DNA of 64,000 nucleotides, from positions 1,045 through 65,044 of the forward strand of contig JAKFXT010000008.1 in assembly GCA_021731245.1 (NCBI GenBank), read 5' to 3'. The DNA comes from Patescibacteria group bacterium (GTDB lineage Bacteria; Patescibacteriota; Minisyncoccia; Phycocordibacterales; JAKFXT01). The first letter of the stretch is position 1; every line of letters starts with the position of its first letter. The translations under genes were made by a program, and so were the position numbers. Below are positions 1-64,000 of this stretch, piece by piece. Below the pieces are notes generated by a model that had not been told where the DNA came from, did not search any database, and saw nothing but the letters and a program-made list of their open reading frames with translations.

Positions 1-94
1 CCATGGAGTAAAGCCTATCATCAGGAATAGCATAAACATCCCCTATGAATTTCTGGAATTCTTGCAAGGATTGATTTTTGCGAAAGCTCGCCAT
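1..94 (-). CDS. N-terminal fragment of a CDS running off the window edge (MASFRKNQSLQEFQKFIGDVYAIPDDRLYSM...), possibly MazG-like
   Basis: ATG at 94, just downstream of the trxB stop; frame is open to the window edge; family is a weak guess. Confidence 0.45.
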   Translation of the reverse strand, partial: MASFRKNQSLQEFQKFIGDVYAIPDDRLYSM

Positions 95-101
95 GGGATA
101 T

Positions 102-1034
102 CTATTTAGTATGAATATTTACGTAAATATCTTCTAGAGCGCGTACGGCGTCCCCTGATGCAATATTATTTTGATGATAGAGGGAATCAGTACAATCGCC
201 GGATGCCCATATTCCTTTTGTTTTTGTTTGCTGAGTTCTTGGGTCAATAAGAATTTGTCCTTGCTTATTTAGTTCAACAATATCTTTTACAAAATCAGTA
301 GAAGGAATGAGACCAATTTCTACGAACACTCCTTGAACAGGTAACGTTATTTCTTCGCCAGTTATCTTATCTTTATATTTAATACCTGAAACAGATTTAT
401 CTCCTTCAACAGAAAGAAGTTCTGCGTTCAATATTCCTTTTACATTTGGTTTAGATAAAACTTTTTGTACAGTAACCCCATCTCCTTTGAAAGATTCATT
501 TTTGTGAAGTATGTAAACATTTTTACAATATGCGCTAAGTTGAGCGGCTGTTTCAAAGCCAGCATTTCCTCCACCAATGACCACTACATCTTGGCCTGAA
601 AATAGGGGACCATCACAAGAAGCGCAATAAGTAATTCCTCGGTTTTCAAACTTATCGGAATTTGGGACTGTGATTTTTCTCCTAGTAGAACCAACTGTAA
701 TCAAAACAGTCTTAGCTTCAAAGGATTCTCCACTTTCTGTTGTTATAGTAAAAGTCTCTTCATTTTTTGGATTTTTTGAAATAGATTTAGCACGAGTGCC
801 AGTTTTTATATTTACAATGTCACCAGCATAAGTACGAAGGTGCTCCTCAAGTGATTTTGCTAAGTCGGCACCGGAAATATGGGGGAATCCAATCCAGTTT
901 TGAATGTCTTCGGACACTGTTGATTGTCCGCCGAAAGTGTCACTAATAAAAATAGTTTTTAGTTGTTTACGCGATGCGTAGACTCCGCCGGACACTCCCG
1001 CTGGACCTCCTCCAATTATTGCTAAGTCGTACAT
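102..1034 (-). CDS. trxB: thioredoxin reductase
   Basis: GGGPAG FAD motif, YCASCDG redox CxxC, VIGGGN NADPH motif. Confidence 0.92.
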   Translation of the reverse strand: MYDLAIIGGGPAGVSGGVYASRKQLKTIFISDTFGGQSTVSEDIQNWIGFPHISGADLAKSLEEHLRTYAGDIVNIKTGTRAKSISKNPKNEETFTITTESGESFEAKTVLITVGSTRRKITVPNSDKFENRGITYCASCDGPLFSGQDVVVIGGGNAGFETAAQLSAYCKNVYILHKNESFKGDGVTVQKVLSKPNVKGILNAELLSVEGDKSVSGIKYKDKITGEEITLPVQGVFVEIGLIPSTDFVKDIVELNKQGQILIDPRTQQTKTKGIWASGDCTDSLYHQNNIASGDAVRALEDIYVNIHTK

Positions 1035-1126
1035 AAAATAAGTTCAATTAGATTAATAGATAAAAAGACATGAGAAAACAGGATGAATTATAGCAGGGGA
1101 GAAGAATTAGAAGAATTTCACTACCA

Positions 1127-1155
1127 TTGACTTTATACCCTATTTATGCTATACT
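1127..1155 (+). promoter_or_regulatory. sigma70-type promoter of the GC-rich orphan gene
   Basis: TTGACT-17 nt-TATACT with extended TG. Confidence 0.7.
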
Positions 1156-1207
1156 TGCGGTTAGAAGGCGGATTTTCCGCCCGCACCTTCACACAAGGGA
1201 GATTGCT

Positions 1208-1741
1208 ATGAAAAAAAGGAATTATGCTGTTCTCTCGGCGGCTTTGGTTTTCAACGCCGTACGTATTGGCTTCCCCGGTATTTCCGAAAAAAGGGGAAGT
1301 CCGGTAAGGAACGCTCATTTCCATGGTGCGTCCGCCAATGAGGGGCCTCTGGTCCGTTACAACGGCGAAGTGCTGGAGAATATCCTGGACCAAATCCAGG
1401 CGGTGGCAAAAAGCGATTTTTCCACCGAGGAAGACATCAAGGTCTTGGTTTCGGCTGGTTTGAGCGGAGTCTCCGTTCAGGTCGCGTTGTACCCGTTTTT
1501 GAGTGACGAGCTCGCGAACGACATCATCGTCAGGTACGCCAGCCTTCTCGAGAAGAAGGCGCTGTTCGAAGGCAAAAATCACGGCGACGTGTTTCTGGAG
1601 GCGAACAACTTCCTGGTGGAATCCCTCGGGATTAGCCGGGAGCAAGCATCCGAGTACTTCGGCTTCATCATCGAGCAGATGCTTCCGTATGTGCAAAGGT
1701 TGCAGGGTGGAGTCATCGAGCCGAGGGTTGCTGTCAGCTGA
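1208..1741 (+). CDS. hypothetical protein (GC-rich orphan)
   Basis: ATG at 1208 preceded by AAGGGAG; own promoter and terminator; no recognisable motif. Confidence 0.7.
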   Translation: MKKRNYAVLSAALVFNAVRIGFPGISEKRGSPVRNAHFHGASANEGPLVRYNGEVLENILDQIQAVAKSDFSTEEDIKVLVSAGLSGVSVQVALYPFLSDELANDIIVRYASLLEKKALFEGKNHGDVFLEANNFLVESLGISREQASEYFGFIIEQMLPYVQRLQGGVIEPRVAVS

Positions 1742-1757
1742 CGGTGACCCGCAAGAC

Positions 1758-1789
1758 AAAACGCCGACCTTCGGGTCGGCGTTTTTTTT
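1758..1789. terminator. intrinsic terminator, probably bidirectional
   Basis: AAAACGCCGACC-TTCG-GGTCGGCGTTTTTTTT between convergent genes. Confidence 0.85.
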
Positions 1790-1791
1790 AT

Positions 1792-2988
1792 TTACTTTTT
1801 ATTCCTTCGGAGGAATGCAGGCACTGCACCCCAATCATCATTGTCTTCGTCCGGTAGTGGCTTTGTATTTTTTTGTTCAACCGGAATTGATTTTACTTCC
1901 ACTTTGACTTCTTCTTTTGGAGAATCTTTTTCTTTTGATGTAAAAATACTACTCATTATTTTTTTCTCTTCCTCAATTGCTTTTTCACGATTACGAATTG
2001 GAAATAGTGATTCGCGAGTATTGTGGGCTGATGGATCAGGAAAACCTGTAGCAATCACCGTTACTTTGACTTCATTTTTCTTTAGTTTCTCATCGTAAAT
2101 TGTTCCGAAAATAACACGAGCATTTGGATCAATTGATTCGGTTATAACTTTTGCCGCATCTTGTATTTCTAGCATTCCCAAATCATCGCCACCGGAAACT
2201 GCAAAGAGCACCCCTTTTGCATTATGTATTGAAATATCGAGAAGTGGAGAATTCACGGCGGCCTTTGCTGCCTCAACTGCTCTGTTTTCGCCTGATGCCA
2301 TACCTATACCCATAAGAGCAGAGCCTGCATTTTCCATAACAGAACGAATATCAGCAAAGTCCACATTGATGATTCCAGGTGTAGTAATCAAATCGGAGAT
2401 TCCTTCCACTGCTTGGCGCAAGACATCATCGCACATTGCGAAGGCTGTCTTTACAGAAGTGTCTTTGGAGACTGTAGCTAGGATTCTGTCATTAGGAATA
2501 ACAATTAATGCGTCCACTTGTTTACGTAATTCATCGAGCCCTTGTTCAGCCAAACGTGAGCGTTGTGAACCTTCAAAAGAAAATGGTCTTGTAACAACAC
2601 CGACAGTTAGAGCCCCAAGTTCTTTGGCAGCTTGCGCAACAATTGGAGCCGCCCCTGTTCCAGTTCCGCCTCCCATTCCACCTGCTATGAAAACCATATC
2701 AGCTCCTTTTATTGCTTCTTGAATTTCTTCTTTAGTTTCTTCCGCAGCCCTACGTCCAATATCTGGATTCATTCCAGCACCAAGTCCGTGAGTTAAATTT
2801 TTTCCAATATGAATTTTCTTTTTTGCATCAGAATGTTGCAAATCTTGTGCGTCAGTATTAACAGCAATAAAGTCTACTCCTTTAACTCCAGTCTTTATCA
2901 TGTGATTGGTAGCATTTTTTCCTGAGCCACCAACACCAATAACCCTTATACGTGCAAATGTTTCGATTTCTGGAGAAATTTTAGGCAT
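1792..2988 (-). CDS. ftsZ: cell division GTPase FtsZ
   Basis: GGGTGTG tubulin signature, INVDFAD T7 loop, C-terminal VPAFLR. Confidence 0.98.
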
Positions 2989-3138
2989 ATTTTCCTTCCG
3001 TGATTAAATCTCATAATAGCAGACGGTTTTACAATTGGGACCTCGACACTATAGGGGATTTTGTGTTGGAATTACATAAAAAACAAGCAAAAAACGACTC
3101 TGTTGAGCCGTTTTTTCTTAAATTCAGATTTCTTATTT

Positions 3139-4326
3139 TTACGGAAGTAGTGGCCGAACCATATTATGTAGCCCACGCCAGATTTTTTTACCTATGGCAG
3201 ATATATCTCCAGAAGATTTTATTCTAGAGTCTCCAGTAAAGCCCCAAATAGTTAATCCATAAGCTGGAGACCACGATGCGTCTTTCACTGGTTTGCCATC
3301 TTGTGAGAGGGGAAAGGTTCCGATTTTTGATGGAAGTTTTAAAGCAGCTTTAGCCAGCTCTTCAATCGTATGAATACTGGAACCTCCTCCGGTCAAAATA
3401 ATTCCTGCAGGTAATAATCCATTTTTATTAACTTTTTTTAAATGAGCTTCAATTAAATCAAATATATCTGAGAGACGCGCTACTACTATTTTATCCAATT
3501 CTTTTTTAGGAAATTGAGTTCCAGTAATTGCACCGAGCTTTATGCTCTCGGCTTCTTCAAGTGAGACGCGAAGGCCAAGCGCTATGTCATTGGTTATGTC
3601 AGTTGAGCCTATTGGAAAGACTTCAAGCGAATAGGGAATTCCATTTTCAAAGATTACAACGGAAACAGTCTCGGCCCCAATATTTGCTAAGACACAGCCA
3701 GCCATTTTTTGCGCTTTAGTTAAAGACACAAGACTTCCTGCAAGTGGTGTTGCCATTGCATCAATCACATCTATATCTGCCTCTTCTACTGCTGCAATCA
3801 AATCATTTAAATGTTGCTCAAGGCAGGTAATGAAAAGCATTTTGCAATCAAGTTTGAGTCCCTTCATTCCAATTGGGGAATTGCTCATAATATCTTTCCC
3901 ATCCACTTTATAACTTAGAGGAATAGAGTGCAGGATTTTTCTATTTATTATTGCCGCTTGCGACAATTGTAATCTGGCAGCTTCTTGCACTTTTTCTATA
4001 TCAAGTTCTGTTATCTCACCATCTCCACGAGAGACTATGGCGCTACCCGTATCCGTCACTGATTCAAGCCCAACGCCCCCGATTGAGATGAAAGCATTTT
4101 TTATTTTTATTTTGGCGATTTTCTCTGTTTGAGCGATGGCTTCCTTTACGCTTTCTGTTACGTCCGCTGAATTAATTATGTAGCCATGACGAAGTCCTTT
4201 TGACTCACTGTATCCGGTTGCAATTATTTTAGGGAAGTCTTTATCTTTTTCATTTATGCGCTCCGAAACCACCACTTTGACTTGGTGAGAACCTATATCT
4301 ATTCCAACAGAAATATTTCGTGCCAT
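3139..4326 (-). CDS. ftsA: cell division protein FtsA
   Basis: GIDIGS, NIGAET and ILTGGGS actin-fold motifs; directly upstream of ftsZ. Confidence 0.95.
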   Translation of the reverse strand: MARNISVGIDIGSHQVKVVVSERINEKDKDFPKIIATGYSESKGLRHGYIINSADVTESVKEAIAQTEKIAKIKIKNAFISIGGVGLESVTDTGSAIVSRGDGEITELDIEKVQEAARLQLSQAAIINRKILHSIPLSYKVDGKDIMSNSPIGMKGLKLDCKMLFITCLEQHLNDLIAAVEEADIDVIDAMATPLAGSLVSLTKAQKMAGCVLANIGAETVSVVIFENGIPYSLEVFPIGSTDITNDIALGLRVSLEEAESIKLGAITGTQFPKKELDKIVVARLSDIFDLIEAHLKKVNKNGLLPAGIILTGGGSSIHTIEELAKAALKLPSKIGTFPLSQDGKPVKDASWSPAYGLTIWGFTGDSRIKSSGDISAIGKKIWRGLHNMVRPLLP

Positions 4327-4362
4327 TTTTATTTAAAAGGCACACACTTCAAGATAAAAAAA

Positions 4363-4749
4363 TTAAACTCCCATTTTTCTCCGAACTGCTGCCTCCTTTA
4401 TGTCCATTGTAACGCTATGAGAGTAACCTTTCAAATGAAACAAACCGTGGATAAATAGAAATGCCACCAGATTTGAAAATTTACGCCCAAATTTCTTCTC
4501 TTCCGCTTTTATTGTTTTAAGGTCAAGGAAAATTTCCCCACTCGTTTTTGATAATGAAAAGCTCAAAACGTTCGTAGAATAATTTTTATTTCTGTAATCT
4601 TTATTTAATTTTTTAGATAGATTCGATGTAGCAAAAACTAATGAAAGTTTGTATTTTTTACCCAAAACCTCGTTCTTTATTAAAAGGAAATTAATCTTCG
4701 GTTTTTTGTACCGAGTAGTATTTGTTATAGAGAATAGACTCTCTCTCAT
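4363..4749 (-). CDS. ybeY: rRNA maturation endoribonuclease YbeY
   Basis: LNKDYR..TNVLSF, GEIFL and HGLFHLKGYSH metal motif. Confidence 0.9.
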   Translation of the reverse strand: MRESLFSITNTTRYKKPKINFLLIKNEVLGKKYKLSLVFATSNLSKKLNKDYRNKNYSTNVLSFSLSKTSGEIFLDLKTIKAEEKKFGRKFSNLVAFLFIHGLFHLKGYSHSVTMDIKEAAVRRKMGV

Positions 4750-4761
4750 ATGGCAGTCTCT

Positions 4762-5013
4762 TTAGCGGCGACCGCGTCTCTTAACTTCTATTACCTTGCC
4801 CATTTTTATAGCTTCTTCATAGACAGCTTTTTTAGATAATCGAGTTAGAGCCTTCTTCTTTCTAACGTAGTGGCTCTTAGTGCGTTCATTGTAGCGAATA
4901 CTGCGGACACGATTTAAAACACCTGATCCTTGCACTCTTTTGGTGAAGCGGCGAATAAGGTTCGTTGCGTTTTCGTTGGCGTTTTTTACTACCTCTACAT
5001 TTACTGAAGTCAT
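4762..5013 (-). CDS. rpsU: 30S ribosomal protein bS21-like
   Basis: Basic 83 aa, VEVVKNANEN..NLIRRFTKRVQGSGVL..VR..RY.E pattern; ATG at 5013. Confidence 0.7.
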   Translation of the reverse strand: MTSVNVEVVKNANENATNLIRRFTKRVQGSGVLNRVRSIRYNERTKSHYVRKKKALTRLSKKAVYEEAIKMGKVIEVKRRGRR

Positions 5014-5066
5014 GGGGAAAAAGATTAACACATTTTATTTACCTCTGCAACGAATGCTAATAGGGG

Positions 5067-6290
5067 CTAATCTTTTGAGAAGTGTTTTATATAGTGTGGG
5101 AGTTCTAATACGGGCACTGTTTCTTGAGAGCGGTTTTTCATATTGCGTATTATGGCACTGCCTTCAAGGGCCTCCTTTTGACCTATTATTATCATGAAAG
5201 GAATTTTCAGACTTTCTGCTGTTGCAATTTGAGCTGAAATTCTATCTTTAGAAAGAGATTGGTGAATTGGGATTTTTCCTTTACGTAATATTTCAAGTGC
5301 GGCCAAGCTTTTTATTTTTGCTTCAAACCCCAAGTGTATTAAATAAACTTTTGGTTTTTTTGTTTTTAGTTCTTGCTTTGTCTTTTTGGGAACCAATCCT
5401 AGTCCACCAAGGGAAATAGTGATACCAACAGCGGGCACTTCTTTTTTAGCACCGAAACGCTTTACCAAATCATCAAACCTACCTCCACGAGCAAGGACTG
5501 GGTCAAATTTATTTTTGGGATACATTTTATTTTGTTCGTTTTTGGTTTTTATTTCAAAAATAGTACGGGTGTAATATTCCTTTCCTCCCACAAGACAATT
5601 ATTTATTGTGTAAGGGACATTCATGCTTTCCAAAAATTCAAGAACTTCTGCAAAGTGAATACGACTTGTTTCTGTGAGGGCACTTATTGGTTTCGGCGCC
5701 TGATCCTTAAAGAGCATGCACTTATCTTGGGCACATTCTAGAACTTTGAATATATCTTTTTTCAAATTAGGGCGACAATGTGAAGGAACTTCTTCTTCGT
5801 GCTTTTTATAGTAATTATTGAACTCTCTACTGAAGCGAGCGATTGATTCACGGTCTCCCAAACTATTTATTTGAATAAAAGGGTCAGCAAATCCAGACTC
5901 TTCTATTATGGTAAGAGCTGTTTTGAATAGTAGGGCTTCAGCAATTGAACGTGACACCCCGATAATCTCCAGAGAAAACAAAACTGCATCTTTCCCGCCA
6001 TAATCTTCGCGCTTCATGTATTTACGAAGCGGCTCTGTGTGATAAAGCATTAATGGTTGTGGAAGCTCTCCAAAATTGTAATCAAGATAAGCTTTCATTA
6101 AGTCTGGTCTATTTATTTCTCCAGGGAGACCCTCTTTTGCTTCGGCTGGCGCAAAAGCTTTCTTTCTACCAGTCCTAGGTAGAATCTTTAGAGTTTCTTG
6201 TAATGAAGAAAATCCATAATAATTAGCAATTGATATTGCGTTTTCGAAAAGTTCATTTTTTGATCCTTTATCCATAATCAAATTATTCAA
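5067..6290 (-). CDS. histidyl-tRNA synthetase-like protein (divergent)
   Basis: LVGGKEYYTRTIFE, GGRFDDL, PAVG and a C-terminal anticodon-binding domain; motifs 1 and 2 degenerate. Confidence 0.75.
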   Translation of the reverse strand: MNNLIMDKGSKNELFENAISIANYYGFSSLQETLKILPRTGRKKAFAPAEAKEGLPGEINRPDLMKAYLDYNFGELPQPLMLYHTEPLRKYMKREDYGGKDAVLFSLEIIGVSRSIAEALLFKTALTIIEESGFADPFIQINSLGDRESIARFSREFNNYYKKHEEEVPSHCRPNLKKDIFKVLECAQDKCMLFKDQAPKPISALTETSRIHFAEVLEFLESMNVPYTINNCLVGGKEYYTRTIFEIKTKNEQNKMYPKNKFDPVLARGGRFDDLVKRFGAKKEVPAVGITISLGGLGLVPKKTKQELKTKKPKVYLIHLGFEAKIKSLAALEILRKGKIPIHQSLSKDRISAQIATAESLKIPFMIIIGQKEALEGSAIIRNMKNRSQETVPVLELPHYIKHFSKD

Positions 6291-6849
6291 CTTTTTCTTC
6301 CAAATTTATTTTTCCAGGAAACAAACTTATATCTTTTGGTGGATACAATCTTAGAAAAGCTCTGCCGATTATATTTTCTTTCGGTACGGCTCCCCAAATT
6401 CTGGAATCCGAACTGTGAGAACGGTTGTCTCCAAGTACAAAGTACTCATCTTTCTTAAGTGTTGTTTGAAATTGTCCAACAGACTTAAAAGTTATATATG
6501 ATTGGTCAATTTGGAAACCATTTGGGTTCTTATTATTTTTTATAGTTATATTATTGTCAGAAATTAAAACAGTTTCTTCAGGTAGAGCTATTATTCTTTT
6601 AATAAAATATTTTTCAGGATTTTTAGGATAGCGAAAGATGATGACATCATTTCGTTTAGGGTCTTCTAGATTATAAGAGATGCGATCTACTATTAAATAA
6701 TTCAAATCTTCAAAAGTTGGTTCCATTGAGGCACCGGAAACTATGAATGGTTCTGCAATAAAAAAGCGAATAGGAAGTACTATTGCTAAAGTTATAATCA
6801 CGAAGCGAAATGTTTCTTTAAAGAACGATTCTTCTTTTTTTTCTTCCAT
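6283..6849 (-). CDS. lepB: signal peptidase I
   Basis: SGASMEPT catalytic Ser, FIKRII Lys, GDNRSHSSDSR. Confidence 0.95.
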   Translation of the reverse strand: MEEKKEESFFKETFRFVIITLAIVLPIRFFIAEPFIVSGASMEPTFEDLNYLIVDRISYNLEDPKRNDVIIFRYPKNPEKYFIKRIIALPEETVLISDNNITIKNNKNPNGFQIDQSYITFKSVGQFQTTLKKDEYFVLGDNRSHSSDSRIWGAVPKENIIGRAFLRLYPPKDISLFPGKINLEEKVE

Positions 6850-6928
6850 ATTGGTGCCAATTGTAATACCCGCATTCGTTTGACACAAGAGAAAATAAAT
6901 TTTGGATTAAATATTTTAATTATTTTTT

Positions 6929-7016
6929 ATCCGCCCTCAAACTGCACACATAATTTTCTGTTTAAAATTTGCTCCGCTCGGCGCGTCCGCCTTCGCAAGG
7001 CAGTTTGAGGGCGGAT
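6929..7016. repeat. family B structured repeat, copy 1 (17-bp perfect terminal inverted repeat)
   Basis: ATCCGCCCTCAAACTGC...GCAGTTTGAGGGCGGAT; internal motifs shared with 10338-10425 and 37102-37192. Confidence 0.8.
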
Positions 7017-7068
7017 GGGGGTATTAGATGGAAGAAAAAACAGAAAAAATGAGGTAGAATAGCGGATT

Positions 7069-7656
7069 ATGAAGTTTACAGTTATAGGCCTGGGCAATCC
7101 TGGGGGAGAATATAAGGATACTCGGCACAACACGGGAGCTTTAATTGTAGAATATCTGCAATCAGCGTTAGATTCTTCTCCTTGGAAGGAAAATAAAAAG
7201 GCAAAAGCACTAGAGAGTGTTGGAAAAATTGGGAAACACACCGTTACACTCATATTGCCGGAACAATTTATGAATAATAATGGTAAGGTTCTTCCTTCAT
7301 TAATAAAAAGTAAGGCGGATGCAGGGCGACTTCTGGTAATTTATGATGAATTGGATTTACCTATTGGGAAAATGAAAATGTCTTTCGGGCGCTCTTCTGG
7401 TGGACACCGAGGACTCGATTCTGTGATGCGAGCAATAAAGACAAAAGATTTTATGCGTATTCGTGTTGGTGTTTCGCCTGAAAGTAAAGGTGTAGCTAAA
7501 AAACCAAAGGGGGAAGACGCTGTGATTAAATTTATTTTGGGGAAATTTAAACCTGATGAACTAGAAATTCTCAAAAAAGAAAAACTAAAAATCAAAAAGG
7601 CATTAGAAAATATTGTAGAGAACGGATTTGAGAGAGCAATGGGGGAGTTTAATTAA
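7069..7656 (+). CDS. pth: peptidyl-tRNA hydrolase
   Basis: GLGNPG..Y..TRHNTG, YDELDL, GGHRG. Confidence 0.95.
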   Translation: MKFTVIGLGNPGGEYKDTRHNTGALIVEYLQSALDSSPWKENKKAKALESVGKIGKHTVTLILPEQFMNNNGKVLPSLIKSKADAGRLLVIYDELDLPIGKMKMSFGRSSGGHRGLDSVMRAIKTKDFMRIRVGVSPESKGVAKKPKGEDAVIKFILGKFKPDELEILKKEKLKIKKALENIVENGFERAMGEFN

Positions 7657-7683
7657 AAAATCCGGCTTTGAACCGGATTTTTT
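7655..7683. terminator. bidirectional intrinsic terminator
   Basis: AAAAAATCCGG-CTTTGAA-CCGGATTTTTT between convergent pth and rpsA. Confidence 0.8.
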
Positions 7684-7686
7684 AAT

Positions 7687-8832
7687 TTACTTTACGTAAG
7701 TAAGGGCCATCTTTTGATCTTTTGGATCAAATAGATTTATTTTGAATTTGTAGGTTTTACCAAGTTCAAGTGTTGAGCGAAGTTTGGCTTCATTGTTTTC
7801 AAATTCTGAAATATGAACCAATCCTGCAATTCCTTCTTCAATTGAAGCGAGAGCCCCGTGTTTATTGTGTTTGATTATGACACCCTCAACAGTCATATCT
7901 TTTTGATACTTCTTGTCAGCTTCTTTCCAAGGGTTTTCTTTGAGTGCCTTAACAGAAAGAGACACCTTACCATCTTTTATTTCAATAACTTTTACTTTTA
8001 TGTGATCTCCTACCTTGAAGATTGAGCGTGGGTCTTCCACTAAGCCCCAATCAATTTCTGAAATGTGTACCAACCCTTCAAGTCCTTCTTCTATTTTTAC
8101 GAATACTCCGAAGTCCACAATTCCTGTAACAGTTCCTTCCATAAGGTCTCCGACTCCATATTTACTAACAATTTCCTGTTTTTCTTTTTGGTCGTGGCTC
8201 TTTTCAGAGAAAATAAGTTTTCCTTCTTTAGGAGTTGCGCCAATTATAGTAACGGAGAGAACTTGTCCAACAAGTTTTTTAAGTTCCTCATATATTTTAT
8301 CTTTGTCCCCGTCATCTATTCTTGGATAGTGTTCAGCTTTAAGTTGTGAAGCTGGAAGAAATCCTACAATTCCTTGCCACTCCATTATAAGACCACCTTT
8401 ATTTGCATCTTTAACAGGTAAATCCAAAAGCTTCTTCTCTTTAATGGCGCTATCTGCCTCACTCCAAATCAAAGCTTGGCGAGCCTCTTTAAGAGAAAGT
8501 TCTAGATAACCCTCTTTATTATTTGTATCTACTACTTTAGCGGCAACATTGTCGCCAATATTTATGCGACGAATAACATCGCGCGCATTTAGAAATTCTT
8601 TGCCGTAAATTATTCCAGTACCGTATGGGTGCAAGTCAATATAAACAGATGCTTTTTCAACTGCTATGACCGGACCTTCTACAATATCTCCTGCTTGTGG
8701 GGGATTCTTCTCATCTTGGAGAAGTTTCGCCATCAAGCTGTTCTTTTTAGATTTTTTTTCTTCTTCGTGGTTTTCGTTTTCTTCTACTTCTAAATCCTTT
8801 CCTTTTTTTATTAAAGTTTCAGAGTCTGACAT
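7687..8832 (-). CDS. rpsA: 30S ribosomal protein bS1 (short, four S1 domains)
   Basis: Repeated S1 motifs: NKGGL..GFLPASQL, DFGVFV..GLVHISEI, LSLK. Confidence 0.9.
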   Translation of the reverse strand: MSDSETLIKKGKDLEVEENENHEEEKKSKKNSLMAKLLQDEKNPPQAGDIVEGPVIAVEKASVYIDLHPYGTGIIYGKEFLNARDVIRRINIGDNVAAKVVDTNNKEGYLELSLKEARQALIWSEADSAIKEKKLLDLPVKDANKGGLIMEWQGIVGFLPASQLKAEHYPRIDDGDKDKIYEELKKLVGQVLSVTIIGATPKEGKLIFSEKSHDQKEKQEIVSKYGVGDLMEGTVTGIVDFGVFVKIEEGLEGLVHISEIDWGLVEDPRSIFKVGDHIKVKVIEIKDGKVSLSVKALKENPWKEADKKYQKDMTVEGVIIKHNKHGALASIEEGIAGLVHISEFENNEAKLRSTLELGKTYKFKINLFDPKDQKMALTYVK

Positions 8833-9063
8833 ATTCAATTGTATTCGTGGAGGGCCCCTTTAAATTTAAGACACTAATGACTTAAATTTTAGAGAAGTTT
8901 ACTTTCCGCGATTGGCTAATAATCAATTCCTTAAAACAAAAAAGCTCATGGAGCTTTTCATTAAATTAGCACAATATTTGGGAAATGACAAACCCCGCTA
9001 AGAGCGGGGGTCTGGCCGGCACACAGTCGAGCTGTGCGCCGGCCAGATTTTGCCGGGCTTTTA

Positions 9064-9244
9064 TCATTCAGGATTTATTCTTCTTATTACCTGGACGTGG
9101 CGGCTTGGGCCGCTTTGCCCGCTTTTTACTGCTTTCTTCTTGGACGATTTCTTTTTACCTGACGCTTTTCTACTTCTTTTTTTCGCCGCCGCCGGCGCCG
9201 ATGGTGGAACCGCGGAAGCCGGTTTTCGCTTTTTTCTTCGCCAT
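9064..9244 (-). CDS. Lys/Ala-rich small ORF(s): a 24-aa peptide or a frameshifted histone-like protein
   Basis: AAGGAG-7 nt-ATG at 9244 gives MAKKKAKTGFRGSTIGAGGGEKKK*; the +1 frame continues PASAVPPSAPAAAKKRSRKASGKKKSSKKKAVK. Confidence 0.45.
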
Positions 9245-9368
9245 ATCAATCTCCTTAGAGGTGGTTGCGAAATAGCATCAAGACCGAAATGGTCCAAAAG
9301 ATGAACTGATGCCATTTAAAATTCTATACCCGTTTTAATTTTATGTAAATTATTTTCTGTGTTTAAAA

Positions 9369-9605
9369 TAAAAAAACCAACCAATCGCGAAGATTGAAGT
9401 CGGTATGTTTCTGAAAGAACTTTAGAGACTTCGGCCCGCCACTGGACCCTTAGATCCGGACCCTTAGATCCAGTGGCGGGCAGGCCATCATAATTCCGAG
9501 GATTCCGCGGATCCTTACGAAATTTTAAAATAGAACAAAAGACAGCAAAGCGTTCTTATCACCCAAGCCTAGCAACCCACCAGTGCCTGAAGCGGGAGCC
9601 GCTCT
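9369..9605 (-). ncRNA. candidate structured non-coding RNA
   Basis: TTGACT promoter at 9630-9635, GC-rich hairpins, terminal hairpin plus T8 tract, no credible ORF. Confidence 0.45.
9435..9480. repeat. REP-like palindrome with internal 14-bp tandem duplication
   Basis: CCCGCCACTGGA...TCCAGTGGCGGG; GGACCCTTAGATCC occurs at 9444-9457 and 9458-9471. Confidence 0.85.
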
Positions 9606-9673
9606 TAAAGTTATATTACTTAATTTAAAAGTCAATTTTTACAAAAACCTTTCGAAGAGTTAAACTGTGCTTC

Positions 9674-10312
9674 ATGGTTATCACTTATTTCGGACATGAA
9701 TTTTTTAAAGTGCAATTTGGAGACATAACTCTTGCTTTTAATCCTATTTCTAAAGACTCCAAATTAAAGACTTCTCGCTTTGGGGCAGATATCGCTCTTA
9801 TTTCAATGAGGAATGATGATATGAATGGTGAGGACCAAGTCTCTTTTGGAGAAAGAAACGCTTTTGTTATAAAAGGACCAGGTGAATATGAAGTGAAAGA
9901 GGTGTTTGTAAAAGGATTTCTCTCTAATCCAAAAGAAAAATCTGGACCACTAAATACAATTTATACAGTGAATCTTGAGGGAATGAACATTTGTTTTTTG
10001 GGGGCCCTCGCTAACAAAGACTTAGGCTCTGATGTGAAAGAAGTCTTGGGTGATATAGATATTCTTTTTGTGCCAATTGGCGGAGGTGACGTTCTTACTT
10101 CATCTGAAGGATATAAGCTCGCAGTTTCGCTTGGCGCAAGATTAATTATTCCAATGCATTATGGAGAAGGAAAAACTGGAGCGGATAATTTAAAAACTTT
10201 TCTAAAAGAAGGCGGTAAGGGAAATGTATCGCCTGAAGAAAAATTAACTCTAAAGAAAAAAGATTTGGAAGGCAAAGAAGGAGAAATTGCTGCTCTTAGT
10301 TCCAATGCGTAA
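9674..10312 (+). CDS. metallo-beta-lactamase-fold protein
   Basis: ITYFGHEFF, GPGEYEV, DILFVPIGGG, IIPMHY; the canonical HxHxDH is degenerate. Confidence 0.8.
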   Translation: MVITYFGHEFFKVQFGDITLAFNPISKDSKLKTSRFGADIALISMRNDDMNGEDQVSFGERNAFVIKGPGEYEVKEVFVKGFLSNPKEKSGPLNTIYTVNLEGMNICFLGALANKDLGSDVKEVLGDIDILFVPIGGGDVLTSSEGYKLAVSLGARLIIPMHYGEGKTGADNLKTFLKEGGKGNVSPEEKLTLKKKDLEGKEGEIAALSSNA

Positions 10313-10337
10313 AGGTTTTTAATAAAAAAGTTTTTTT

Positions 10338-10425
10338 GTTTGCGTTTGAATTACACGTATAATTTTCTGCTGAAAATTTACTCTGCTCGGCTCGCCAGCT
10401 TGTGCAAGGTAATACAAATGCAAAC
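10338..10425. repeat. family B structured repeat, copy 2
   Basis: GTTTGCGTTTGAATTAC...GTAATACAAATGCAAAC imperfect TIR, internal AATTTTCTGCTGAAAATT hairpin, GCTCG and GCAAGG motifs. Confidence 0.7.
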
Positions 10426-10451
10426 GTGGAGTGTTAAGATACAATACAAAT

Positions 10452-10727
10452 ATGAGTTGGCTGTTTAATTACATACACAGATTACAGCAGTTACCTTTGG
10501 ATGAGAAAAAAAGGAAAGCTCGTGTAATTGCGGGCGTACTAACTTTTATTGTTTTTATTTTTTGGCTTTCAACTTTGGCCCTTTCCAACGATAGGAGTGT
10601 CACAAGTGGAGTAAATATAGATATAACTCCATTAAAAAACATAAAATCTGCAACAGGTGACATTGTAAACAGCTTAACTAATTTGAAAAATAGTTTTAAT
10701 AAAATGGGGACTACAACTCTGGAGTAG
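10452..10727 (+). CDS. small single-pass membrane protein
   Basis: Basic patch followed by a hydrophobic helix; upstream of gyrA. Confidence 0.65.
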   Translation: MSWLFNYIHRLQQLPLDEKKRKARVIAGVLTFIVFIFWLSTLALSNDRSVTSGVNIDITPLKNIKSATGDIVNSLTNLKNSFNKMGTTTLE

Positions 10728-10817
10728 TGAGAGACTCCAAAGTGGCTAACTAGAGCCACTTTGAGGCCGTATTTCCTCTTCATTTTTTAAATTAAACATG
10801 CTAAAATAGGAGGAAAT

Positions 10818-13292
10818 ATGGCGAAAAAGCAGGAAGATTTAAAATCTGAAAAACCAGAAAAAGACGAAGAACGCGGAATAGTTATCCGCGATATTTCTGA
10901 TGAAATGCGAAAGTCTTACTTGGACTACGCAATGTCTGTTATCACATCGCGCGCCCTTCCTGATATTCGTGATGGACTGAAGCCTGTGCATCGCAGAATT
11001 CTTTTTACAATGCATGAAATGGGGCTCGTTGCATCCGCCAAATTAAGAAAGTCCGCTGCGGTAGTGGGAGATGTAATGGGAAAGTATCACCCGCACGGCG
11101 ACTCTGCTATTTATGAGTCTATGGTCAAAATGGCACAAGATTTTACTTTTAGATATCCATTGGTGATTGGACAAGGAAACTTCGGCTCAATTGATGGAGA
11201 TAATGCCGCTGCTATGCGTTATACGGAAGCAAAAATGTCTAAGCTTTCCGCAGAGCTCCTTCGTGATTTGGAAAAAGAAACAGTAGACTTTCGTCTCAAT
11301 TATGACTCCACAAGAAAAGAGCCAAGTGTTTTTCCATCCGCTGTACCGAATCTTTTATTAAATGGAACATTGGGAATTGCAGTTGGTATGGCAACAAATA
11401 TTCCACCGCACAATCTAAAAGAAGTTGTGGAGGCGACCATACATTTAATAGAAAATAAAGAAGCCTCAACTGAAGACCTACTAGAATTTGTTAAAGGCCC
11501 AGATTTCCCAACGGGAGGCATTGCTTACAATCAGACAGATATTTCTCACGCTTATATCAATGGTCGTGGGGGAGTTGTCGTGCGAGGTGTTGCAGACATT
11601 GTGGAGCAAAAAGGAGGGCAATTCCAAATCATTATTACTTCCATTCCATATCGCGTTAATAAATCTGATTTGATAGTTTCTATCGCGGACTTGGTGCGTG
11701 ACAAAAAATTGGAAGGAATAAAAGGAATCCGCGATGAGTCCACAAGAGATATTCGTGTGGTTATTGATTTGAAAAATGGAGTACAACCACAAAAGGTTTT
11801 GAATTTTATATACAAGCACACACAACTTGAAGAAGCTTTCCATTACAACAACGTAGCTTTGGTAAACGGTATTCCGCAGACGCTTTCTCTAAAGGCGATG
11901 CTTCAGGAGTTTATTACCCACAGACAAGAAGTAGTGCGACGCCGAAGTGAATTTGATTTAAGAAAAGCTAAAGACAGAGAACACATTTTGCTCGGTCTTA
12001 AGAAGGCGTTGGACCATATAGATGAAATAGTAAAACTGATAAGAAAGTCTAAGGATGTAGAAACTGCAAAGCTTGGACTCATGAAAGAGTTTAAGTTTTC
12101 TGATCGCCAAGCAGTAGCTATTTTGGAAATGCGTTTGCAGAAATTGGCCGGACTTGAAAGACAGAAAGTAGAAGACGAACTTAAAGAAGTAAAAGCTCTA
12201 ATAGAATTTCTTGAAGACATTTTAAAGAGTGATAAGAAAATGCTTGGAATTATAAAAAAGGAATTACAAGAAATCTCCGAAAAGTATGGTGATGAAAGAA
12301 AAACAAAAATAGTTAAAGGAGGTATCAAGACTTTCTCAATGGAAGATTTGGTGCCGGATGAAGAAACCGTCCTTGTTTATACAGCAGGTGGTTACATAAA
12401 GAGAACAAATCCCGATGAATATAGAAAACAAAAGCGCGGAGGTGTGGGTGTGGTTGATTTAGATACTAAAGAAGAAGATTTTATTACGCAATTTGTAACG
12501 ACGTCCACTCACAGTGACCTACTTTTCTTTACTGATAAGGGAAAGGTTTATCAATTGAAAATGTATGAAGTTCCAGAAGGACGTCGTGCAACGCGCGGTA
12601 AGTCCATTATGAATTTCCTTTCTATTTCATCGGATGAAAAAATAACTTCAATTCTTCCAATAACTAAAGATAATAAGAAGACAAAGTTTTCATTAATGAT
12701 GATTACTAAAGGTGGAGTGGGAAAGAAAGTGGCAGCAGAAAGCTTCCATGATGTGCGCCGAAGCGGAATTATTGCAATACGTCTAGATCAAGGTGACTCT
12801 CTAATTTCTGCAATGCTTGTTGAAAAAGGAGACAGTGTAATTCTAGGAACTAATGATGGTCAGTCTATTCGCTTTGATGAGGCGGACATTCGTGAGATGG
12901 GTCGCGCCGCAGGTGGAGTGCGTGCTATTAAACTCGATAAGAAAGATTTTATTGTAGCTTCCGACGTGGTGCGGAAAGAAACTGCCAAAGACGCAGAACT
13001 TCTTGTAATAAGTTCCAATGGCTACGGCAAGAGAACCTCACTTGATGAATATAAAATACAAAATAGAGGTGGGTCTGGAATAAAGACTATGAAAGTTACT
13101 CCCAAAACAGGAGTTGTTATAACGGGTGCGGTTGTTTGCGGAGAAGAAGCCGAGGTTGTAGCGATTTCTAAGAAAAGCCAAGTTATAAGAATTGATGTAA
13201 AAGAAATTCCCTCACTTAGTCGTGCAACTCAAGGTGTGCGCGTGATGCGTATGCGTGACGGGGATTCCATCGCGTCTCTTATTTGTCTCTAA
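10818..13292 (+). CDS. gyrA: DNA gyrase subunit A
   Basis: [22 protein letters not shown] catalytic Tyr, GyrA box QKRGGVG. Confidence 0.98.
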
Positions 13293-13344
13293 AATAAATA
13301 GCACTGTTAATTGTTAGTTGGGGCTTGTGGGTTATAATTTACTT

Positions 13345-13872
13345 GTGTCATTTGCATATCCTAAATCAAATATTTCCAACCTTTTAATAGGAGAAGAAAT
13401 GAAAGTGTTAGACGTTGGTGCCGGAAGTGGTGCCTATACTTTGGCGGTGGCCGAACTTGCAAAGAACGGCAAGGTTTATGCAGTGGATGTACAGAAAGAA
13501 CTATTGGCTAAAATAAAAGCAGAAGGAGCCAAAAGGCATTTACATAATATAGAAGGAATTTGGGCTGATATAGAAAAGCCCCACGCTACAAAACTGGCTG
13601 ACAAAATAATAGATGTCGGAATCGTTTCTAATATTTTATTTCAAGTAGAACACAAAGAAGGCCTAGCAAAGGAGGTTTCTCGTTTGATTAGACCAAGAGG
13701 TAAACTAATGGTAATTGATTGGAGCGATTCTTTTGGCGGACTTGGCCCACAGGCGAAAGACGTTTTTAATGCTAATCGCACCAAAGGATTGTTTGAAACG
13801 GTTGGATTCAAATCAGTTAAAGAGTTTGATGCGGGCGACCACCACTACGGTATAATATTTGAACGAACATAA
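13345..13872 (+). CDS. class I SAM-dependent methyltransferase
   Basis: VLDVGAGSG motif I, YAVDVQ; GTG start 6 nt after TATAAT. Confidence 0.85.
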   Translation: MSFAYPKSNISNLLIGEEMKVLDVGAGSGAYTLAVAELAKNGKVYAVDVQKELLAKIKAEGAKRHLHNIEGIWADIEKPHATKLADKIIDVGIVSNILFQVEHKEGLAKEVSRLIRPRGKLMVIDWSDSFGGLGPQAKDVFNANRTKGLFETVGFKSVKEFDAGDHHYGIIFERT

Positions 13873-13876
13873 ATCT

Positions 13877-15184
13877 ATGGGTGAAATGTCACGATTCCAA
13901 ATAATTCTCCTTGCCCTCTTTGTATTTTTTATAATTGGAGGCGTTTTGGCCTTCTCTCTTTATCAAGGTTCAAAACAAAACGCTCATCCTCAAGTTGTGC
14001 TCTGGGGGACGCTTTCTGAGCAAATGTTTCGCACCATGTTTGATAGTGGAGAATATAGATCAAGTGGGCTTAATGTTTTTTATGTTGAAAAGGATGCAGT
14101 CACATTTGATAGAGATTTTGTAAACGCTCTTGCTGAAGGCAAAGGACCCGATTTAGTTTTGATGCCACAGGACTTGATTCAAAAAGAGAAAAACAAATTA
14201 GGCTTAATTCCATTTGAAACATATTCAGAAAGATCATATAAAGATTCTTTTGTAGAAGGAACGGAAATATTTATAGAAAGTGGGGGAGTGTCAGCCATTC
14301 CTTTTACAGTAGATCCGCTAGTTATGTATTGGAATCGTAATTTATTTCAAAATGCAGGTGTGTCTGTGCCTCCGAAACAGTGGGATGAATTTTTTGCTCT
14401 AGCTAGTAAATTGAGCGAAAAGGATAGTGCCGGAAACGTAAGAAAGAGCGTTGCTCCGCTCGGAGGGTTTTCTAATGTTAGAAATGCTAAAGAATTGATA
14501 AGTCTATTATTGATGCAGTCGGGCTCTTCTATTGTGATTGTTGGTTCACAAGGTGGACTTGAGGTTGATTTAAATAATTCAAAGCAAGTTGGAGGACAAA
14601 GTGGTGCCGAGCAAGCTCTTACTTTTTATACTACTTTCACCGACCCGACCTCTCCGAACCATTCTTGGAGTCGTGCTCTCCCAGAGTCTCAAAACGCATT
14701 TATAGGAGGAAATCTTGCAACTTATTTTGGTTTTGCAAGTGAACTTCCTAGTATAAGAGCGAAGAATCCTAATTTAAATTTTGATATTACAACCGTTCCT
14801 CAATTAAAAGGTTCAAACGTTAAAATGACCTACGGTCGTTTCAGCGCTTTTGCAATTCCTCTTCAAGCGAAAAACGGAGGAGAAGCAATTTTGGTAGCCC
14901 AAACCTTTACCTCAACACCGTTTGTGGCGCGCTTTACAGAAATAACAGGTCTTCCTCCAGTTAGACGCGACCTACTCTCTATTCCTCCCACAGATTCATA
15001 TAAACAAGTTTTCTATGGAAGCGCGCTTATAAGTCGTAGCTGGAGAGACCCAAATGGACTTGAGAGTAATAATATTTTCTCAAGTATGATTGATGATATT
15101 AATTCTGGGCGCGAAGGAGTGGGGAGTGCTTTGAGTAACGCTTCTGCGCAATTACAGCAACTATTACGTAGTTCAAATAATTAA
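13877..15184 (+). CDS. extracellular solute-binding protein (family 1-like), membrane anchored
   Basis: N-terminal TM helix, GKGPDL, AIPFTVDPLVMYWNRNLF, PPKQWDEF. Confidence 0.85.
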   Translation: MGEMSRFQIILLALFVFFIIGGVLAFSLYQGSKQNAHPQVVLWGTLSEQMFRTMFDSGEYRSSGLNVFYVEKDAVTFDRDFVNALAEGKGPDLVLMPQDLIQKEKNKLGLIPFETYSERSYKDSFVEGTEIFIESGGVSAIPFTVDPLVMYWNRNLFQNAGVSVPPKQWDEFFALASKLSEKDSAGNVRKSVAPLGGFSNVRNAKELISLLLMQSGSSIVIVGSQGGLEVDLNNSKQVGGQSGAEQALTFYTTFTDPTSPNHSWSRALPESQNAFIGGNLATYFGFASELPSIRAKNPNLNFDITTVPQLKGSNVKMTYGRFSAFAIPLQAKNGGEAILVAQTFTSTPFVARFTEITGLPPVRRDLLSIPPTDSYKQVFYGSALISRSWRDPNGLESNNIFSSMIDDINSGREGVGSALSNASAQLQQLLRSSNN

Positions 15185-15216
15185 ATGGTAAATACTTAAT
15201 ATTCGTGAAATAATTT

Positions 15217-15669
15217 ATGAACATGTTTAAAAAAATCCTTGCTACAGCAATACCCTTTATTTTTTCCTTGAGTCTATTATTACCAGTAGTTTCTACTGAA
15301 GTTTTTGCACAACAGGACAGGTCTGTAAATACAAATTCTTCAAATCAGGATAGAGGAGTTAATACAAATAGTCAGAATCAAACTTGTACAGGTAATGATT
15401 GTACTCTAACTAATCCTTTCACCATTAGCACTGTCACACAATTATTAAATGCCATTCTGGATATACTTATAAAAATTGGTTGGATATTAGCATTCTTCTT
15501 TCTTATTTATGCTGGATTTTTATTTGTTACTGCCGCAGGAAGCGAGGAACAAATAAATAAAGCCAAAGATACATTTAAATGGACGGTTATAGGTTCCGCC
15601 ATTGTTCTTGGCGCTAAAGCCCTAGCTATTATCATTGAAACTACTGTGAAAGAAGTGGTAGGAAGATAA
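15217..15669 (+). CDS. TrbC/VirB2-like pilin
   Basis: Signal peptide ending VFA, two hydrophobic helices around AAGSEEQINKAKDTFKWTVIG. Confidence 0.8.
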   Translation: MNMFKKILATAIPFIFSLSLLLPVVSTEVFAQQDRSVNTNSSNQDRGVNTNSQNQTCTGNDCTLTNPFTISTVTQLLNAILDILIKIGWILAFFFLIYAGFLFVTAAGSEEQINKAKDTFKWTVIGSAIVLGAKALAIIIETTVKEVVGR

Positions 15670-15672
15670 AAA

Positions 15673-16044
15673 ATGAAATCTTTTTTTAAATTGTTAATTG
15701 TTAGTTGTGGGTTGTTAGTCCCACTTATTGTTTTCGCCGCTCCAGAAAATTTCAAATCTTTAATTAATATATTCACCAATTTAATAAAAGCTATAATTCC
15801 AGTAATAGGAGGCCTAGCAATTCTTTATTTCTTTTGGGGTATAGCAAAATATATATTTTCTGCTGGCAGTGAAGAACTTCGAAGTGAGGCTAAAAATGTA
15901 ATGACTTGGGGACTGGTTGCAATGTTCGTCATGTTTTCTTTTTATGGAATTTTGTCACTTTTTGGGTACTCTTTTTTACCTAGTTTTGGTCAAAATAGCT
16001 CTGGGTCAAACAATTTAGAAATCATAGACCCGTATAGACCTTAA
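15673..16044 (+). CDS. TrbC/VirB2-like pilin
   Basis: FFWGIAKYIFSAGSEE..EAKNVMTWGL. Confidence 0.8.
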   Translation: MKSFFKLLIVSCGLLVPLIVFAAPENFKSLINIFTNLIKAIIPVIGGLAILYFFWGIAKYIFSAGSEELRSEAKNVMTWGLVAMFVMFSFYGILSLFGYSFLPSFGQNSSGSNNLEIIDPYRP

Positions 16045-16152
16045 TGAGAGAACTTCTTGTTAGCGGTTTCTATCCACAGGACCCCTTGTTTAAGCTGGGA
16101 AATACTTGTAAAATGTAAGTATTTAAAAGGTTATTAGTTATTTATTTAGTAA

Positions 16153-16524
16153 ATGAAAAAAACTTATATAAAGTTAGCAATATTATTAGCTTCTTTTATT
16201 CCTGTTTTAGCTTTGGCTCAAGCTGGTCAAGCTATAGGTACGCTTGATGATATTATTGGGCAAATTGCAGGAATTGTTCAAAAATTAATTCCTATAGCTT
16301 TCGGTCTCGCTATTTTAGGATTTTTCTGGGGCTTGGCCAAATATATCTTCTCTGCTGGAAACGAAGAAAGTAAGGTAGAAGGTAAGAAAATAATGCTTTA
16401 TGGACTTGTTGCGATTTTTGTTATGGCTTCAGTTTTCGGAATTGTAAGATTGGCTCAAAGAACTCTGGGTATAGATGATCGCGCTAATATTAATGTGCCA
16501 AACGTTACTATTCCTAGGAACTAG
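16153..16524 (+). CDS. TrbC/VirB2-like pilin
   Basis: FFWGLAKYIFSAGNEE..EGKKIMLYGL; paralog of the previous gene. Confidence 0.8.
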   Translation: MKKTYIKLAILLASFIPVLALAQAGQAIGTLDDIIGQIAGIVQKLIPIAFGLAILGFFWGLAKYIFSAGNEESKVEGKKIMLYGLVAIFVMASVFGIVRLAQRTLGIDDRANINVPNVTIPRN

Positions 16525-16562
16525 CACATCTTGTATTTTTCTGTTGGTTTCTTCTGTAATTG

Positions 16563-16805
16563 ATGACGTCAGATCAAATTCTAAATAATATTATTTCAAG
16601 TATAATTCAACCCTTCGTTGGCTTACTCTTTGCTGTCGCTTTCCTTGTATTCTTTTGGGGAATTTTCCAAATGATAAAAGGAGCCGATAGTGAAGAGGAT
16701 TTGAAGACAGGAAAGCGCCACTTACTTTGGGGGCTCATTGGCTTACTTATTATGTTTGGGGCACAGGGAATACTGATGATAATAAAAGGTACGTTTCAGT
16801 TGTAG
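16563..16805 (+). CDS. TrbC/VirB2-like pilin (no signal peptide)
   Basis: FFWGIFQMIKGADSEE..TGKRHLLWGL. Confidence 0.75.
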   Translation: MTSDQILNNIISSIIQPFVGLLFAVAFLVFFWGIFQMIKGADSEEDLKTGKRHLLWGLIGLLIMFGAQGILMIIKGTFQL

Positions 16806-16829
16806 GACGTAAATCATTTAAGAAAAAGA

Positions 16830-16854
16830 AAAAGCCGCCTTGGGGGCGGCTTTT
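16830..16854. terminator. bidirectional intrinsic terminator
   Basis: AAAAGCCGCC-TTGGG-GGCGGCTTTT. Confidence 0.8.
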
Positions 16855-16883
16855 CGTCGGGTGTTAAACCCAACAATTAAAGA

Positions 16884-17570
16884 TCATTTCAGTTTCGCAA
16901 ACCAGAGGAGCTCTTTTTTCGACATGGAGGCGACTTCGAACTTGACGCCGGTGAGTTCGGGTTTTTCTGAAATGAAGCTCGTCCCTGGACGATCCCCATC
17001 AAAGACCCAATTTCTTTCCGGTTTTTCTCCGTCATCGCACAGAATGCCTCGGCTTTTCACCTCGCCCGAACTGTTGAAGCCTCGATAGGCGACACACCCT
17101 CTCTCTTTTCCAGTCAGGCCCTGTTCCCAGGGTCGGGAGTCTATCTGGAAAACAACCAGACTCCCATCTGCAGGCAAGGCTTTCTCGATCCTTGAAATCG
17201 AGACAGCTTTCGGACTTTCACTTTTCCACCAGTCTCGCAGGGATTGACCCCAGGGAGAAAGGAGAAACAGTGATAAAGCAAAGGCCGTAACCGATAGGCA
17301 CCAGCTCCGTCTGATGAAGCTGTTATCGGTAAAGTTGATCAGTGCGGCTGTAGCTGTCGCAATGACGGCTACGTTCAAGGCAAGCCATACTGGTCTCCAG
17401 AGCTCGACGTCGAAGGTATTCTTTTCAAGCAGAGAGTAAGCCACGAGGAGAGATGCGGCGAAGATGATTCCTCCGCCAGCATATACCCCGTACTTTTTCA
17501 CTGTTTGGTAGATTTCCTGACTTCTTTCGACGAGCGCTGGGTCTTTCACACGACTAATTGTTGTAGACAT
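16884..17570 (-). CDS. hypothetical membrane protein (3 TM plus soluble C-terminal domain), GC-rich
   Basis: AGGAG SD; co-oriented with the upstream SPFH gene. Confidence 0.7.
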   Translation of the reverse strand: MSTTISRVKDPALVERSQEIYQTVKKYGVYAGGGIIFAASLLVAYSLLEKNTFDVELWRPVWLALNVAVIATATAALINFTDNSFIRRSWCLSVTAFALSLFLLSPWGQSLRDWWKSESPKAVSISRIEKALPADGSLVVFQIDSRPWEQGLTGKERGCVAYRGFNSSGEVKSRGILCDDGEKPERNWVFDGDRPGTSFISEKPELTGVKFEVASMSKKELLWFAKLK

Positions 17571-17585
17571 GGATAGCTCCTGATC

Positions 17586-18608
17586 TCAAGCTGTTTTACC
17601 GAAGATTTGCTTAAGGGTGGCCACGGCCGCGTCTGCGCCTTGACCTTGTACCCCGATGATGCTGAGGGAAGCTCTCTCCGCGCTTACTAAAACCGTCTTC
17701 ATCGCGTCGTCGAAGGAAATTTCTTTCCCTCCGTCTTTCTTACTTTCCACGACGAGTCTGTTGGCGGCTCTGCGATATCGCTCCACGACAGCTTCATTGG
17801 TAATCGCTTCCTGTAGAGATTTGTCGATCTCAACATCATTGATTGTTGCAACAAGGATGTTGATGCCATACATCTTTTCTTTTTCACCACGAGCTTTAAC
17901 GCTCGGATCGACTTCTCCTGTCGCCGTCACTCCGGTACCCAAAGCTGTCACGGCAATTTTTTTCAGTTTTTCAATTTCTTGCCTTGTTTCAGCCGGAGTC
18001 AGTTTGCAGATTTCCTTCATCAGGGCCTCTGATACAGATTTGATGAGAGCCTCTTCGATTGCAGACTCATCAACCCCTAGATGTTGAGGAAGTTCGGCAA
18101 GAACTCTGCGAAATTGCAGCAGCCCCTTGATCTTCACCAGGGGGCCAATTTCCTTATCGTTCTCTCCTCTTGTGGGGAAGTCTTCTTCGAAGGAGCGTTC
18201 GGTAAGACGAAGATTGATGTAACGACTTTTCTCCACTTGTTCCCATGGTAGCCGGACGGAAAGTCCCGGTCCGTACACACGCATGTTTCCCGTGAAGTAA
18301 TTCGTCGTGACGAGTCCCGTCCATTCCGTAACCGAGACACTCAGTCCTTCGAAAAATTTGTTGAAGAAAAGAGTGAATAGTCCCAGCCCCAAAAGCCAGC
18401 CATATTGCAGGCCAACAGATGAGAATGAAACTCCCGCAAGTACGATGAAAGCGGAGAGAGCTAAAACCATAAGCAAGATAGCGAAGCTAACTCGCTGGTT
18501 TTGTTGCACATACCACTCATCGCCGAGGGCAAGGGTGTCGTCCACTAAGGGCGACGTAGACCTTTCTGACCAAGACCATGTCGGCCAAGACCAATTTATA
18601 AGTTTCAT
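17586..18608 (-). CDS. SPFH/band-7 domain membrane protein, GC-rich
   Basis: Two TM helices, then GPGLSVRLPWEQV and YGINILVATINDVE..LQEAI stomatin-like pattern; GAGGAG SD before ATG 18608. Confidence 0.75.
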   Translation of the reverse strand: MKLINWSWPTWSWSERSTSPLVDDTLALGDEWYVQQNQRVSFAILLMVLALSAFIVLAGVSFSSVGLQYGWLLGLGLFTLFFNKFFEGLSVSVTEWTGLVTTNYFTGNMRVYGPGLSVRLPWEQVEKSRYINLRLTERSFEEDFPTRGENDKEIGPLVKIKGLLQFRRVLAELPQHLGVDESAIEEALIKSVSEALMKEICKLTPAETRQEIEKLKKIAVTALGTGVTATGEVDPSVKARGEKEKMYGINILVATINDVEIDKSLQEAITNEAVVERYRRAANRLVVESKKDGGKEISFDDAMKTVLVSAERASLSIIGVQGQGADAAVATLKQIFGKTA

Positions 18609-18796
18609 TTTCTGATTCTCCTCATTGGTTAATTCTGGTTTTTGTCGATGGGAAGAGGCGGAATGCCTCAACCCGAACTAAATCGTATCTACCCCTAATA
18701 ATAGCATATTTTATAGTAAAAGTCAAGTGCTAGAAACACAAAAATACGGCTTTATTTAGCCGTATTTTTGTGTAATTTTATTTGCGGTGAACTTGT

Positions 18797-19062
18797 GGTC
18801 ACAAATATTTCCTCGTCGTCACTAGAAAATTTCGCGACCCCAGCTCGCGATTTCATTTGCTAATGAAATATCGCTCCGCTTCTCACAAACTAAAAACCTC
18901 CCGCAGGGGAGATTTTTTACGTTTGTGAGCAACAATAATTTGTTCGCCGTCGCTCACAAATTTTCCTTACCCGGCCTCACTTATTTTACTTGCTAGTAAA
19001 ATATAGTTCCGGCTCTCACAAGCATGAAAAAATCCCAAGCAGTTGGGATTTGTTTCATCTTG
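18797..19062 (-). repeat. tRNA-linked structured repeat (family A), two tandem copies 3' of tRNA-Leu(TAG)
   Basis: GGGTCGCGAAATTTT...ACGACGAG...AAATATTTGTGACC core; 31 bp identical to 19596-19626; repeated TTGTGAGCAA tRNA end. Confidence 0.8.
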
Positions 19063-19144
19063 TGAGCAAGAGAGGACTCGAACCTCCACCCCTTGCGGGA
19101 CCAGTTCCTAAGACTGGCGCGTATACCAATTCCGCCACTTGCCC
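19063..19144 (-). tRNA. tRNA-Leu(TAG)
   Basis: Cloverleaf GGGCAAG/CTTGCTC, anticodon loop CTTAGGA, long variable arm, GGTTCGAGTCC. Confidence 0.95.
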
Positions 19145-19218
19145 AATGAAAAACATACTAACATAAAGTTTAAATTTTTTATTGCTGATAGTTTTTAAAT
19201 CTGTTACATTTCACAAAT

Positions 19219-19291
19219 CCGCCCATAGCTCAGTTGGTAGAGCAGATCCCTCTTAAGGATAAGGTCGTAGGTTCGAATCCTACTGGGCGGA
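19219..19291 (+). tRNA. tRNA-Lys(CTT)
   Basis: CCGCCCA/TGGGCGG acceptor, loop CTCTTAA, GGTTCGAATCC. Confidence 0.92.
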
Positions 19292-19304
19292 CTATTTTAT
19301 TTTC

Positions 19305-19455
19305 GGGTGGGGAATCGGTCACAAATAATTTTCTGCTGAAAATTTTCGCGACCCGACAAATAGTGCTTAGGCACTGTTTGTCCGCGCCGTCGCGCTACAA
19401 CTTTCGATTCCCGCCAGCCAAAAATTTATACCCACACAAGGCAGGTATAAATTTT
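19305..19455 (-). repeat. tRNA-linked structured repeat (family A) 3' of tRNA-Leu(TAA)
   Basis: GGGTCGCGAAAATTTTCAGCAGAAAATTATTTGTGACC core enclosed by GGGAATCG/CGATTCCC. Confidence 0.75.
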
Positions 19456-19540
19456 TGGTGCTCAGGGCGGGAATCGAACCCGCATGCCTTGCGGCCAGAG
19501 ATTTTAAGTCTCTTACGTCTACCAATTTCGTCACCCGAGC
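19456..19540 (-). tRNA. tRNA-Leu(TAA), CCA encoded
   Basis: GCTCGGG/CCTGAGC-A-CCA, AGAGA-CTTAAAA-TCTCT. Confidence 0.95.
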
Positions 19541-19561
19541 GCTAACAAAAGTAAAACTAAG

Positions 19562-19710
19562 TTTTACTTGAGGCGTAGGGCGGAATCGAGTCACAAATAA
19601 TTTGTTCGCCGTCGCTCACAAATTTTTGCGACCCCGTCTCGCGATTTATTTTACTAAATAAATCATCACTCCGACCGTTCGCTTCCTAAGTAAAATATAC
19701 ATTTTACTTG
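19562..19710 (-). repeat. tRNA-linked structured repeat (family A) 3' of tRNA-Cys, ending in a 28-bp copy of the tRNA 3' end
   Basis: TTTTACTTGAGGCGTAGGGCGGAATCGA at 19562-19589 and 19702-19729; GGGGTCGCAAAAATTTGTGAGCGACGGCG core. Confidence 0.85.
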
Positions 19711-19782
19711 AGGCGTAGGGCGGAATCGAACCGCCGTATAAGAGTTTTGCAGACTCTCGCCTTACCACTTGGCCACTACGCC
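19711..19782 (-). tRNA. tRNA-Cys(GCA)
   Basis: GGCGTAG/CTACGCC-T discriminator, loop CTGCAAA. Confidence 0.95.
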
Positions 19783-19806
19783 TTTCAATACAGTAACCAA
19801 ATTATC

Positions 19807-20136
19807 CTAACCGTTTTTTGATATTTCCTCAATGCGCTGGCGATTCTTTTCCCCCAAATCTAGTTCAAAGGAAAGTCGCGGAAGTCGCCCCGTCTTTATA
19901 TTTTTTTGAGCGTATGCAGAGAATTCTCTTTGTTGACGTTTTAGAAAATCTAGCGCCGCTTCTTCTTTGTGCACAGGAAGAACTGAAACGAATATTTTTC
20001 CAGTTTTTGCATTATCCGATATGACAACGTTGGTTACTGTTATGAGTGAGGTTCCGTTTGAATTTTGTCCAACAAAAATAGACGCCTGTCTTGTTAATTC
20101 TCGTATTAATTTTTCATTTCTAAAATCCGCTGGCAT
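19807..20136 (-). CDS. rbfA: ribosome-binding factor A
   Basis: ITVTNV..S.N...KIFVS and RLPRLSFELD; follows infB. Confidence 0.85.
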   Translation of the reverse strand: MPADFRNEKLIRELTRQASIFVGQNSNGTSLITVTNVVISDNAKTGKIFVSVLPVHKEEAALDFLKRQQREFSAYAQKNIKTGRLPRLSFELDLGEKNRQRIEEISKNG

Positions 20137-20137
20137 A

Positions 20138-21637
20138 TTATTTTATTACTTTCACAATTGATTCTATTATGTCACCGGGCGCAATAGTCGTAACTCCGTC
20201 AATTGAAAGTCCGGCTTCGCCATCCATAATTTTACTTGTCTTAGATTTATTTTGTTGTAATTCATCAATTTTGCCACGGGCAATTTCTACATCTGTTCTT
20301 ATGATACGGACATTATCATTTACAGAAAGTGTTCCACTTAAAACACGTCCTCCAACTACTTGAGATGTTTTTGTGCTACTAAATAATTTCAGAACTTTAA
20401 GTTGCCCTATAGTTTCTTCCACTTCTATTTTAGGAGTTTGTTTCTCAATAGTTTCTTTTAGCCATTCAGTAAGATGATAAATAACATTAAATGTTTTTAT
20501 TATTATATTATTTCTGTCTGCCAAATCTTGCGCTCTGTCTTCTACTTTTACATTGAAACCAAGAATAATAGCACCAGGGAAGGGAAGGGCTTTCTTAGCA
20601 TCATTGTCTGTTATTGTTCCAGCCCCAATTTCAAGAATCTTGAGACAGGCTCTTTCTGTATTTAATTTTTGTACCTCATTTGCTATAGCATCAGCCACTC
20701 CCGCTACATCCGATTTTATTATTATTGGAATAATATGAGCCCCTTCAGTAATTTTGTTTTCTATAATTCCATTTTCTTCTTTGTTTTTTAGAGCGATGAT
20801 TTCTGCCTCTTTTTTATTTTTACAAGAAGTAACTAAGGCTCCCACTTTTGGCAAAGAGCTCCAACCCACAAGTCGTATCGGGGAGGAAAAACTAGCTTCA
20901 CTTATTTTTTTGCCAGTGAAGTCCTCTATCATTTTTAATGGACAAATACTTTTTCCAGATACTACGCACATACCACTTTCAAGTTTTCCATTTTTTATGA
21001 CAACCGTTGCGGTAATTCCTTTTTTTGCATCACGACTTGATTCAATGATAACTCCTTCAAATGGGGAGCTTATATCTCCCTTCAAATCTTCTAAGTCCGA
21101 TAGCAAAAGAATCATTTCTAGAAGTTCTGGAATATTTTCTCCAGTTTTTGCTGATATTAAGACGGAAGGAATATTTCCTCCATAACCTTCTATATAAATT
21201 CCATTTTCTGCTAGATTTTGCTTTGTTTTTTCAATATTAGCGTTCGGCTTGTCAATTTTATTAATTGCAACAAGGTACGGTGTTTCACTTTCTACTATAG
21301 TAGCAAAGGCCTCAAGTGTCTGTGGTTTTACACCGTCCTCAGCTGAAACAATTAAAATAGCGATATCAGCTACAGCAGCTCCGCGTGAGCGCATAGCTTT
21401 AAAAGCGACGTGTCCTGGGGTATCTAGAAAAGTAATTTTCTCAATGTCTCCATTTTCGCGCTTATGCTCTACTTCGTAGGCATTTATATGCTGAGTGATT
21501 CCGCCAAATTCTTTTTCTACAACGTTTGTTTTTCTAATGTAATCAAGGAGAGTCGATTTCCCATGATCAATATGCCCCATTACTGCAATAATGGGTGGGC
21601 GCTTCATAGGAGTTGTTGGCGGTTTTGCAGCTATCAT
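20138..21637 (-). CDS. infB: translation initiation factor IF-2 (lacks the long N-terminal domain)
   Basis: RPPIIAVMGHIDHGKST, GGITQHI, DTPGH, NKID. Confidence 0.96.
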   Translation of the reverse strand: MIAAKPPTTPMKRPPIIAVMGHIDHGKSTLLDYIRKTNVVEKEFGGITQHINAYEVEHKRENGDIEKITFLDTPGHVAFKAMRSRGAAVADIAILIVSAEDGVKPQTLEAFATIVESETPYLVAINKIDKPNANIEKTKQNLAENGIYIEGYGGNIPSVLISAKTGENIPELLEMILLLSDLEDLKGDISSPFEGVIIESSRDAKKGITATVVIKNGKLESGMCVVSGKSICPLKMIEDFTGKKISEASFSSPIRLVGWSSLPKVGALVTSCKNKKEAEIIALKNKEENGIIENKITEGAHIIPIIIKSDVAGVADAIANEVQKLNTERACLKILEIGAGTITDNDAKKALPFPGAIILGFNVKVEDRAQDLADRNNIIIKTFNVIYHLTEWLKETIEKQTPKIEVEETIGQLKVLKLFSSTKTSQVVGGRVLSGTLSVNDNVRIIRTDVEIARGKIDELQQNKSKTSKIMDGEAGLSIDGVTTIAPGDIIESIVKVIK

Positions 21638-21734
21638 AGGTTTGTTTCATAAATGAAGACAGGATGTAGATTGGCATTATACACATTTCGGCCATTTTTG
21701 AAATGGCTCTTTGCTGTGCTAATTTAGCTATATA

Positions 21735-22958
21735 ATGGCTAAAAAAGGGAAACAAAAACGAATATATTTGGATTATGCAGCAGCGACTCCGCTTTCTAAG
21801 AAGGCTTATGATGCGTTGGTAAAAATCAGTAATCCAAAATCAGAGTTTTTTGGCAATCATTCCTCAACCCATAGTGAAGGGGTTTTGGCGCGTGACTTAT
21901 TACTTGAGATAAGGACTGACATCGCTCGTAAAATAGAAGTGCATAAAGACGAAGTTATTTTTACCAGTGGTTCCACTGAAGGCAATAATTTAATTATTCA
22001 GGGTGTATGTAAGGCCGCCGCATTTTCTAGCGGGGTAAAAAGGCCCCACATAATAACAAGTTTTGTAGATCATAGTTCTGTTTTGGAGCCGATTAGAAGT
22101 TTTTTGGAAAAGTATTATGCAGAAGTTGATTATTTAAAACCTCAAGATAATAAAATTTTAGATTTATCGCTTCTAGAAAAAAGTTTAAATGAAAACACAG
22201 TTCTTGTCTCACTTTCTTATGTAAATAGTGAAACTGGAAATATTATTCCTATAAGAGATGTTAGAAGATTAATAAATAAATTTAAAAGTAAATTGGGCCG
22301 TGGAATGAATGATTATCCTTATCTACATGTGGATGCGACACAGGCTGTGAACTCACTTCCTATTAATCCTCATAATATAGGAGCAGATTTTCTTGTTTTT
22401 GATGGTTCTAAAATTTATGCGCCGAAAGGGGTTGGAGTTTTAGTGGCACTCCGAGAAAGAAAAATATACCCAATTATTTTTGGTGGCGGACAAGAAAAAG
22501 GTCTAAGGCCTGGGACTGTGAATTTACCTGCAGTTTTTTCATTACAAATAGCTTTTAATGACAGTCTATTAATTCGCGAAAAAGAAAATAAAAGATTAGA
22601 AATTTTACAAAAATATTTTGAAGATTTATTAAAAAAAGAATTTCCTAATTGTGTAATAAACGGTGAGAGTGAAAAGAGAGTACCCAGCTTTACTAATGTC
22701 TGTATTCCTGGACTTGATGCAGAATATGCCATAGCGCAACTAGATGCTTTGGGAGTAGCCTCATCAAGTGCCAGCGCTTGCCAAAGCACTGGCGGGAGTG
22801 GCTCCTCCTATGTAATTAAAGAACTCTCCAATGGTAAAGATTGTGCGGGAAGCTCCATTCGTTTTTCAATGGGACGAGATACCAAGAGAGGGGATCTAAA
22901 GAAAACAGTAGAATCTTTAAAGAAAGTTGTAAGTTTGCAAAATGTATCTTCCAACTAA
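21735..22958 (+). CDS. cysteine desulfurase (IscS/NifS group I)
   Basis: IYLDYAAATP, FTSGSTEGNN, HVDATQ, SKIYAPKG PLP Lys, SSASAC catalytic Cys. Confidence 0.9.
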   Translation: MAKKGKQKRIYLDYAAATPLSKKAYDALVKISNPKSEFFGNHSSTHSEGVLARDLLLEIRTDIARKIEVHKDEVIFTSGSTEGNNLIIQGVCKAAAFSSGVKRPHIITSFVDHSSVLEPIRSFLEKYYAEVDYLKPQDNKILDLSLLEKSLNENTVLVSLSYVNSETGNIIPIRDVRRLINKFKSKLGRGMNDYPYLHVDATQAVNSLPINPHNIGADFLVFDGSKIYAPKGVGVLVALRERKIYPIIFGGGQEKGLRPGTVNLPAVFSLQIAFNDSLLIREKENKRLEILQKYFEDLLKKEFPNCVINGESEKRVPSFTNVCIPGLDAEYAIAQLDALGVASSSASACQSTGGSGSSYVIKELSNGKDCAGSSIRFSMGRDTKRGDLKKTVESLKKVVSLQNVSSN

Positions 22959-22984
22959 GGTTTTAAGTTGTTATTATATAGGCA

Positions 22985-23854
22985 ATGGATATAAAAGATT
23001 TAAATAAAAACCAAATGGTGCTACTCACATTGCTTCTCAGTTTTGTGACTTCTATTGCTATGTCTGTTATTACAGTTTCACTTCTTCAAGAAAATCCAAC
23101 TACCATAACTCAAACTATAAATAAGGTTGTGGAGAGAACTGTAGAAAAAGTCGTCCCAGTCGTAACGGGTGGTAAAAGCACTGTGACTAAAGAAACAACT
23201 GTAGTTGTTAAAGAAGAAGATTTGATTACAAAATCAATAGATCAAAATAAAAATAAAATTGTAGCCGTTCATGAAAAATCTATTGGTGCTGATGGGGCAG
23301 CTGTGCACTCATTTATTGGCTGGGGCATTATTTTTAATAAAGATGGCGTAATAGCGACAGATAGTTCCTTCATAGCCGATTCAGGAACCTATTCTATTCT
23401 TACCGAAGATGGCGTTTCTTTTGACACGAAGGTTTTGGATCAAAATGAATCAAAAGGCGTAGCGTTACTTTCAGCTATAAGAGAAAAAGACAATAAAGAA
23501 AAGGAAAACTATGTCTTTACTCCAGCATCCTCTGTTAATAGTGATTCTATAAAGTTGGGGCAAACACTAATTGCTTTTGGAGGAAAAGGTAAAAAGGCAG
23601 TTTCTATTGGAATTGTTGGTAATATCATAAATAAAGAAGTAGAAGGAACTTCTTCTAGCACTCCTAAAATAAAAGTAGTAGAAAGTATAGAGGGGAACGT
23701 GTTTCCTCCTAGTAAAGTAAGTGGGGGACCCGTTATGAATTCATTTGGCGAAGTTATAGGTATGGCTGTTACAGGTCTTTGGGTGAGTGGAGATCCTATT
23801 TATCTACCGTTTTCTGTGGTTTCTGAAGTCTACTCTGCAATTCCAAAGTCATAG
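22985..23854 (+). CDS. membrane-anchored trypsin/HtrA-like domain protein, probably catalytically degenerate
   Basis: TM helix, GWGIIF..DGVIATD, LGQ.LIAFG, SGGPVMNSFGEVIG; the His of TNAHV is missing. Confidence 0.7.
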   Translation: MDIKDLNKNQMVLLTLLLSFVTSIAMSVITVSLLQENPTTITQTINKVVERTVEKVVPVVTGGKSTVTKETTVVVKEEDLITKSIDQNKNKIVAVHEKSIGADGAAVHSFIGWGIIFNKDGVIATDSSFIADSGTYSILTEDGVSFDTKVLDQNESKGVALLSAIREKDNKEKENYVFTPASSVNSDSIKLGQTLIAFGGKGKKAVSIGIVGNIINKEVEGTSSSTPKIKVVESIEGNVFPPSKVSGGPVMNSFGEVIGMAVTGLWVSGDPIYLPFSVVSEVYSAIPKS

Positions 23855-23923
23855 CTCTCTCATAAGTTGGTTGTTTTTTGATTAAATTTGACTAAATAAT
23901 TTTATCAACTAATGTAAATATAT

Positions 23924-26605
23924 ATGTTGCCATTTGAACACTTTACATCACGTGCCCGCGACGCTATACGCAAAGCTCATGAGCTTGCAGTTGAAAAAGG
24001 CATAAACCAAGTAAATCCAAATCATTTGGCTTTGGCGCTTTTGATGCAGGAAGAAAGCACAATTTATTCTATTTTTGAAGTATTAGAAATTGATGGTGCC
24101 GCTGTGATGGATTCTCTTTTGGAAACTGCAGAAAGTGGAGATTCCGGCCAAACTCTTTCTCCCTCATTTCAAATTTATTTAACACCGGAACTCGCTCAAA
24201 TTTTGGAGCACTCTGGAAAAGTCGCGCGCAATCTAGAAGATGAGTTCGTGGGTGTGGAACATCTATTTCTTGCGCTTTTAGAAGTTGCTTCAACTACCAA
24301 AGATTTGTTTACACGTTTCCGATTAAATAAAGATTTAGTTTTGAAGGTTGTTAACGAAATTCGCAAAGGGAAGATTAAAGATGCTCCTCAAGAAAAGAAA
24401 TTTCGTGTAATACAAAAGTATGCGAGAAACTTAACTAAGCTTGCTGCGGAAAATAAATTAGATCCAGTTATTGGGCGTGATACAGAAATATCTCGCATAA
24501 TGCAAATACTTTCTCGTCGCACCAAGAATAACCCTATTTTGATTGGAGAAGCGGGGGTAGGAAAAACTGCAATAGTAGAAGGTCTTGCCAATCGCATTGC
24601 AGCCGGTGATGTACCGGACTCACTTAAAAATAAAGAACTTATTTCACTCGACTTGGGGCTATTGATTGCTGGGACTAAGTATCGCGGTGAATTTGAAGAA
24701 CGGCTTAAATCAATTATGAAAGAAGTAGAACGTTCTGAAGGTAAGATTATAGTTTTTATAGATGAGATTCACACTATTGTTGGTGCAGGAGCCGCGGAAG
24801 GAGCAATGGACGCATCAAATATGCTAAAGCCAGCTTTGGCTCGCGGAGAACTCCGTGCAATTGGTGCAACAACAATAAAAGAATATCAAAAGCATATTGA
24901 GAAAGACCCAGCCTTGACGAGACGTTTTCAACCAGTTTATGTATTAGAGCCATCAGTAGAAGATGCCATTGCGGTTCTCCGTGGACTTAAAGAAAAATAC
25001 GAACTTTATCATGGTGTGCACATATCAGACGACGCGCTTATTGCGGCTGTGCAATTTTCTAGTCGGTATATTACAGATAGATATTTACCAGATAAGGCGG
25101 TGGACTTGATTGATGAAGCGGCGTCAGCCCTTCGCATTGCGCTTGAAAGCAAACCTCCAATTTTGGAAGAAACACACAGAAAGATAATGCGTCTTGAAAT
25201 TGAAAAAGAGGCTTTGAAAAAAGAAGCAGGAACCAGTGAAGGTAAAAACGCTAAAATTCGTGTTAAAGCGATTGATAAAGATATAGCGGACCTAAAAGAA
25301 AAAACTCACGACATCGAGCTTCGTTGGGGGAATGAGAAAGAACTTTTAGGAAGTATCAGAGAATTGAAAAAACAATTAGAACAACTTCGAGTTGATGCAG
25401 AAAACGCTGAAGTAAAATCAGATTTAGCAAAGGCCGCCGAAATTCGTTATGGCAAAATTCCAGAACTTACCAGTGAGCTTTCTGTAAAAATTAAAAAAAT
25501 AGAAAAATTACAACGCTCACGCCGTATTTTAAAAGAATCAATCACAGAACAAGAAATTGCCGATGTTGTTTCTCGTTGGACTGGAATACCAGTAAACAGA
25601 ATGCTTGAAGAAGAAGCGGAAAAGCTTGGCAGAATGGAAGAAGAATTGAAAAAGAGAATTGTAGGACAAGATGATGCCGTTAAGAAAATATCTGACGCTG
25701 TGCGACGCTCTCGTGCCGGTATTGCGGACCCAAACCGCCCTATTGGTTCATTTATTTTCTTAGGACCAACAGGTGTAGGAAAGACAGAGCTTACTAAAGC
25801 ACTTGCAGAATTTATGTTTGATACAGAAAAAGCTCTTATAAGAGTAGATATGTCTGAATATATGGAACGTCACGCTGTTTCTAAAATGATAGGTTCACCC
25901 CCAGGGTACGTTGGATATGACGAAGGAGGTGCTCTTACCGAAACTGTGCGTCACAGGCCATATTCAGTGATTCTGCTTGATGAAATAGAGAAAGCGCACC
26001 CAGAAGTGTTTAACCTACTGCTTCAGGTTTTTGATAATGGACGTCTCACAGATTCAAAGGGACGTGTCGCAAACTTCAAAAATTGTGTAATCGTTATGAC
26101 TTCAAATATCGGAGCACAATATATAGATAAGATGGAGCATATAGGTTTTTCTAGTGACAGAGGTAATGATGAAAAAGAATATAATTTGGCAAAAGAAAAA
26201 GTAGAGGAGTCGCTCAAAGAACACTTCCGTCCAGAATTCTTAAATCGCATTGATGACATTATTATGTTTGATATTTTGAAACCTGAAGCAATTAAAAATA
26301 TTGTTGGTATTCAAATTGATTTAGTTCGCACTCGTCTGAAAGAAAGGGGAATTGAACTTGTTCTTGAAGAATCCGTCATGGAACTTCTAAGTAAAGAAGG
26401 TTATGACCCACATTATGGAGCGCGCCCTTTGAAGCGATTAATTCAAAACAAAATACTTACACCGATTGCTAATTTTATGATTGGTAAAAATGTTATGGAA
26501 GGCGGAATGGTAACTATCGGTGTTAAAAATGGTGAATTTACTTTTGATGTAAAAAAGGGTAGAGGTGTTCGAATTACTGTTCCGAAAGAAACTGTAAAAG
26601 CTTAA
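23924..26605 (+). CDS. clpB: ATP-dependent chaperone ClpB
   Basis: Two AAA modules ([16 protein letters not shown]) and a long coiled-coil M domain with AAEIRYG. Confidence 0.93.
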
Positions 26606-26647
26606 TTAAAAATCCCTAACTTAAAGTTAGGGATTTTTAATTTTATC

Positions 26648-26797
26648 TGGTGCGGACACGAATAAATTTCCTGACGGAAATTTTTTGCGATCCCCGGCTC
26701 GATATTTTTGCCTTTGCTTTACGCAAAACAAAAATATATCTGCGCCCACGCACAAGTACGAAAAAATCCCAAGAAGTTGGGATTTTATTTCGTCTAG
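26648..26797 (-). repeat. tRNA-linked structured repeat (family A) 3' of tRNA-Tyr
   Basis: GGGGATCGCAAAAAATTTCCGTCAGGAAATTTATTCGTGTCC core; AAATCCCAAG.AGTTGGGATTT hairpin shared with 19027-19051. Confidence 0.75.
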
Positions 26798-26881
26798 TGC
26801 GTCGGGCAGGATTCGAACCTGCGTAGCCCATTGGGCGACAGATTTACAGTCTGTTGCGATTGACCGCTCCGCCACCGACGC
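26798..26881 (-). tRNA. tRNA-Tyr(GTA)
   Basis: GCGTCGG/CCGACGC-A, ACAGA-CTGTAAA-TCTGT, long variable arm. Confidence 0.95.
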
Positions 26882-26981
26882 ATTTTCGCTTTTCGTAAAT
26901 ATTAAAATACCTCACTTATCATTAAATTGCAAAAGAAAAGACCGTCACACGCTTTCGCGCATGACGGCCGATTGATCGTTT

Positions 26982-28001
26982 TCAACGCCATCTCTTTCTG
27001 AGTATTTTTTCTTCTGTGAAGAAGGCGTCGAACTTTTTTTCAAATGTACCTCCCATCCCAGTCGAGACTCCTCCGAAGGGACCACCAAAGGAAGTGTTCT
27101 GATAAGAATGTGGATTTGTAGTGTTGCCGGTTGGAAATTCCCTATTGAGGTAGCCGAGTGCGACTGCGGGCCCAGCAGAAAGGTTCCTTGGATCCATGAT
27201 GAACGCGATGTTTATGGCCACTCCGCCCTCATGCCTTAAAGAAAAACCGGGCATAAGGCCGATGAACGGCAGCGTTTTATGGATCTCTTTCGTGTAATAG
27301 CTTCCCGCACAAGAGGCTACGGCAGGAGACAAGGAGAAGCCCCATGCTTCAATAAGCGAAACCTCCAACCCAGGGCAAAAGGTTGTAGCCAAACCGTTCT
27401 TGGTGTTTTTCAGGGCGTTGGCTTCAAAGAAAAAATCACTTCCCTCGAAAAGAAAATCCTTTCCGAACTGAATTTTCAGGCCAACTCCCGCGTTTTCTTC
27501 GTTGCAGATTTTTCCTCTTTTTTTGTCGTTTACGCACGGAATGAAATGCTGAGCTGCCCCGAAGGTGTTTAGCGAAACATTCAAGCCGCTAAGAGAGGAA
27601 AATTTCCCAAGCGCACTCCAAGTCGGCTGTGCCAACTCCGGAGGGACCATCATTCCTTGTGCACGTGACAGCAGGCGCCCTTTCATCATGGCTTCAGTTT
27701 GAATCACTACAGATGCTTGGGGATTGAAGCCGGTTTCCCACGCAGAAATTCTTGCGCTGCTAGATGGGAAGTTTCCCGAAAAGGAAACGCGAGTTTCTGT
27801 TTCGGGGGGATTTACTTGTGCAGGTCTCACATCCTGGAACGATGTGGCGTACACAGGCTCGTGATACGTGCCATCATCGGTTCCAATCCCAGCCCCCACT
27901 ATTTCCGGAGGAGGAGGAACGTCGCGCCCATGTTCCATCACGGCACAACCAGACAAAGACAAATTCAGTACGGCAGAAACAAAAGCAATTGTATTTTTCA
28001 C
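26982..28001 (-). CDS. putative lipoprotein with a C-terminal beta-barrel-like (PagP-like) region, GC-rich
   Basis: GTG start after GGAGG, lipobox LSGC, H...NEENAGVG...KNT pattern. Confidence 0.6.
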   Translation of the reverse strand: MKNTIAFVSAVLNLSLSGCAVMEHGRDVPPPPEIVGAGIGTDDGTYHEPVYATSFQDVRPAQVNPPETETRVSFSGNFPSSSARISAWETGFNPQASVVIQTEAMMKGRLLSRAQGMMVPPELAQPTWSALGKFSSLSGLNVSLNTFGAAQHFIPCVNDKKRGKICNEENAGVGLKIQFGKDFLFEGSDFFFEANALKNTKNGLATTFCPGLEVSLIEAWGFSLSPAVASCAGSYYTKEIHKTLPFIGLMPGFSLRHEGGVAINIAFIMDPRNLSAGPAVALGYLNREFPTGNTTNPHSYQNTSFGGPFGGVSTGMGGTFEKKFDAFFTEEKILRKRWR

Positions 28002-28153
28002 ATTCCCTCCGGTCTTTTTGTGGAATTGCGGAAGAAAGCCCCTGACAGGTTCAGATAACTAAAGTGCCAAAGAACCCACCTTAGAGTATGGTGCACCTTT
28101 CATAATTAGTGGTCAATAGAGACAGGAAATATTTAAATTATATAAATTAATAA

Positions 28154-28184
28154 GACCCTGGTCACGCGTAGCGCGACCAGGGTC
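28154..28184 (-). terminator. GC hairpin terminator
   Basis: GACCCTGGTC..GACCAGGGTC downstream of the 28259-28648 ORF. Confidence 0.7.
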
Positions 28185-28258
28185 AGTTGATTGGGTGCCC
28201 AGGTTACAAGGCACAGCTCAAACAAACGTTTGTGGGGATGAAGCTTGGTGAAGCAACT

Positions 28259-28648
28259 TCAGAAGCTGATGAAGTACGTACCGCCCGATTTGAGCGTGGC
28301 CAGGATGCCGGTCGGAATGACCGTTTCAGCCATGAAGGCGGCAGAAATCCTGGCACAAATCCCGAGAGCCATGATTGCGAGAAGGCTCTCCCGTACAACA
28401 TCGCTCATGATGTAGGACGGATTTCCGCTCCTGAGTGAATCCGGGGAAAGGTGAACGAGGATTTCTTTCGGTCCTTGATCTCTCCATTCCTTGTACGGAA
28501 TCAGTCTTCTCGAGGTGCTGGGGCCGTCCTGGAGATTGGTGACGACGCCCTGCACTTTCTTGCTGAAATCGATTTCTTCCGCCGTCGGAATTGGCACAAC
28601 TTTCTTGGGCGGTCCGCTGTACCTCTTGAACATCTGATGCTCTAGCAT
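28259..28648 (-). CDS. hypothetical protein (GC-rich orphan)
   Basis: ATG after GGGGGAAAG; upstream TTTACA-16-TATATT promoter and GTTCTTT leader motif. Confidence 0.6.
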   Translation of the reverse strand: MLEHQMFKRYSGPPKKVVPIPTAEEIDFSKKVQGVVTNLQDGPSTSRRLIPYKEWRDQGPKEILVHLSPDSLRSGNPSYIMSDVVRESLLAIMALGICARISAAFMAETVIPTGILATLKSGGTYFISF

Positions 28649-28770
28649 GTCTTTCCCCCGAAATTGTTTCTACATATAAAGAACTACCCCTGTATCCGGA
28701 ATTTCGTTTCGCTCCGGAATTTTTCAAATATACTCCTAACCAAATTAATGTAAACCCCCTCTATGCACTT

Positions 28771-30531
28771 CTACTGCGCACGTTTTACAGAATAAATTAG
28801 TATTGGTTTTGATTTTCCTTTTACTACCACTTCACCAAGTGGTTTTGTTTCAAATTTTGTTTTATCTTTTATTTTTTCTAGAGTCGTGTCCCCAATAATT
28901 AAAGGTGTTTTATAATCTTTAGTTATTCCTTCAATGCGTGAACCTGCGTTCACGGTGTCCCCAATAGCCGTGTAATCAAATCTATGTTCAGAGCCAACAT
29001 TTCCGACAACCGCTTTTCCTGTATAAATTCCAACACCTATCGCAATTTCTGGGTCTCCCTGCGCACGAAGCACTACATTTAACTCATCAAGTGCCTCCAG
29101 CATTCCAAGCCCCGCCTCAACAGCTTTATCTGCTTGTAGAGGTTCATCAAGTGGAGCTCCCCAAAATGCCATAATAGCGTCTCCAATGTACTTATCTAAA
29201 ACTCCATCTTTTTCTATTATTTTTTTCGTTACAGCTGAAAAATACATATTTAAAATTCGGACGAGTTCAGTGGGTGTTGTTTTTTCTGAAATAGAAGTGA
29301 ATCCGCGAATATCAGAAAAAAGGACTGTAATTTCTTTTTCTTCTCCTCCTAAAACAACTTTTTCAGGAGAACTTAATAATTCGTCCAGTACATGAGGAGA
29401 AACATATTTAGAAAATGTGGCTTTAATAATTTTTCTTTCTTTTTCTCCAATAAGAGATCTGTATAGCCCCAAAGAAAGTGTCGTTAATACCCAAGAGAGT
29501 GTTATGTGAATCATATTGACCACAACCCCCTTATCGAAAAGAATAATCGTGGCAACAAGATAAACGACACCGATTATTACATTTACCAAAACGACAAATT
29601 CAATGCGTCTTATAAAGAAGAACAAAAGACAAGAAATAGTAGATGCAAATAAAATCCAAATTAAAGTTAAGTAAGTTTTTAAATCAGTAAGGGAAATGTT
29701 ATTGATAAGCATATTCACAATGTGCCCGTGTATTTCTACCCCAGACATTTCAAGTCCTGCGCCCGTCGGTGTTTTCTGTGAATCATGCAAGCTTGGCGCG
29801 GTGGCACCAAGTAATACAATTTTATCTTTCAGAGTTTCAGCGCTGTCCCCATATAGAACATCTGCAAAAGATATTGTTCTAATGCTTGAGGCGCCACCTG
29901 CAAAATAAATCCTCTCAGGATTCTCTGTACGATTTGTAATTGGTAAATTTGAAACTGAAAGCAGTTTTTCTGCAAAAGGAGCTACTGAGGTATCGGCATT
30001 TTCTAGGTTACTTTTGAAATATTTCCTAGTAACTCCGTCATTGTCTGTTATTACATTGACAAGTCCTAAACTTGTATTTTTAGTTTTAAATTCAGGAAGA
30101 GGTGTGAGTAGGGAATTAGCAAAGAGTTTCCCTTCATCGTTTAAATTCAATTTATCAGCTTGTGTTGCTAGAACTACTGGATAATTAATTTTGGTAAATG
30201 CATTTGATAAATAAACATCATCAAATTTACCAAGGCGTGACTCTTCGCTCCAAATAACATCAATACCAAGTGATATTGGTTTATTTGTATTTAATTTTTC
30301 TACAAAGTCAGCGAAGACTTTTCTTGGCCATGGCCACTGACCAATTTGCTGAATTGATTTATCATCAATTGCCACAATTACAATGCGAGAGGCAATTGGT
30401 TTAGGCGAAAACAGAGTGTCTTCAAGGAATGTCTCTATTCCGTGAAAAAGGCCTCCTACATAGGAAAAAGAAACCAAAATGGCTATGAGTAGGGTGATTG
30501 AAAGATATTTTACTCTCTCACTTTTGTTCAT
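28771..30531 (-). CDS. CHASE2-domain class III adenylate/guanylate cyclase
   Basis: IVAIDDKS..IGQWPWPR CHASE2, 3 TM, FSDIRGFT, DKYIGDAIMA, GDTVN..SRIEG. Confidence 0.93.
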   Translation of the reverse strand: MNKSERVKYLSITLLIAILVSFSYVGGLFHGIETFLEDTLFSPKPIASRIVIVAIDDKSIQQIGQWPWPRKVFADFVEKLNTNKPISLGIDVIWSEESRLGKFDDVYLSNAFTKINYPVVLATQADKLNLNDEGKLFANSLLTPLPEFKTKNTSLGLVNVITDNDGVTRKYFKSNLENADTSVAPFAEKLLSVSNLPITNRTENPERIYFAGGASSIRTISFADVLYGDSAETLKDKIVLLGATAPSLHDSQKTPTGAGLEMSGVEIHGHIVNMLINNISLTDLKTYLTLIWILFASTISCLLFFFIRRIEFVVLVNVIIGVVYLVATIILFDKGVVVNMIHITLSWVLTTLSLGLYRSLIGEKERKIIKATFSKYVSPHVLDELLSSPEKVVLGGEEKEITVLFSDIRGFTSISEKTTPTELVRILNMYFSAVTKKIIEKDGVLDKYIGDAIMAFWGAPLDEPLQADKAVEAGLGMLEALDELNVVLRAQGDPEIAIGVGIYTGKAVVGNVGSEHRFDYTAIGDTVNAGSRIEGITKDYKTPLIIGDTTLEKIKDKTKFETKPLGEVVVKGKSKPILIYSVKRAQ

Positions 30532-30533
30532 GC

Positions 30534-31913
30534 TTATTGCCCACCTATATCAAGTGGTGTTGATAGGGTGGGGGCATTTACTGTTATATTCGCACTCATT
30601 CCAATGGCATTTCTTTCTCCCTTTCTTGTTACTGCTATAAGTCCTACACCTTGCCCCGATTCTGAAATTTGGTCACCCAATTTGGCTACAAATATCCCAG
30701 GCCCACTGATGTTTCCTACGAATCCAATTACTTGCCAAGCGACAAGCTCGGTGACATCTACTTTTTTACCATCTCTCATTACATAAGCTCTGAATTTTAT
30801 AGTACTTCCTTCCTCTACTATAAGTCGGTCACTTGTTTCAATTGTTACCTTGTCGTTAACAGTAACCTCAAGAGTCCTAACTACGGTTTCAGTTTCTGTA
30901 GTTCTTACAGTCTCTGTTTTTATTTCAGTTGTTTCCTTGCTTTCAGTTTTCGTTTCGTCTCTTTCGTAAATAATGTCTTTTTCTTCACCAGTTAATCTTT
31001 CTATTGTTTTTTTCACATCCAATCTTTTACCTTCCAAGAACGCCTTTCTCTTTTCTTCAGTAAGTTCAATAAGTTTTTCTTTTGATTCAGCTTTTTTATC
31101 TTGAAGTCTTGTTTCAATGTCCTTAACTTCGGCATCTACTTCTTTGTGCTTTTCTTTAACTTGTTTTACCCAACTATCTTCTACAATTAGATTTGGTACA
31201 TCAGCAATTTTGTTTGTGAGGAATGCTTTTCTAGGATTTTCTACCGTTCCCGTTTCTGTTGTTGTAGAGGTTTGCTCTTTATTTATATTATTTACGTCTA
31301 CATTATTTATTTCTACATATTTTTTCTCCTCAATTATTATTTCTGCATCAGCTATTTTCTCCTTTGTTTCGGGGTCTAGTGGGGAAACAGCTACTTTGTG
31401 TTCAGAAGTATTTACCCAACTTGTAGTGCCTTTGAAGCCCATACCGAAAGCCGTGCCACGAACTGTGGCCACTGTGTTACTGGTCTTTACCTCCCATTCG
31501 GACTCTGGTGTTGCCAAAGATATAACTTTAGACCAAACACGTCCTACTGTGAGAGTTATTTTTATCAAAATACTTTTGTTACCATCATTTACCTCAATTT
31601 GTGGAATGGTAACTGCAGTTTCTTTATCCATACTCAATATTGAGCCGTCAGGGAAGTGAATTATCGCAGAACTATTTTTGCCAGTTTCAAGAGAAGCTCC
31701 ACTTTCTATAACGTCGCCACTTTTAAGTTGTCTAGATTGTCCTGGGAGCTTAAGAAATAGTGTGCCACGCTCTACTTCTACCCATGCCGTTTTTATAATA
31801 TTACCCTCTACTTTTGCGGGGCTATTATTTTCCGAATTATTATTTTTTAAAGCAAAAAAAGCTCCTCCACCTAGTATTAAAACAGCAATTCCTCCAAGAA
31901 TTAAGTTTTTCAT
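30534..31913 (-). CDS. FecR-domain membrane-anchored protein
   Basis: N-terminal TM, ETGKNSSA.I.F.DGS, VKTSNTVATVRGTAF; C-terminal Ig-like segment. Confidence 0.85.
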   Translation of the reverse strand: MKNLILGGIAVLILGGGAFFALKNNNSENNSPAKVEGNIIKTAWVEVERGTLFLKLPGQSRQLKSGDVIESGASLETGKNSSAIIHFPDGSILSMDKETAVTIPQIEVNDGNKSILIKITLTVGRVWSKVISLATPESEWEVKTSNTVATVRGTAFGMGFKGTTSWVNTSEHKVAVSPLDPETKEKIADAEIIIEEKKYVEINNVDVNNINKEQTSTTTETGTVENPRKAFLTNKIADVPNLIVEDSWVKQVKEKHKEVDAEVKDIETRLQDKKAESKEKLIELTEEKRKAFLEGKRLDVKKTIERLTGEEKDIIYERDETKTESKETTEIKTETVRTTETETVVRTLEVTVNDKVTIETSDRLIVEEGSTIKFRAYVMRDGKKVDVTELVAWQVIGFVGNISGPGIFVAKLGDQISESGQGVGLIAVTRKGERNAIGMSANITVNAPTLSTPLDIGGQ

Positions 31914-32028
31914 GAATATTATCCTAGCATATGTAACTTCTGTTATACAAAGCGTAACGTCTTTGACTTATTTGTTTTGTAGAAGTAATGTTTTTCCAGA
32001 GCAGTATAAACCAACAAAGGAGCTTGCG

Positions 32029-32403
32029 ATGATGACCAAGGTTGTGATTGTTGCGCAAGGAGATCCGCAGAATAAAGAAGCCGACTATTGGCAAATCGCG
32101 CGAAACCTACGCGAGTTGATAGACTCGGTGGATGTCGGCAAAGGTGCACATGAAAGGACTTTCAATGTGCAAATTGTCGGCTCTGAGAAGGATGCTTTAC
32201 TTGAACTTTTGAGCGAGGGCTGCTGGAATGGATGCCTCGTTTTCGTTTCCTCCTACTTCGTTCAACAGGCGGAGATGATTGCCAAGAAGCTCTATCCCAG
32301 GCACAAGGTGCTGGTTTACACTGTCGGCCTTCACCAGGGCTCAGAGCCCCTGCTGATTTCACGGGGTATGCTGGTTCCGGAGAATATCCGCGCTTTTTTC
32401 TGA
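32029..32403 (+). CDS. hypothetical protein, degenerate receiver-domain-like (GC-rich orphan)
   Basis: AAGGAG SD; alternating beta/alpha pattern (VVIV, SEKDALLELL, LVFVS, YPRHKVLVYTVG). Confidence 0.6.
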   Translation: MMTKVVIVAQGDPQNKEADYWQIARNLRELIDSVDVGKGAHERTFNVQIVGSEKDALLELLSEGCWNGCLVFVSSYFVQQAEMIAKKLYPRHKVLVYTVGLHQGSEPLLISRGMLVPENIRAFF

Positions 32404-32430
32404 AGCACACCTATCTTGGAGACGGAAAAT

Positions 32431-32460
32431 AACCGCAGGCACACTCGTGCGCCTGCGGTT
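32431..32460 (+). terminator. GC hairpin terminator
   Basis: AACCGCAGGC..GCCTGCGGTT followed by a T-rich tract. Confidence 0.75.
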
Positions 32461-32539
32461 GAATTTTTATTTTAATTTGCCTAAACACACTATTTATAGT
32501 AGTTTGTATAGGTTTTAATAAACCGAACTAAATTCATAT

Positions 32540-32698
32540 ATGTCTCAAACTAGATTAATCAAATTGGCCTGTGGCACCTGCAAAAGGGTGAACTATTGGA
32601 GCTCAAAAAATAAGAAAAAAGTAGAGCGAAAAATCGAGCTTAAAAAGTATTGCAACTGGTGTAGGAAGAATACGAAACATAAAGAATCTAAGAAGTAG
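32540..32698 (+). CDS. rpmG: 50S ribosomal protein bL33 (Zn-binding form); not in the ORF track
   Basis: MSQTRLIKLACGTCKRVNYWSSKNKKKVERKIELKKYCNWCRKNTKHKESKK. Confidence 0.95.
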   Translation: MSQTRLIKLACGTCKRVNYWSSKNKKKVERKIELKKYCNWCRKNTKHKESKK

Positions 32699-32699
32699 T

Positions 32700-32797
32700 T
32701 TTCAGTTGTCAGCTTTTAGCTTACAGGTTAAAACTCTTGAGAAAGAACTCTTTTCTCGCTACACTAGCAACTGACAGCTAGCACCTAAAAGCTGTTT
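32700..32797. repeat. inverted degenerate heptamer repeats
   Basis: TCAGTTG-TCAGCTT-TTAGCTT ... TAGCAAC-TGACAGC-TAGCACC-TAAAAGC-TG. Confidence 0.55.
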
Positions 32798-32799
32798 CA

Positions 32800-32873
32800 G
32801 GGCCTATAGTTCAGAGGTAGAATTTCTCTCTCCAAAAGAGAAGACCCGGGTTCGATTCCTGGTGGGCCCGCCA
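32800..32873 (+). tRNA. tRNA-Trp(CCA), CCA encoded
   Basis: GGGCCTA/TGGGCCC-G-CCA, TCTCT-CTCCAAA-AGAGA; canonical position after rpmG. Confidence 0.93.
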
Positions 32874-33007
32874 AACACAGAAAAGATGATACACATCATG
32901 TTTTCTGGTTTGGCGGGAGACGGAGTGATGTTTTGTCATCAGACAAAACCACGAGTCAGGGTCGTGGAATTTTGCGAGAGACGACGAGCAAAATATCCCT
33001 GACCGCC
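32874..33007 (+). repeat. tRNA-linked structured repeat (family A) 3' of tRNA-Trp
   Basis: Hairpin pairing with the tRNA end (CCCGCCAAAC/GTTTGGCGGG), CGGAGTGATG, GGGTCG..ACGACGAG..TGACC. Confidence 0.75.
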
Positions 33008-33058
33008 ATGCGGGTAATAAAAATGTGAACGAATTCTAATGATGTTAAAATAATAAGA

Positions 33059-33589
33059 ATGAATTTACTAAAGAATAAAACAATAATAGCAGCGATAATA
33101 ACAGGAATTCTGGGTTTAATAGCTGTTGGGTTAAATATTTATTTTCAAAAACCGACGACTCAGCAAAATCATTCTGGGCCCGGCGATAATGTAGCTAGAG
33201 ATAAAAATTTAAATGTTAACATTCAGCCCGTATCTCAAGATAGATATTTAAATTCTGAGCAGAAATCTTGTATCTTAAAGCAAATTTCTAAATATAATAC
33301 CCAAGATGTATCTATTGAATTGGTAGGATCTGTTAAGCAAATTTCTAATCAAACCGGAGCTGGAATATTTGTTGAACCACCGGATAATGAAACTATAAAT
33401 TACGTAAAGCAGATTGTTAATTTTCTAAAAGAAAATAATTATAAAATTGATGGTCCATATAACGTCGTTTCCTCGTACGATTCTAATGAACCCTTATTTG
33501 AAGGATTGCTAATAAAACAAGATAATGGTGAAGAATCAGTAAAAATCATAGTTGGCAGAAATGATGGTAAGAGTTTTTTGTGTAATTAA
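33059..33589 (+). CDS. hypothetical membrane-anchored protein (AT-rich)
   Basis: N-terminal TM helix; no recognised domain. Confidence 0.65.
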   Translation: MNLLKNKTIIAAIITGILGLIAVGLNIYFQKPTTQQNHSGPGDNVARDKNLNVNIQPVSQDRYLNSEQKSCILKQISKYNTQDVSIELVGSVKQISNQTGAGIFVEPPDNETINYVKQIVNFLKENNYKIDGPYNVVSSYDSNEPLFEGLLIKQDNGEESVKIIVGRNDGKSFLCN

Positions 33590-33591
33590 TT

Positions 33592-34455
33592 CTAAACCCA
33601 CCCCACGCTCTTATCCCTCCTAAACCAAGTTCTTTGACGCTTGGCATAATCCCAATTTCCTTTTTCTATTTTTTCTATTAATTCTTTTTTATTTATTTCA
33701 CCCTGTAAGTACTCTGCCAAATATCTATATTCAAGCCCCAACTCTTTCATACGTTTAAAACTTAAACCCCCTTTTCTAAGTCTTTTCGCTTCCGCAATCA
33801 TCCCTGACCTAATTCGCGCGAATAGGCGAATATGAATTCTTTTCTTAAGTTCTGCGTCAGGGAAGTCTAGTCCAATTTTTGTTATTTTGAACTCCTCTGC
33901 TAATTTAGGGTTTTTTATTCCCACGCTGGCTTTGCCGGCGCGGGCTATTTCAATTGCACGAATTAGGCGCACAGGATTTTTGGCATCAATTATTTTGGCT
34001 CGCTTTGGGTTTAATTTTTTTAATATTGTAAAAAGCTCACTTGCAGATTTCTTTGCAAGTTTTTTGCGAAGAGCTTTATTTGCCGGAACATCAGATAATT
34101 CTATTTCTCCAAGTAAAGCAGAAATATAAAAGCCAGTACCACCACAAATTATAGGAGTTCTGCCGTTTCGTACGATATATCGTATGATTTTTGTTCCATC
34201 TTTCACGTAGCGCGCCGCGCTGTAGGCGCGGCGCGGGTCTGCAACACTAAGCAAGTGATGTGGAACCCCCCTCATTTCTTTTTTAGTGATTTTACCTGTC
34301 GCTATATCTAATCCTTTATAAACTTGCCTTGAGTCAGCTGAAATAATTTCACCCCCAACTTTTTTGGCGAGTTTTACGGCATAGTCACTTTTGCCTGTAG
34401 CTGTGGGGCCAACAATGACAAAAATCTCCTTTTTGTGTGTTTTTTGAGAGTTCAT
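33592..34455 (-). CDS. miaA: tRNA dimethylallyltransferase
   Basis: GPTATGKS, EIISADSRQVY, VPHHLL, GGTGFY, YAKRQRTWF. Confidence 0.96.
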   Translation of the reverse strand: MNSQKTHKKEIFVIVGPTATGKSDYAVKLAKKVGGEIISADSRQVYKGLDIATGKITKKEMRGVPHHLLSVADPRRAYSAARYVKDGTKIIRYIVRNGRTPIICGGTGFYISALLGEIELSDVPANKALRKKLAKKSASELFTILKKLNPKRAKIIDAKNPVRLIRAIEIARAGKASVGIKNPKLAEEFKITKIGLDFPDAELKKRIHIRLFARIRSGMIAEAKRLRKGGLSFKRMKELGLEYRYLAEYLQGEINKKELIEKIEKGNWDYAKRQRTWFRRDKSVGWV

Positions 34456-34503
34456 CTTAGTATGATAAAATTTTGTCATTATAGTTAATCAAATTAAATC
34501 ATT

Positions 34504-35124
34504 ATGGCTAAAAATCAACCAAAAGAAAGTGTTATGGCAAAACCGTGTTCTACCCCAATTAAAATAGGGGAGACAATTCCGGAAATAAATTTTGAAATTT
34601 ATGACCCAATTAAAGACCAAGATAGGAAAGCAAAATTGTCAGAATTTCGTGGCAAATGGCTCGTCCTAATGTTTTATCCAGCGGACTTCACATTTGTTTG
34701 CCCGACAGAATTAGAAGAGATGGCGGGTTTGTATGAAGATTTTAAAAAGGAAGGAGCAGAAGTATTAAGCGTCTCAACGGACACCGTCTTCGTGCACAAA
34801 GCATGGCATGACCACTCTGATGCTATTAAGAAAATAAAATATCCTATGGCAGCAGACCCAACAGGTGCATTGAGTAAGGCCTTCGGTACCTACATTGATG
34901 AAGAGGGACTCTCACTTCGCGGAACATTCATTATTGATCCAAAAGGAGAATTAAAAGGTATAGAAATAACTCACAATGATATTGGTAGAAAAGCAGCAGA
35001 GACTCTTAGAAAAATGCGCGCAGCAAAGTTTGTCGCAACAAACCCAGGCAAGGTGTGTCCTGCCTCATGGGAACCAGGAGATAAAACTCTTAAACCAGGA
35101 ATGGACCTAGTGGGAAAGATATAA
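34504..35124 (+). CDS. ahpC: 2-Cys peroxiredoxin AhpC
   Basis: FYPADFTFVCPTE and VCPASW. Confidence 0.95.
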   Translation: MAKNQPKESVMAKPCSTPIKIGETIPEINFEIYDPIKDQDRKAKLSEFRGKWLVLMFYPADFTFVCPTELEEMAGLYEDFKKEGAEVLSVSTDTVFVHKAWHDHSDAIKKIKYPMAADPTGALSKAFGTYIDEEGLSLRGTFIIDPKGELKGIEITHNDIGRKAAETLRKMRAAKFVATNPGKVCPASWEPGDKTLKPGMDLVGKI

Positions 35125-35157
35125 ATAAAATAAACGAAGCCCGACACAAGTCGGGCT

Positions 35158-35442
35158 TTAAGTTTCTTCTCCTTTCTTTTGTGTGTAGCGTGGCGGATAG
35201 AGTCGCTCTAATTCTTCAGGGGTCAAATCTTTTTTTGGCTTGGCGCGATTTATTCTTGGTGGCAACAGTTTTGCCATAATAAATTCTGCCAATCGAGCTT
35301 TTATTCCTGGAGGCTTTTTATTTTTCCAAGCGCTATCCATTAGGACCTCTCTTTTTAGTCGGATCGGGACACTCGCCGAGTTCCACGATTTTATTCGGCC
35401 ACCAGCAGACCCTAATTTCGCTTCTGCAGGGTAATTCTTCAT
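35158..35442 (-). CDS. hypothetical basic protein (orphan); start uncertain
   Basis: Overlaps the 3' end of the upstream ORF; ends at hairpin 35137-35158. Confidence 0.4.
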   Translation of the reverse strand: MKNYPAEAKLGSAGGRIKSWNSASVPIRLKREVLMDSAWKNKKPPGIKARLAEFIMAKLLPPRINRAKPKKDLTPEELERLYPPRYTQKKGEET

Positions 35443-35665
35443 CTACTACGCATTCGGGTGTCTCACTTCTCGTTTTGTATATTGCGTAGACGTTGGAAGT
35501 GACTTTGAAATCTCTTTTTTCTCCTCTGTATTCCAGTTCAAGAATAAATCTGGACCCGCTCTCTTTTTTTCCTGTTATTGCTACCCAGACGGTTTCCTGG
35601 TGCCCCCCACAGCCAGAAATTGTGGAGGCCGTAAATGCTATGAATAATACAAAGATGCGAAGCAT
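35333..35665 (-). CDS. putative small lipoprotein (orphan)
   Basis: Signal peptide with ISGC lipobox; GGGGG SD; TGTTCTTTAAC leader motif; directly 3' of tRNA-Leu(CAA). Confidence 0.6.
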   Translation of the reverse strand: MLRIFVLFIAFTASTISGCGGHQETVWVAITGKKESGSRFILELEYRGEKRDFKVTSNVYAIYKTRSETPECVVDEELPCRSEIRVCWWPNKIVELGECPDPTKKRGPNG

Positions 35666-35699
35666 TGTGCCCCCATTAGAAGTTAAAGAACATTACTTG

Positions 35700-35780
35700 T
35701 GCCGGAGGTGAGACTTGAACTCACACCTCTCGCGAGACACGATTTTGAGTCGTGCGCGGCTACCATTACGCCACTCCGGC
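35700..35780 (-). tRNA. tRNA-Leu(CAA)
   Basis: GCCGGAG/CTCCGGC-A, CACGA-CTCAAAA-TCGTG. Confidence 0.95.
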
Positions 35781-35855
35781 AATTAATCACTAAATTACAA
35801 CAATAAACTTATAAACACAATTTGATTTTACACCACCCGTGATAAAATAACTTCA

Positions 35856-36884
35856 ATGTCACAATATTTAGGAGATTCTATTTTTTGGATTGAAATTGAT
35901 AAGGTAGATCCAAATCCATATCAACCCCGTCGAGAATTTGACGAGGTACGTCTTAAAGATTTATCCGAGTCAATCCGCCAATATGGAATCTTGCAACCAA
36001 TTGTTGTTACTAGAAAAGAAGTTGTAAAAGAAGATGGCGGACTACAAAGTCGTTATGAATTAATCGCAGGAGAAAGAAGACTTCGTGCTTCAAAACTTGC
36101 AGGACTTAAAGACATACCCGCAATCATTCGCGCGAACGCAGACGATGCGAGAGTAAAACTAGAACTTGCAATAATTGAGAATTTACAAAGAGAAGATTTA
36201 AACGCGGTGGATAGAGCCCGCGCATTTGAAAGACTGACAAGTGAATTCGGTTTTAAGGCAGGACAAATTGCACAGAAAATAAATAGAAGTCGTGAATATG
36301 TTTCTAATACAATGAGAATTTTGGCATTACCTCCTGAAATGCTGGAAGCTGTTTCAATGGGGAAAATAAGCGAGGGTCACACAAGACCACTTCTCATGCT
36401 TGCAGATAGACCGCAAGAACAGCAGGTGCTTTTTAAAGAAATAATGTATAAGAAATTATCTGTTCGCGAAACAGAAAGTTTGGCTCGACGTGTCGCCTTT
36501 GATAGAGTCCGCAAGAAAGAATATATAGTAGATCCAGAAATAGCAGATTTAGAACAGCAATTTGTAGAATCCCTTGGTACTAGGGTAAAAATAGAAAAAA
36601 GAGATAATGGAGGACAACTTATAATAGATTTTTTTACAGCGGAAGATTTGAAAAATATTTACAACGCTATTAAGACAACTGAAGTAAAAACAGTGGACCA
36701 TATGATGAATAAAGTAATGGGGAGTGTAGATGGTGCGGGGATTGTAGCTGTGCCAAGTTTTACTCCAGGAACTGAAATTCCTGAAACAGAAAATACACAA
36801 AACGAAGTTATAGATGACCGATCAAAAGAAGAAAAAGATTCCACGGACGAAGATCTATACTCTGTAAAGAATTTTTCCATATAA
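35856..36884 (+). CDS. parB: chromosome partitioning protein ParB/Spo0J
   Basis: PNPYQPRR, GILQPI, IAGERRLRA, IIENLQREDLN. Confidence 0.95.
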   Translation: MSQYLGDSIFWIEIDKVDPNPYQPRREFDEVRLKDLSESIRQYGILQPIVVTRKEVVKEDGGLQSRYELIAGERRLRASKLAGLKDIPAIIRANADDARVKLELAIIENLQREDLNAVDRARAFERLTSEFGFKAGQIAQKINRSREYVSNTMRILALPPEMLEAVSMGKISEGHTRPLLMLADRPQEQQVLFKEIMYKKLSVRETESLARRVAFDRVRKKEYIVDPEIADLEQQFVESLGTRVKIEKRDNGGQLIIDFFTAEDLKNIYNAIKTTEVKTVDHMMNKVMGSVDGAGIVAVPSFTPGTEIPETENTQNEVIDDRSKEEKDSTDEDLYSVKNFSI

Positions 36885-36887
36885 AAA

Positions 36888-37049
36888 TCAAAAGGGCCGG
36901 TAGAAATTCACCGGCCCCTGGGAATGAAACGAGCTTGCCTAAGGCTCGCCCAGCATTGGTCCCTTTAAATATCCATTGATAGACGCACCCACGGAGGGAA
37001 CGTTTCTCTTTGGAACCCAATGTTGTTATAAGGCACTACAAAACTGCTA
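36888..37049 (-). ncRNA. candidate structured ncRNA of about 160 nt
   Basis: TTGACA-16-TATAAT promoter with extended TG (37056-37083), paired stems, terminator GGGCCGGT..ACCGGCCCTTTT, no SD-led ORF. Confidence 0.55.
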
Positions 37050-37055
37050 CTTTCT

Positions 37056-37083
37056 ATTATAGCACCTAGTTTAATTTTGTCAA
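37056..37083 (-). promoter_or_regulatory. consensus sigma70 promoter
   Basis: TTGACA-AAATTAAACTAGGTGC-TATAAT. Confidence 0.8.
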
Positions 37084-37101
37084 GTTTTTCCTATACCTCC
37101 C

Positions 37102-37192
37102 AATTTACCCTCGAACTGCCTTGCGCAGTCTGACTGGGACGAGCAGAACAATTCGCCAGGAGGCGAATATGTGTGCAGTTTGGGGGTAAATT
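37102..37192. repeat. family B structured repeat, copy 3 (inverted relative to copies 1 and 2)
   Basis: Reverse complement reads CCCCCAAACTGCACACATA..TGCTCG..GCAAGGCAGTTCGAGGG, matching 6929-7016. Confidence 0.8.
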
Positions 37193-37206
37193 AAAAAAAG
37201 AATTTT

Positions 37207-38721
37207 CTATAATTTTCCTTCTCCAATTGCGTTCCTAATATGACGCTTAGCCATTGTGGTTTTGGTAATGTCTAGCCATTTTTTATTAGGCTTACTTTTT
37301 TTATTTACTATTATTTCTACAATATCTCCATTGTGTAGCTCTGTATCGAGTGAAACCAACTTACTATTTACTTTGGCGGCTGAAACATGATTACCAATGT
37401 CCGAATGCACCGCGTATGCAAAATCTATTGGACTAGATTCACGAGGTAAATCCATGACGTCTCCTTTTGGGGTAAATACGAATACACGATGAGCGAAGAA
37501 ATCAGTTTTTAAATTTTCTATTAAATCTTCTCCCTCTTTGTCTATATGTTGTGCTTCCCCAAGTTGTTGAATCCATTCTGGAATGGTTAAAGCGTCTTTT
37601 TTACTGACATCATCGCTTTTTCCGCCAAATATTTTTGGTCTATTTGGTAAGAGTCGCATAACCCAAAGTAGATTTGGATTAATACTTTTACCTTTATAAC
37701 CTTCTTTATATGAAAGGTGAGCGGCGATACCAAATTCTGCTTCGCGATGCATTTCTTCTGTACGAATCTGTACTTCTACTATGGATTTATCTCCAGTGAA
37801 AAGAGTTGTATGAAGTGAACGATAACCATTTGGTTTTGGAAAAGACATGAAATCTTTAATGCGTCCTGGTAGAGGTTGCCATTCACCGTGCAATATTCCA
37901 AGAACTTTGTAACAATCGCTTTCAGTTGGCACTATGACCCGTATCGCCAAGATATCGTGCACATTTGCAATTTCTCTTTTGCGCGATAGCTTTTGAAATA
38001 AACTATATATACCTTTAACGCGATAATCTGTCTTGAAATTACGAACACTATTTCTAGCAAGTTCCGATTTTATATTATTTAAAAACTTTTCTAACTTATC
38101 CTCAGCCCCCTTTATTGTTTCTTTAAGTATTTTTACTGTTTTTTTATAATCTTCTGGAAATACATAGCAAAAAGCAAGGTCTTCTAATTCACGATTTAAA
38201 CGTCTCATCCCAAGACGGTGGGCAAGTGGGGCATAAATATACAAAGTCTCTTCTGCAATGCGCTTTTGCTTGTGTTCTGGCACGTGTTGAAGCGTCTGCA
38301 TATTGTGGAGTCGCTCTACCAGCTTAATTATTATTACGCGTATATCTTGAGAGGTGGCTACAAAGAGTTTGCGTAAACTTTCTGTGTGGCGCTCAGCTCC
38401 ATGATATTTAAGTTTTCCTAATTTTGTAACACCCTCAATTAAAAAAAGTATCTCAGGTCCAAATTCCACACCCACTTTTTCCTGACTAGCGTGAGCGTCT
38501 TCTATGACATCGTGGAGAAGCCCGGCCGCTATGGATGTGGCATCCATACTAAGACGGGCCAAGTTTTTAGCAGTTTCAAATAGATGGAGAAAATATGGTT
38601 CACCCGAATAACGCTTGTGGTCTTTGTGCGCTTCTTTTGCAAATTCAAAGGCCTTGGTGACCAAATCAATTTCCTCCTTAGAAGGAGAGTTCATTAAACT
38701 TATAATCTCCTTAATTTCCAT
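37207..38721 (-). CDS. RelA/SpoT family (p)ppGpp synthetase/hydrolase (HD, synthetase and TGS domains; no ACT domain)
   Basis: RYSGEPY, LLHDVIED, YAPLAHRLG, PKPNGYRSLHT, EVQIRT, DFAYAVH. Confidence 0.93.
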   Translation of the reverse strand: MEIKEIISLMNSPSKEEIDLVTKAFEFAKEAHKDHKRYSGEPYFLHLFETAKNLARLSMDATSIAAGLLHDVIEDAHASQEKVGVEFGPEILFLIEGVTKLGKLKYHGAERHTESLRKLFVATSQDIRVIIIKLVERLHNMQTLQHVPEHKQKRIAEETLYIYAPLAHRLGMRRLNRELEDLAFCYVFPEDYKKTVKILKETIKGAEDKLEKFLNNIKSELARNSVRNFKTDYRVKGIYSLFQKLSRKREIANVHDILAIRVIVPTESDCYKVLGILHGEWQPLPGRIKDFMSFPKPNGYRSLHTTLFTGDKSIVEVQIRTEEMHREAEFGIAAHLSYKEGYKGKSINPNLLWVMRLLPNRPKIFGGKSDDVSKKDALTIPEWIQQLGEAQHIDKEGEDLIENLKTDFFAHRVFVFTPKGDVMDLPRESSPIDFAYAVHSDIGNHVSAAKVNSKLVSLDTELHNGDIVEIIVNKKSKPNKKWLDITKTTMAKRHIRNAIGEGKL

Positions 38722-38814
38722 CCAATTTATATTAAGGGTTTATTACTATTTTGACAAGTAAATTAATAAATGGTTAAATTTTACTTAGTCCAGTTTCCCC
38801 CCGAAGGAAGGAGT

Positions 38815-39087
38815 ATGTTCGAAGAAAGGATTAAATATCGTCCAGCGTTTTGTCATTGTGGTCTGGTGATGGGCCATCCGGATTGCCACCATTCGCAGGC
38901 TTTCCTGCAGGATCTTCTGGATCGTATGGAGGACCTGTATGAAAGAGGGGGTCTCATGTTTGCCGTTACGGCTTTGCTTGGTGAGCACAGTGAAGACCGC
39001 GTCTACACTCAGGACGAGTTGAATCGGGCGATGGTGTTTGCGGTACGAGCCAAGGCCATTAATTTCAGCTTAACGGTGCCAGGATGA
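38815..39087 (+). CDS. small Cys/His-rich hypothetical protein (GC-rich orphan)
   Basis: AAGGAG SD, TTGACA promoter at 38752, terminator 39117-39142; CHCG..H..CHH. Confidence 0.65.
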   Translation: MFEERIKYRPAFCHCGLVMGHPDCHHSQAFLQDLLDRMEDLYERGGLMFAVTALLGEHSEDRVYTQDELNRAMVFAVRAKAINFSLTVPG

Positions 39088-39116
39088 ATTTTTTCGGAGG
39101 AGGAGGGAGAAGTACG

Positions 39117-39142
39117 ACGGCACCTGCGGGTGCCGTTTTTTT
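39117..39142 (+). terminator. intrinsic terminator
   Basis: ACGGCACC-TGCG-GGTGCCGT-TTTTTT. Confidence 0.85.
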
Positions 39143-39145
39143 TAT

Positions 39146-41320
39146 CTATTTTTTCTTTGCGTCTATTTTATGTGGATTATGATTTGCGCATATTTTACTT
39201 GAGCATCTTTCTGGAATTGTTTTAGTGCCCTCCATCATTAGGGAGTTACAAAGTTTACAAATCGCTCCAGTTGGCTTTGCTTTGATAGCATTTTTACAAT
39301 CAGGATAATCACTGCAAGAATAAAATATTCCAAATTTACCACGTCTTTCAATCATTGTTCCTTTATTACATGTTGGACAATTTACCCCAGTATTTTTCTT
39401 AGCGGCCTCAATCGGATCTTCTTTTATAAATTTACATTTAGGATAATTATTACAAGCGATGAAGCGTCCAAATCTTCCATCACGTTCGATAAGCATTCCT
39501 TTTGAACAATCAGGACACTTTTCTCCAGTTTCTTTTGGTCCTTGAAGTTCCTCGCCTGTTTCTGTACGAGCTCCCTGACAATCTGGAAATTTAGAACAAC
39601 TCATAAACTTTCCATTTTTGGATAATTTAAAAATCATATCAGCGCCACACTTTGGACATTTAAATTCAGCGGAAGCAGGACCCAAATCGGTAATTTTTTT
39701 TGCTTCTTTGGTTTTTATTTTTACATCTTTAAGAAATGGAGTGTAGAAATCTCTAAGAGTTTTAACATATTCACGTTTCCCGTTGGCGATATCATCAAGC
39801 TCATCTTCCATTTCAGCTGTAAAAGTATCACTTATATAATTTCCAAAGTTTTCTTCTAGAAATGTACTAACAACGCCACCTGTTTCTGTTGGTTTTAGCG
39901 CGCGACCCTCTTTCACTACATAACCTCTTTGGTCCAGTGTTTTCATAATGGAGGCGTAAGTAGAAGGACGTCCTATGCCACGTTTTTCTAGTTCTTTAAC
40001 AAGCCCTGCTTCTGTGTAGCGTGGTGGTGGTTCCGTTTCTTTCCCTTGCGAATTTATTTCTATCAATTTCAAATCTTCGTCCACTATAACTTTTGGCAAT
40101 TCTACATCTTCTCCACGTGCGTCAGTGTCGCAGGCGAGCCATCCTGGGAAAAGGACACGAGAACCTGTTGTGGAAAATGGGGGAGCATCCCCATCGATTA
40201 TTTCTGTAATTATTTTTGTTCGGAGTAGCTTGGCATCAGCCATTTGAGAAGAAACAGCTCTGTCGTGAATTAGTCTATAAAGTTTTTTCTGCTCCTCATT
40301 ATTCCCAGCGCTCATTTTAGTTGCATGTGATGGACGTATGGCTTCGTGCGCTTCTTGTGCATTTTTACTTTTAGTAGCAAATTGTTTTAGTGCCAAATAT
40401 TCTTTTCCATATTCTTTTTCAATTACCCCAGCAATTTCTTTTTGCGCTCCTAGACTCAAAGTAGTTGAGTCTGTTCTCATATAAGTTATAAAACCAGCTT
40501 CATATAATTTCTGTGCAATGCCCATAGTGCGTGATGGAGAAAATCCAAGACGAGAGGAGGCTGTTTGTTGAAGAGTAGATGTGGTAAATGGTGCGCGAGC
40601 AGAACGTTTTACTTCGCTTTCCACAACGTCCGCTACTTTCCAGAGCTTTGTATTTCCAGCTTTAAGTATTTTTTCCACTTCTTTTTCATCTCGCGGTTCT
40701 TTTTCGCAAGTGACTAGAAAACTAGCGTTTTTGTTTTTTACATTAGCCGTAATAACCCAATATTTTTCTGGGATGAAAGCGCGTATTTCTCGCTCGCGTT
40801 CCATTATTATGCGCAAAGCTGGGGATTGAACACGTCCAGCAGAAAGCCCATAACGAACCTTTTTCCAAATAAGCCCTGATAAATCATATCCCACCAATCT
40901 ATCCAAAACGCGACGAGCTTCCTGTGCCTCCTTTAGCTTCATATCTATAGTACGTGGGTTGGCCACCGCTTCCTTCACTGCTTCTTCTGTAATTTCGTGA
41001 AATGTAACACGCTTTGGCTTTTTAAGTCCCAAAGCTTCTTTAATATGCCAAGCAATAGCTTCCCCCTCTCTATCCGGGTCGGTCGCAAGATATATTTCCT
41101 TTGCTTTTTTAGCTAAGTCCGTTAGTTCTTGAATCACCTTTTCTTTGCCACGACTCACTTCATAATGGGGAATAAAACCACCATCTATATCAATCGCTTT
41201 TTTATTATTTTTAGGCAAATCACGAACATGTCCCACAGACGCACGCACAGTAAAATCCCCACCGAGATATTTCTCAATAGTTTTTGCTTTAGCGGGTGAC
41301 TCTACAATTAATAATTTCAT
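39146..41320 (-). CDS. topA: DNA topoisomerase I
   Basis: IVESPAKAKTI, ATDPDREGE, SAGRVQ, ITYMRTDS, C4 zinc ribbons. Confidence 0.97.
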   Translation of the reverse strand: MKLLIVESPAKAKTIEKYLGGDFTVRASVGHVRDLPKNNKKAIDIDGGFIPHYEVSRGKEKVIQELTDLAKKAKEIYLATDPDREGEAIAWHIKEALGLKKPKRVTFHEITEEAVKEAVANPRTIDMKLKEAQEARRVLDRLVGYDLSGLIWKKVRYGLSAGRVQSPALRIIMEREREIRAFIPEKYWVITANVKNKNASFLVTCEKEPRDEKEVEKILKAGNTKLWKVADVVESEVKRSARAPFTTSTLQQTASSRLGFSPSRTMGIAQKLYEAGFITYMRTDSTTLSLGAQKEIAGVIEKEYGKEYLALKQFATKSKNAQEAHEAIRPSHATKMSAGNNEEQKKLYRLIHDRAVSSQMADAKLLRTKIITEIIDGDAPPFSTTGSRVLFPGWLACDTDARGEDVELPKVIVDEDLKLIEINSQGKETEPPPRYTEAGLVKELEKRGIGRPSTYASIMKTLDQRGYVVKEGRALKPTETGGVVSTFLEENFGNYISDTFTAEMEDELDDIANGKREYVKTLRDFYTPFLKDVKIKTKEAKKITDLGPASAEFKCPKCGADMIFKLSKNGKFMSCSKFPDCQGARTETGEELQGPKETGEKCPDCSKGMLIERDGRFGRFIACNNYPKCKFIKEDPIEAAKKNTGVNCPTCNKGTMIERRGKFGIFYSCSDYPDCKNAIKAKPTGAICKLCNSLMMEGTKTIPERCSSKICANHNPHKIDAKKK

Positions 41321-41376
41321 AAGTAGTCACCGCAACAAATAACACGAGGGCTATTGTAGTGTCAAATTTTATTTTT

Positions 41377-42240
41377 TTAAATTCTTCTTATTTCTCCCAA
41401 AGATTCTTTGATTAATCCTTTAATCTCCATTACAGAAAGTAAAGTGTTGATTTCGTTTATTGGCATGTTGATAAGAAAAATTAAATCTTCTTTAGATTTT
41501 GGCTCTCTAAGTATTTCTAGAACTTTTATTTCATCCGCTGAACAGTCACTTGGCATACCAAAATCTAATTTTTCCTTATCAGTTTCTATATGAAGTGCCT
41601 CTAGAATATCGTCACTATTTCTTATTGGTGTTGCGCCCAATTTCAAAAGCATATGCGGACCTTCTGATGTTGTAGAAAACATTGAACCAGGGACTGTTAA
41701 AACATCTCTATTGTATTCTGTTGCAAGGCGCGAAGTTATAAGAGTTCCCGACATTTTCTCGGCTTCAATAACAAATGTGGCGTGCGACATGCCCGCCATT
41801 ATTCTATTTCTTTGTGGGAATGTGTAAGGAGCAGCTTTTAAGTTTGGTTCAAATTCAGAAAGTAAAAGACCCCCTGCTTTCAATATTCTTTCGGACAATC
41901 CAAAATTAGTTCTCGGATAAATTACATTTGGGTGAATTCCAGAACCAGGTATGGCAATAGTTTTTATTCCCGCACTTAATGCAAATTCGTGAGCAAGGGC
42001 ATCCATGCCGAGTGCCATACCAGAAATTATTATTACAGGATATCCACGGAGCCCTTGAATTAATTTTTGACAGGCAGATTTTCCATATTCGCTATATTTA
42101 CGTGAGCCGACAATTGCTAAGAATTTATTATTTTCCCAATCGGGGAGAGTCCCACGATAATAAAGTTTTTTAGGTGGGCTCGGTATTTCTTTTAAAAGGG
42201 GAGGGAAATTTTCTGGAGATATTTCTTTTATCTCATTCAT
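41377..42240 (-). CDS. dprA: DNA-processing protein DprA
   Basis: AIVGSR, ISGMALGMD, FPQRNRIMAG, EA..SGTLIT; upstream of topA. Confidence 0.95.
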   Translation of the reverse strand: MNEIKEISPENFPPLLKEIPSPPKKLYYRGTLPDWENNKFLAIVGSRKYSEYGKSACQKLIQGLRGYPVIIISGMALGMDALAHEFALSAGIKTIAIPGSGIHPNVIYPRTNFGLSERILKAGGLLLSEFEPNLKAAPYTFPQRNRIMAGMSHATFVIEAEKMSGTLITSRLATEYNRDVLTVPGSMFSTTSEGPHMLLKLGATPIRNSDDILEALHIETDKEKLDFGMPSDCSADEIKVLEILREPKSKEDLIFLINMPINEINTLLSVMEIKGLIKESLGEIRRI

Positions 42241-42282
42241 TAAAAAATTGTATCACGATAAATATTTATCAATTTCCACATA

Positions 42283-42312
42283 TTGACAAATCTGTTTATT
42301 TAGTGTATTATT
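42283..42312 (+). promoter_or_regulatory. sigma70 promoter, copy 1 of a near-identical pair
   Basis: TTGACAAATCTGTTTATTTAGTGTATTATT. Confidence 0.8.
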
Positions 42313-42358
42313 AAGGATAGATTTTCCGAATAACGCTTTCTTTTTGAAGGAGCAGAAA

Positions 42359-42811
42359 ATGAACAAAATCCTGATTTTCTTGGCGTTTTTCGTCACCCTG
42401 ACCGGCAATGTTCGCGCAAGTGGAGACGGGGACGGTGGCGATGGTGCAGGCGGTGGAGATGGTGGAGGTGCGGGGAAACAAATCCCGCAGTACGAAAAAT
42501 GCTTCACCTTCGGTCGCGCGCTCCTCAACAGGGTGAACGACGAAAAGATTTCCGAGACCGATGCTCTCAAGATTGCCAGGGCAAATGCCACGATTCTCTA
42601 CCCTGGAAAGACCGACCTCTGGGAACCCATCGTCGCGGACGCGGTGAAGTATGCGTACTCGTTGAGTCTTGCGACAGCAAGATCGCAAGTCGGAACCCAG
42701 CTCACCGGCGACTGCGCGCAGGCGGATGCGGTGCTCAAGAGTAAAGACCGCTGGGGAGACAATCAAGGATGGATTTCCAGGGTGGAAAAAGTTCCGGCGA
42801 AAAAGAAGTAA
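42359..42811 (+). CDS. putative secreted protein with a Gly/Asp-rich N-terminus (GC-rich orphan)
   Basis: AAGGAG SD, signal peptide ending VRA, GDGDGGDGAGGGDGGGAG. Confidence 0.7.
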   Translation: MNKILIFLAFFVTLTGNVRASGDGDGGDGAGGGDGGGAGKQIPQYEKCFTFGRALLNRVNDEKISETDALKIARANATILYPGKTDLWEPIVADAVKYAYSLSLATARSQVGTQLTGDCAQADAVLKSKDRWGDNQGWISRVEKVPAKKK

Positions 42812-42832
42812 GTCGCTTGCGAGCGACGGAAT

Positions 42833-42859
42833 AGGCGGGTGTGCAAGCACCCGCCTTTT
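42833..42859 (+). terminator. intrinsic terminator
   Basis: AGGCGGGTG-TGCAAG-CACCCGCCT-TTT. Confidence 0.85.
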
Positions 42860-42866
42860 GTTTTGT

Positions 42867-42896
42867 TTGACAAATTTGTATATTTAGTGTATTATT
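42867..42896 (+). promoter_or_regulatory. sigma70 promoter, copy 2
   Basis: TTGACAAATTTGTATATTTAGTGTATTATT, 28/30 identical to 42283-42312. Confidence 0.8.
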
Positions 42897-42937
42897 TAAA
42901 ATAGAAGTGTTTCGACAACTAACTATGGGAGATTTCC

Positions 42938-43222
42938 ATGAACGCTGATTTGCTGATTGGAGCTGTTTGCTGGGGCTTGATGTTCCTCTTCTTTTTTTGG
43001 AACATCTTCCACAGGAAGGAGGGCGAGAAATTCCTCACCATTCTGACTGGCGGTGGGGTGTCGGCATACTGTCTGTCCGGGATTTTGTTCCATATCACCT
43101 TCCCGAGCTACTCGACATGGAGCTTCAAGGCCCTCCAGGTTTGGTCCTTGGCCGGCATGCTCATGGTTCTCATCGTGGTGATGATGGCGATTCGTGGCAG
43201 TCCCGAAAGAGGAAGAAACTGA
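42938..43222 (+). CDS. small 3-TM membrane protein (GC-rich orphan)
   Basis: GGGAG SD, three hydrophobic segments, terminator 43241-43271. Confidence 0.7.
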   Translation: MNADLLIGAVCWGLMFLFFFWNIFHRKEGEKFLTILTGGGVSAYCLSGILFHITFPSYSTWSFKALQVWSLAGMLMVLIVVMMAIRGSPERGRN

Positions 43223-43304
43223 TATAGAAGGCAACAGGTCGAGCCGGTTCCGCATCACGGAACCGGCTTTTCATTTTTCATACTTATAATTTATACTTGA
43301 CTCC

Positions 43305-44567
43305 ATGCTTGATATTAAGTTTATTCGCGAAAATAAAGATTTAGTTGATTTGGCCGCCAAGAAAAAATTAATTAAGTTTGATGTTTCCAAGTTGCTCGCG
43401 GTGGATGAAAGACGCCGAGAGACTTTGCAATTGGTAGAAAGTAAGCGTGCGGAACAAAATAATACTGCTGGAGCTGTTGCTATAGAAAAAGATATTAATA
43501 AAAGAGGGCAATTAATAGCTGAATCAAAGCTTGTAAAAGAAGAATTACAGAAAGAAGAAGAAAATCTCAAAGAAATAATGAAGGAGTGGCAATCTTTGAT
43601 GCTTCAAGTTCCTAACATTCCCGATATGTCTGTCCCAGATGGAATGAGTGATGCCGATAATAAAGAAATAAAAGTTTGGGGAGAAAAAACAAAATTTGAA
43701 TTCGAGGCGAAGGGGCACACTGATTTAATGCTCTTGCACGATATGATTGATTTAGAACGTGGGGTGAAGGTATCTGGTTTCAGAGGATATTTTTTGAAAA
43801 ATGATGGAGCTCTTTTATCTTTTGCTATTTGGCAATATGCCCAGAGATTTTTTTTGAGTAAAGGATTTTCACCAATAATCTCTCCTTCTTTGATTAGAAG
43901 GGAAGTTCTTATGGGTAGTGGATATTTGCCACAAGGTGAAGAAGATTTGTATAAAACACAAGATGGAGAATATTTGGCGGGAACTGCAGAAGTTGGAATG
44001 ATGGGTTATCACATGGATGAGATTTTAAAAAAAGAAGAATTACCAATAAAGTTTCTAGGTTTTTCTCCGTGTTTCAGACGTGAAGCGGGAGCACATGGTA
44101 AAGATACTAAAGGACTTATTCGAGTGCATGAATTTTATAAATGGGAGCAAGTTATTTTGTGTGAAGCAACGCATGAGGAGAGTGTGAAATATCATGAGTG
44201 GCTAAATAGAAATACAGAAGAATTTATAGAATCTTTAGGCCTTCCATATCACACAGTTATAAATTGTGGAGGGGACTTGGGTCTTGGACAGGTTAAGAAA
44301 TATGATATTGAACTTTGGGTTCCAGGAGAGCAGAAATATAGAGAAATAAGTTCCGCCTCATATTTTCATGATTTTCAGACGCGTCGCCTTAATATTCGTT
44401 ACAAAGACTCTGATGGCACAATGCGTTTTGCGCACTCATTAAATAGCACAGCCATTCCCACTCCTAGAATTCTAGTTTCAATTGTTGAAAATAATCAGCA
44501 AGCAGATGGCAGTATAAAAATTCCTGAAGCCCTTGTGCCGTATTTGGGTAAGGATACAATAAAATAG
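43305..44567 (+). CDS. serS: seryl-tRNA synthetase
   Basis: MLDIKFIREN, GTAEV, CFRREAG, RVHEF, REISSAS, FQTRRL. Confidence 0.97.
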   Translation: MLDIKFIRENKDLVDLAAKKKLIKFDVSKLLAVDERRRETLQLVESKRAEQNNTAGAVAIEKDINKRGQLIAESKLVKEELQKEEENLKEIMKEWQSLMLQVPNIPDMSVPDGMSDADNKEIKVWGEKTKFEFEAKGHTDLMLLHDMIDLERGVKVSGFRGYFLKNDGALLSFAIWQYAQRFFLSKGFSPIISPSLIRREVLMGSGYLPQGEEDLYKTQDGEYLAGTAEVGMMGYHMDEILKKEELPIKFLGFSPCFRREAGAHGKDTKGLIRVHEFYKWEQVILCEATHEESVKYHEWLNRNTEEFIESLGLPYHTVINCGGDLGLGQVKKYDIELWVPGEQKYREISSASYFHDFQTRRLNIRYKDSDGTMRFAHSLNSTAIPTPRILVSIVENNQQADGSIKIPEALVPYLGKDTIK

Positions 44568-45398
44568 ATGTTTTCAAGCAAAGGGGTTTTATCCTCTCCG
44601 CAGGCACAAAAGAAAAAAAGAATAAACCGTATTAAGGGCACACTTACGTTTATTTTTATTATTTTAGGTATTAGTTCTGGTCTATACAGTGCTCCAAGGT
44701 ATAAGGAGGTCACAATTTATAATATTTCAATATCAGGAAATGAGGTAATAGAAAAAAATACTATTGAGAATATTGTTTCGGAAAAGCTCTCTGGCAATCA
44801 ATATCTATTTTTCCCTAATAGAAACATTTTTCTCTACCCAAAAACATCTATCATTGATTCAATAAAAAATATAAGCCCCTATATTTTAAGCGCCAATGTT
44901 TCCTTTGGAAATTTCAATAGTATTAATGTGGAAGTAATAGAAAGGAAACCCCACTCTCTATATTGTGGAGCAGAATATAAAAAGGAAGATGGTGTTAGTT
45001 GTTATTTCTTAGATGACAAAGGTTTTATTTTTGATGAAGCTCCTCAATTTTCGGGTAATACTTTTGTTAGATACTTTGGCACAACCACAGAGCCATATAT
45101 TGGCAACACTTACTCAAACACTATTTTATTCCAAACACTCTCTCGTTTTATAGATAATTTGAAAGAAAAAGGATTAGATGTGGTTTCTGTGCGCATTATT
45201 TCACCTGATGAGATTTTATTTTATCTAGATACTGGAAGTAAATTGATTATTTCTGAAAAAACAGACTATAACAAAGTCATTACTTATATTGCAGACATAA
45301 TGACAAGTGCTGATTTTAAAGGAAAAGATGAAAACGGGAAATTAAATGTTTCTTATGTAGATTTTCGTTTCGGTAACAAAATATTCTACAAAAAATAA
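44568..45398 (+). CDS. FtsQ/DivIB-like protein
   Basis: Basic N-terminus, TM helix, POTRA-like ISGNE..VIERKP, C-terminal YVDFRFGNKIFYK. Confidence 0.75.
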   Translation: MFSSKGVLSSPQAQKKKRINRIKGTLTFIFIILGISSGLYSAPRYKEVTIYNISISGNEVIEKNTIENIVSEKLSGNQYLFFPNRNIFLYPKTSIIDSIKNISPYILSANVSFGNFNSINVEVIERKPHSLYCGAEYKKEDGVSCYFLDDKGFIFDEAPQFSGNTFVRYFGTTTEPYIGNTYSNTILFQTLSRFIDNLKEKGLDVVSVRIISPDEILFYLDTGSKLIISEKTDYNKVITYIADIMTSADFKGKDENGKLNVSYVDFRFGNKIFYKK

Positions 45399-45416
45399 AA
45401 CAAGCGGAAGTCTACA

Positions 45417-45698
45417 TCAACTTCCGCTTTTCCTCAAAAGATTAAAAAGATTATAGAAACATTCGTATATAGCGATTTCGCTTGAGGCGCCTACTCCAAA
45501 GCATTTTTCAGGGTGGAATATTTGGGCAACTATAATTCTCCTTTTTTGCTTGTTAATCGAGAATTCCTGTGTAGATATGTAGACAAGGGTTGTCTGTCTC
45601 GATCTCAGTGGTTCAGCGGATCCCGACCTGATCACAGTTCCTTTTGGAACAGGTATGACCCCCTCGTACTCAAAAGCTTCCTTCAAGATTTCGTTCAT
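45417..45698 (-). CDS. hypothetical protein (orphan)
   Basis: GGGAG SD before ATG 45698; hairpin AAGCGGAAGT..ACTTCCGCTT at the 3' end. Confidence 0.55.
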   Translation of the reverse strand: MNEILKEAFEYEGVIPVPKGTVIRSGSAEPLRSRQTTLVYISTQEFSINKQKRRIIVAQIFHPEKCFGVGASSEIAIYECFYNLFNLLRKSGS

Positions 45699-45786
45699 TG
45701 TCTCTCCCAAGGTACAGTTTCTTCTTTATACAATCACAAAGCATTATTTCTATCAAATTTAGCTTTGTGTTAATGTGCATTTTGTA

Positions 45787-46734
45787 ATGAGTAATTTTTG
45801 GGAAAAGTTGAATAAGCCATTTTTTGTTTTAGCTCCGCTTGCTGATGTTACGGATGCGGCCTTTCGTCGTGTCATTGCAAAGTATGGAAAGCCGGATGTC
45901 CTCTGGACCGAATTCGTTTCCGCGGATGGGCTCATGAGTCCGGGGCGTGAAGTTTTGCTAAATGATTTGAAATATACAGAAGGGGAGCGTCCGATTGTTG
46001 CACAACTTTTTTCAGGACACCCAGAGAAAATGTTTGGCGCGGCCAAGCTCTGTAAAGAATTAGGATTTGATGCAATTGATATAAATATGGGTTGTCCTGA
46101 TAAATCCATAGAAAAACAATGTGCGGGGGCGGCTTTAATAAAAAACCCAGAGTTAGCCAAAGAAATAATTCGTGCCGCTAAGAGTGGCGCGGAAGGACTT
46201 CCTATTTCCGTTAAAACTCGTGTGGGTTACAACAAAGATGAAATATATACTTGGATTCGCTCTCTTCTTGAAGAAGATTTGGCAGTACTAACAATTCATG
46301 CGAGAACCAGAAAAGAAATGTCTCTTGTTCCTGCGCGATGGGAAGATGTCGCAAGAGTTGTGAAATTACGAGATGAAATGAAAAAGAAAACTTTGATAAT
46401 TGGAAATGGGGATGTAAAAAATTTAGATGATACACGCGAAAAAGCAAAAACAAGTGGAGCCGATGGAATAATGCTAGGGCGGGCTATTTTTGGTAACCCA
46501 TGGTTATTTTCTGAAAAAGTGCCGGATATAAAAGAAAAATTATCTGTAATGGTGGAACATACAAAACTTTTTGAAGAATTGTTGGGGGGTATAAAAAGTT
46601 TTGCCATTATGAAAAAACATTACAAAGCCTATGTAAACGGTTTTGATGGAGCTAAAGAATTACGTATGAAATTAATGGATTGTAATAATGCCACTGAAAT
46701 AGAAACTATTGTAAATGAATTTTTAAAAGGGTAG
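45787..46734 (+). CDS. dus: tRNA-dihydrouridine synthase
   Basis: LAPLADVTD, DINMGCP, SVKTR, IHAR, GNGDV, GR...NPW. Confidence 0.93.
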   Translation: MSNFWEKLNKPFFVLAPLADVTDAAFRRVIAKYGKPDVLWTEFVSADGLMSPGREVLLNDLKYTEGERPIVAQLFSGHPEKMFGAAKLCKELGFDAIDINMGCPDKSIEKQCAGAALIKNPELAKEIIRAAKSGAEGLPISVKTRVGYNKDEIYTWIRSLLEEDLAVLTIHARTRKEMSLVPARWEDVARVVKLRDEMKKKTLIIGNGDVKNLDDTREKAKTSGADGIMLGRAIFGNPWLFSEKVPDIKEKLSVMVEHTKLFEELLGGIKSFAIMKKHYKAYVNGFDGAKELRMKLMDCNNATEIETIVNEFLKG

Positions 46735-46767
46735 TCTGAAGTAAATTTGTTCCCAAGGGAGGTCTCA

Positions 46768-47091
46768 GTGGCTTATGGTTTCGTGTGTTCCCGTTGCGGA
46801 AGTGTCGAGGGTGTGCACGGATTTGAGCCTGATGAGGATGGCTCAAAACGCTTGAGTGCATATCGCTCCAATCTCAACTCCTGTCCTGGCTTCAAGTACA
46901 AGAGAAAAGATGAGAGATTGGCTGTACACGCATACTCATGGTGTCCAACCAGTACTTTTCCTAGAGAAATACTCTTGAGAGATCAGAGACGGCAATATGG
47001 AGGAAAAAAAATTAAACACATCAACCACTCAGTTACAGCAATTTTGTTCTTCAGCGGGGGTCGCAGTGCGGTGGTCGACATCGGCTCGTAG
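46768..47091 (+). CDS. hypothetical protein with a CxxC..H..C motif (orphan)
   Basis: GGGAGG SD before GTG; hairpin GGGCGC..GCGCCC downstream. Confidence 0.55.
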   Translation: MAYGFVCSRCGSVEGVHGFEPDEDGSKRLSAYRSNLNSCPGFKYKRKDERLAVHAYSWCPTSTFPREILLRDQRRQYGGKKIKHINHSVTAILFFSGGRSAVVDIGS

Positions 47092-47201
47092 TTTTTGGGG
47101 TGGGGCGCTTGAAACATGGCGCCCTTTCTTTTTGTCTTGTAAAACTTTTTTTAAAGTAGTTTAATAGCCTTGACTGAACATTCACAAAGAAAGGACAAAG
47201 G

Positions 47202-47597
47202 ATGTTTCAACAAAGCGATTTCCCCACCCCTCGAATACTGGGTCTTGCGTGGGCAACGGCTTTTTCCATGGACAGAGAAGTCGAAAGAATTATTTCTTCC
47301 TGGAATGACGGTAAAGCCAAGATTTCGTTCATGCAGTTGGTGAACTCTAAGCCTTTTGGCCCCCTTGCTTTTGATGCCATGCTTGAATCTCTGAACCCGG
47401 ACGTTACCGCTACACTGCGAAACTTAGTCAAAAAAGATTTGAACAAGAAACTCTGGGTCGTGTATTGCAAACTAAAAGCAGAAAAAGGTCTACGTAGGCC
47501 ACCAACCTTCAATCCATTGACCTTTCTCCACGCCTGTACTTTGGACCCAGCCATTTTTTCTTATCAAGCTGAAGAGTATTGCGTGCAGGAAGTTTGA
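47202..47597 (+). CDS. hypothetical protein (orphan)
   Basis: AAAGGA SD; terminator GTGCGCCC..GGGCGCACTTTTT. Confidence 0.6.
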   Translation: MFQQSDFPTPRILGLAWATAFSMDREVERIISSWNDGKAKISFMQLVNSKPFGPLAFDAMLESLNPDVTATLRNLVKKDLNKKLWVVYCKLKAEKGLRRPPTFNPLTFLHACTLDPAIFSYQAEEYCVQEV

Positions 47598-47660
47598 AGT
47601 GCGCCCCGACACCAAGGGCGCACTTTTTGTTTGGGGGATTTTTTCAGATATACTAGTGCA

Positions 47661-48698
47661 ATGTCGGAAGTTGCTTTATATAGAAAATACAGACCAAAGA
47701 CTTTTGCTGATGTCTTGGATCAAGAAGAAGTAGTTAAGGTATTGGAGTCTGCCATAAAAAAAGATAATATTTCTCACGCCTACATTTTTGCGGGAAGCCG
47801 TGGTACTGGTAAAACATCTGTTGCTAGAATATTTGCAAGAGAAATCGGCACAACCGATGATGATATTTATGAAATAGACGCGGCTTCAAATCGAGGAATA
47901 GACGAAATTCGTGTTATTCGGGATGCGGTACACACTTCACCGTTTTCTTCAAAATATAAAGTATATATTTTAGACGAAGCGCACATGCTTACTAAAGATG
48001 CCTGGAATGCACTTTTGAAAACTTTAGAAGAGCCACCAGCTTATGTGATTTTTATATTAGCTACGACCGAGATAGAAAAGGTGCCAGAAACTGTACTTTC
48101 TCGATGCCAAACATTTTCTTTTAAAAAACCAACCCACGAAACTTTAAAAAAGGTGATTACGGATATAGCTAAAGCTGAAGGTTTTGCATTAGATAAATCT
48201 GCATCAGAACTCATTTCTTTTTTGGGAGATGGATCTTTTCGTGACGCACAAGTGATTTTACAAAAGATAATTACTGCACAAAGCGGTAAAAATATCTCAA
48301 TTGAAGATGTGGAAGCAGTAAGTGGGGCGCCAAAAGGAAAACTCTTGGAGGATGTTATTTTAGGTATTGAAGAAAAGAACGGTGGTAAGTCACTTTTAGC
48401 GCTTGAAAAAGCCAAGGAACAAAACATCGACATGAAATTATTTCTCCGGTTACTTCTTGAAAGGGTGCGCGTAGTACTTTTACTTCGTTTTGCCAAAGAA
48501 ATGGAGAAAAAGCTTTCGGAAAATTATACAGAAGATGATTTTAAATTATTGAAAGATTTAGCTAATAAAAAAGGTGGGGTAATAAATTCTAAAGTATTGG
48601 ACGAACTACTTCGAGCGTATGAAGAAATAAACTTCGCCGCTATCAAAGAACTCCCACTCCAGCTTGCCCTCATGCGAATAATAGGTGAAAATAAGTAA
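47661..48698 (+). CDS. dnaX: DNA polymerase III subunit gamma/tau
   Basis: LYRKYRP, GSRGTGKT, EIDAASNRG, DEAHML, LKTLEEPP, SRCQ. Confidence 0.96.
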   Translation: MSEVALYRKYRPKTFADVLDQEEVVKVLESAIKKDNISHAYIFAGSRGTGKTSVARIFAREIGTTDDDIYEIDAASNRGIDEIRVIRDAVHTSPFSSKYKVYILDEAHMLTKDAWNALLKTLEEPPAYVIFILATTEIEKVPETVLSRCQTFSFKKPTHETLKKVITDIAKAEGFALDKSASELISFLGDGSFRDAQVILQKIITAQSGKNISIEDVEAVSGAPKGKLLEDVILGIEEKNGGKSLLALEKAKEQNIDMKLFLRLLLERVRVVLLLRFAKEMEKKLSENYTEDDFKLLKDLANKKGGVINSKVLDELLRAYEEINFAAIKELPLQLALMRIIGENK

Positions 48699-48703
48699 AT
48701 ATA

Positions 48704-48733
48704 TATTCTGATATTCTGCAGAATATCAGAATA
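48704..48733. repeat. 30-bp perfect palindrome (left copy)
   Basis: TATTCTGATATTCTG|CAGAATATCAGAATA. Confidence 0.9.
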
Positions 48734-48746
48734 GATAAATGAGTTT

Positions 48747-49013
48747 ATGAAAACCAGTAAGCAACTAGAAAGATATTTCAAAGGTGCAGCAAATCATTGG
48801 CGCATTTCCATATTGTTATTAGTCGACAAACAAGAGGGCGTTACAGTAGAGGGTATTGCGGATAATTTGAATGGAAATTTAAAAACAATTTCTCAACACA
48901 CAAGGTCTTTGGTTCATGCTGGGTTACTTAATAAAAAATATAAAGGTAACAGAGTTAATCACACTCTATCTCCTTATGGAAAAATGTTTTTACGCTTCAT
49001 AAAACTATTCTGA
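48747..49013 (+). CDS. winged helix-turn-helix (ArsR-like) regulator
   Basis: FKGAANHWRISIL, TVEGIA..L..NLKTISQH...L..AGLL.K. Confidence 0.85.
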   Translation: MKTSKQLERYFKGAANHWRISILLLVDKQEGVTVEGIADNLNGNLKTISQHTRSLVHAGLLNKKYKGNRVNHTLSPYGKMFLRFIKLF

Positions 49014-49040
49014 TATTCTGCAGAATATCAGAATAGTTTT
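49001..49040. repeat. 40-bp perfect palindrome (right copy) overlapping the HTH stop codon
   Basis: AAAACTATTCTGATATTCTG|CAGAATATCAGAATAGTTTT. Confidence 0.9.
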
Positions 49041-49124
49041 ATGGCAATTGGGAAGACAAGAGATTGAGGAAAAGAGGTTTTTGTTGTAAATTAGTTAAGT
49101 TTTGCAAAGTTTCGTGTTTAGAGC

Positions 49125-49195
49125 TGGGGGATCGTCTAATGGTAGGACAGCGGCCTTTGAAGCCGTTAATTGGGGTTCGAGTCCCTGTCCCCCAG
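49125..49195 (+). tRNA. tRNA-Gln(TTG)
   Basis: TGGGGGA/TCCCCCA-G, GCGGC-CTTTGAA-GCCGT. Confidence 0.93.
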
Positions 49196-49222
49196 CTTTG
49201 AACAGGAAAATAAAATAATTTT

Positions 49223-49474
49223 ATGACTATTAAAACTATTGCCGGAGGTACAGTGCATAAAATGCCGGAAGATTTAAAGAAGGTAATTATTGCGGCACCT
49301 GTTGCGCGAAAATTATGGGACGATATAACCCCACTTGCACGCAATGAGTGGATTTGTTGGGTGACCTCCGGCAAAAAAGCAGAAACTAGAGGTATTCGAA
49401 TTCAAAAAGGAATCTCGAGGATGAAAGGTGGAATGAGGAGACCTTGTTGTTGGGAAGGATGTTCCCATCGTTGA
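49223..49474 (+). CDS. YdeI/OmpD-associated family protein
   Basis: MPEDL...W..ITPLARNEWICWV...KK.ETR..RI, RRPCCW.GC.HR. Confidence 0.8.
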   Translation: MTIKTIAGGTVHKMPEDLKKVIIAAPVARKLWDDITPLARNEWICWVTSGKKAETRGIRIQKGISRMKGGMRRPCCWEGCSHR

Positions 49475-49579
49475 GGAGCTTAGGCGACGAAATACTGAGG
49501 TCAGCAGATCCGAATGTGCTGATATTTTTTAGTAAAACCTTCATGGAGTTTTAATGTAGAGGTTTGTTATAATGCGTTC

Positions 49580-50083
49580 ATGAAAAATCCTGTCACCATT
49601 CTTTTGGTTGTCGCCGTTATTTTTATGCTTGGATATATAGTTAATTTGAAAGTTTCAAATAAGGATTCAGACACTGACAAAACTCCTGTAACGACAAATA
49701 ATAATGGTCCAAAGATAAATCTAAGTAATCAGGGACTTACAAAAGCCCCAGAATACATCTTTAGTCAAAGTAATCTTGAAGAATTGGACCTCTCTTATAA
49801 TTCGATTGGGGGCGCTTTGCAATCTCAGATTAGAAACTTGAAAAAATTGAAAGTTCTAAACTTAAGTAATAATAAATTTACAGGGGTGCCGGCTGAGGTG
49901 GGTCAACTTGTAAATTTAGAAGTATTAAATTTGAGCAAAAATCAAATTACAGGTTTGCCATACGAGCTTGGTAATTTGAAAAATCTTAAACTTCTCGACT
50001 TATCTCAGAATCAATATTCAGAAATAGATTTGGCAAAAATAAAAGAAACTTTACCAAAAACAACTATTATTAAAACAAAGTAG
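49580..50083 (+). CDS. membrane-anchored leucine-rich repeat protein
   Basis: Repeated LxxLxLSxNxl..LP motifs after a TM helix. Confidence 0.9.
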   Translation: MKNPVTILLVVAVIFMLGYIVNLKVSNKDSDTDKTPVTTNNNGPKINLSNQGLTKAPEYIFSQSNLEELDLSYNSIGGALQSQIRNLKKLKVLNLSNNKFTGVPAEVGQLVNLEVLNLSKNQITGLPYELGNLKNLKLLDLSQNQYSEIDLAKIKETLPKTTIIKTK

Positions 50084-50109
50084 TCACGAATAGAGAATGG
50101 TCCAAATTT

Positions 50110-50754
50110 GTGAAGCCTCATTTTAAATATTTTCTATATGGTTGCGGAATAATTGCGATTTTTGTTTTGATTATAAATTTGGCTTTTTACTTTAAGACAA
50201 AGTCATTTATATATAAAAACGTTGATGATATCCCTACAACACAAGTAGTAATTATTCCTGGCGCGGCAATACTGAAAAGCGGAGAGCTTTCTCCAATTTT
50301 TAAAGACAGGGTGGATAAAGCTATAGAATTATATAATTTGAAAAAAGTTTCTAAGATTCTGGTTTCGGGTGACAATAGCACTGTAAGTTACAACGAAGTG
50401 AACCCTGTTCGTATATATCTTTTGGAAAGAGGTATACCAGACCAAGATATTTTTCTAGATCATGCTGGGTTTGATACTTATAGTACTATGTATCGCGCCC
50501 GTGACGTTTTTGGCGCCACCTCAACCGTTATTTCGACTCAGGACTTTCATTTGCCAAGAGCTGTATTTATAGGGAAAAGTCTAGGTTTAACAGCTTATGG
50601 TGCCGATGCCGATACGCTCAATATTCTCCCGCGTAATTATGTTCGTGAAGTCTTTGCCAATGTGAAAGCCTTTTTAAATCTATCTTTTGATAGACTACCT
50701 AAATATCTAGGAGAGCCTATTCCTATAACAGGAGATGGCAGAATTTACCCTTAA
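50110..50754 (+). CDS. SanA/ElyC (DUF218) family protein
   Basis: ILVSGDN, YNEV, DHAGFDTYSTMYRA, TQDFHLPRA, REVFA. Confidence 0.88.
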   Translation: MKPHFKYFLYGCGIIAIFVLIINLAFYFKTKSFIYKNVDDIPTTQVVIIPGAAILKSGELSPIFKDRVDKAIELYNLKKVSKILVSGDNSTVSYNEVNPVRIYLLERGIPDQDIFLDHAGFDTYSTMYRARDVFGATSTVISTQDFHLPRAVFIGKSLGLTAYGADADTLNILPRNYVREVFANVKAFLNLSFDRLPKYLGEPIPITGDGRIYP

Positions 50755-50820
50755 TAATTGATTACAAAAACTTTTGAATATGATTAATGTAATAAAAAAC
50801 ATATTTACCCGTCTATATCT

Positions 50821-51345
50821 ATGAAGGCAGATAATGATAAAATGGAGAAAACCTTTCTAAGAGCATATGAAGATTATAGTGATGCCATTTTTCGCTTCTG
50901 CTACTACAAAACCAATGATAGAGAAGTTGCAAAAGATTTGGCACAAGAAACCTTTGTTAAAACCTGGGACTCTATTCGGGCGGGGAAAGCTGTCAACAAT
51001 TTCAAAGTTTTTCTTTATTTTGTGGCGAGAAATACAGTCATTGATTTTTGGCGCAAAAAGAAATCTATTCCAGAAAGTAGATTGGAGGAAGATTTTTTTG
51101 AAACTGTCGCAAGTGGAGAAGACAGTGAGATGGACGCCGAAATTAGTTTACTTATCTTAAATATGAAGAAATTAGAAAATTCTGATCGCGAACTCATCAC
51201 ACTTAGATTTATTGAAGGTTTAGGTATAAAAGAAATAGCCACGATTTTAAATGAAAGAGAAAATACTGTTTCTGTCCGAATGATGAGAGCTGTGGAACGC
51301 CTGAAAAAAATCACAATGGGACCAGATGGTAATAATAAAATTTAA
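50821..51345 (+). CDS. ECF-type RNA polymerase sigma factor
   Basis: AKDLAQETFVKTW, VARNTVIDFWRK, region 4 EIA.IL...ENTVSVR..RA. Confidence 0.92.
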   Translation: MKADNDKMEKTFLRAYEDYSDAIFRFCYYKTNDREVAKDLAQETFVKTWDSIRAGKAVNNFKVFLYFVARNTVIDFWRKKKSIPESRLEEDFFETVASGEDSEMDAEISLLILNMKKLENSDRELITLRFIEGLGIKEIATILNERENTVSVRMMRAVERLKKITMGPDGNNKI

Positions 51346-51349
51346 ATAT

Positions 51350-52753
51350 ATGGAAGAATCATTTGAAAAAAGAATAGAAAAGTTAAAAAGTGTTTCTCAA
51401 AATATTTCCCTTAGAAAAGAGGAGAAGCTTTTGATGCGTGAGAACATTAATAAGTATATGGAAAGTTTCCCTTTGATAGCCAAGTTAGGTGTAATAGAAA
51501 GCCTGATGGCACGTCTTAATAGTTGGAAGCAGGCAATATTAAGCTTCCGATTATTAGCTTTAAAGAAAACCAAAATTATGATAACTGCAATAATAAGTCT
51601 AGTTTTAGCCCTTTCAGGAGGAGTATCATTCGCCGCTCAAGGGTCTGTCCCAGGAGATGCGCTCTACCCGATTAAGGTTAACGTTAATGAAAAGGCCCAA
51701 GTACTTTTGGCAGTTTCGCCAGAAGCCAAGTTAGCTTTGCAAGGGAAGTTAGCTGAATATCGTCTAGAAGAAGCATCTAAATTAGCCGCTGAAGGTAAAT
51801 TAAACGCGGAAAATAAAAAAGAATTAGAAGCTCGTTTCAAGGCCAATGTTAAGGTGTTTACAGAAAATTCCAAAAAACTTTCCGATAATGATAAAAATTT
51901 TAATCCCACAGACTTAAACATTCGCTTTGAGTCACAAATAAAAGCTTATGAAGCGGTGTTGCAAAACATCTTGAATCAATCCGCCTCAACCACAGCGACA
52001 AGTACAACGAATGGTGCCAATCAATTCTTGTTCACTATTAACGATGCCAAAATGAAAATTCAGGAAAATAGAGGACAGTTTGAACTCAAATTAGGTGGAA
52101 CTCTCAGTGTTCTCAATGGCTCTACTACTGCCACAACCACAGTGAAGGTTCACGCAACTAGCACTAAGGAAATGGCCGAAGGAAAACAAAGAGCCGCTGA
52201 AAATGTATTAGCTTCCGCCAAATCTATGTTTGAAAGAGCTGAGGATAAACTAGCCACTACCACAGAAGTTCAAGTTCAAGCTAAACTCGATGAATCAAAT
52301 AGAAATATAGTTGAGGGTAAGACTAAGGTTACTGCTGGGAATTATGCCGGAGCAATAATCAATTTCCAAACAGCCATTAGATTAGCTAATGATGCCAAAG
52401 TTCTCACTATGACTAGTCTTGTTAAGACTCACATAAAGATAGATATAAGAGATGATCATAAAGACAAAAAGGATAAAGATGATGACAAAGATGACAAGCA
52501 TCGTGACAATGATGATAAATACAAAACATCAACCACGACTTATAACAAAGATGGAAAAATCTACTATAGACCAAGCATTGATATAAAAAATATCATTGAT
52601 GTCAAGAAAGTAGAAAATAATAATAACAACAACGATAATGATGATGACGACAATAAAGATGAAAAGAAGCATGTAGAGACTAACGTCAAAATAAATGGGA
52701 ACTCCAATAATGGAGAAGTGAACATTGATGTAAGAGGAAAAATTGGATTATAG
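51350..52753 (+). CDS. putative anti-sigma factor (DUF5667-like) with a low-complexity tail
   Basis: TM helix then AAQGSVPGDALYPIKVNVNE, RLEEA; D/K/N-rich C-terminus; directly after the ECF sigma. Confidence 0.75.
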   Translation: MEESFEKRIEKLKSVSQNISLRKEEKLLMRENINKYMESFPLIAKLGVIESLMARLNSWKQAILSFRLLALKKTKIMITAIISLVLALSGGVSFAAQGSVPGDALYPIKVNVNEKAQVLLAVSPEAKLALQGKLAEYRLEEASKLAAEGKLNAENKKELEARFKANVKVFTENSKKLSDNDKNFNPTDLNIRFESQIKAYEAVLQNILNQSASTTATSTTNGANQFLFTINDAKMKIQENRGQFELKLGGTLSVLNGSTTATTTVKVHATSTKEMAEGKQRAAENVLASAKSMFERAEDKLATTTEVQVQAKLDESNRNIVEGKTKVTAGNYAGAIINFQTAIRLANDAKVLTMTSLVKTHIKIDIRDDHKDKKDKDDDKDDKHRDNDDKYKTSTTTYNKDGKIYYRPSIDIKNIIDVKKVENNNNNNDNDDDDNKDEKKHVETNVKINGNSNNGEVNIDVRGKIGL

Positions 52754-52767
52754 ATTCTGAAAATTAG

Positions 52768-52814
52768 AAAACCCGCCTAAGGTATAAGGTTAGCCCTTAC
52801 CTTAGGCGGGTTTT
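52768..52814 (+). terminator. long hairpin terminator
   Basis: AAAACCCGCCTAAGGTA..TACCTTAGGCGGGTTTT. Confidence 0.75.
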
Positions 52815-52881
52815 CCTTTTATCGATTACTTATGATAAATTTAGTAAGGTATATAAAATTACAAATATTAAATAACACTCA

Positions 52882-54000
52882 ATGAGAAAATACGTATCAG
52901 TTTTTGTCTTAACAATATTTTTAGCCCTTGCTCCTACGGCCCTTGCTCATGAGTCCCGCACATATGAAATAAACGGAAATGAATATGCGTTCACCGTTGG
53001 TTCTTTGGGGGAACCTGTTGTGGTAGACGATAAAAGCGGAGTCGACTTAGGTATTAAACGCTTCGGCGCTGCACTTGAAGGAGCAGAGAAAATTTTGAAG
53101 GTTGAAGTAAAGAGCGGTGATGTCAAAAAAGTTTTTGACTTAGAGACTGTTTGGGGAGAAGTTGGGAAATACAAAACTACATTTTTTATTACAAAGGAGG
53201 ACCCTATCTCATACAGGTTTATAGGAACTATAGATGGTAGAGAAATTGATTTTCTGTTTGAGTGTTCTCCTAAGGGACACCAAATGAATGCAATGGAGGA
53301 AGATAAAACCAGGACTAAATTATCAGAAAATGTTTTCCTAATTTCAAAGAAAGGTTCATTTGGTTGCCCTGCAAAAAAGAGCGATTATCAATTTCCTGTT
53401 TCTACAAAAGATCAGCTTCATTTGAATAACGGTATATTTTTCGCAATCTTTCTAGGTATTGTAGGAACAATTCTTTCCATTTGGGCTATTTTAAGAAATA
53501 GGAATAATGGAAATCAAATGGTGGAGTCTGTGAGTAACAAAAAAATAATTCGTATATTAATCATCGCCCTAATCTTAGGACTTGTCGTTTATGGAGTATT
53601 TTGTCTAAATAGCAGAACTGATAAGAAAGACAAAGTGGAAGTGCCTATGGACCATATGGCTCATCCTATGGTTGAAATAAATCTTTCTAGTCCGATTCCA
53701 AAATTATCTCTGGATGTGGTTAAAGATTCAAAGGATGGATATAACATTCATCTGATTACTCAAAATTATTCCTTTACTCCAGAAAGTGTTGGCGGAAAGA
53801 ATAAGGACAATACTGGACACGCGCATTTGTATGTAAATGGGGTCAAAGTAGCTAGACTTTATAGCTCATGGTTTAACCTTGGGAACAGTTTTTTGAAAGA
53901 AGGAGAGAATCTTATTGAAGTTACTCTTAATGCAAATGACCACAGCGAATGGGTGCAAAAAGGTGAACACATTTCTGCTAAAACAAAAATAATAAAATAG
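52882..54000 (+). CDS. two-domain membrane protein with His/Met-rich putative metal-binding motifs
   Basis: Signal peptide ending ALA-HE, two central TMs, MDHMAH, GHAHLYVNG, TLNANDH. Confidence 0.6.
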   Translation: MRKYVSVFVLTIFLALAPTALAHESRTYEINGNEYAFTVGSLGEPVVVDDKSGVDLGIKRFGAALEGAEKILKVEVKSGDVKKVFDLETVWGEVGKYKTTFFITKEDPISYRFIGTIDGREIDFLFECSPKGHQMNAMEEDKTRTKLSENVFLISKKGSFGCPAKKSDYQFPVSTKDQLHLNNGIFFAIFLGIVGTILSIWAILRNRNNGNQMVESVSNKKIIRILIIALILGLVVYGVFCLNSRTDKKDKVEVPMDHMAHPMVEINLSSPIPKLSLDVVKDSKDGYNIHLITQNYSFTPESVGGKNKDNTGHAHLYVNGVKVARLYSSWFNLGNSFLKEGENLIEVTLNANDHSEWVQKGEHISAKTKIIK

Positions 54001-54003
54001 TTA

Positions 54004-54420
54004 ATGAAAAGTATAACTGTAGAAGTAATTGTAGGTGCACCAATAGAAAAGGTATGGAAGATGTGGACTGGTCCGGAGCATATTGTACATTGGTGTCACG
54101 CATCTGATGACTGGGAGTGTCCGAAGGCTGAAAATGATTTGAGAGTGGGAGGAAGATTTTTATCAACTTTTGCCGCTAAAGATAAATCACAATCTTTCGA
54201 TTTAACGGGGACTTATACGGCAGTGGAAGAAAATAAATTGATTGGCTACACCATGGATGGGGATGATGCTAGAAAAGTGGAGATTCATTTTGAAAAAGTT
54301 GATGGGGGAGTAAAAATTACTGAGACTTTTGATATGGAAAATCAAAATTCTGAAGAGCTCCAGCGCTCCGGCTGGCAAGCAATACTGAATAATTTTAAAT
54401 CTTACGTCGAGAGTAATTAG
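54004..54420 (+). CDS. SRPBCC/AHSA1 family protein
   Basis: APIEKVW..WT.PEHI..W, DLRVGGRF, QRSGWQAILNNF. Confidence 0.9.
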   Translation: MKSITVEVIVGAPIEKVWKMWTGPEHIVHWCHASDDWECPKAENDLRVGGRFLSTFAAKDKSQSFDLTGTYTAVEENKLIGYTMDGDDARKVEIHFEKVDGGVKITETFDMENQNSEELQRSGWQAILNNFKSYVESN

Positions 54421-54466
54421 AGAGTAATTAATTTTAAATAAAAAGAAGCCCGCATCGCGGGCTTCG

Positions 54467-54829
54467 TCAGGCGGCTTTTTTCTCTCCTTTTTGATCTTCA
54501 CGCTCAAATTCTCGTTCCATCTCTTCTTCCATGTCCCGAAGATCTTTGGGACACACAGGGTCGTGTCTCTTTGTCACGAAGAAGTGGGGTTTTTCATTTA
54601 GCTTTTTTTCTACCCAAATCTCGCAGCTATACCACTCTCCAGCGTGGATTCCTTCTCTGCAGTAGGAGCAGTCGTGCCATTGCCAGGCCATTCGACTGAA
54701 GTTTCGAAGCAGACGCAGGTACTCTCGATAGGATTCGTCGTTGTCTGCAAAGAGCTCGCCGAATTCACCGGGATTTGGGTCTAAATGAAGTGGAGTTCCC
54801 GCCACTTCATGCACAATGATTTCTTGCAT
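54467..54829 (-). CDS. hypothetical zinc-finger-like protein (GC-rich orphan)
   Basis: GTTCTTTCATAAGGAG leader; HDCSYCREGIHAGEWY...RHDPVCP; hairpin 54445-54465. Confidence 0.65.
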   Translation of the reverse strand: MQEIIVHEVAGTPLHLDPNPGEFGELFADNDESYREYLRLLRNFSRMAWQWHDCSYCREGIHAGEWYSCEIWVEKKLNEKPHFFVTKRHDPVCPKDLRDMEEEMEREFEREDQKGEKKAA

Positions 54830-54983
54830 GGTGGCTCCTTATGAAAGAACGGGTGGGATTCAGAAAATACTATACTATATAAATTTTCTAATGCGCAAAC
54901 GGTGATTTTAAATGGGCTCTTGTGACTATATCTATAGAGTAGTAGACTTTTTTGATGGGTATTTAATTCATTTAAAAATAATA

Positions 54984-55634
54984 ATGAGTGATGAAAAACA
55001 AATTATAATTTGTGAGCATTGTGGTAATAAAACTCCCCACGAGGTAATTTTTAACGTGAGTGGCCCAGATGAAATAATTGATTTGGGGGATGGACACGAG
55101 TTCGGTGTAGCTACGTTTTATTTTGTAGCAAAATGTAATGTATGTTCAGAAATATCATTTTATACAGATTGGGAAGAGAGTGGTAATTTAGGACAATTAA
55201 GCGAGGCCGTTCTACTTTACCCAACAAAGAATAAGTTAGATAAAATTGTTCCCGAGCCTATAATTAAGGATTATGAAGAAGCAAAAAAAGTCATAAAGAA
55301 ATCACCGATAGCTTTCGCTGTTTTAGTTAGAAGGGCTCTTGAGAATGTATGTATAAATAAAAGTGCTGTCGGAAAAAATTTAAAACAAAAACTTGATGAT
55401 TTAGGAAAAAAAGGAGTTATTCCAGAATCTCTATCAAAAATGGCAGATGCTATAAGATATCTAGGTAATGCTGGGGCGCACGCGGGGGGAGAAGATATTG
55501 ATGACGAAGAGGCAAAAATACTTGACGATTTTGTTAGGGCTATTATTGAGTATGTGTATGTTGCTCCTGATAAATTAAATAAACTTGCCAACAAAATAAG
55601 TAAGAAAAAAAATCATATTGAAAATAAAAAATAA
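54984..55634 (+). CDS. DUF4145 domain (HEPN-like) protein
   Basis: CxxC pairs, DYEEA, VRRALE, IRYLGNAGAH. Confidence 0.85.
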   Translation: MSDEKQIIICEHCGNKTPHEVIFNVSGPDEIIDLGDGHEFGVATFYFVAKCNVCSEISFYTDWEESGNLGQLSEAVLLYPTKNKLDKIVPEPIIKDYEEAKKVIKKSPIAFAVLVRRALENVCINKSAVGKNLKQKLDDLGKKGVIPESLSKMADAIRYLGNAGAHAGGEDIDDEEAKILDDFVRAIIEYVYVAPDKLNKLANKISKKKNHIENKK

Positions 55635-55637
55635 ATT

Positions 55638-55964
55638 ATGCACACCAATCTCGACAACTTAATAAAATTTATCACTAAGAACTATCCTTTTTCGGAGGAG
55701 ACGCATTCTAAGGTTAAGGGTTTGAGTAAAGATGAGTGGCATTTATTTGCTGTGAGGCATTTAGCCATGCACCACGCTAAAACCGCTGGAAAAATAGTTG
55801 GGGTGGTGGAACCAACGGACCATGGAGAAGAAATAAATGTTGCGCAAATAAAAGAAGACTTGCCTAAAGCTTTGGTAAATACCCTGAGACTTGCTGAACT
55901 TGTGGGTATGACTGAAAAAGATTTTATAGAAGCACTTGAAAAGATGTATAACGATAAGGTATAA
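55638..55964 (+). CDS. hypothetical helical protein (possibly MazG-like fold)
   Basis: H...H..KTAGKI...E..DH pattern; co-oriented. Confidence 0.55.
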   Translation: MHTNLDNLIKFITKNYPFSEETHSKVKGLSKDEWHLFAVRHLAMHHAKTAGKIVGVVEPTDHGEEINVAQIKEDLPKALVNTLRLAELVGMTEKDFIEALEKMYNDKV

Positions 55965-55972
55965 AATACTTT

Positions 55973-56836
55973 ATGACCAAACACACCGTCATACTTTTCT
56001 ATAAATTCACCAATCTTAAGAACCCAGAAAGGTTGGCCAAATTGCACAGCCTCAAGTGCAAGGAGCTTAATTTGTTGGGGCGTATGATTCTGGCTCGCGA
56101 GGGGGTGAATGCGACATTTGAGGGCCTCACTAAAAATATAAATGCCTATAAGAGATTCCTAAAGAGAGATAAAATTTTTAAGAATATAGTAATAAAAGAG
56201 AGTGCGGGAAATGGTAAAGCTTTTACTAAACTTTCTGTTCGGGTGCGAGATGAGGTAGTGACACTTGGAACTCCAAATAAATTTAATATAAAAAAGGAAA
56301 CGGCTAAAGAGATAACAGCGACACAACTGCAAAAAATGTATGAGAAGAATGAGGACTTTGTAATTTTGGATTTGCGAAATGATTATGAAATAGCGAGTGG
56401 TAAGTTTGATAAAACAGTGGACCCAGGGTTAACGAATTTCCGAGATTTGCCAGCGAAAATAAAAGAGATTGCCCCGCTGAAAAGGAAAAAGACAATAACT
56501 GTTTGTACGGGTGGAATTCGCTGTGAGAAAGCAACCTGTCTTTTGAAGCGAGAAGGGTTTACTGATTTGTATCAGCTTAAAGATGGTATTCATACCTATA
56601 TGAAAAAATATCCTGCCAAGCACTTCAAGGGAACTCTATTTGTCTTTGATAATAGGATGACGACGGATGTGGTTAAGACGAGAAAAAAAGAAGTAATAGG
56701 TAGATGTAGCTTTTGCGACATTAAGACAGAAAATTATTGTTCTGATGATAGTGTTCGGCCATCTAGAAAAATCCTTTGTTGCGAAAAATGTTTCAAAAAA
56801 GAAGGGGCTCATTTGCGTGAAAGTGTGAGTGTGTAG
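55973..56836 (+). CDS. trhO: rhodanese-related tRNA uridine(34) hydroxylase (TrhO/YceA family)
   Basis: LFYKF, GRMILAREGVN, DLRNDYE..GKF, CTGGIRCEK, L.DGIH.Y, FVFDNR. Confidence 0.88.
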   Translation: MTKHTVILFYKFTNLKNPERLAKLHSLKCKELNLLGRMILAREGVNATFEGLTKNINAYKRFLKRDKIFKNIVIKESAGNGKAFTKLSVRVRDEVVTLGTPNKFNIKKETAKEITATQLQKMYEKNEDFVILDLRNDYEIASGKFDKTVDPGLTNFRDLPAKIKEIAPLKRKKTITVCTGGIRCEKATCLLKREGFTDLYQLKDGIHTYMKKYPAKHFKGTLFVFDNRMTTDVVKTRKKEVIGRCSFCDIKTENYCSDDSVRPSRKILCCEKCFKKEGAHLRESVSV

Positions 56837-56845
56837 AATAAGTAT

Positions 56846-58132
56846 ATGAATACTGCAGATGTTGTCATAATTGGGGCTGGAGCAGCTGGATTAATGGCCG
56901 CACGGGAACTTTCTAAATCTGGAAAGAAGGTGGTTATTCTTGAGGCGAGAGATAGGGTTGGCGGGAGAATCTTTCCCTTAGATGGATTTGATTATCCGGC
57001 ACAGGGAGGAGCTGAGTTTGTACATGGAGAAGCTCCTCTTACCAAAGATTTAATAAAACAGGCCGGATTAACATACGTTCCCGAAGAAGGTGAGCTTTGG
57101 AGTATCCAAGAGCAAGACCTTGTCATAAGAGAAGCTCAACTAGTTATACCTAAAAATGATTTGTTAAAAGAGAAATTGGATAACTTAAAGGAGGATATTT
57201 CTATTAGAGAATTTCTTGATATTAATTTTTCTGGAAAAGAATACGACTCTTTTAGAAATGCGGTTATAACAATGGTAGAAGGGTATGAAGCGGCCGACCC
57301 AAAATTGATGAGCACCTTTGCTTTGAGAGATGGTTGGCTTGGCAAAGAGATGTTAAGTGATGGGAAAATTAAAGAAGGTTATGGGGCTTTATTAAATTTT
57401 CTTGAAGTTGAATGCATAAAAAATGGAGTAGATATTATTCTGAATAGTCCAGTTAATAATGTGGCTCTTGAACACAACAATACTTTTGTAAAAACAGAGA
57501 AAGGAGATATTTATAAATCTCAAAAAGCAATAGTGACTGTACCTCTTCCTGTTTTAAAAGATATCACATTCATTCCCGATATTAATCAGAAGATTAAACT
57601 GTTATCAAAAATAGGCTTTGGTGGAGTTGTTAAGATTTTAATAAAATTTAAAAGTCGTTGGTGGATAAAAACGTTAGAAAAAGATACGAGTGAAATGGCA
57701 TTTCTTTTGTCTAATGAAAAATTTAAAATCTGGTGGACACAATATCCCGAATTAGAACCTGTAATTACAGGCTGGTTGGCAGGCCCAGAATCAGAAAGGT
57801 ATAGGAATTATTCTTCTGAAGAGTTAGTTGATTTGGCCCTCGTTTCTCTTTCAAATATTTTTAAAATTGATAAGGAAATTATAGAAAAAGAAATCAAAAT
57901 TACGAAAGTTATAAATTGGCAACAAGATAAATTTTCTCAAGGCGCATACAGTTACGCTGCTTTAGGTACTGAATCTATTATGGAAAAACTGTCGGAACCA
58001 ATAGAAGAGAGTATTTTCTTTGCAGGAGAGGCCTTGTTTTCAGGGGATGCAACATCAACTGTTGAAGGTGCTTTGGGGAGTGGTTTGGAAGTCTCAAGAA
58101 AAGTGTTAGATAAATATGATAAAATTATCTAA
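56846..58132 (+). CDS. flavin monoamine oxidase family FAD-dependent oxidoreductase
   Basis: IIGAGAAGL, LEARDRVGGRI, GAEFVHG, GAYSY, FAGEA, TVEGAL.SG. Confidence 0.9.
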   Translation: MNTADVVIIGAGAAGLMAARELSKSGKKVVILEARDRVGGRIFPLDGFDYPAQGGAEFVHGEAPLTKDLIKQAGLTYVPEEGELWSIQEQDLVIREAQLVIPKNDLLKEKLDNLKEDISIREFLDINFSGKEYDSFRNAVITMVEGYEAADPKLMSTFALRDGWLGKEMLSDGKIKEGYGALLNFLEVECIKNGVDIILNSPVNNVALEHNNTFVKTEKGDIYKSQKAIVTVPLPVLKDITFIPDINQKIKLLSKIGFGGVVKILIKFKSRWWIKTLEKDTSEMAFLLSNEKFKIWWTQYPELEPVITGWLAGPESERYRNYSSEELVDLALVSLSNIFKIDKEIIEKEIKITKVINWQQDKFSQGAYSYAALGTESIMEKLSEPIEESIFFAGEALFSGDATSTVEGALGSGLEVSRKVLDKYDKII

Positions 58133-58174
58133 TCTTCATTAAGCCTTCAGTATAGTTAATTAAAATTAAACAAA

Positions 58175-58702
58175 ATGAGAAATACAATTATAGCGGTAGT
58201 AGCAGTAGCCATCATCGGTGTAGGCGCTTATTTTTATTATTCAAATAAGAAAGACGGCGCTAGTAATCAAATCATTGCATGTACCATGGAAGCTAAAATG
58301 TGCCCCGATGGTTCTGCTGTGGGTCGCTCTGGACCAAACTGTGAATTTGCTAAGTGCCCTGAATACATCACGCTTCCTGCAAGTGGGAATGTGACCATGT
58401 CTCTCGGAGAAAGTATTTCACTCATTAATATGAAACTTACTTTAAATAGTATTAAGGAAGATAGCAGATGCCCAAGTGATGTGACTTGTGTGTGGGTGGG
58501 GAGAGTCGTCGCAAATATTACACTTAGCGATGGCTTCGATACCCCAGTAGAGAGAGATATTGTACTCAGTGGAGCGAAAGAAGGATTTAATAATTATTTT
58601 GTGTCGCTTGTTGGAGTTATGCCAGGGACTATAAGCACTAAAACTATTTCGCCAAGCGAATATCGAGTCACATTCCACATAGATGAGCTTGATGCTAAAT
58701 AA
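58175..58702 (+). CDS. membrane-anchored Cys-rich surface protein
   Basis: ACTMEAKMCPDGSAVGRSGPNCEFAKCP and EDSRCPSDVTCVW.G motifs. Confidence 0.75.
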   Translation: MRNTIIAVVAVAIIGVGAYFYYSNKKDGASNQIIACTMEAKMCPDGSAVGRSGPNCEFAKCPEYITLPASGNVTMSLGESISLINMKLTLNSIKEDSRCPSDVTCVWVGRVVANITLSDGFDTPVERDIVLSGAKEGFNNYFVSLVGVMPGTISTKTISPSEYRVTFHIDELDAK

Positions 58703-58726
58703 AATTATCAATAACAATATAAATAT

Positions 58727-58960
58727 ATGAGCACAGAAGAATTTAAATTGGACGGTAAAGATTTGCTAGCGAAAGTAAAAGATTTGATTCATCAGGGGAA
58801 TATACGACGCATAACTATTAAGAATGAAAAGGGGGAATCTATATTAGAGATTCCTCTTACAATTGGTGCGGTTGGTGCGGTGCTCTTGCCTATTTTTGCA
58901 GCTGTGGGAGCACTGGCTGCGCTTCTTGCTAATTGTTCTATTGTTGTAGAGAAGAAATAA
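58727..58960 (+). CDS. DUF4342 domain protein
   Basis: KVKDLIHQGNIRRITIK..ILEIPLTIG, C-terminal hydrophobic stretch. Confidence 0.8.
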   Translation: MSTEEFKLDGKDLLAKVKDLIHQGNIRRITIKNEKGESILEIPLTIGAVGAVLLPIFAAVGALAALLANCSIVVEKK

Positions 58961-59023
58961 ATAAATTGGTTAATTTTTTTTAGCTTCACGCAATATTCAG
59001 TTCCCGCACTCTATTCTTGAGTT

Positions 59024-59686
59024 GTGACTCAAGTAATTTCTGCTTATACAAAAGAGGAAATAAAAGAAAAAAAAGAAAAGATTTTACTCTATATAGTCGG
59101 GGTGTTTTTTGTTATTGCTCAAATTGTTATTTTGAGCGCACTCATTATTGACCCTGAAACACGGCCGCTTTTATTTTGGCTTTGTAATAATTTTTGTTTT
59201 CTTTTAGCCATTGCTTGTTTTCGTAACAATATGCAAATGGTGAAAGGTATTAGTTACGTTGGCTTAATTCCGCAATTGCTTTGGATAACAGATTTTTTAA
59301 CACACTTCTTTGGTTTTGATTTTCTTAATACGGCTGACTACATATTTAGTGAGGGGTTTACTTATGCCAATAAGATTTCTGTTGTGCTTCATATGGTCAT
59401 TCCTATTCTGGTGGTCCTTATTAGTTTTAGAGTTATTCCAAAACTAAGTTCATTACTTTATTCTTTTGGTTACATAGCTTTTCTATATATAGCTACAATT
59501 GCCGGAACTACAGTGAGTAGAGATATTAATTGTATTTTTAATGCCTGTAATCAAAATTTCAATCTTCCTTACAATATTCTTTTGTGGCCAGTATATGTAG
59601 TGATAGTTAGTTTATTGGGGTATATAACTCATTTCATTCTTTATTATATATATAAAGAGATTAGCAATATAAAGACGAGGGTTTAA
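59024..59686 (+). CDS. multi-pass membrane protein
   Basis: About six hydrophobic segments, FWLCN motif. Confidence 0.7.
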   Translation: MTQVISAYTKEEIKEKKEKILLYIVGVFFVIAQIVILSALIIDPETRPLLFWLCNNFCFLLAIACFRNNMQMVKGISYVGLIPQLLWITDFLTHFFGFDFLNTADYIFSEGFTYANKISVVLHMVIPILVVLISFRVIPKLSSLLYSFGYIAFLYIATIAGTTVSRDINCIFNACNQNFNLPYNILLWPVYVVIVSLLGYITHFILYYIYKEISNIKTRV

Positions 59687-59728
59687 ATTCTTCATACTCG
59701 CTTCAGTAACTTAATTATATTGTGATGT

Positions 59729-60034
59729 ATGGCTGATATTGTCCAAGCTGATATTTTTTTCTTTATCACAACGATAGCGGTCATAGTAGTAGGTATTGGA
59801 CTGGTGATTTTTTTGTATTACGCGATCACTATTACGCAAGACATACGCTTTATAGTTAAAAAGGTGCGCAAATTGAGTGATGAATTTGAAAAGGATTTTG
59901 TAGACATGAGAGCGCAAATAAAAAGTGAAGGACTTCGTATAGGGACAATATTCAATTTTATTTCCAGGTTTTTTAAAAGTAAAAGCTCTAAGTCGAGAGC
60001 GAATAAAAAAGAAAGTGAAAGAGATGGAGAATAA
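59729..60034 (+). CDS. small single-pass membrane protein
   Basis: ADIFFFITTIAV TM helix followed by a coiled coil. Confidence 0.7.
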   Translation: MADIVQADIFFFITTIAVIVVGIGLVIFLYYAITITQDIRFIVKKVRKLSDEFEKDFVDMRAQIKSEGLRIGTIFNFISRFFKSKSSKSRANKKESERDGE

Positions 60035-60055
60035 TTAATAATTTATTTATTTAAT

Positions 60056-60463
60056 ATGGCAAAAATAAAAAAAGGGATGTCAACAAGTAATATGGTGGCT
60101 GTGGGAGTGGGGGCCGCAACCGTTGCGGTTGCGGCGGTTGGCGCATATTGGTTCTATGGTTCTAATGATGCCTCAAAGCACAGAAAAAGTGCCAGAAGCT
60201 GGATGTTGAAGGCCAGAGGAGAAGTACTTGAAGCAGTGGAAAATGTAATTGAAAAAGTAGGTGAAATAGATAAGGAAAAGTATATGAGTATTGTGGAAGA
60301 TGTACTCAAGAGATATTCAAAGCTTGCTGGAGTGACGCAAGATGAGATGGCTCAAATGACTCGTGATATGAAGGCCGCTTGGCAGCATATGCAAAAAGCA
60401 AGAAAGAGTAGTGTTTCAAAAATAAAAAAGGCAGTTAAAAATACAATGAAAACGAAGAGCTAA
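60056..60463 (+). CDS. hypothetical membrane-anchored protein
   Basis: Ala/Val-rich TM helix, WMLKARGEVLE motif, basic tail. Confidence 0.7.
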   Translation: MAKIKKGMSTSNMVAVGVGAATVAVAAVGAYWFYGSNDASKHRKSARSWMLKARGEVLEAVENVIEKVGEIDKEKYMSIVEDVLKRYSKLAGVTQDEMAQMTRDMKAAWQHMQKARKSSVSKIKKAVKNTMKTKS

Positions 60464-60484
60464 AGAGATCGTATAATTACAGAG

Positions 60485-61024
60485 ATGAATATAAAACAAT
60501 TTTATATGGGTAGGGCAGTAGGATTTGTTATTGTCGCTATTGTTGTGGCAGCTGTTTTTTGGTTTTTTGAATTTGATAAAATAGGCACGGTTGTGAAGGA
60601 AGAGCTTAATCAGAACTGGAAAACGATAACTAATCCTCAAGGAGTAACATTCCAATACCCTGAAAAACTCGGAACTACTTATATATCAGCAGTAGAATGG
60701 CCACCTGAAATTAGTTTAATCAAGGAAAAATTTGTTTGCGTAGAGTCTGGTACGGAAGTGAGTTCCAATGGGCAGATTCAAAAAGTAACGGTAGAAAATA
60801 AGACTTATTGTTTAACGAAACAGGCTGAAGGAGCGGCGGGCAGTACTTATATTAAATATACATACACTTCGGCCTTAGCCTCAGAAATGCTTGCAACCGT
60901 GAAGTTTGATTTACGTTTTGTGCAATGTGCCAATTACGACGAACCTAAGAAGGGCGAGTGTGAGGTAGAAAGAGAAAAATTTGATATCAATAGTATAATA
61001 AATAGTATTGTTAAAACAATTTAA
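60485..61024 (+). CDS. hypothetical exported protein
   Basis: TM helix, GVTFQYP, EGAAGSTY, QCANYD..C. Confidence 0.7.
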   Translation: MNIKQFYMGRAVGFVIVAIVVAAVFWFFEFDKIGTVVKEELNQNWKTITNPQGVTFQYPEKLGTTYISAVEWPPEISLIKEKFVCVESGTEVSSNGQIQKVTVENKTYCLTKQAEGAAGSTYIKYTYTSALASEMLATVKFDLRFVQCANYDEPKKGECEVEREKFDINSIINSIVKTI

Positions 61025-61038
61025 TTAATTTAATAATT

Positions 61039-61917
61039 ATGCAGAAAATTACACCCCATTTGTGGTTTGATAAAGAAGCTAAGGAAGCCACTCAATTTTA
61101 TGTTGATGTCTTTAAAGAAGGGAAAATAAATAATATAAGTGTAATAAAAGACACTCCATCAGGGGATTGTGACATGGTAAGTTTCGAACTTTTTGGGCAA
61201 AAGTTTATGGCCATAAGTGCGGGGCCATATTTTAAGTTAAATCCCGCAATTTCTATGTTTGTAGTTTTTGATAATGAAGCAGAAATTGAAGAGGTTTGGA
61301 ATAAGCTTGTTGATGGAGGGAAAGCTCTTATGGAGTACAACACGTATCCTTGGGCGAAAAAATATGGCTGGCTTCAAGATAAGTACGGCGTATCTTGGCA
61401 ATTGTCTTGGAGCGAAAACCATAAAATGGAAAAAAGAATTACTCCGCTTTTAATGTTTACTCAAAGTGGAGCTGGAAAAGCAAAAGAAGCGATTGAAGAA
61501 TATACAAAAATTTTCCCAAGTTCAAAAGTGGAAATGCTGGTACCGTATGAAAAGGGAGATGGAGATAAAGAAGGTTATATAAAACATTCAAGATTCTCTT
61601 TGAATGGAGAAAACTTTATGGCCATGGATAGTTCGGGACCACATCAATTTATTTTTAATGAAGCAATATCTTTTGTTGTTAAGTGTGATGATCAAGAAGA
61701 GATAGATCATTATTGGGGCAAACTTTCAGCCTACCCTGAATCAGAGCAATGTGGCTGGCTTAAAGATAAGTACGGTGTGTCTTGGCAAATTGTGCCGAGT
61801 GCTATGGATAAAATGATGACAGAAGGGACTCCGGAACAAATGAAAAGAGTGACACAATCTTTTTTGAAAATGAAAAAGTTTGATATTGTGGAATTAGAAA
61901 AAGCTTACAATGGGTAG
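61039..61917 (+). CDS. VOC/PhnB-like protein with two tandem domains
   Basis: ITPHLWFD, twice GWLxDKYGVSWQ. Confidence 0.9.
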   Translation: MQKITPHLWFDKEAKEATQFYVDVFKEGKINNISVIKDTPSGDCDMVSFELFGQKFMAISAGPYFKLNPAISMFVVFDNEAEIEEVWNKLVDGGKALMEYNTYPWAKKYGWLQDKYGVSWQLSWSENHKMEKRITPLLMFTQSGAGKAKEAIEEYTKIFPSSKVEMLVPYEKGDGDKEGYIKHSRFSLNGENFMAMDSSGPHQFIFNEAISFVVKCDDQEEIDHYWGKLSAYPESEQCGWLKDKYGVSWQIVPSAMDKMMTEGTPEQMKRVTQSFLKMKKFDIVELEKAYNG

Positions 61918-61955
61918 TTATTATTAATTCAACTAATTAAATTAAATCAAAATAT

Positions 61956-62324
61956 ATGGCATACGTAGATGGATATGTTCTTGTGGTCAAAAAGAAAAAT
62001 ATAAAAGCTTATACTGAAATGGCAAAGATGGGGGGAAAATTATGGCGCAAATACGGAGCGTTGGATTATAAGGAATGTATTGCAGATGATATGAAGCCAA
62101 ACAAATATGTGACACTTACATTTTCTAAATTAGTGAAATTAAAAAAAGAAGAAACAGTTTGGTTTTCATATATTGTCTTTAAATCACGAAAGCACAGAGA
62201 CATAGTCAATAAAAAAGTAATGAAAGACCCATCAATGAACGACCCTAAATATAAAGATATGCCAATGCCATTTGATATGAAGAAAATGGCTTATGCTGGT
62301 TTCAAGACAATGGTTGAGGCCTAA
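61956..62324 (+). CDS. DUF1428 (YbaA-like) protein
   Basis: YVDGYVL, YGALDYKEC, ETVWFSYI, MPFDMKKM..AGF. Confidence 0.88.
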   Translation: MAYVDGYVLVVKKKNIKAYTEMAKMGGKLWRKYGALDYKECIADDMKPNKYVTLTFSKLVKLKKEETVWFSYIVFKSRKHRDIVNKKVMKDPSMNDPKYKDMPMPFDMKKMAYAGFKTMVEA

Positions 62325-62345
62325 ATTATAAGTAACAATAAAAAA

Positions 62346-63143
62346 ATGAGTAGAACCGCTTACATAATAATAGTTGTCCTTGTTATTGCGGGAGCTTTTT
62401 TAGCATTCAAGAAAGACAATGATGATGTGGGACAAATGAAAAATGCAGAAATGTTAAAGCAAGAAAATAATACAGAAATTGTAATAGAAACAGATGTGCA
62501 GTATTTCGAAGGAGCGAAAGGTTACTTTGTTCGTCCCAAAGCAGAAGGGAATTATCCTGGAGTCATTATGATTCATGAAAATAGAGGTCTTCGTCCAGAA
62601 ATAAAAGATACAGCTGAACAACTCGCTAAAGTAGGTTATATGGTTCTTGCGGTGGACTTGCTTGGAGGAGTAGCAGAAGATCAGACGGGAGCGAGAGAAT
62701 TAACTTCCAAATTTAATCAGGTAAAGGGAGTAGAAAATATGAAAGCAGCTGTCGCATATTTGAAGAGTAAGGGTGTTACCAAGGTCGCATCTTTAGGCTG
62801 GTGCTTTGGCGGAAAACAATCTGTAGAACTTTCAATTTCTGGAGAAAAGCTGGACGCAACAGTTGTCTATTACGGTGGCAATATGGCGACAAGCACAGAG
62901 CGCCTTGCTCCTATAAAGTGGCCAGTACTTGGAATATTCGGAGATAAGGACCAGGCTATACCAGTTGAAATGGTTCGTACGTTTGAATCATCCCTTAATA
63001 CTTTGGGTGTAAAAAATGAAATACATATTTATCCGGGTGTAGGACACGCCTTTGCAAATCCATCTGGAGCAAGTTATGCGCCAAATGAAACGAAAGATGC
63101 TTGGGCGAAGACGGTAGAGTTTCTAAGAAAAAATCTCAAGTAA
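62346..63143 (+). CDS. dienelactone hydrolase family protein
   Basis: IHENRGL, GWCFGG nucleophile, YYG, Y.GVGHAFAN. Confidence 0.92.
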   Translation: MSRTAYIIIVVLVIAGAFLAFKKDNDDVGQMKNAEMLKQENNTEIVIETDVQYFEGAKGYFVRPKAEGNYPGVIMIHENRGLRPEIKDTAEQLAKVGYMVLAVDLLGGVAEDQTGARELTSKFNQVKGVENMKAAVAYLKSKGVTKVASLGWCFGGKQSVELSISGEKLDATVVYYGGNMATSTERLAPIKWPVLGIFGDKDQAIPVEMVRTFESSLNTLGVKNEIHIYPGVGHAFANPSGASYAPNETKDAWAKTVEFLRKNLK

Positions 63144-63168
63144 GAATATTATTAGTGATTAAATACAT

Positions 63169-63570
63169 ATGAATAGAGTTGTACATTTTGAAGTTCAAGC
63201 AGATGATTGCGAAAGAGCGATTAAGTTTTATAAAGAAATTTTTGGTTGGGAATTTATAAAGTGGGATGGCTCCCCAACGCCGTATTGGATGCTTATGACG
63301 GCGCCGAAGGACAGTAAAGAACCAGGCATTAATGGGGGGTTGCTTCCACGACCTGCTAAGTCTCCAGCTAAAGAGTGTGGGGCAAATTCTTTTGTTTGTA
63401 CTGTACAAGTTGAAAATTATGATGAAATGGAAAAGAAAATACTGGAAATGGGTGGGGTAATAATGATGCCAAAGTTTGCAATCCCCGGTATGGCTTGGCA
63501 AGGATATTATTTAGATACAGAAGGAAATGGCTTTGGAATACATCAGGCAGATGTGGACGCTAAGATGTAA
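63169..63570 (+). CDS. VOC (glyoxalase/bleomycin resistance) family protein
   Basis: VVHFEV, FY..IFGW, GINGG, DTEGN.FG. Confidence 0.9.
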   Translation: MNRVVHFEVQADDCERAIKFYKEIFGWEFIKWDGSPTPYWMLMTAPKDSKEPGINGGLLPRPAKSPAKECGANSFVCTVQVENYDEMEKKILEMGGVIMMPKFAIPGMAWQGYYLDTEGNGFGIHQADVDAKM

Positions 63571-63589
63571 AAAGTGTATAGAATAGGGA

Positions 63590-64000
63590 ATGGCTGTATC
63601 ACAAACTAAATACGATGTAATTGTAGTTGGAGGGGGCGCGTCAGGGCTAATGGCGGCAGGACGTGCGGCGGAGCGAGGACTACGTGTTCTTTTGCTTGAG
63701 AAAAATAGAAAACTAGCTGAGAAATTAAGAATTTCAGGTGGAGGCCGTTGCAATATAACTAACGCTGAATATGACCCACACATTTTGCTTCGCGCTTACG
63801 GAAAAGCAGAACAATTTCTTTACTCGCTTTTTGCGCAGTTTGGAGTGAAGGAAACCTTTTCATTTTTTGAGAAAAAGGGATTGCCACTCGTCGTGCAAGC
63901 GAGAAAGCGTGCTTTTCCTAAAACAGAAAAAGCGGAAGATGTGGTGAAGATTATGGAAAAATATGTGCGTGATGGGAAAGTAATAATTCGCACAGGAGTA
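63590..64000 (+). CDS. HI0933/BaiN family flavoprotein, 3' truncated by the window; not in the ORF track
   Basis: MAVSQTKYDVIVVGGGASGLMAA...LLEKN...KLRISGGGRCNITN. Confidence 0.88.
   Translation, partial: MAVSQTKYDVIVVGGGASGLMAAGRAAERGLRVLLLEKNRKLAEKLRISGGGRCNITNAEYDPHILLRAYGKAEQFLYSLFAQFGVKETFSFFEKKGLPLVVQARKRAFPKTEKAEDVVKIMEKYVRDGKVIIRTGV

Follow-up and report, generated by a model that had tools for sequence, protein, structure and literature searches.

Several kinds of self-contained gene unit have been described in bacteria and their phages. A phage moron is a promoter-gene-terminator unit lying between conserved genes, integron cassettes and the minimal mobile elements of Neisseria place variable cargo at fixed sites, and the T-DNA of Agrobacterium consists of bacterium-borne genes with the translation and sorting signals of the recipient, which they reprogramme. 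The units considered here lie in a window of 64 kb, meaning the whole stretch of DNA that was analysed, from a patescibacterial genome of 695 kb (G000). Like morons, they are single autonomous units of deviant composition, each with its own promoter, gene and terminator, set between conserved genes and patchy among relatives. Unlike morons, they sit on a cellular chromosome and not in a phage genome, are old and kept in place rather than recently added, carry cargo almost without PHROG matches (a weak match for one of 14 window cargo proteins) and bear signals that misfit the carrier's own ribosome. They share fixed slots and variable cargo with integron cassettes and Neisseria minimal mobile elements, from which they differ in having a promoter per unit and much vertically inherited cargo. 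Unlike integron arrays, the window has no attC-like or shared flanking repeat family; a repeat search recovered no family at unit ends, no attC-like or border repeats and one duplicated promoter only, and the promoters of the cassettes at 42867 and 42283 are 87% identical across 39 nt. T-DNA resembles them in its recipient-type translation and sorting signals (the recipient of the cassettes being judged from their cargo), but the proposed recipient is another bacterium, borders and clustering are absent, and the promoters are of the carrier's type.

In one subgroup of Parcubacteria, the 16S rRNA lacks CCTCC, the anti-Shine-Dalgarno (anti-SD) sequence, and SD sequences are scarce in core genes (Tsurumaki et al. 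2022, PMC9297842; class iv in PMC10783764); SD helices are thought not to form there, according to the passages of PMC9297842 compared. G000 belongs to this subgroup, so that the loss of the anti-SD is already known, while an accompanying SD-led gene class is undescribed in the passages of these two papers that were compared, and a literature search for such a class in such genomes found no description. In the Bacteroidota, as covered in part of Baez et al. (2019, PMC6847099), initiation is SD-less and A-rich genome-wide, a feature shared with G000, and the anti-SD is kept; G000, unlike them, has lost the anti-SD, yet about a tenth of its genes retain an SD. The type IV secretion systems of Patescibacteria are mostly relaxase-less and of unknown substrate in the portion of PMC12102498 consulted; a VirB4-like ATPase, found in 5/5 genomes tested, makes this system a candidate route for the cassettes.

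The units of the window (table 1) are part of a second, real gene class, which comprises dozens of stand-alone genes across the genome and is marked by a -35/-10 promoter, a leader, an SD, a terminator and high GC3, whereas core genes have no SD and are in many cases leaderless. The preliminary description had offered a separate gene class as its second option, and this holds by SD, GC3 and terminators alike. GC3 is bimodal over 694 genes (BIC -1304 with one component, -1900 with two) and lies at 0.43-0.76 in 15 of the 16 ORFs of the units, the exception being 35158-35340 (0.31), against a genome mode of 0.28. When these 16 ORFs were scored by pairing energy with a canonical anti-SD, all reached -6.6 kcal/mol or better except 47202 (-5.3), and the SD is canonical in shape and spacing (AAGGAG, 5-8 nt). 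A promoter pattern of the form TTGNNN-N16-18-TANNNT is present upstream of 9/16, and the earlier G+C tallies of three 60-nt segments (35, 37 and 15) were exact on recounting.

Table 1. Units and genes of the second class in the window
Feature	Position	Strand	Remarks
trxB/ftsZ cassette	1127-1790	+	-35 TTGACT at 1127, -10, hairpin leader, SD, terminator
Orphan ORF of trxB/ftsZ cassette	1208-1741	+	177 aa
GC-rich unit	8985-9315	-	Hairpins downstream
Two-gene cassette	16825-18726	-	Both genes SD-led; -35 about 18726; terminator
SPFH/Band 7 membrane protein	17586-18608	-	First gene of pair
Membrane orphan	16884-17570	-	Second gene of pair; SD-led
Lipobox-protein cassette	26925-28116	-	ORF 26982-28001, 339 aa, lipobox LSGC
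Cassette	28200-28755	-	Orphan 28259-28648, 129 aa
Cassette	31963-32470	+	Orphan 32029-32403, 124 aa; terminator
Two SD-led ORFs behind tRNA-Leu	35135-35692	-	boxA-like GTTCTTTAAC; terminator
Lipobox protein	35333-35665	-	Lipobox ISGC; SD-led
Second ORF behind tRNA-Leu	35158-35340	-	SD-led; G003 orthologue 49%
Cassette between relA and topA homologues	38751-39145	+	Orphan 38815-39087, 90 aa
Cassette	42283-42862	+	Signal-peptide protein 42359-42811
Cassette	42867-43275	+	Membrane orphan 42938-43222
SD-led orphan	45417-45760	-	ORF 45417-45698, 93 aa; GC shift weak; strong terminator not found
SD-led orphan	46750-47135	+	ORF 46768-47091, 107 aa; terminator
Orphan	47140-47630	+	ORF 47202-47597, 131 aa; SD weak; terminator
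Cassette	54440-54898	-	Orphan 54467-54829, 120 aa; boxA-like motif before SD; terminator

Across G000 the SD is confined to this class. Strong SDs (cut-off -8.4 or lower) precede 44/269 in-frame starts against 10/326 out-of-frame starts in high-GC3 genes, the corresponding figures being 23/1260 and 35/1964 in low-GC3 genes, and the 54 most conserved genes, including those for ribosomal proteins and EF-Tu, have an SD in no case and a GC3 of 0.30. Of 28 SD-led high-GC3 genes with a core gene next after them, 25 are followed by a strong terminator, compared with 16/89 convergent core-core junctions. By the rule used, a strong terminator was not found after 28259-28648, 35333-35665, 17586-18608 or the ORF so marked in table 1, of which 35333-35665 and 17586-18608 are upstream genes of pairs. 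The GC shift, said to begin at the transcription start, does so only in part, as leaders reach just 0.36-0.46 GC in 24 G000 units (promoters 0.20-0.26, upstream DNA 0.32-0.38); at the level of the gene its boundaries are sharp, and adjoining core 3′ ends have a GC3 of 0.284 against 0.285 elsewhere. Two of the ORFs had to be redrawn: 35158-35665 is really two ORFs directly behind the tRNA, and 9064-9244 does have an SD-led start at 9244, from which the frame runs for only 24 codons (9170-9244), a lysine-rich histone-like frame (9064-9315) lying one base out of register with it at a run of six A (A6).

Cassette neighbours are core chromosomal genes (ftsZ, gyrA, serS and others) with orthologues in four sister species, and six window ORFs (1208, 17586, 26982, 28259, 35158, 46768) have in-place homologues among these species that are still SD-led or GC-rich, with normal synonymous and high protein divergence. 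Five have in-place orthologues in G003: that of 1208-1741 (51%) retains promoter and SD; that of 26982-28001 (about 30%) retains the lipobox, the SD, the terminator and the boxA-like motif (GTTCTTT in the leader of the G000 cassette); that of 28259-28648 has 41% identity across 71 aa; and that of 46768-47091 has 54-71%, a G004 homologue (33%) lying elsewhere in its genome. At the site of 17586, an SPFH gene is present in 4/4 genus genomes examined, including G001, G002 and G004, at 19-23% identity. The C-terminal half of 26982-28001 is possibly a beta-barrel, as a lead only, since a feature search returned neighbours from barrel clans at scores of just 0.81-0.83; the ORF had no match in viral contigs. 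Turnover occurs as well: the trxB-ftsZ slot is empty in G001, G002 and G004, a different SD-led ORF occupies the slot of 38815-39087 in G003, and some other slots hold cargo that cannot be aligned among sister species. For many units, conservation in place, the refuting condition named beforehand, goes against the recurring capture of genes into promoter slots that was proposed earlier as the main option. Between G000 and G003, 19 high-GC3 pairs have a median protein identity of 0.52 against 0.82 in 459 core pairs, at fourfold-site distances of 0.574 and 0.562, and hold their GC3 at 0.56/0.52. With start codons picked without using the SD, both members carry one in 10/21 orthologue pairs (background 11.6% per start); the other 11 do not have it in both members, some through wrong starts. 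In one case the 15-nt SD region is identical across three species at a fourfold distance of 0.50-0.56 and a GC3 of 0.25-0.32. The units are therefore not recent imports. A recently acquired genomic island was rejected, there being no composition decay and no close donor homologue in the homology search of the cargo.

What is new in this class is that lipoboxes and PEP-CTERM tails occur on its cargo, with no Lgt, LspA, BamA or exosortase found, absences that rest on draft genomes, and that cargo elsewhere in the order bears outer-membrane barrels and T9SS tails. Lipoboxes occur in 4/97 and 2/65 high-GC3 genes against 0/636 and 0/613 others, in contrast to a bacterial lipoprotein pathway with LspA and Lgt, each found in 0/5 genomes, as was Omp85, in searches whose positive controls gave signal. 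The G000 class includes an EpsA-like HTH gene and, outside the window, two PEP-CTERM genes with signal peptides, above the Pfam cut-off. PEP-CTERM occurs in 42/301 genomes of the order, and the subtype in the cargo belongs to named Betaproteobacteria at 71/78 loci; among 25 analysable loci, 16 have an SD and 19 a terminator, and GC3 exceeds that of neighbours in 21/23. The PEP-CTERM/exosortase system is present as motif and signal peptide, and exosortase was found in 0/41 and 0/5 genomes (13 PEP-CTERM bearers, one single-contig genome), in a search whose control gave signal in one archaeon only. Eight outer-membrane barrel genes show an SD of -7 or lower in six, a promoter in eight, a terminator in six and core-gene neighbours in seven. 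T9SS tails are found in 31/301 genomes, and 28 analysable genes outside G056 have a sigma70 promoter in 22 cases, the Bacteroidota TANNTTTG in one, a terminator in 25 and an SD in nine but not in 19; SprA was found in 0/5 genomes, in a search where no control genome gave signal. A recognisable host-only signal is present in just 6/97 G000 high-GC3 genes and 2/16 window ORFs.

The anti-SD is absent from the 3′ end of the G000 16S rRNA and from 26/26 tails read, the same tail type being present in 156/301 genomes of the order. This tail pairs with neither gene class, and, judged from its sequence, the G000 ribosome cannot pair with the cassette SD. Among cassettes defined without SD or GC3, an SD occurs in 20/25 in G000 and 9/15 in G003, or 29/40 in two genomes with betaproteobacterial PEP-CTERM, against 0/16 in G238, G064, G245 and G175, whose T9SS cargo is SD-less and three of which share the anti-SD-less tail; the groups, two and four genomes from one and two families, are not independent. 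The ribosome-binding signal tracks the apparent host group of the cargo. Promoters are of sigma70 type throughout, also with SD-less T9SS cargo, and the epibiont's own ribosome could also use SD-less leaders. G029 is mixed (an SD of -7 or lower in 0/5 cassettes, yet a T9SS gene at -6.1), and 80-kb samples of G008 and G011 yielded no cassette by the filter used. The GC3 offset is not universal, 3/8 barrel genes not exceeding their neighbours and the offset being about zero in G245, G175 and G014. Cassette codons are unlike those of Betaproteobacteria (AGG 0.23 versus 0.04 of Arg, GGA 0.27 versus 0.07 of Gly), and codon residuals correlate at r 0.64-0.77 with core genes of three high-GC relatives versus 0.51 with betaproteobacterial genes.

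The SD and the sorting signals, for which no matching machinery was found in the epibiont, suggest that cassette proteins are synthesised within the host on which it lives. The reading that we prefer, at about even odds, is that the units are host-directed expression cassettes, transcribed by the epibiont, delivered as mRNA, and translated and sorted by the host. The epibiont's sigma70-type RNA polymerase would transcribe them from the -35/-10 promoters, and the leader-SD-ORF-hairpin transcript would enter the attached host cell, perhaps through the relaxase-less VirB4 type IV system. Since the promoters are of the carrier's and not the recipient's type, RNA rather than DNA delivery is indicated. 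Host ribosomes would then translate the message, and host Sec, Lgt/Lsp, Bam, exosortase or T9SS would sort products that may remodel host envelope, regulation and metabolism, evolving fast under conflict; the predicted host of G000 is a betaproteobacterium, and high GC3 may reflect release from whatever holds the epibiont's own translated genes AT3-rich. Slightly more tentative is the broader proposal of an 'mRNA effector' system run by anti-SD-less Parcubacteria, in which a dedicated cassette set would be transcribed and its mRNAs passed to the attached host, whose ribosomes and envelope machines would produce regulators, lipoproteins, barrels and surface proteins of the PEP-CTERM or T9SS type. 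With the anti-SD lost, the parasite ribosome would be orthogonal to these messages and translation at home therefore blocked, and the ribosome-binding site and tags would name the host group.

Among the alternatives, each of which we regard as unlikely, the best placed is a native second class translated by the epibiont, its GGAG box read by a protein or a trans-acting RNA and its proteins displayed or injected. Epibiont-type promoters everywhere, the patescibacterial look of the codon residuals and a window gene at 6283-6849 that by its sequence resembles signal peptidase I agree with this, and injected protein sorted on the host side would account for the sorting signals; however, in shape and spacing the box is a canonical SD, it changes flavour or vanishes with cargo type among lineages of the same 16S tail, and it is missing from the most conserved genes.

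Somewhat less probable is repeated capture from SD-using donors by natural transformation, SD, GC3 and sorting signals being slowly decaying relics. Horizontal transfer into Patescibacteria is on record in the part of PMC12455944 consulted, slots are empty or differently filled among relatives, G003 orthologues are scarce for high-GC3 genes of G000 (17/71 versus 441/607 core genes), and the cargo is of betaproteobacterial type, which a donor's ribosome-binding site would likewise track. Against it, in-place orthologues keep SD, lipobox, PEP-CTERM and GC3 at saturated synonymous distance, the SD persists even where GC3 has turned AT-rich, the cargo has no close donor homologue, and decay from a common GC-rich origin is rejected by a strong/weak correlation of 0.18 versus 0.12; decay of a GC-rich donor to local composition would require, by calculation, a starting GC4 above 1 in G000. 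Capture via RNA, also raised in the preliminary description, lacks an enzyme in G000, because no reverse transcriptase (RVT_1) was found there.

More doubtful again is delivery as DNA, by T-DNA-like or whole-chromosome entry, with transcription by host RNA polymerase and translation likewise host-side. Cassette -35 boxes are stronger (24/68, reverse control 9) than those of divergent core genes (13/87) or tRNAs (7/37; control 5), terminators are specific to the class, VirB4 is present, and a boxA-like motif stands in 7/99 leaders (0.6 expected) in an order where Rho exceeded the cut-off in 0/41 genomes. But SD-less T9SS cargo has sigma70 promoters and not the TTTG/TANNTTTG that a Bacteroidetes polymerase needs (PMC6847099, in part), units are scattered one by one and border repeats were not found, relaxase is absent from most patescibacterial type IV systems (PMC12102498, in part), and one unit lies behind a tRNA and lacks its own promoter. 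Local hypermutation or biased gene conversion (DGR-like, reverse-transcriptase-mediated or at recombination hot spots) is very improbable, as the near-uniform fourfold sites of the units (A.20, C.30, G.27, T.24) and reverse transcriptase genes in G001 and G003 are outweighed by an equal reduction of A and T, synonymous distance that is not elevated, no GC3 gradient into neighbours, no reverse transcriptase found in G000, G004 or G096, and SD and sorting signals left unaccounted for; a diversity-generating retroelement target was rejected, with no adenine-specific change and no RVT_1 found in G000.

If host-directed expression by mRNA is correct, one bacterium would express genes in another without phage or plasmid, and two known oddities, anti-SD loss and the relaxase-less type IV system, would gain a purpose. 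A long-open question, which hosts most Parcubacteria have and how they affect them, would become testable. Genome sequence by itself would then suffice to tell the host group of each lineage, from the sorting tags of its cassettes and their type of ribosome-binding site. Should the mRNA route prove wrong, it would still have to be explained why SD and sorting signals are kept where the machinery to match them is missing, and the cassette set still predicts the host from the genome (here Betaproteobacteria), a prediction that can be checked by FISH or co-culture.

The genome of the source bacterium (G000; a 695-kb draft in 22 contigs, about 37% GC) holds two classes of genes, here called with a purpose-built amino-acid-based caller and separated by thresholds of our own setting. 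The preliminary description had offered a separate gene class as one account of the Shine-Dalgarno (SD)-led, GC-rich units, or cassettes, in the window, to be doubted if GC3 proved unimodal; the distribution is bimodal genome-wide, the hand GC counts are exact on recount, and 15 of 16 ORFs have an SD of ≤ −6.6 kcal/mol and 15 of 16 a GC3 of 0.43–0.76. An SD motif precedes 25/64 high-GC3 genes but only 12/600 of the AT-rich core genes, while a −10-like box 5–8 nt before the ATG is found at 6/64 and 221/600, respectively, and core genes with this box look leaderless from its position. Strong SDs (≤ −8.4 kcal/mol with the canonical anti-SD) precede in-frame rather than out-of-frame starts of the high class in G000 (44/269 versus 10/326) and in the same-genus genomes G003 (25/200 versus 9/195), G001 (9/31 versus 2/41) and G004 (7/63 versus 3/62), and with 23/1260 versus 35/1964 in the low class, frame-specificity is confined to the high class. 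Some foreign clusters of an ordinary kind, lacking an SD (contigs C16, C18 and C21), fall within the high-GC3 set and dilute these contrasts. High GC3 and an SD of −7 or better coincide in 68 G000 genes; a strong −35 element is present in 24/68 cassettes (reverse control 9), against 13/87 divergent core genes and 7/37 tRNAs (control 5), and strong terminators follow 25/28 SD-led high-GC3 genes lying upstream of a core gene, against 16/89 convergent core-core junctions. The idea that cassettes are merely highly expressed genes was rejected. None of the 54 most conserved genes has an SD. Ordinary variable genes exist alongside the cassettes, as illustrated by one AT-rich orphan in the window (see the table).

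The single 16S gene of G000 ends without the anti-SD CCTCC and matches a Parcubacteria subgroup that lacks it. CCTCC is missing from all 26 tails read among 41 genomes, and the G000-type tail occurs in 156/301 genomes of the order, a tally that includes the unpublished G258 and many drafts without a 16S gene. Anti-SD loss in these bacteria has already been published (PMC9297842, PMC10783764). Judged by its 3′ end, the G000 ribosome cannot read the cassette SD; its own tail pairs with neither gene class, and an altered SD/anti-SD pair based on this tail was rejected for want of signal in either. The SD is nonetheless maintained: with starts picked without regard to it, both members have one in 10/21 orthologue pairs, against 11.6% per out-of-frame start, and in one family (f70) the 15-nt SD region is identical across three species despite a fourfold distance of 0.50–0.56 and a GC3 of 0.25–0.32. 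Translation at home through a reader outside the known set is a rival reading that we regard as unlikely.

The main model of the preliminary description was recurring acquisition of single genes into promoter slots; in its relic-capture form, cassettes are genes taken from SD-using donors. In keeping with it, the trxB-ftsZ slot is empty in three of four sister genomes, and a G003 orthologue is present for only 17/71 high-GC3 genes, against 441/607 core genes. Conservation in place, named there as the outcome that would speak against the model, was found for five window ORFs, whose G003 orthologues share 27–71% over aligned parts; in the four same-genus genomes compared, corresponding slots hold GC3-shifted orphans, and the slot of ORF 17586 holds an SPFH gene in 4/4 genomes examined at 19–23% identity. 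G000 and the whole G003 draft share 497 reciprocal pairs, 19 of them high-GC3, with a protein identity of 0.52 versus 0.82 in core pairs, an effectively equal fourfold distance (0.574 versus 0.562) and a retained GC3 of 0.56/0.52. Cassettes thus come and go, and because of these in-place orthologues, equal distances, low identities and retained GC3, those that stay are old and fast-evolving, with their style kept. At ORF 1208, the −35, −10 and SD are conserved, with a protein identity of 51%. At fourfold sites, core genes have a strong/weak correlation of 0.12 and cassettes one of 0.18 (442 sites, leaving out three pairs resembling core or island genes); by our calculation, a composition decaying to 0.28 as fast as core genes do would have had to start above 1. 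Against this age and style, relic capture is improbable. Read contigs over 27500–47400 contain no joint skipping a unit, which bears on that interval only; the runs listed as containing the window stretch are four DNA runs from one study, one possibly the source, with no RNA run among them.

Part of the cargo carries sorting signals whose processing machinery was not detected in the genomes searched. Lipoboxes occur in 4/97 and 2/65 high-GC3 genes, every one SD-led, versus 0/636 and 0/613, and one of the two in the window (26982, 35333), that of 26982, is retained in G003 at about 30% protein identity. Searches for LspA, Lgt and Omp85 matched 0/5 genomes, while positive controls were matched. 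PEP-CTERM genes are present in 42/301 genomes of the order (G258 included) and exosortase in 0/41 and 0/5 genomes. The analysis took in 29 PEP-CTERM loci, 4 of them cut; among the other 25, 16 have an SD and 19 a terminator, GC3 exceeds that of the neighbours in 21/23, and strong SDs number 13/116 in-frame versus 2/145. OMP-barrel genes (8/301 genomes) are likewise SD-led stand-alone units amid core genes. Among 61 cassette-class proteins from outside the window, seven matched Pfam above a cut-off and count as genuine genes or domains: two are PEP-CTERM proteins, one each has a receiver domain and a LuxR-type HTH, and three are metabolic (inositol monophosphatase, SDR and IMP cyclohydrolase-like). 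An eighth matched a family of shadow ORFs and is unlikely to be a true gene. The metabolic genes recall phage auxiliary metabolic genes. The best NCBIfam match of the HTH protein, below cut-off, is EpsA, an exosortase-B/PEP-CTERM regulator. One PEP-CTERM protein has a Patescibacteria protein (53%) as its sole near-full-length relative, and among the best 80 of 518 matches to its motif subtype, 71/78 loci are in named Betaproteobacteria, 6 in unspecified Proteobacteria and 1 in Paceibacteria. Together, the HTH and the two PEP-CTERM genes point to host exopolysaccharide or floc control. The majority of the cargo is unrecognisable, and a sorting tag in only 6/97 G000 genes counts against a host-side reading.

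The ribosome-binding signal varies across the order. Bacteroidetes, as described in the part of PMC6847099 covered, lack an SD and have promoters of the TTTG/TANNTTTG type. Genes with a T9SS tail occur in 31/301 genomes. The 42 examined include 8 that are cut or lack a signal-peptide start, and 6 from G056, which probably lie on foreign contigs in the draft, were set aside. The remaining 28 have a sigma70 promoter in 22 cases, a Bacteroidota box in 1, a terminator in 25 and an SD in 9, absent from 19. The leaders of 17 SD-less genes are poor in G (5%), and 65% of them have an A at −3, against 12–44% in core genes of four T9SS-tail genomes. When cassettes were defined blind to the SD, with orphan status, promoter, leader and terminator as the sole criteria, an SD was present in 20/25 (G000) and 9/15 (G003), and in 0/16 in 80–120-kb samples of G238, G064, G245 and G175, whose cargo includes SC-type lipoboxes. 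Such lipoboxes are typical of Bacteroidota. An 80-kb G014 sample yielded 12 cassettes with little GC3 offset and a weaker, short AAAGG/AAAGGA flavour, a third signal type; no cassette passed the filter in samples of G008 and G011, and G029 was mixed. In these few, related genomes, the ribosome-binding signal appears to follow the host group of the cargo, and the promoter does not. The predicted host group is Betaproteobacteria for G000 and Bacteroidota for G238, G064, G245 and G175. SD-less leaders could also be readable by the epibiont's own ribosome.

Individual units and other features are collected in the table. For the ORF proposed at 9064–9244, the SD-led start yields 24 codons only; the frame offset there may reflect a broken gene, phase variation, an assembly slip or dual use. 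Promoter duplication is a possible route of cassette birth, and the palindromes are likely operator sites, with similar boxes recurring in G002 and G003. For 26982–28001, a first homologue search returned only itself, a second the G003 orthologue and three weak matches, and viral contigs held none; it may be a barrel protein. The atlas search with 42359–42811 gave no usable match (0.82). Rfam over the window found tRNAs only, and the 37 G000 tRNAs called by ARAGORN include a tRNA-Ile with anticodon TAT, unusual in bacteria. A shared export motif in leaders was rejected, leaving only a boxA-like word in 7–15/99 (G000 7/68 versus 8/632 core; G003 1/31), with a near-perfect copy in the leader of cassette gene L162 and none seen before the 16S gene. 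NusB is present in 20/21 genomes and Rho over the cut-off in 0/41.

Features of the window and of related contigs
Location	Feature	Observation
9064-9315 (-)	Lysine-rich histone-like frame	Leaderless-type ATG (9315); SD-led ATG (9244) one base off frame, at A6 run
42283-42321; 42867-42905	Common 39-nt promoter of adjoining cassettes	87% identity; ORFs unrelated
48704-48741; 49006-49043	Long palindrome, two copies	Flank small ArsR-like HTH gene 48747-49013
18803-19663; 6923-7000; 10332-10409; 19017-19051; 26751-26785	Structured repeats (families D1, D2, D6, D8, D14)	Beside tRNA genes or in spacers
35682-35692; 54850; 28060	boxA-like words	
33059-33589	Orphan	AT-rich (GC3 0.21), SD-less, leaderless-type
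G000:C17:4095-4829	IMP cyclohydrolase-like	Cassette-style
G000:C10:18541-19335	Inositol monophosphatase family	Cassette-style
G000:C14:5476-6240	SDR	Cassette-style
G000:C11:14790-15083	LuxR-type HTH (L152)	SD-class, alone; matches DNA-binding end of EpsA
G014:C1:200001-280000	Sample with 12 cassettes	
G056:C14, C15, C19	T9SS-rich contigs	Lack core neighbours as well as promoters and terminators
G003:C8:56346-56996; G003:C2:10302-10880; G001:C1:367148-367810	Reverse transcriptase genes	None found in G000

A VirB4-like ATPase is present, and a type IV secretion system (T4SS) is a candidate only as the delivery route for cassettes; patescibacterial T4SSs mostly lack a relaxase, according to the text covered of PMC12102498. 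A search for SprA matched 0/5 genomes, and control genomes likewise gave no match. That DNA, and not mRNA, is delivered to the host seems quite improbable. Local mutagenesis is very improbable as the source of cassette GC, an adenine-specific process being rejected by the equal drop of A and T and a gradient into neighbours by adjoining core 3′ ends (GC3 0.284 versus 0.285 elsewhere). The GC shift had been described as beginning at the transcription start; this holds in part, the step being partly due to AT-rich promoters. Cassette codon usage resembles that of GC-richer relatives; because adaptation to Betaproteobacteria was looked for and not found, and the GC3 offset is missing in some lineages, high GC3 stays unexplained.

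Anti-SD loss, T4SS and horizontal gene transfer into Patescibacteria (documented in PMC12455944) are already known, while an SD-led gene class and host-side expression are undescribed in the literature covered, which was mainly open-access and without supplements; the parts covered of PMC6851277, PMC11393006 and 10.1101/2024.03.08.584096 hold nothing on an SD-led cassette class. Cassettes operate like T-DNA genes and look like phage morons, yet fail membership of both. Their translation and sorting signals seem to fit a diderm partner and their promoters the carrier. The simplest reading, to which we give roughly even chances, is that cassettes would be transcribed in the epibiont and their mRNA, stabilized by leader and 3′ hairpins, would be delivered to the host and translated there.
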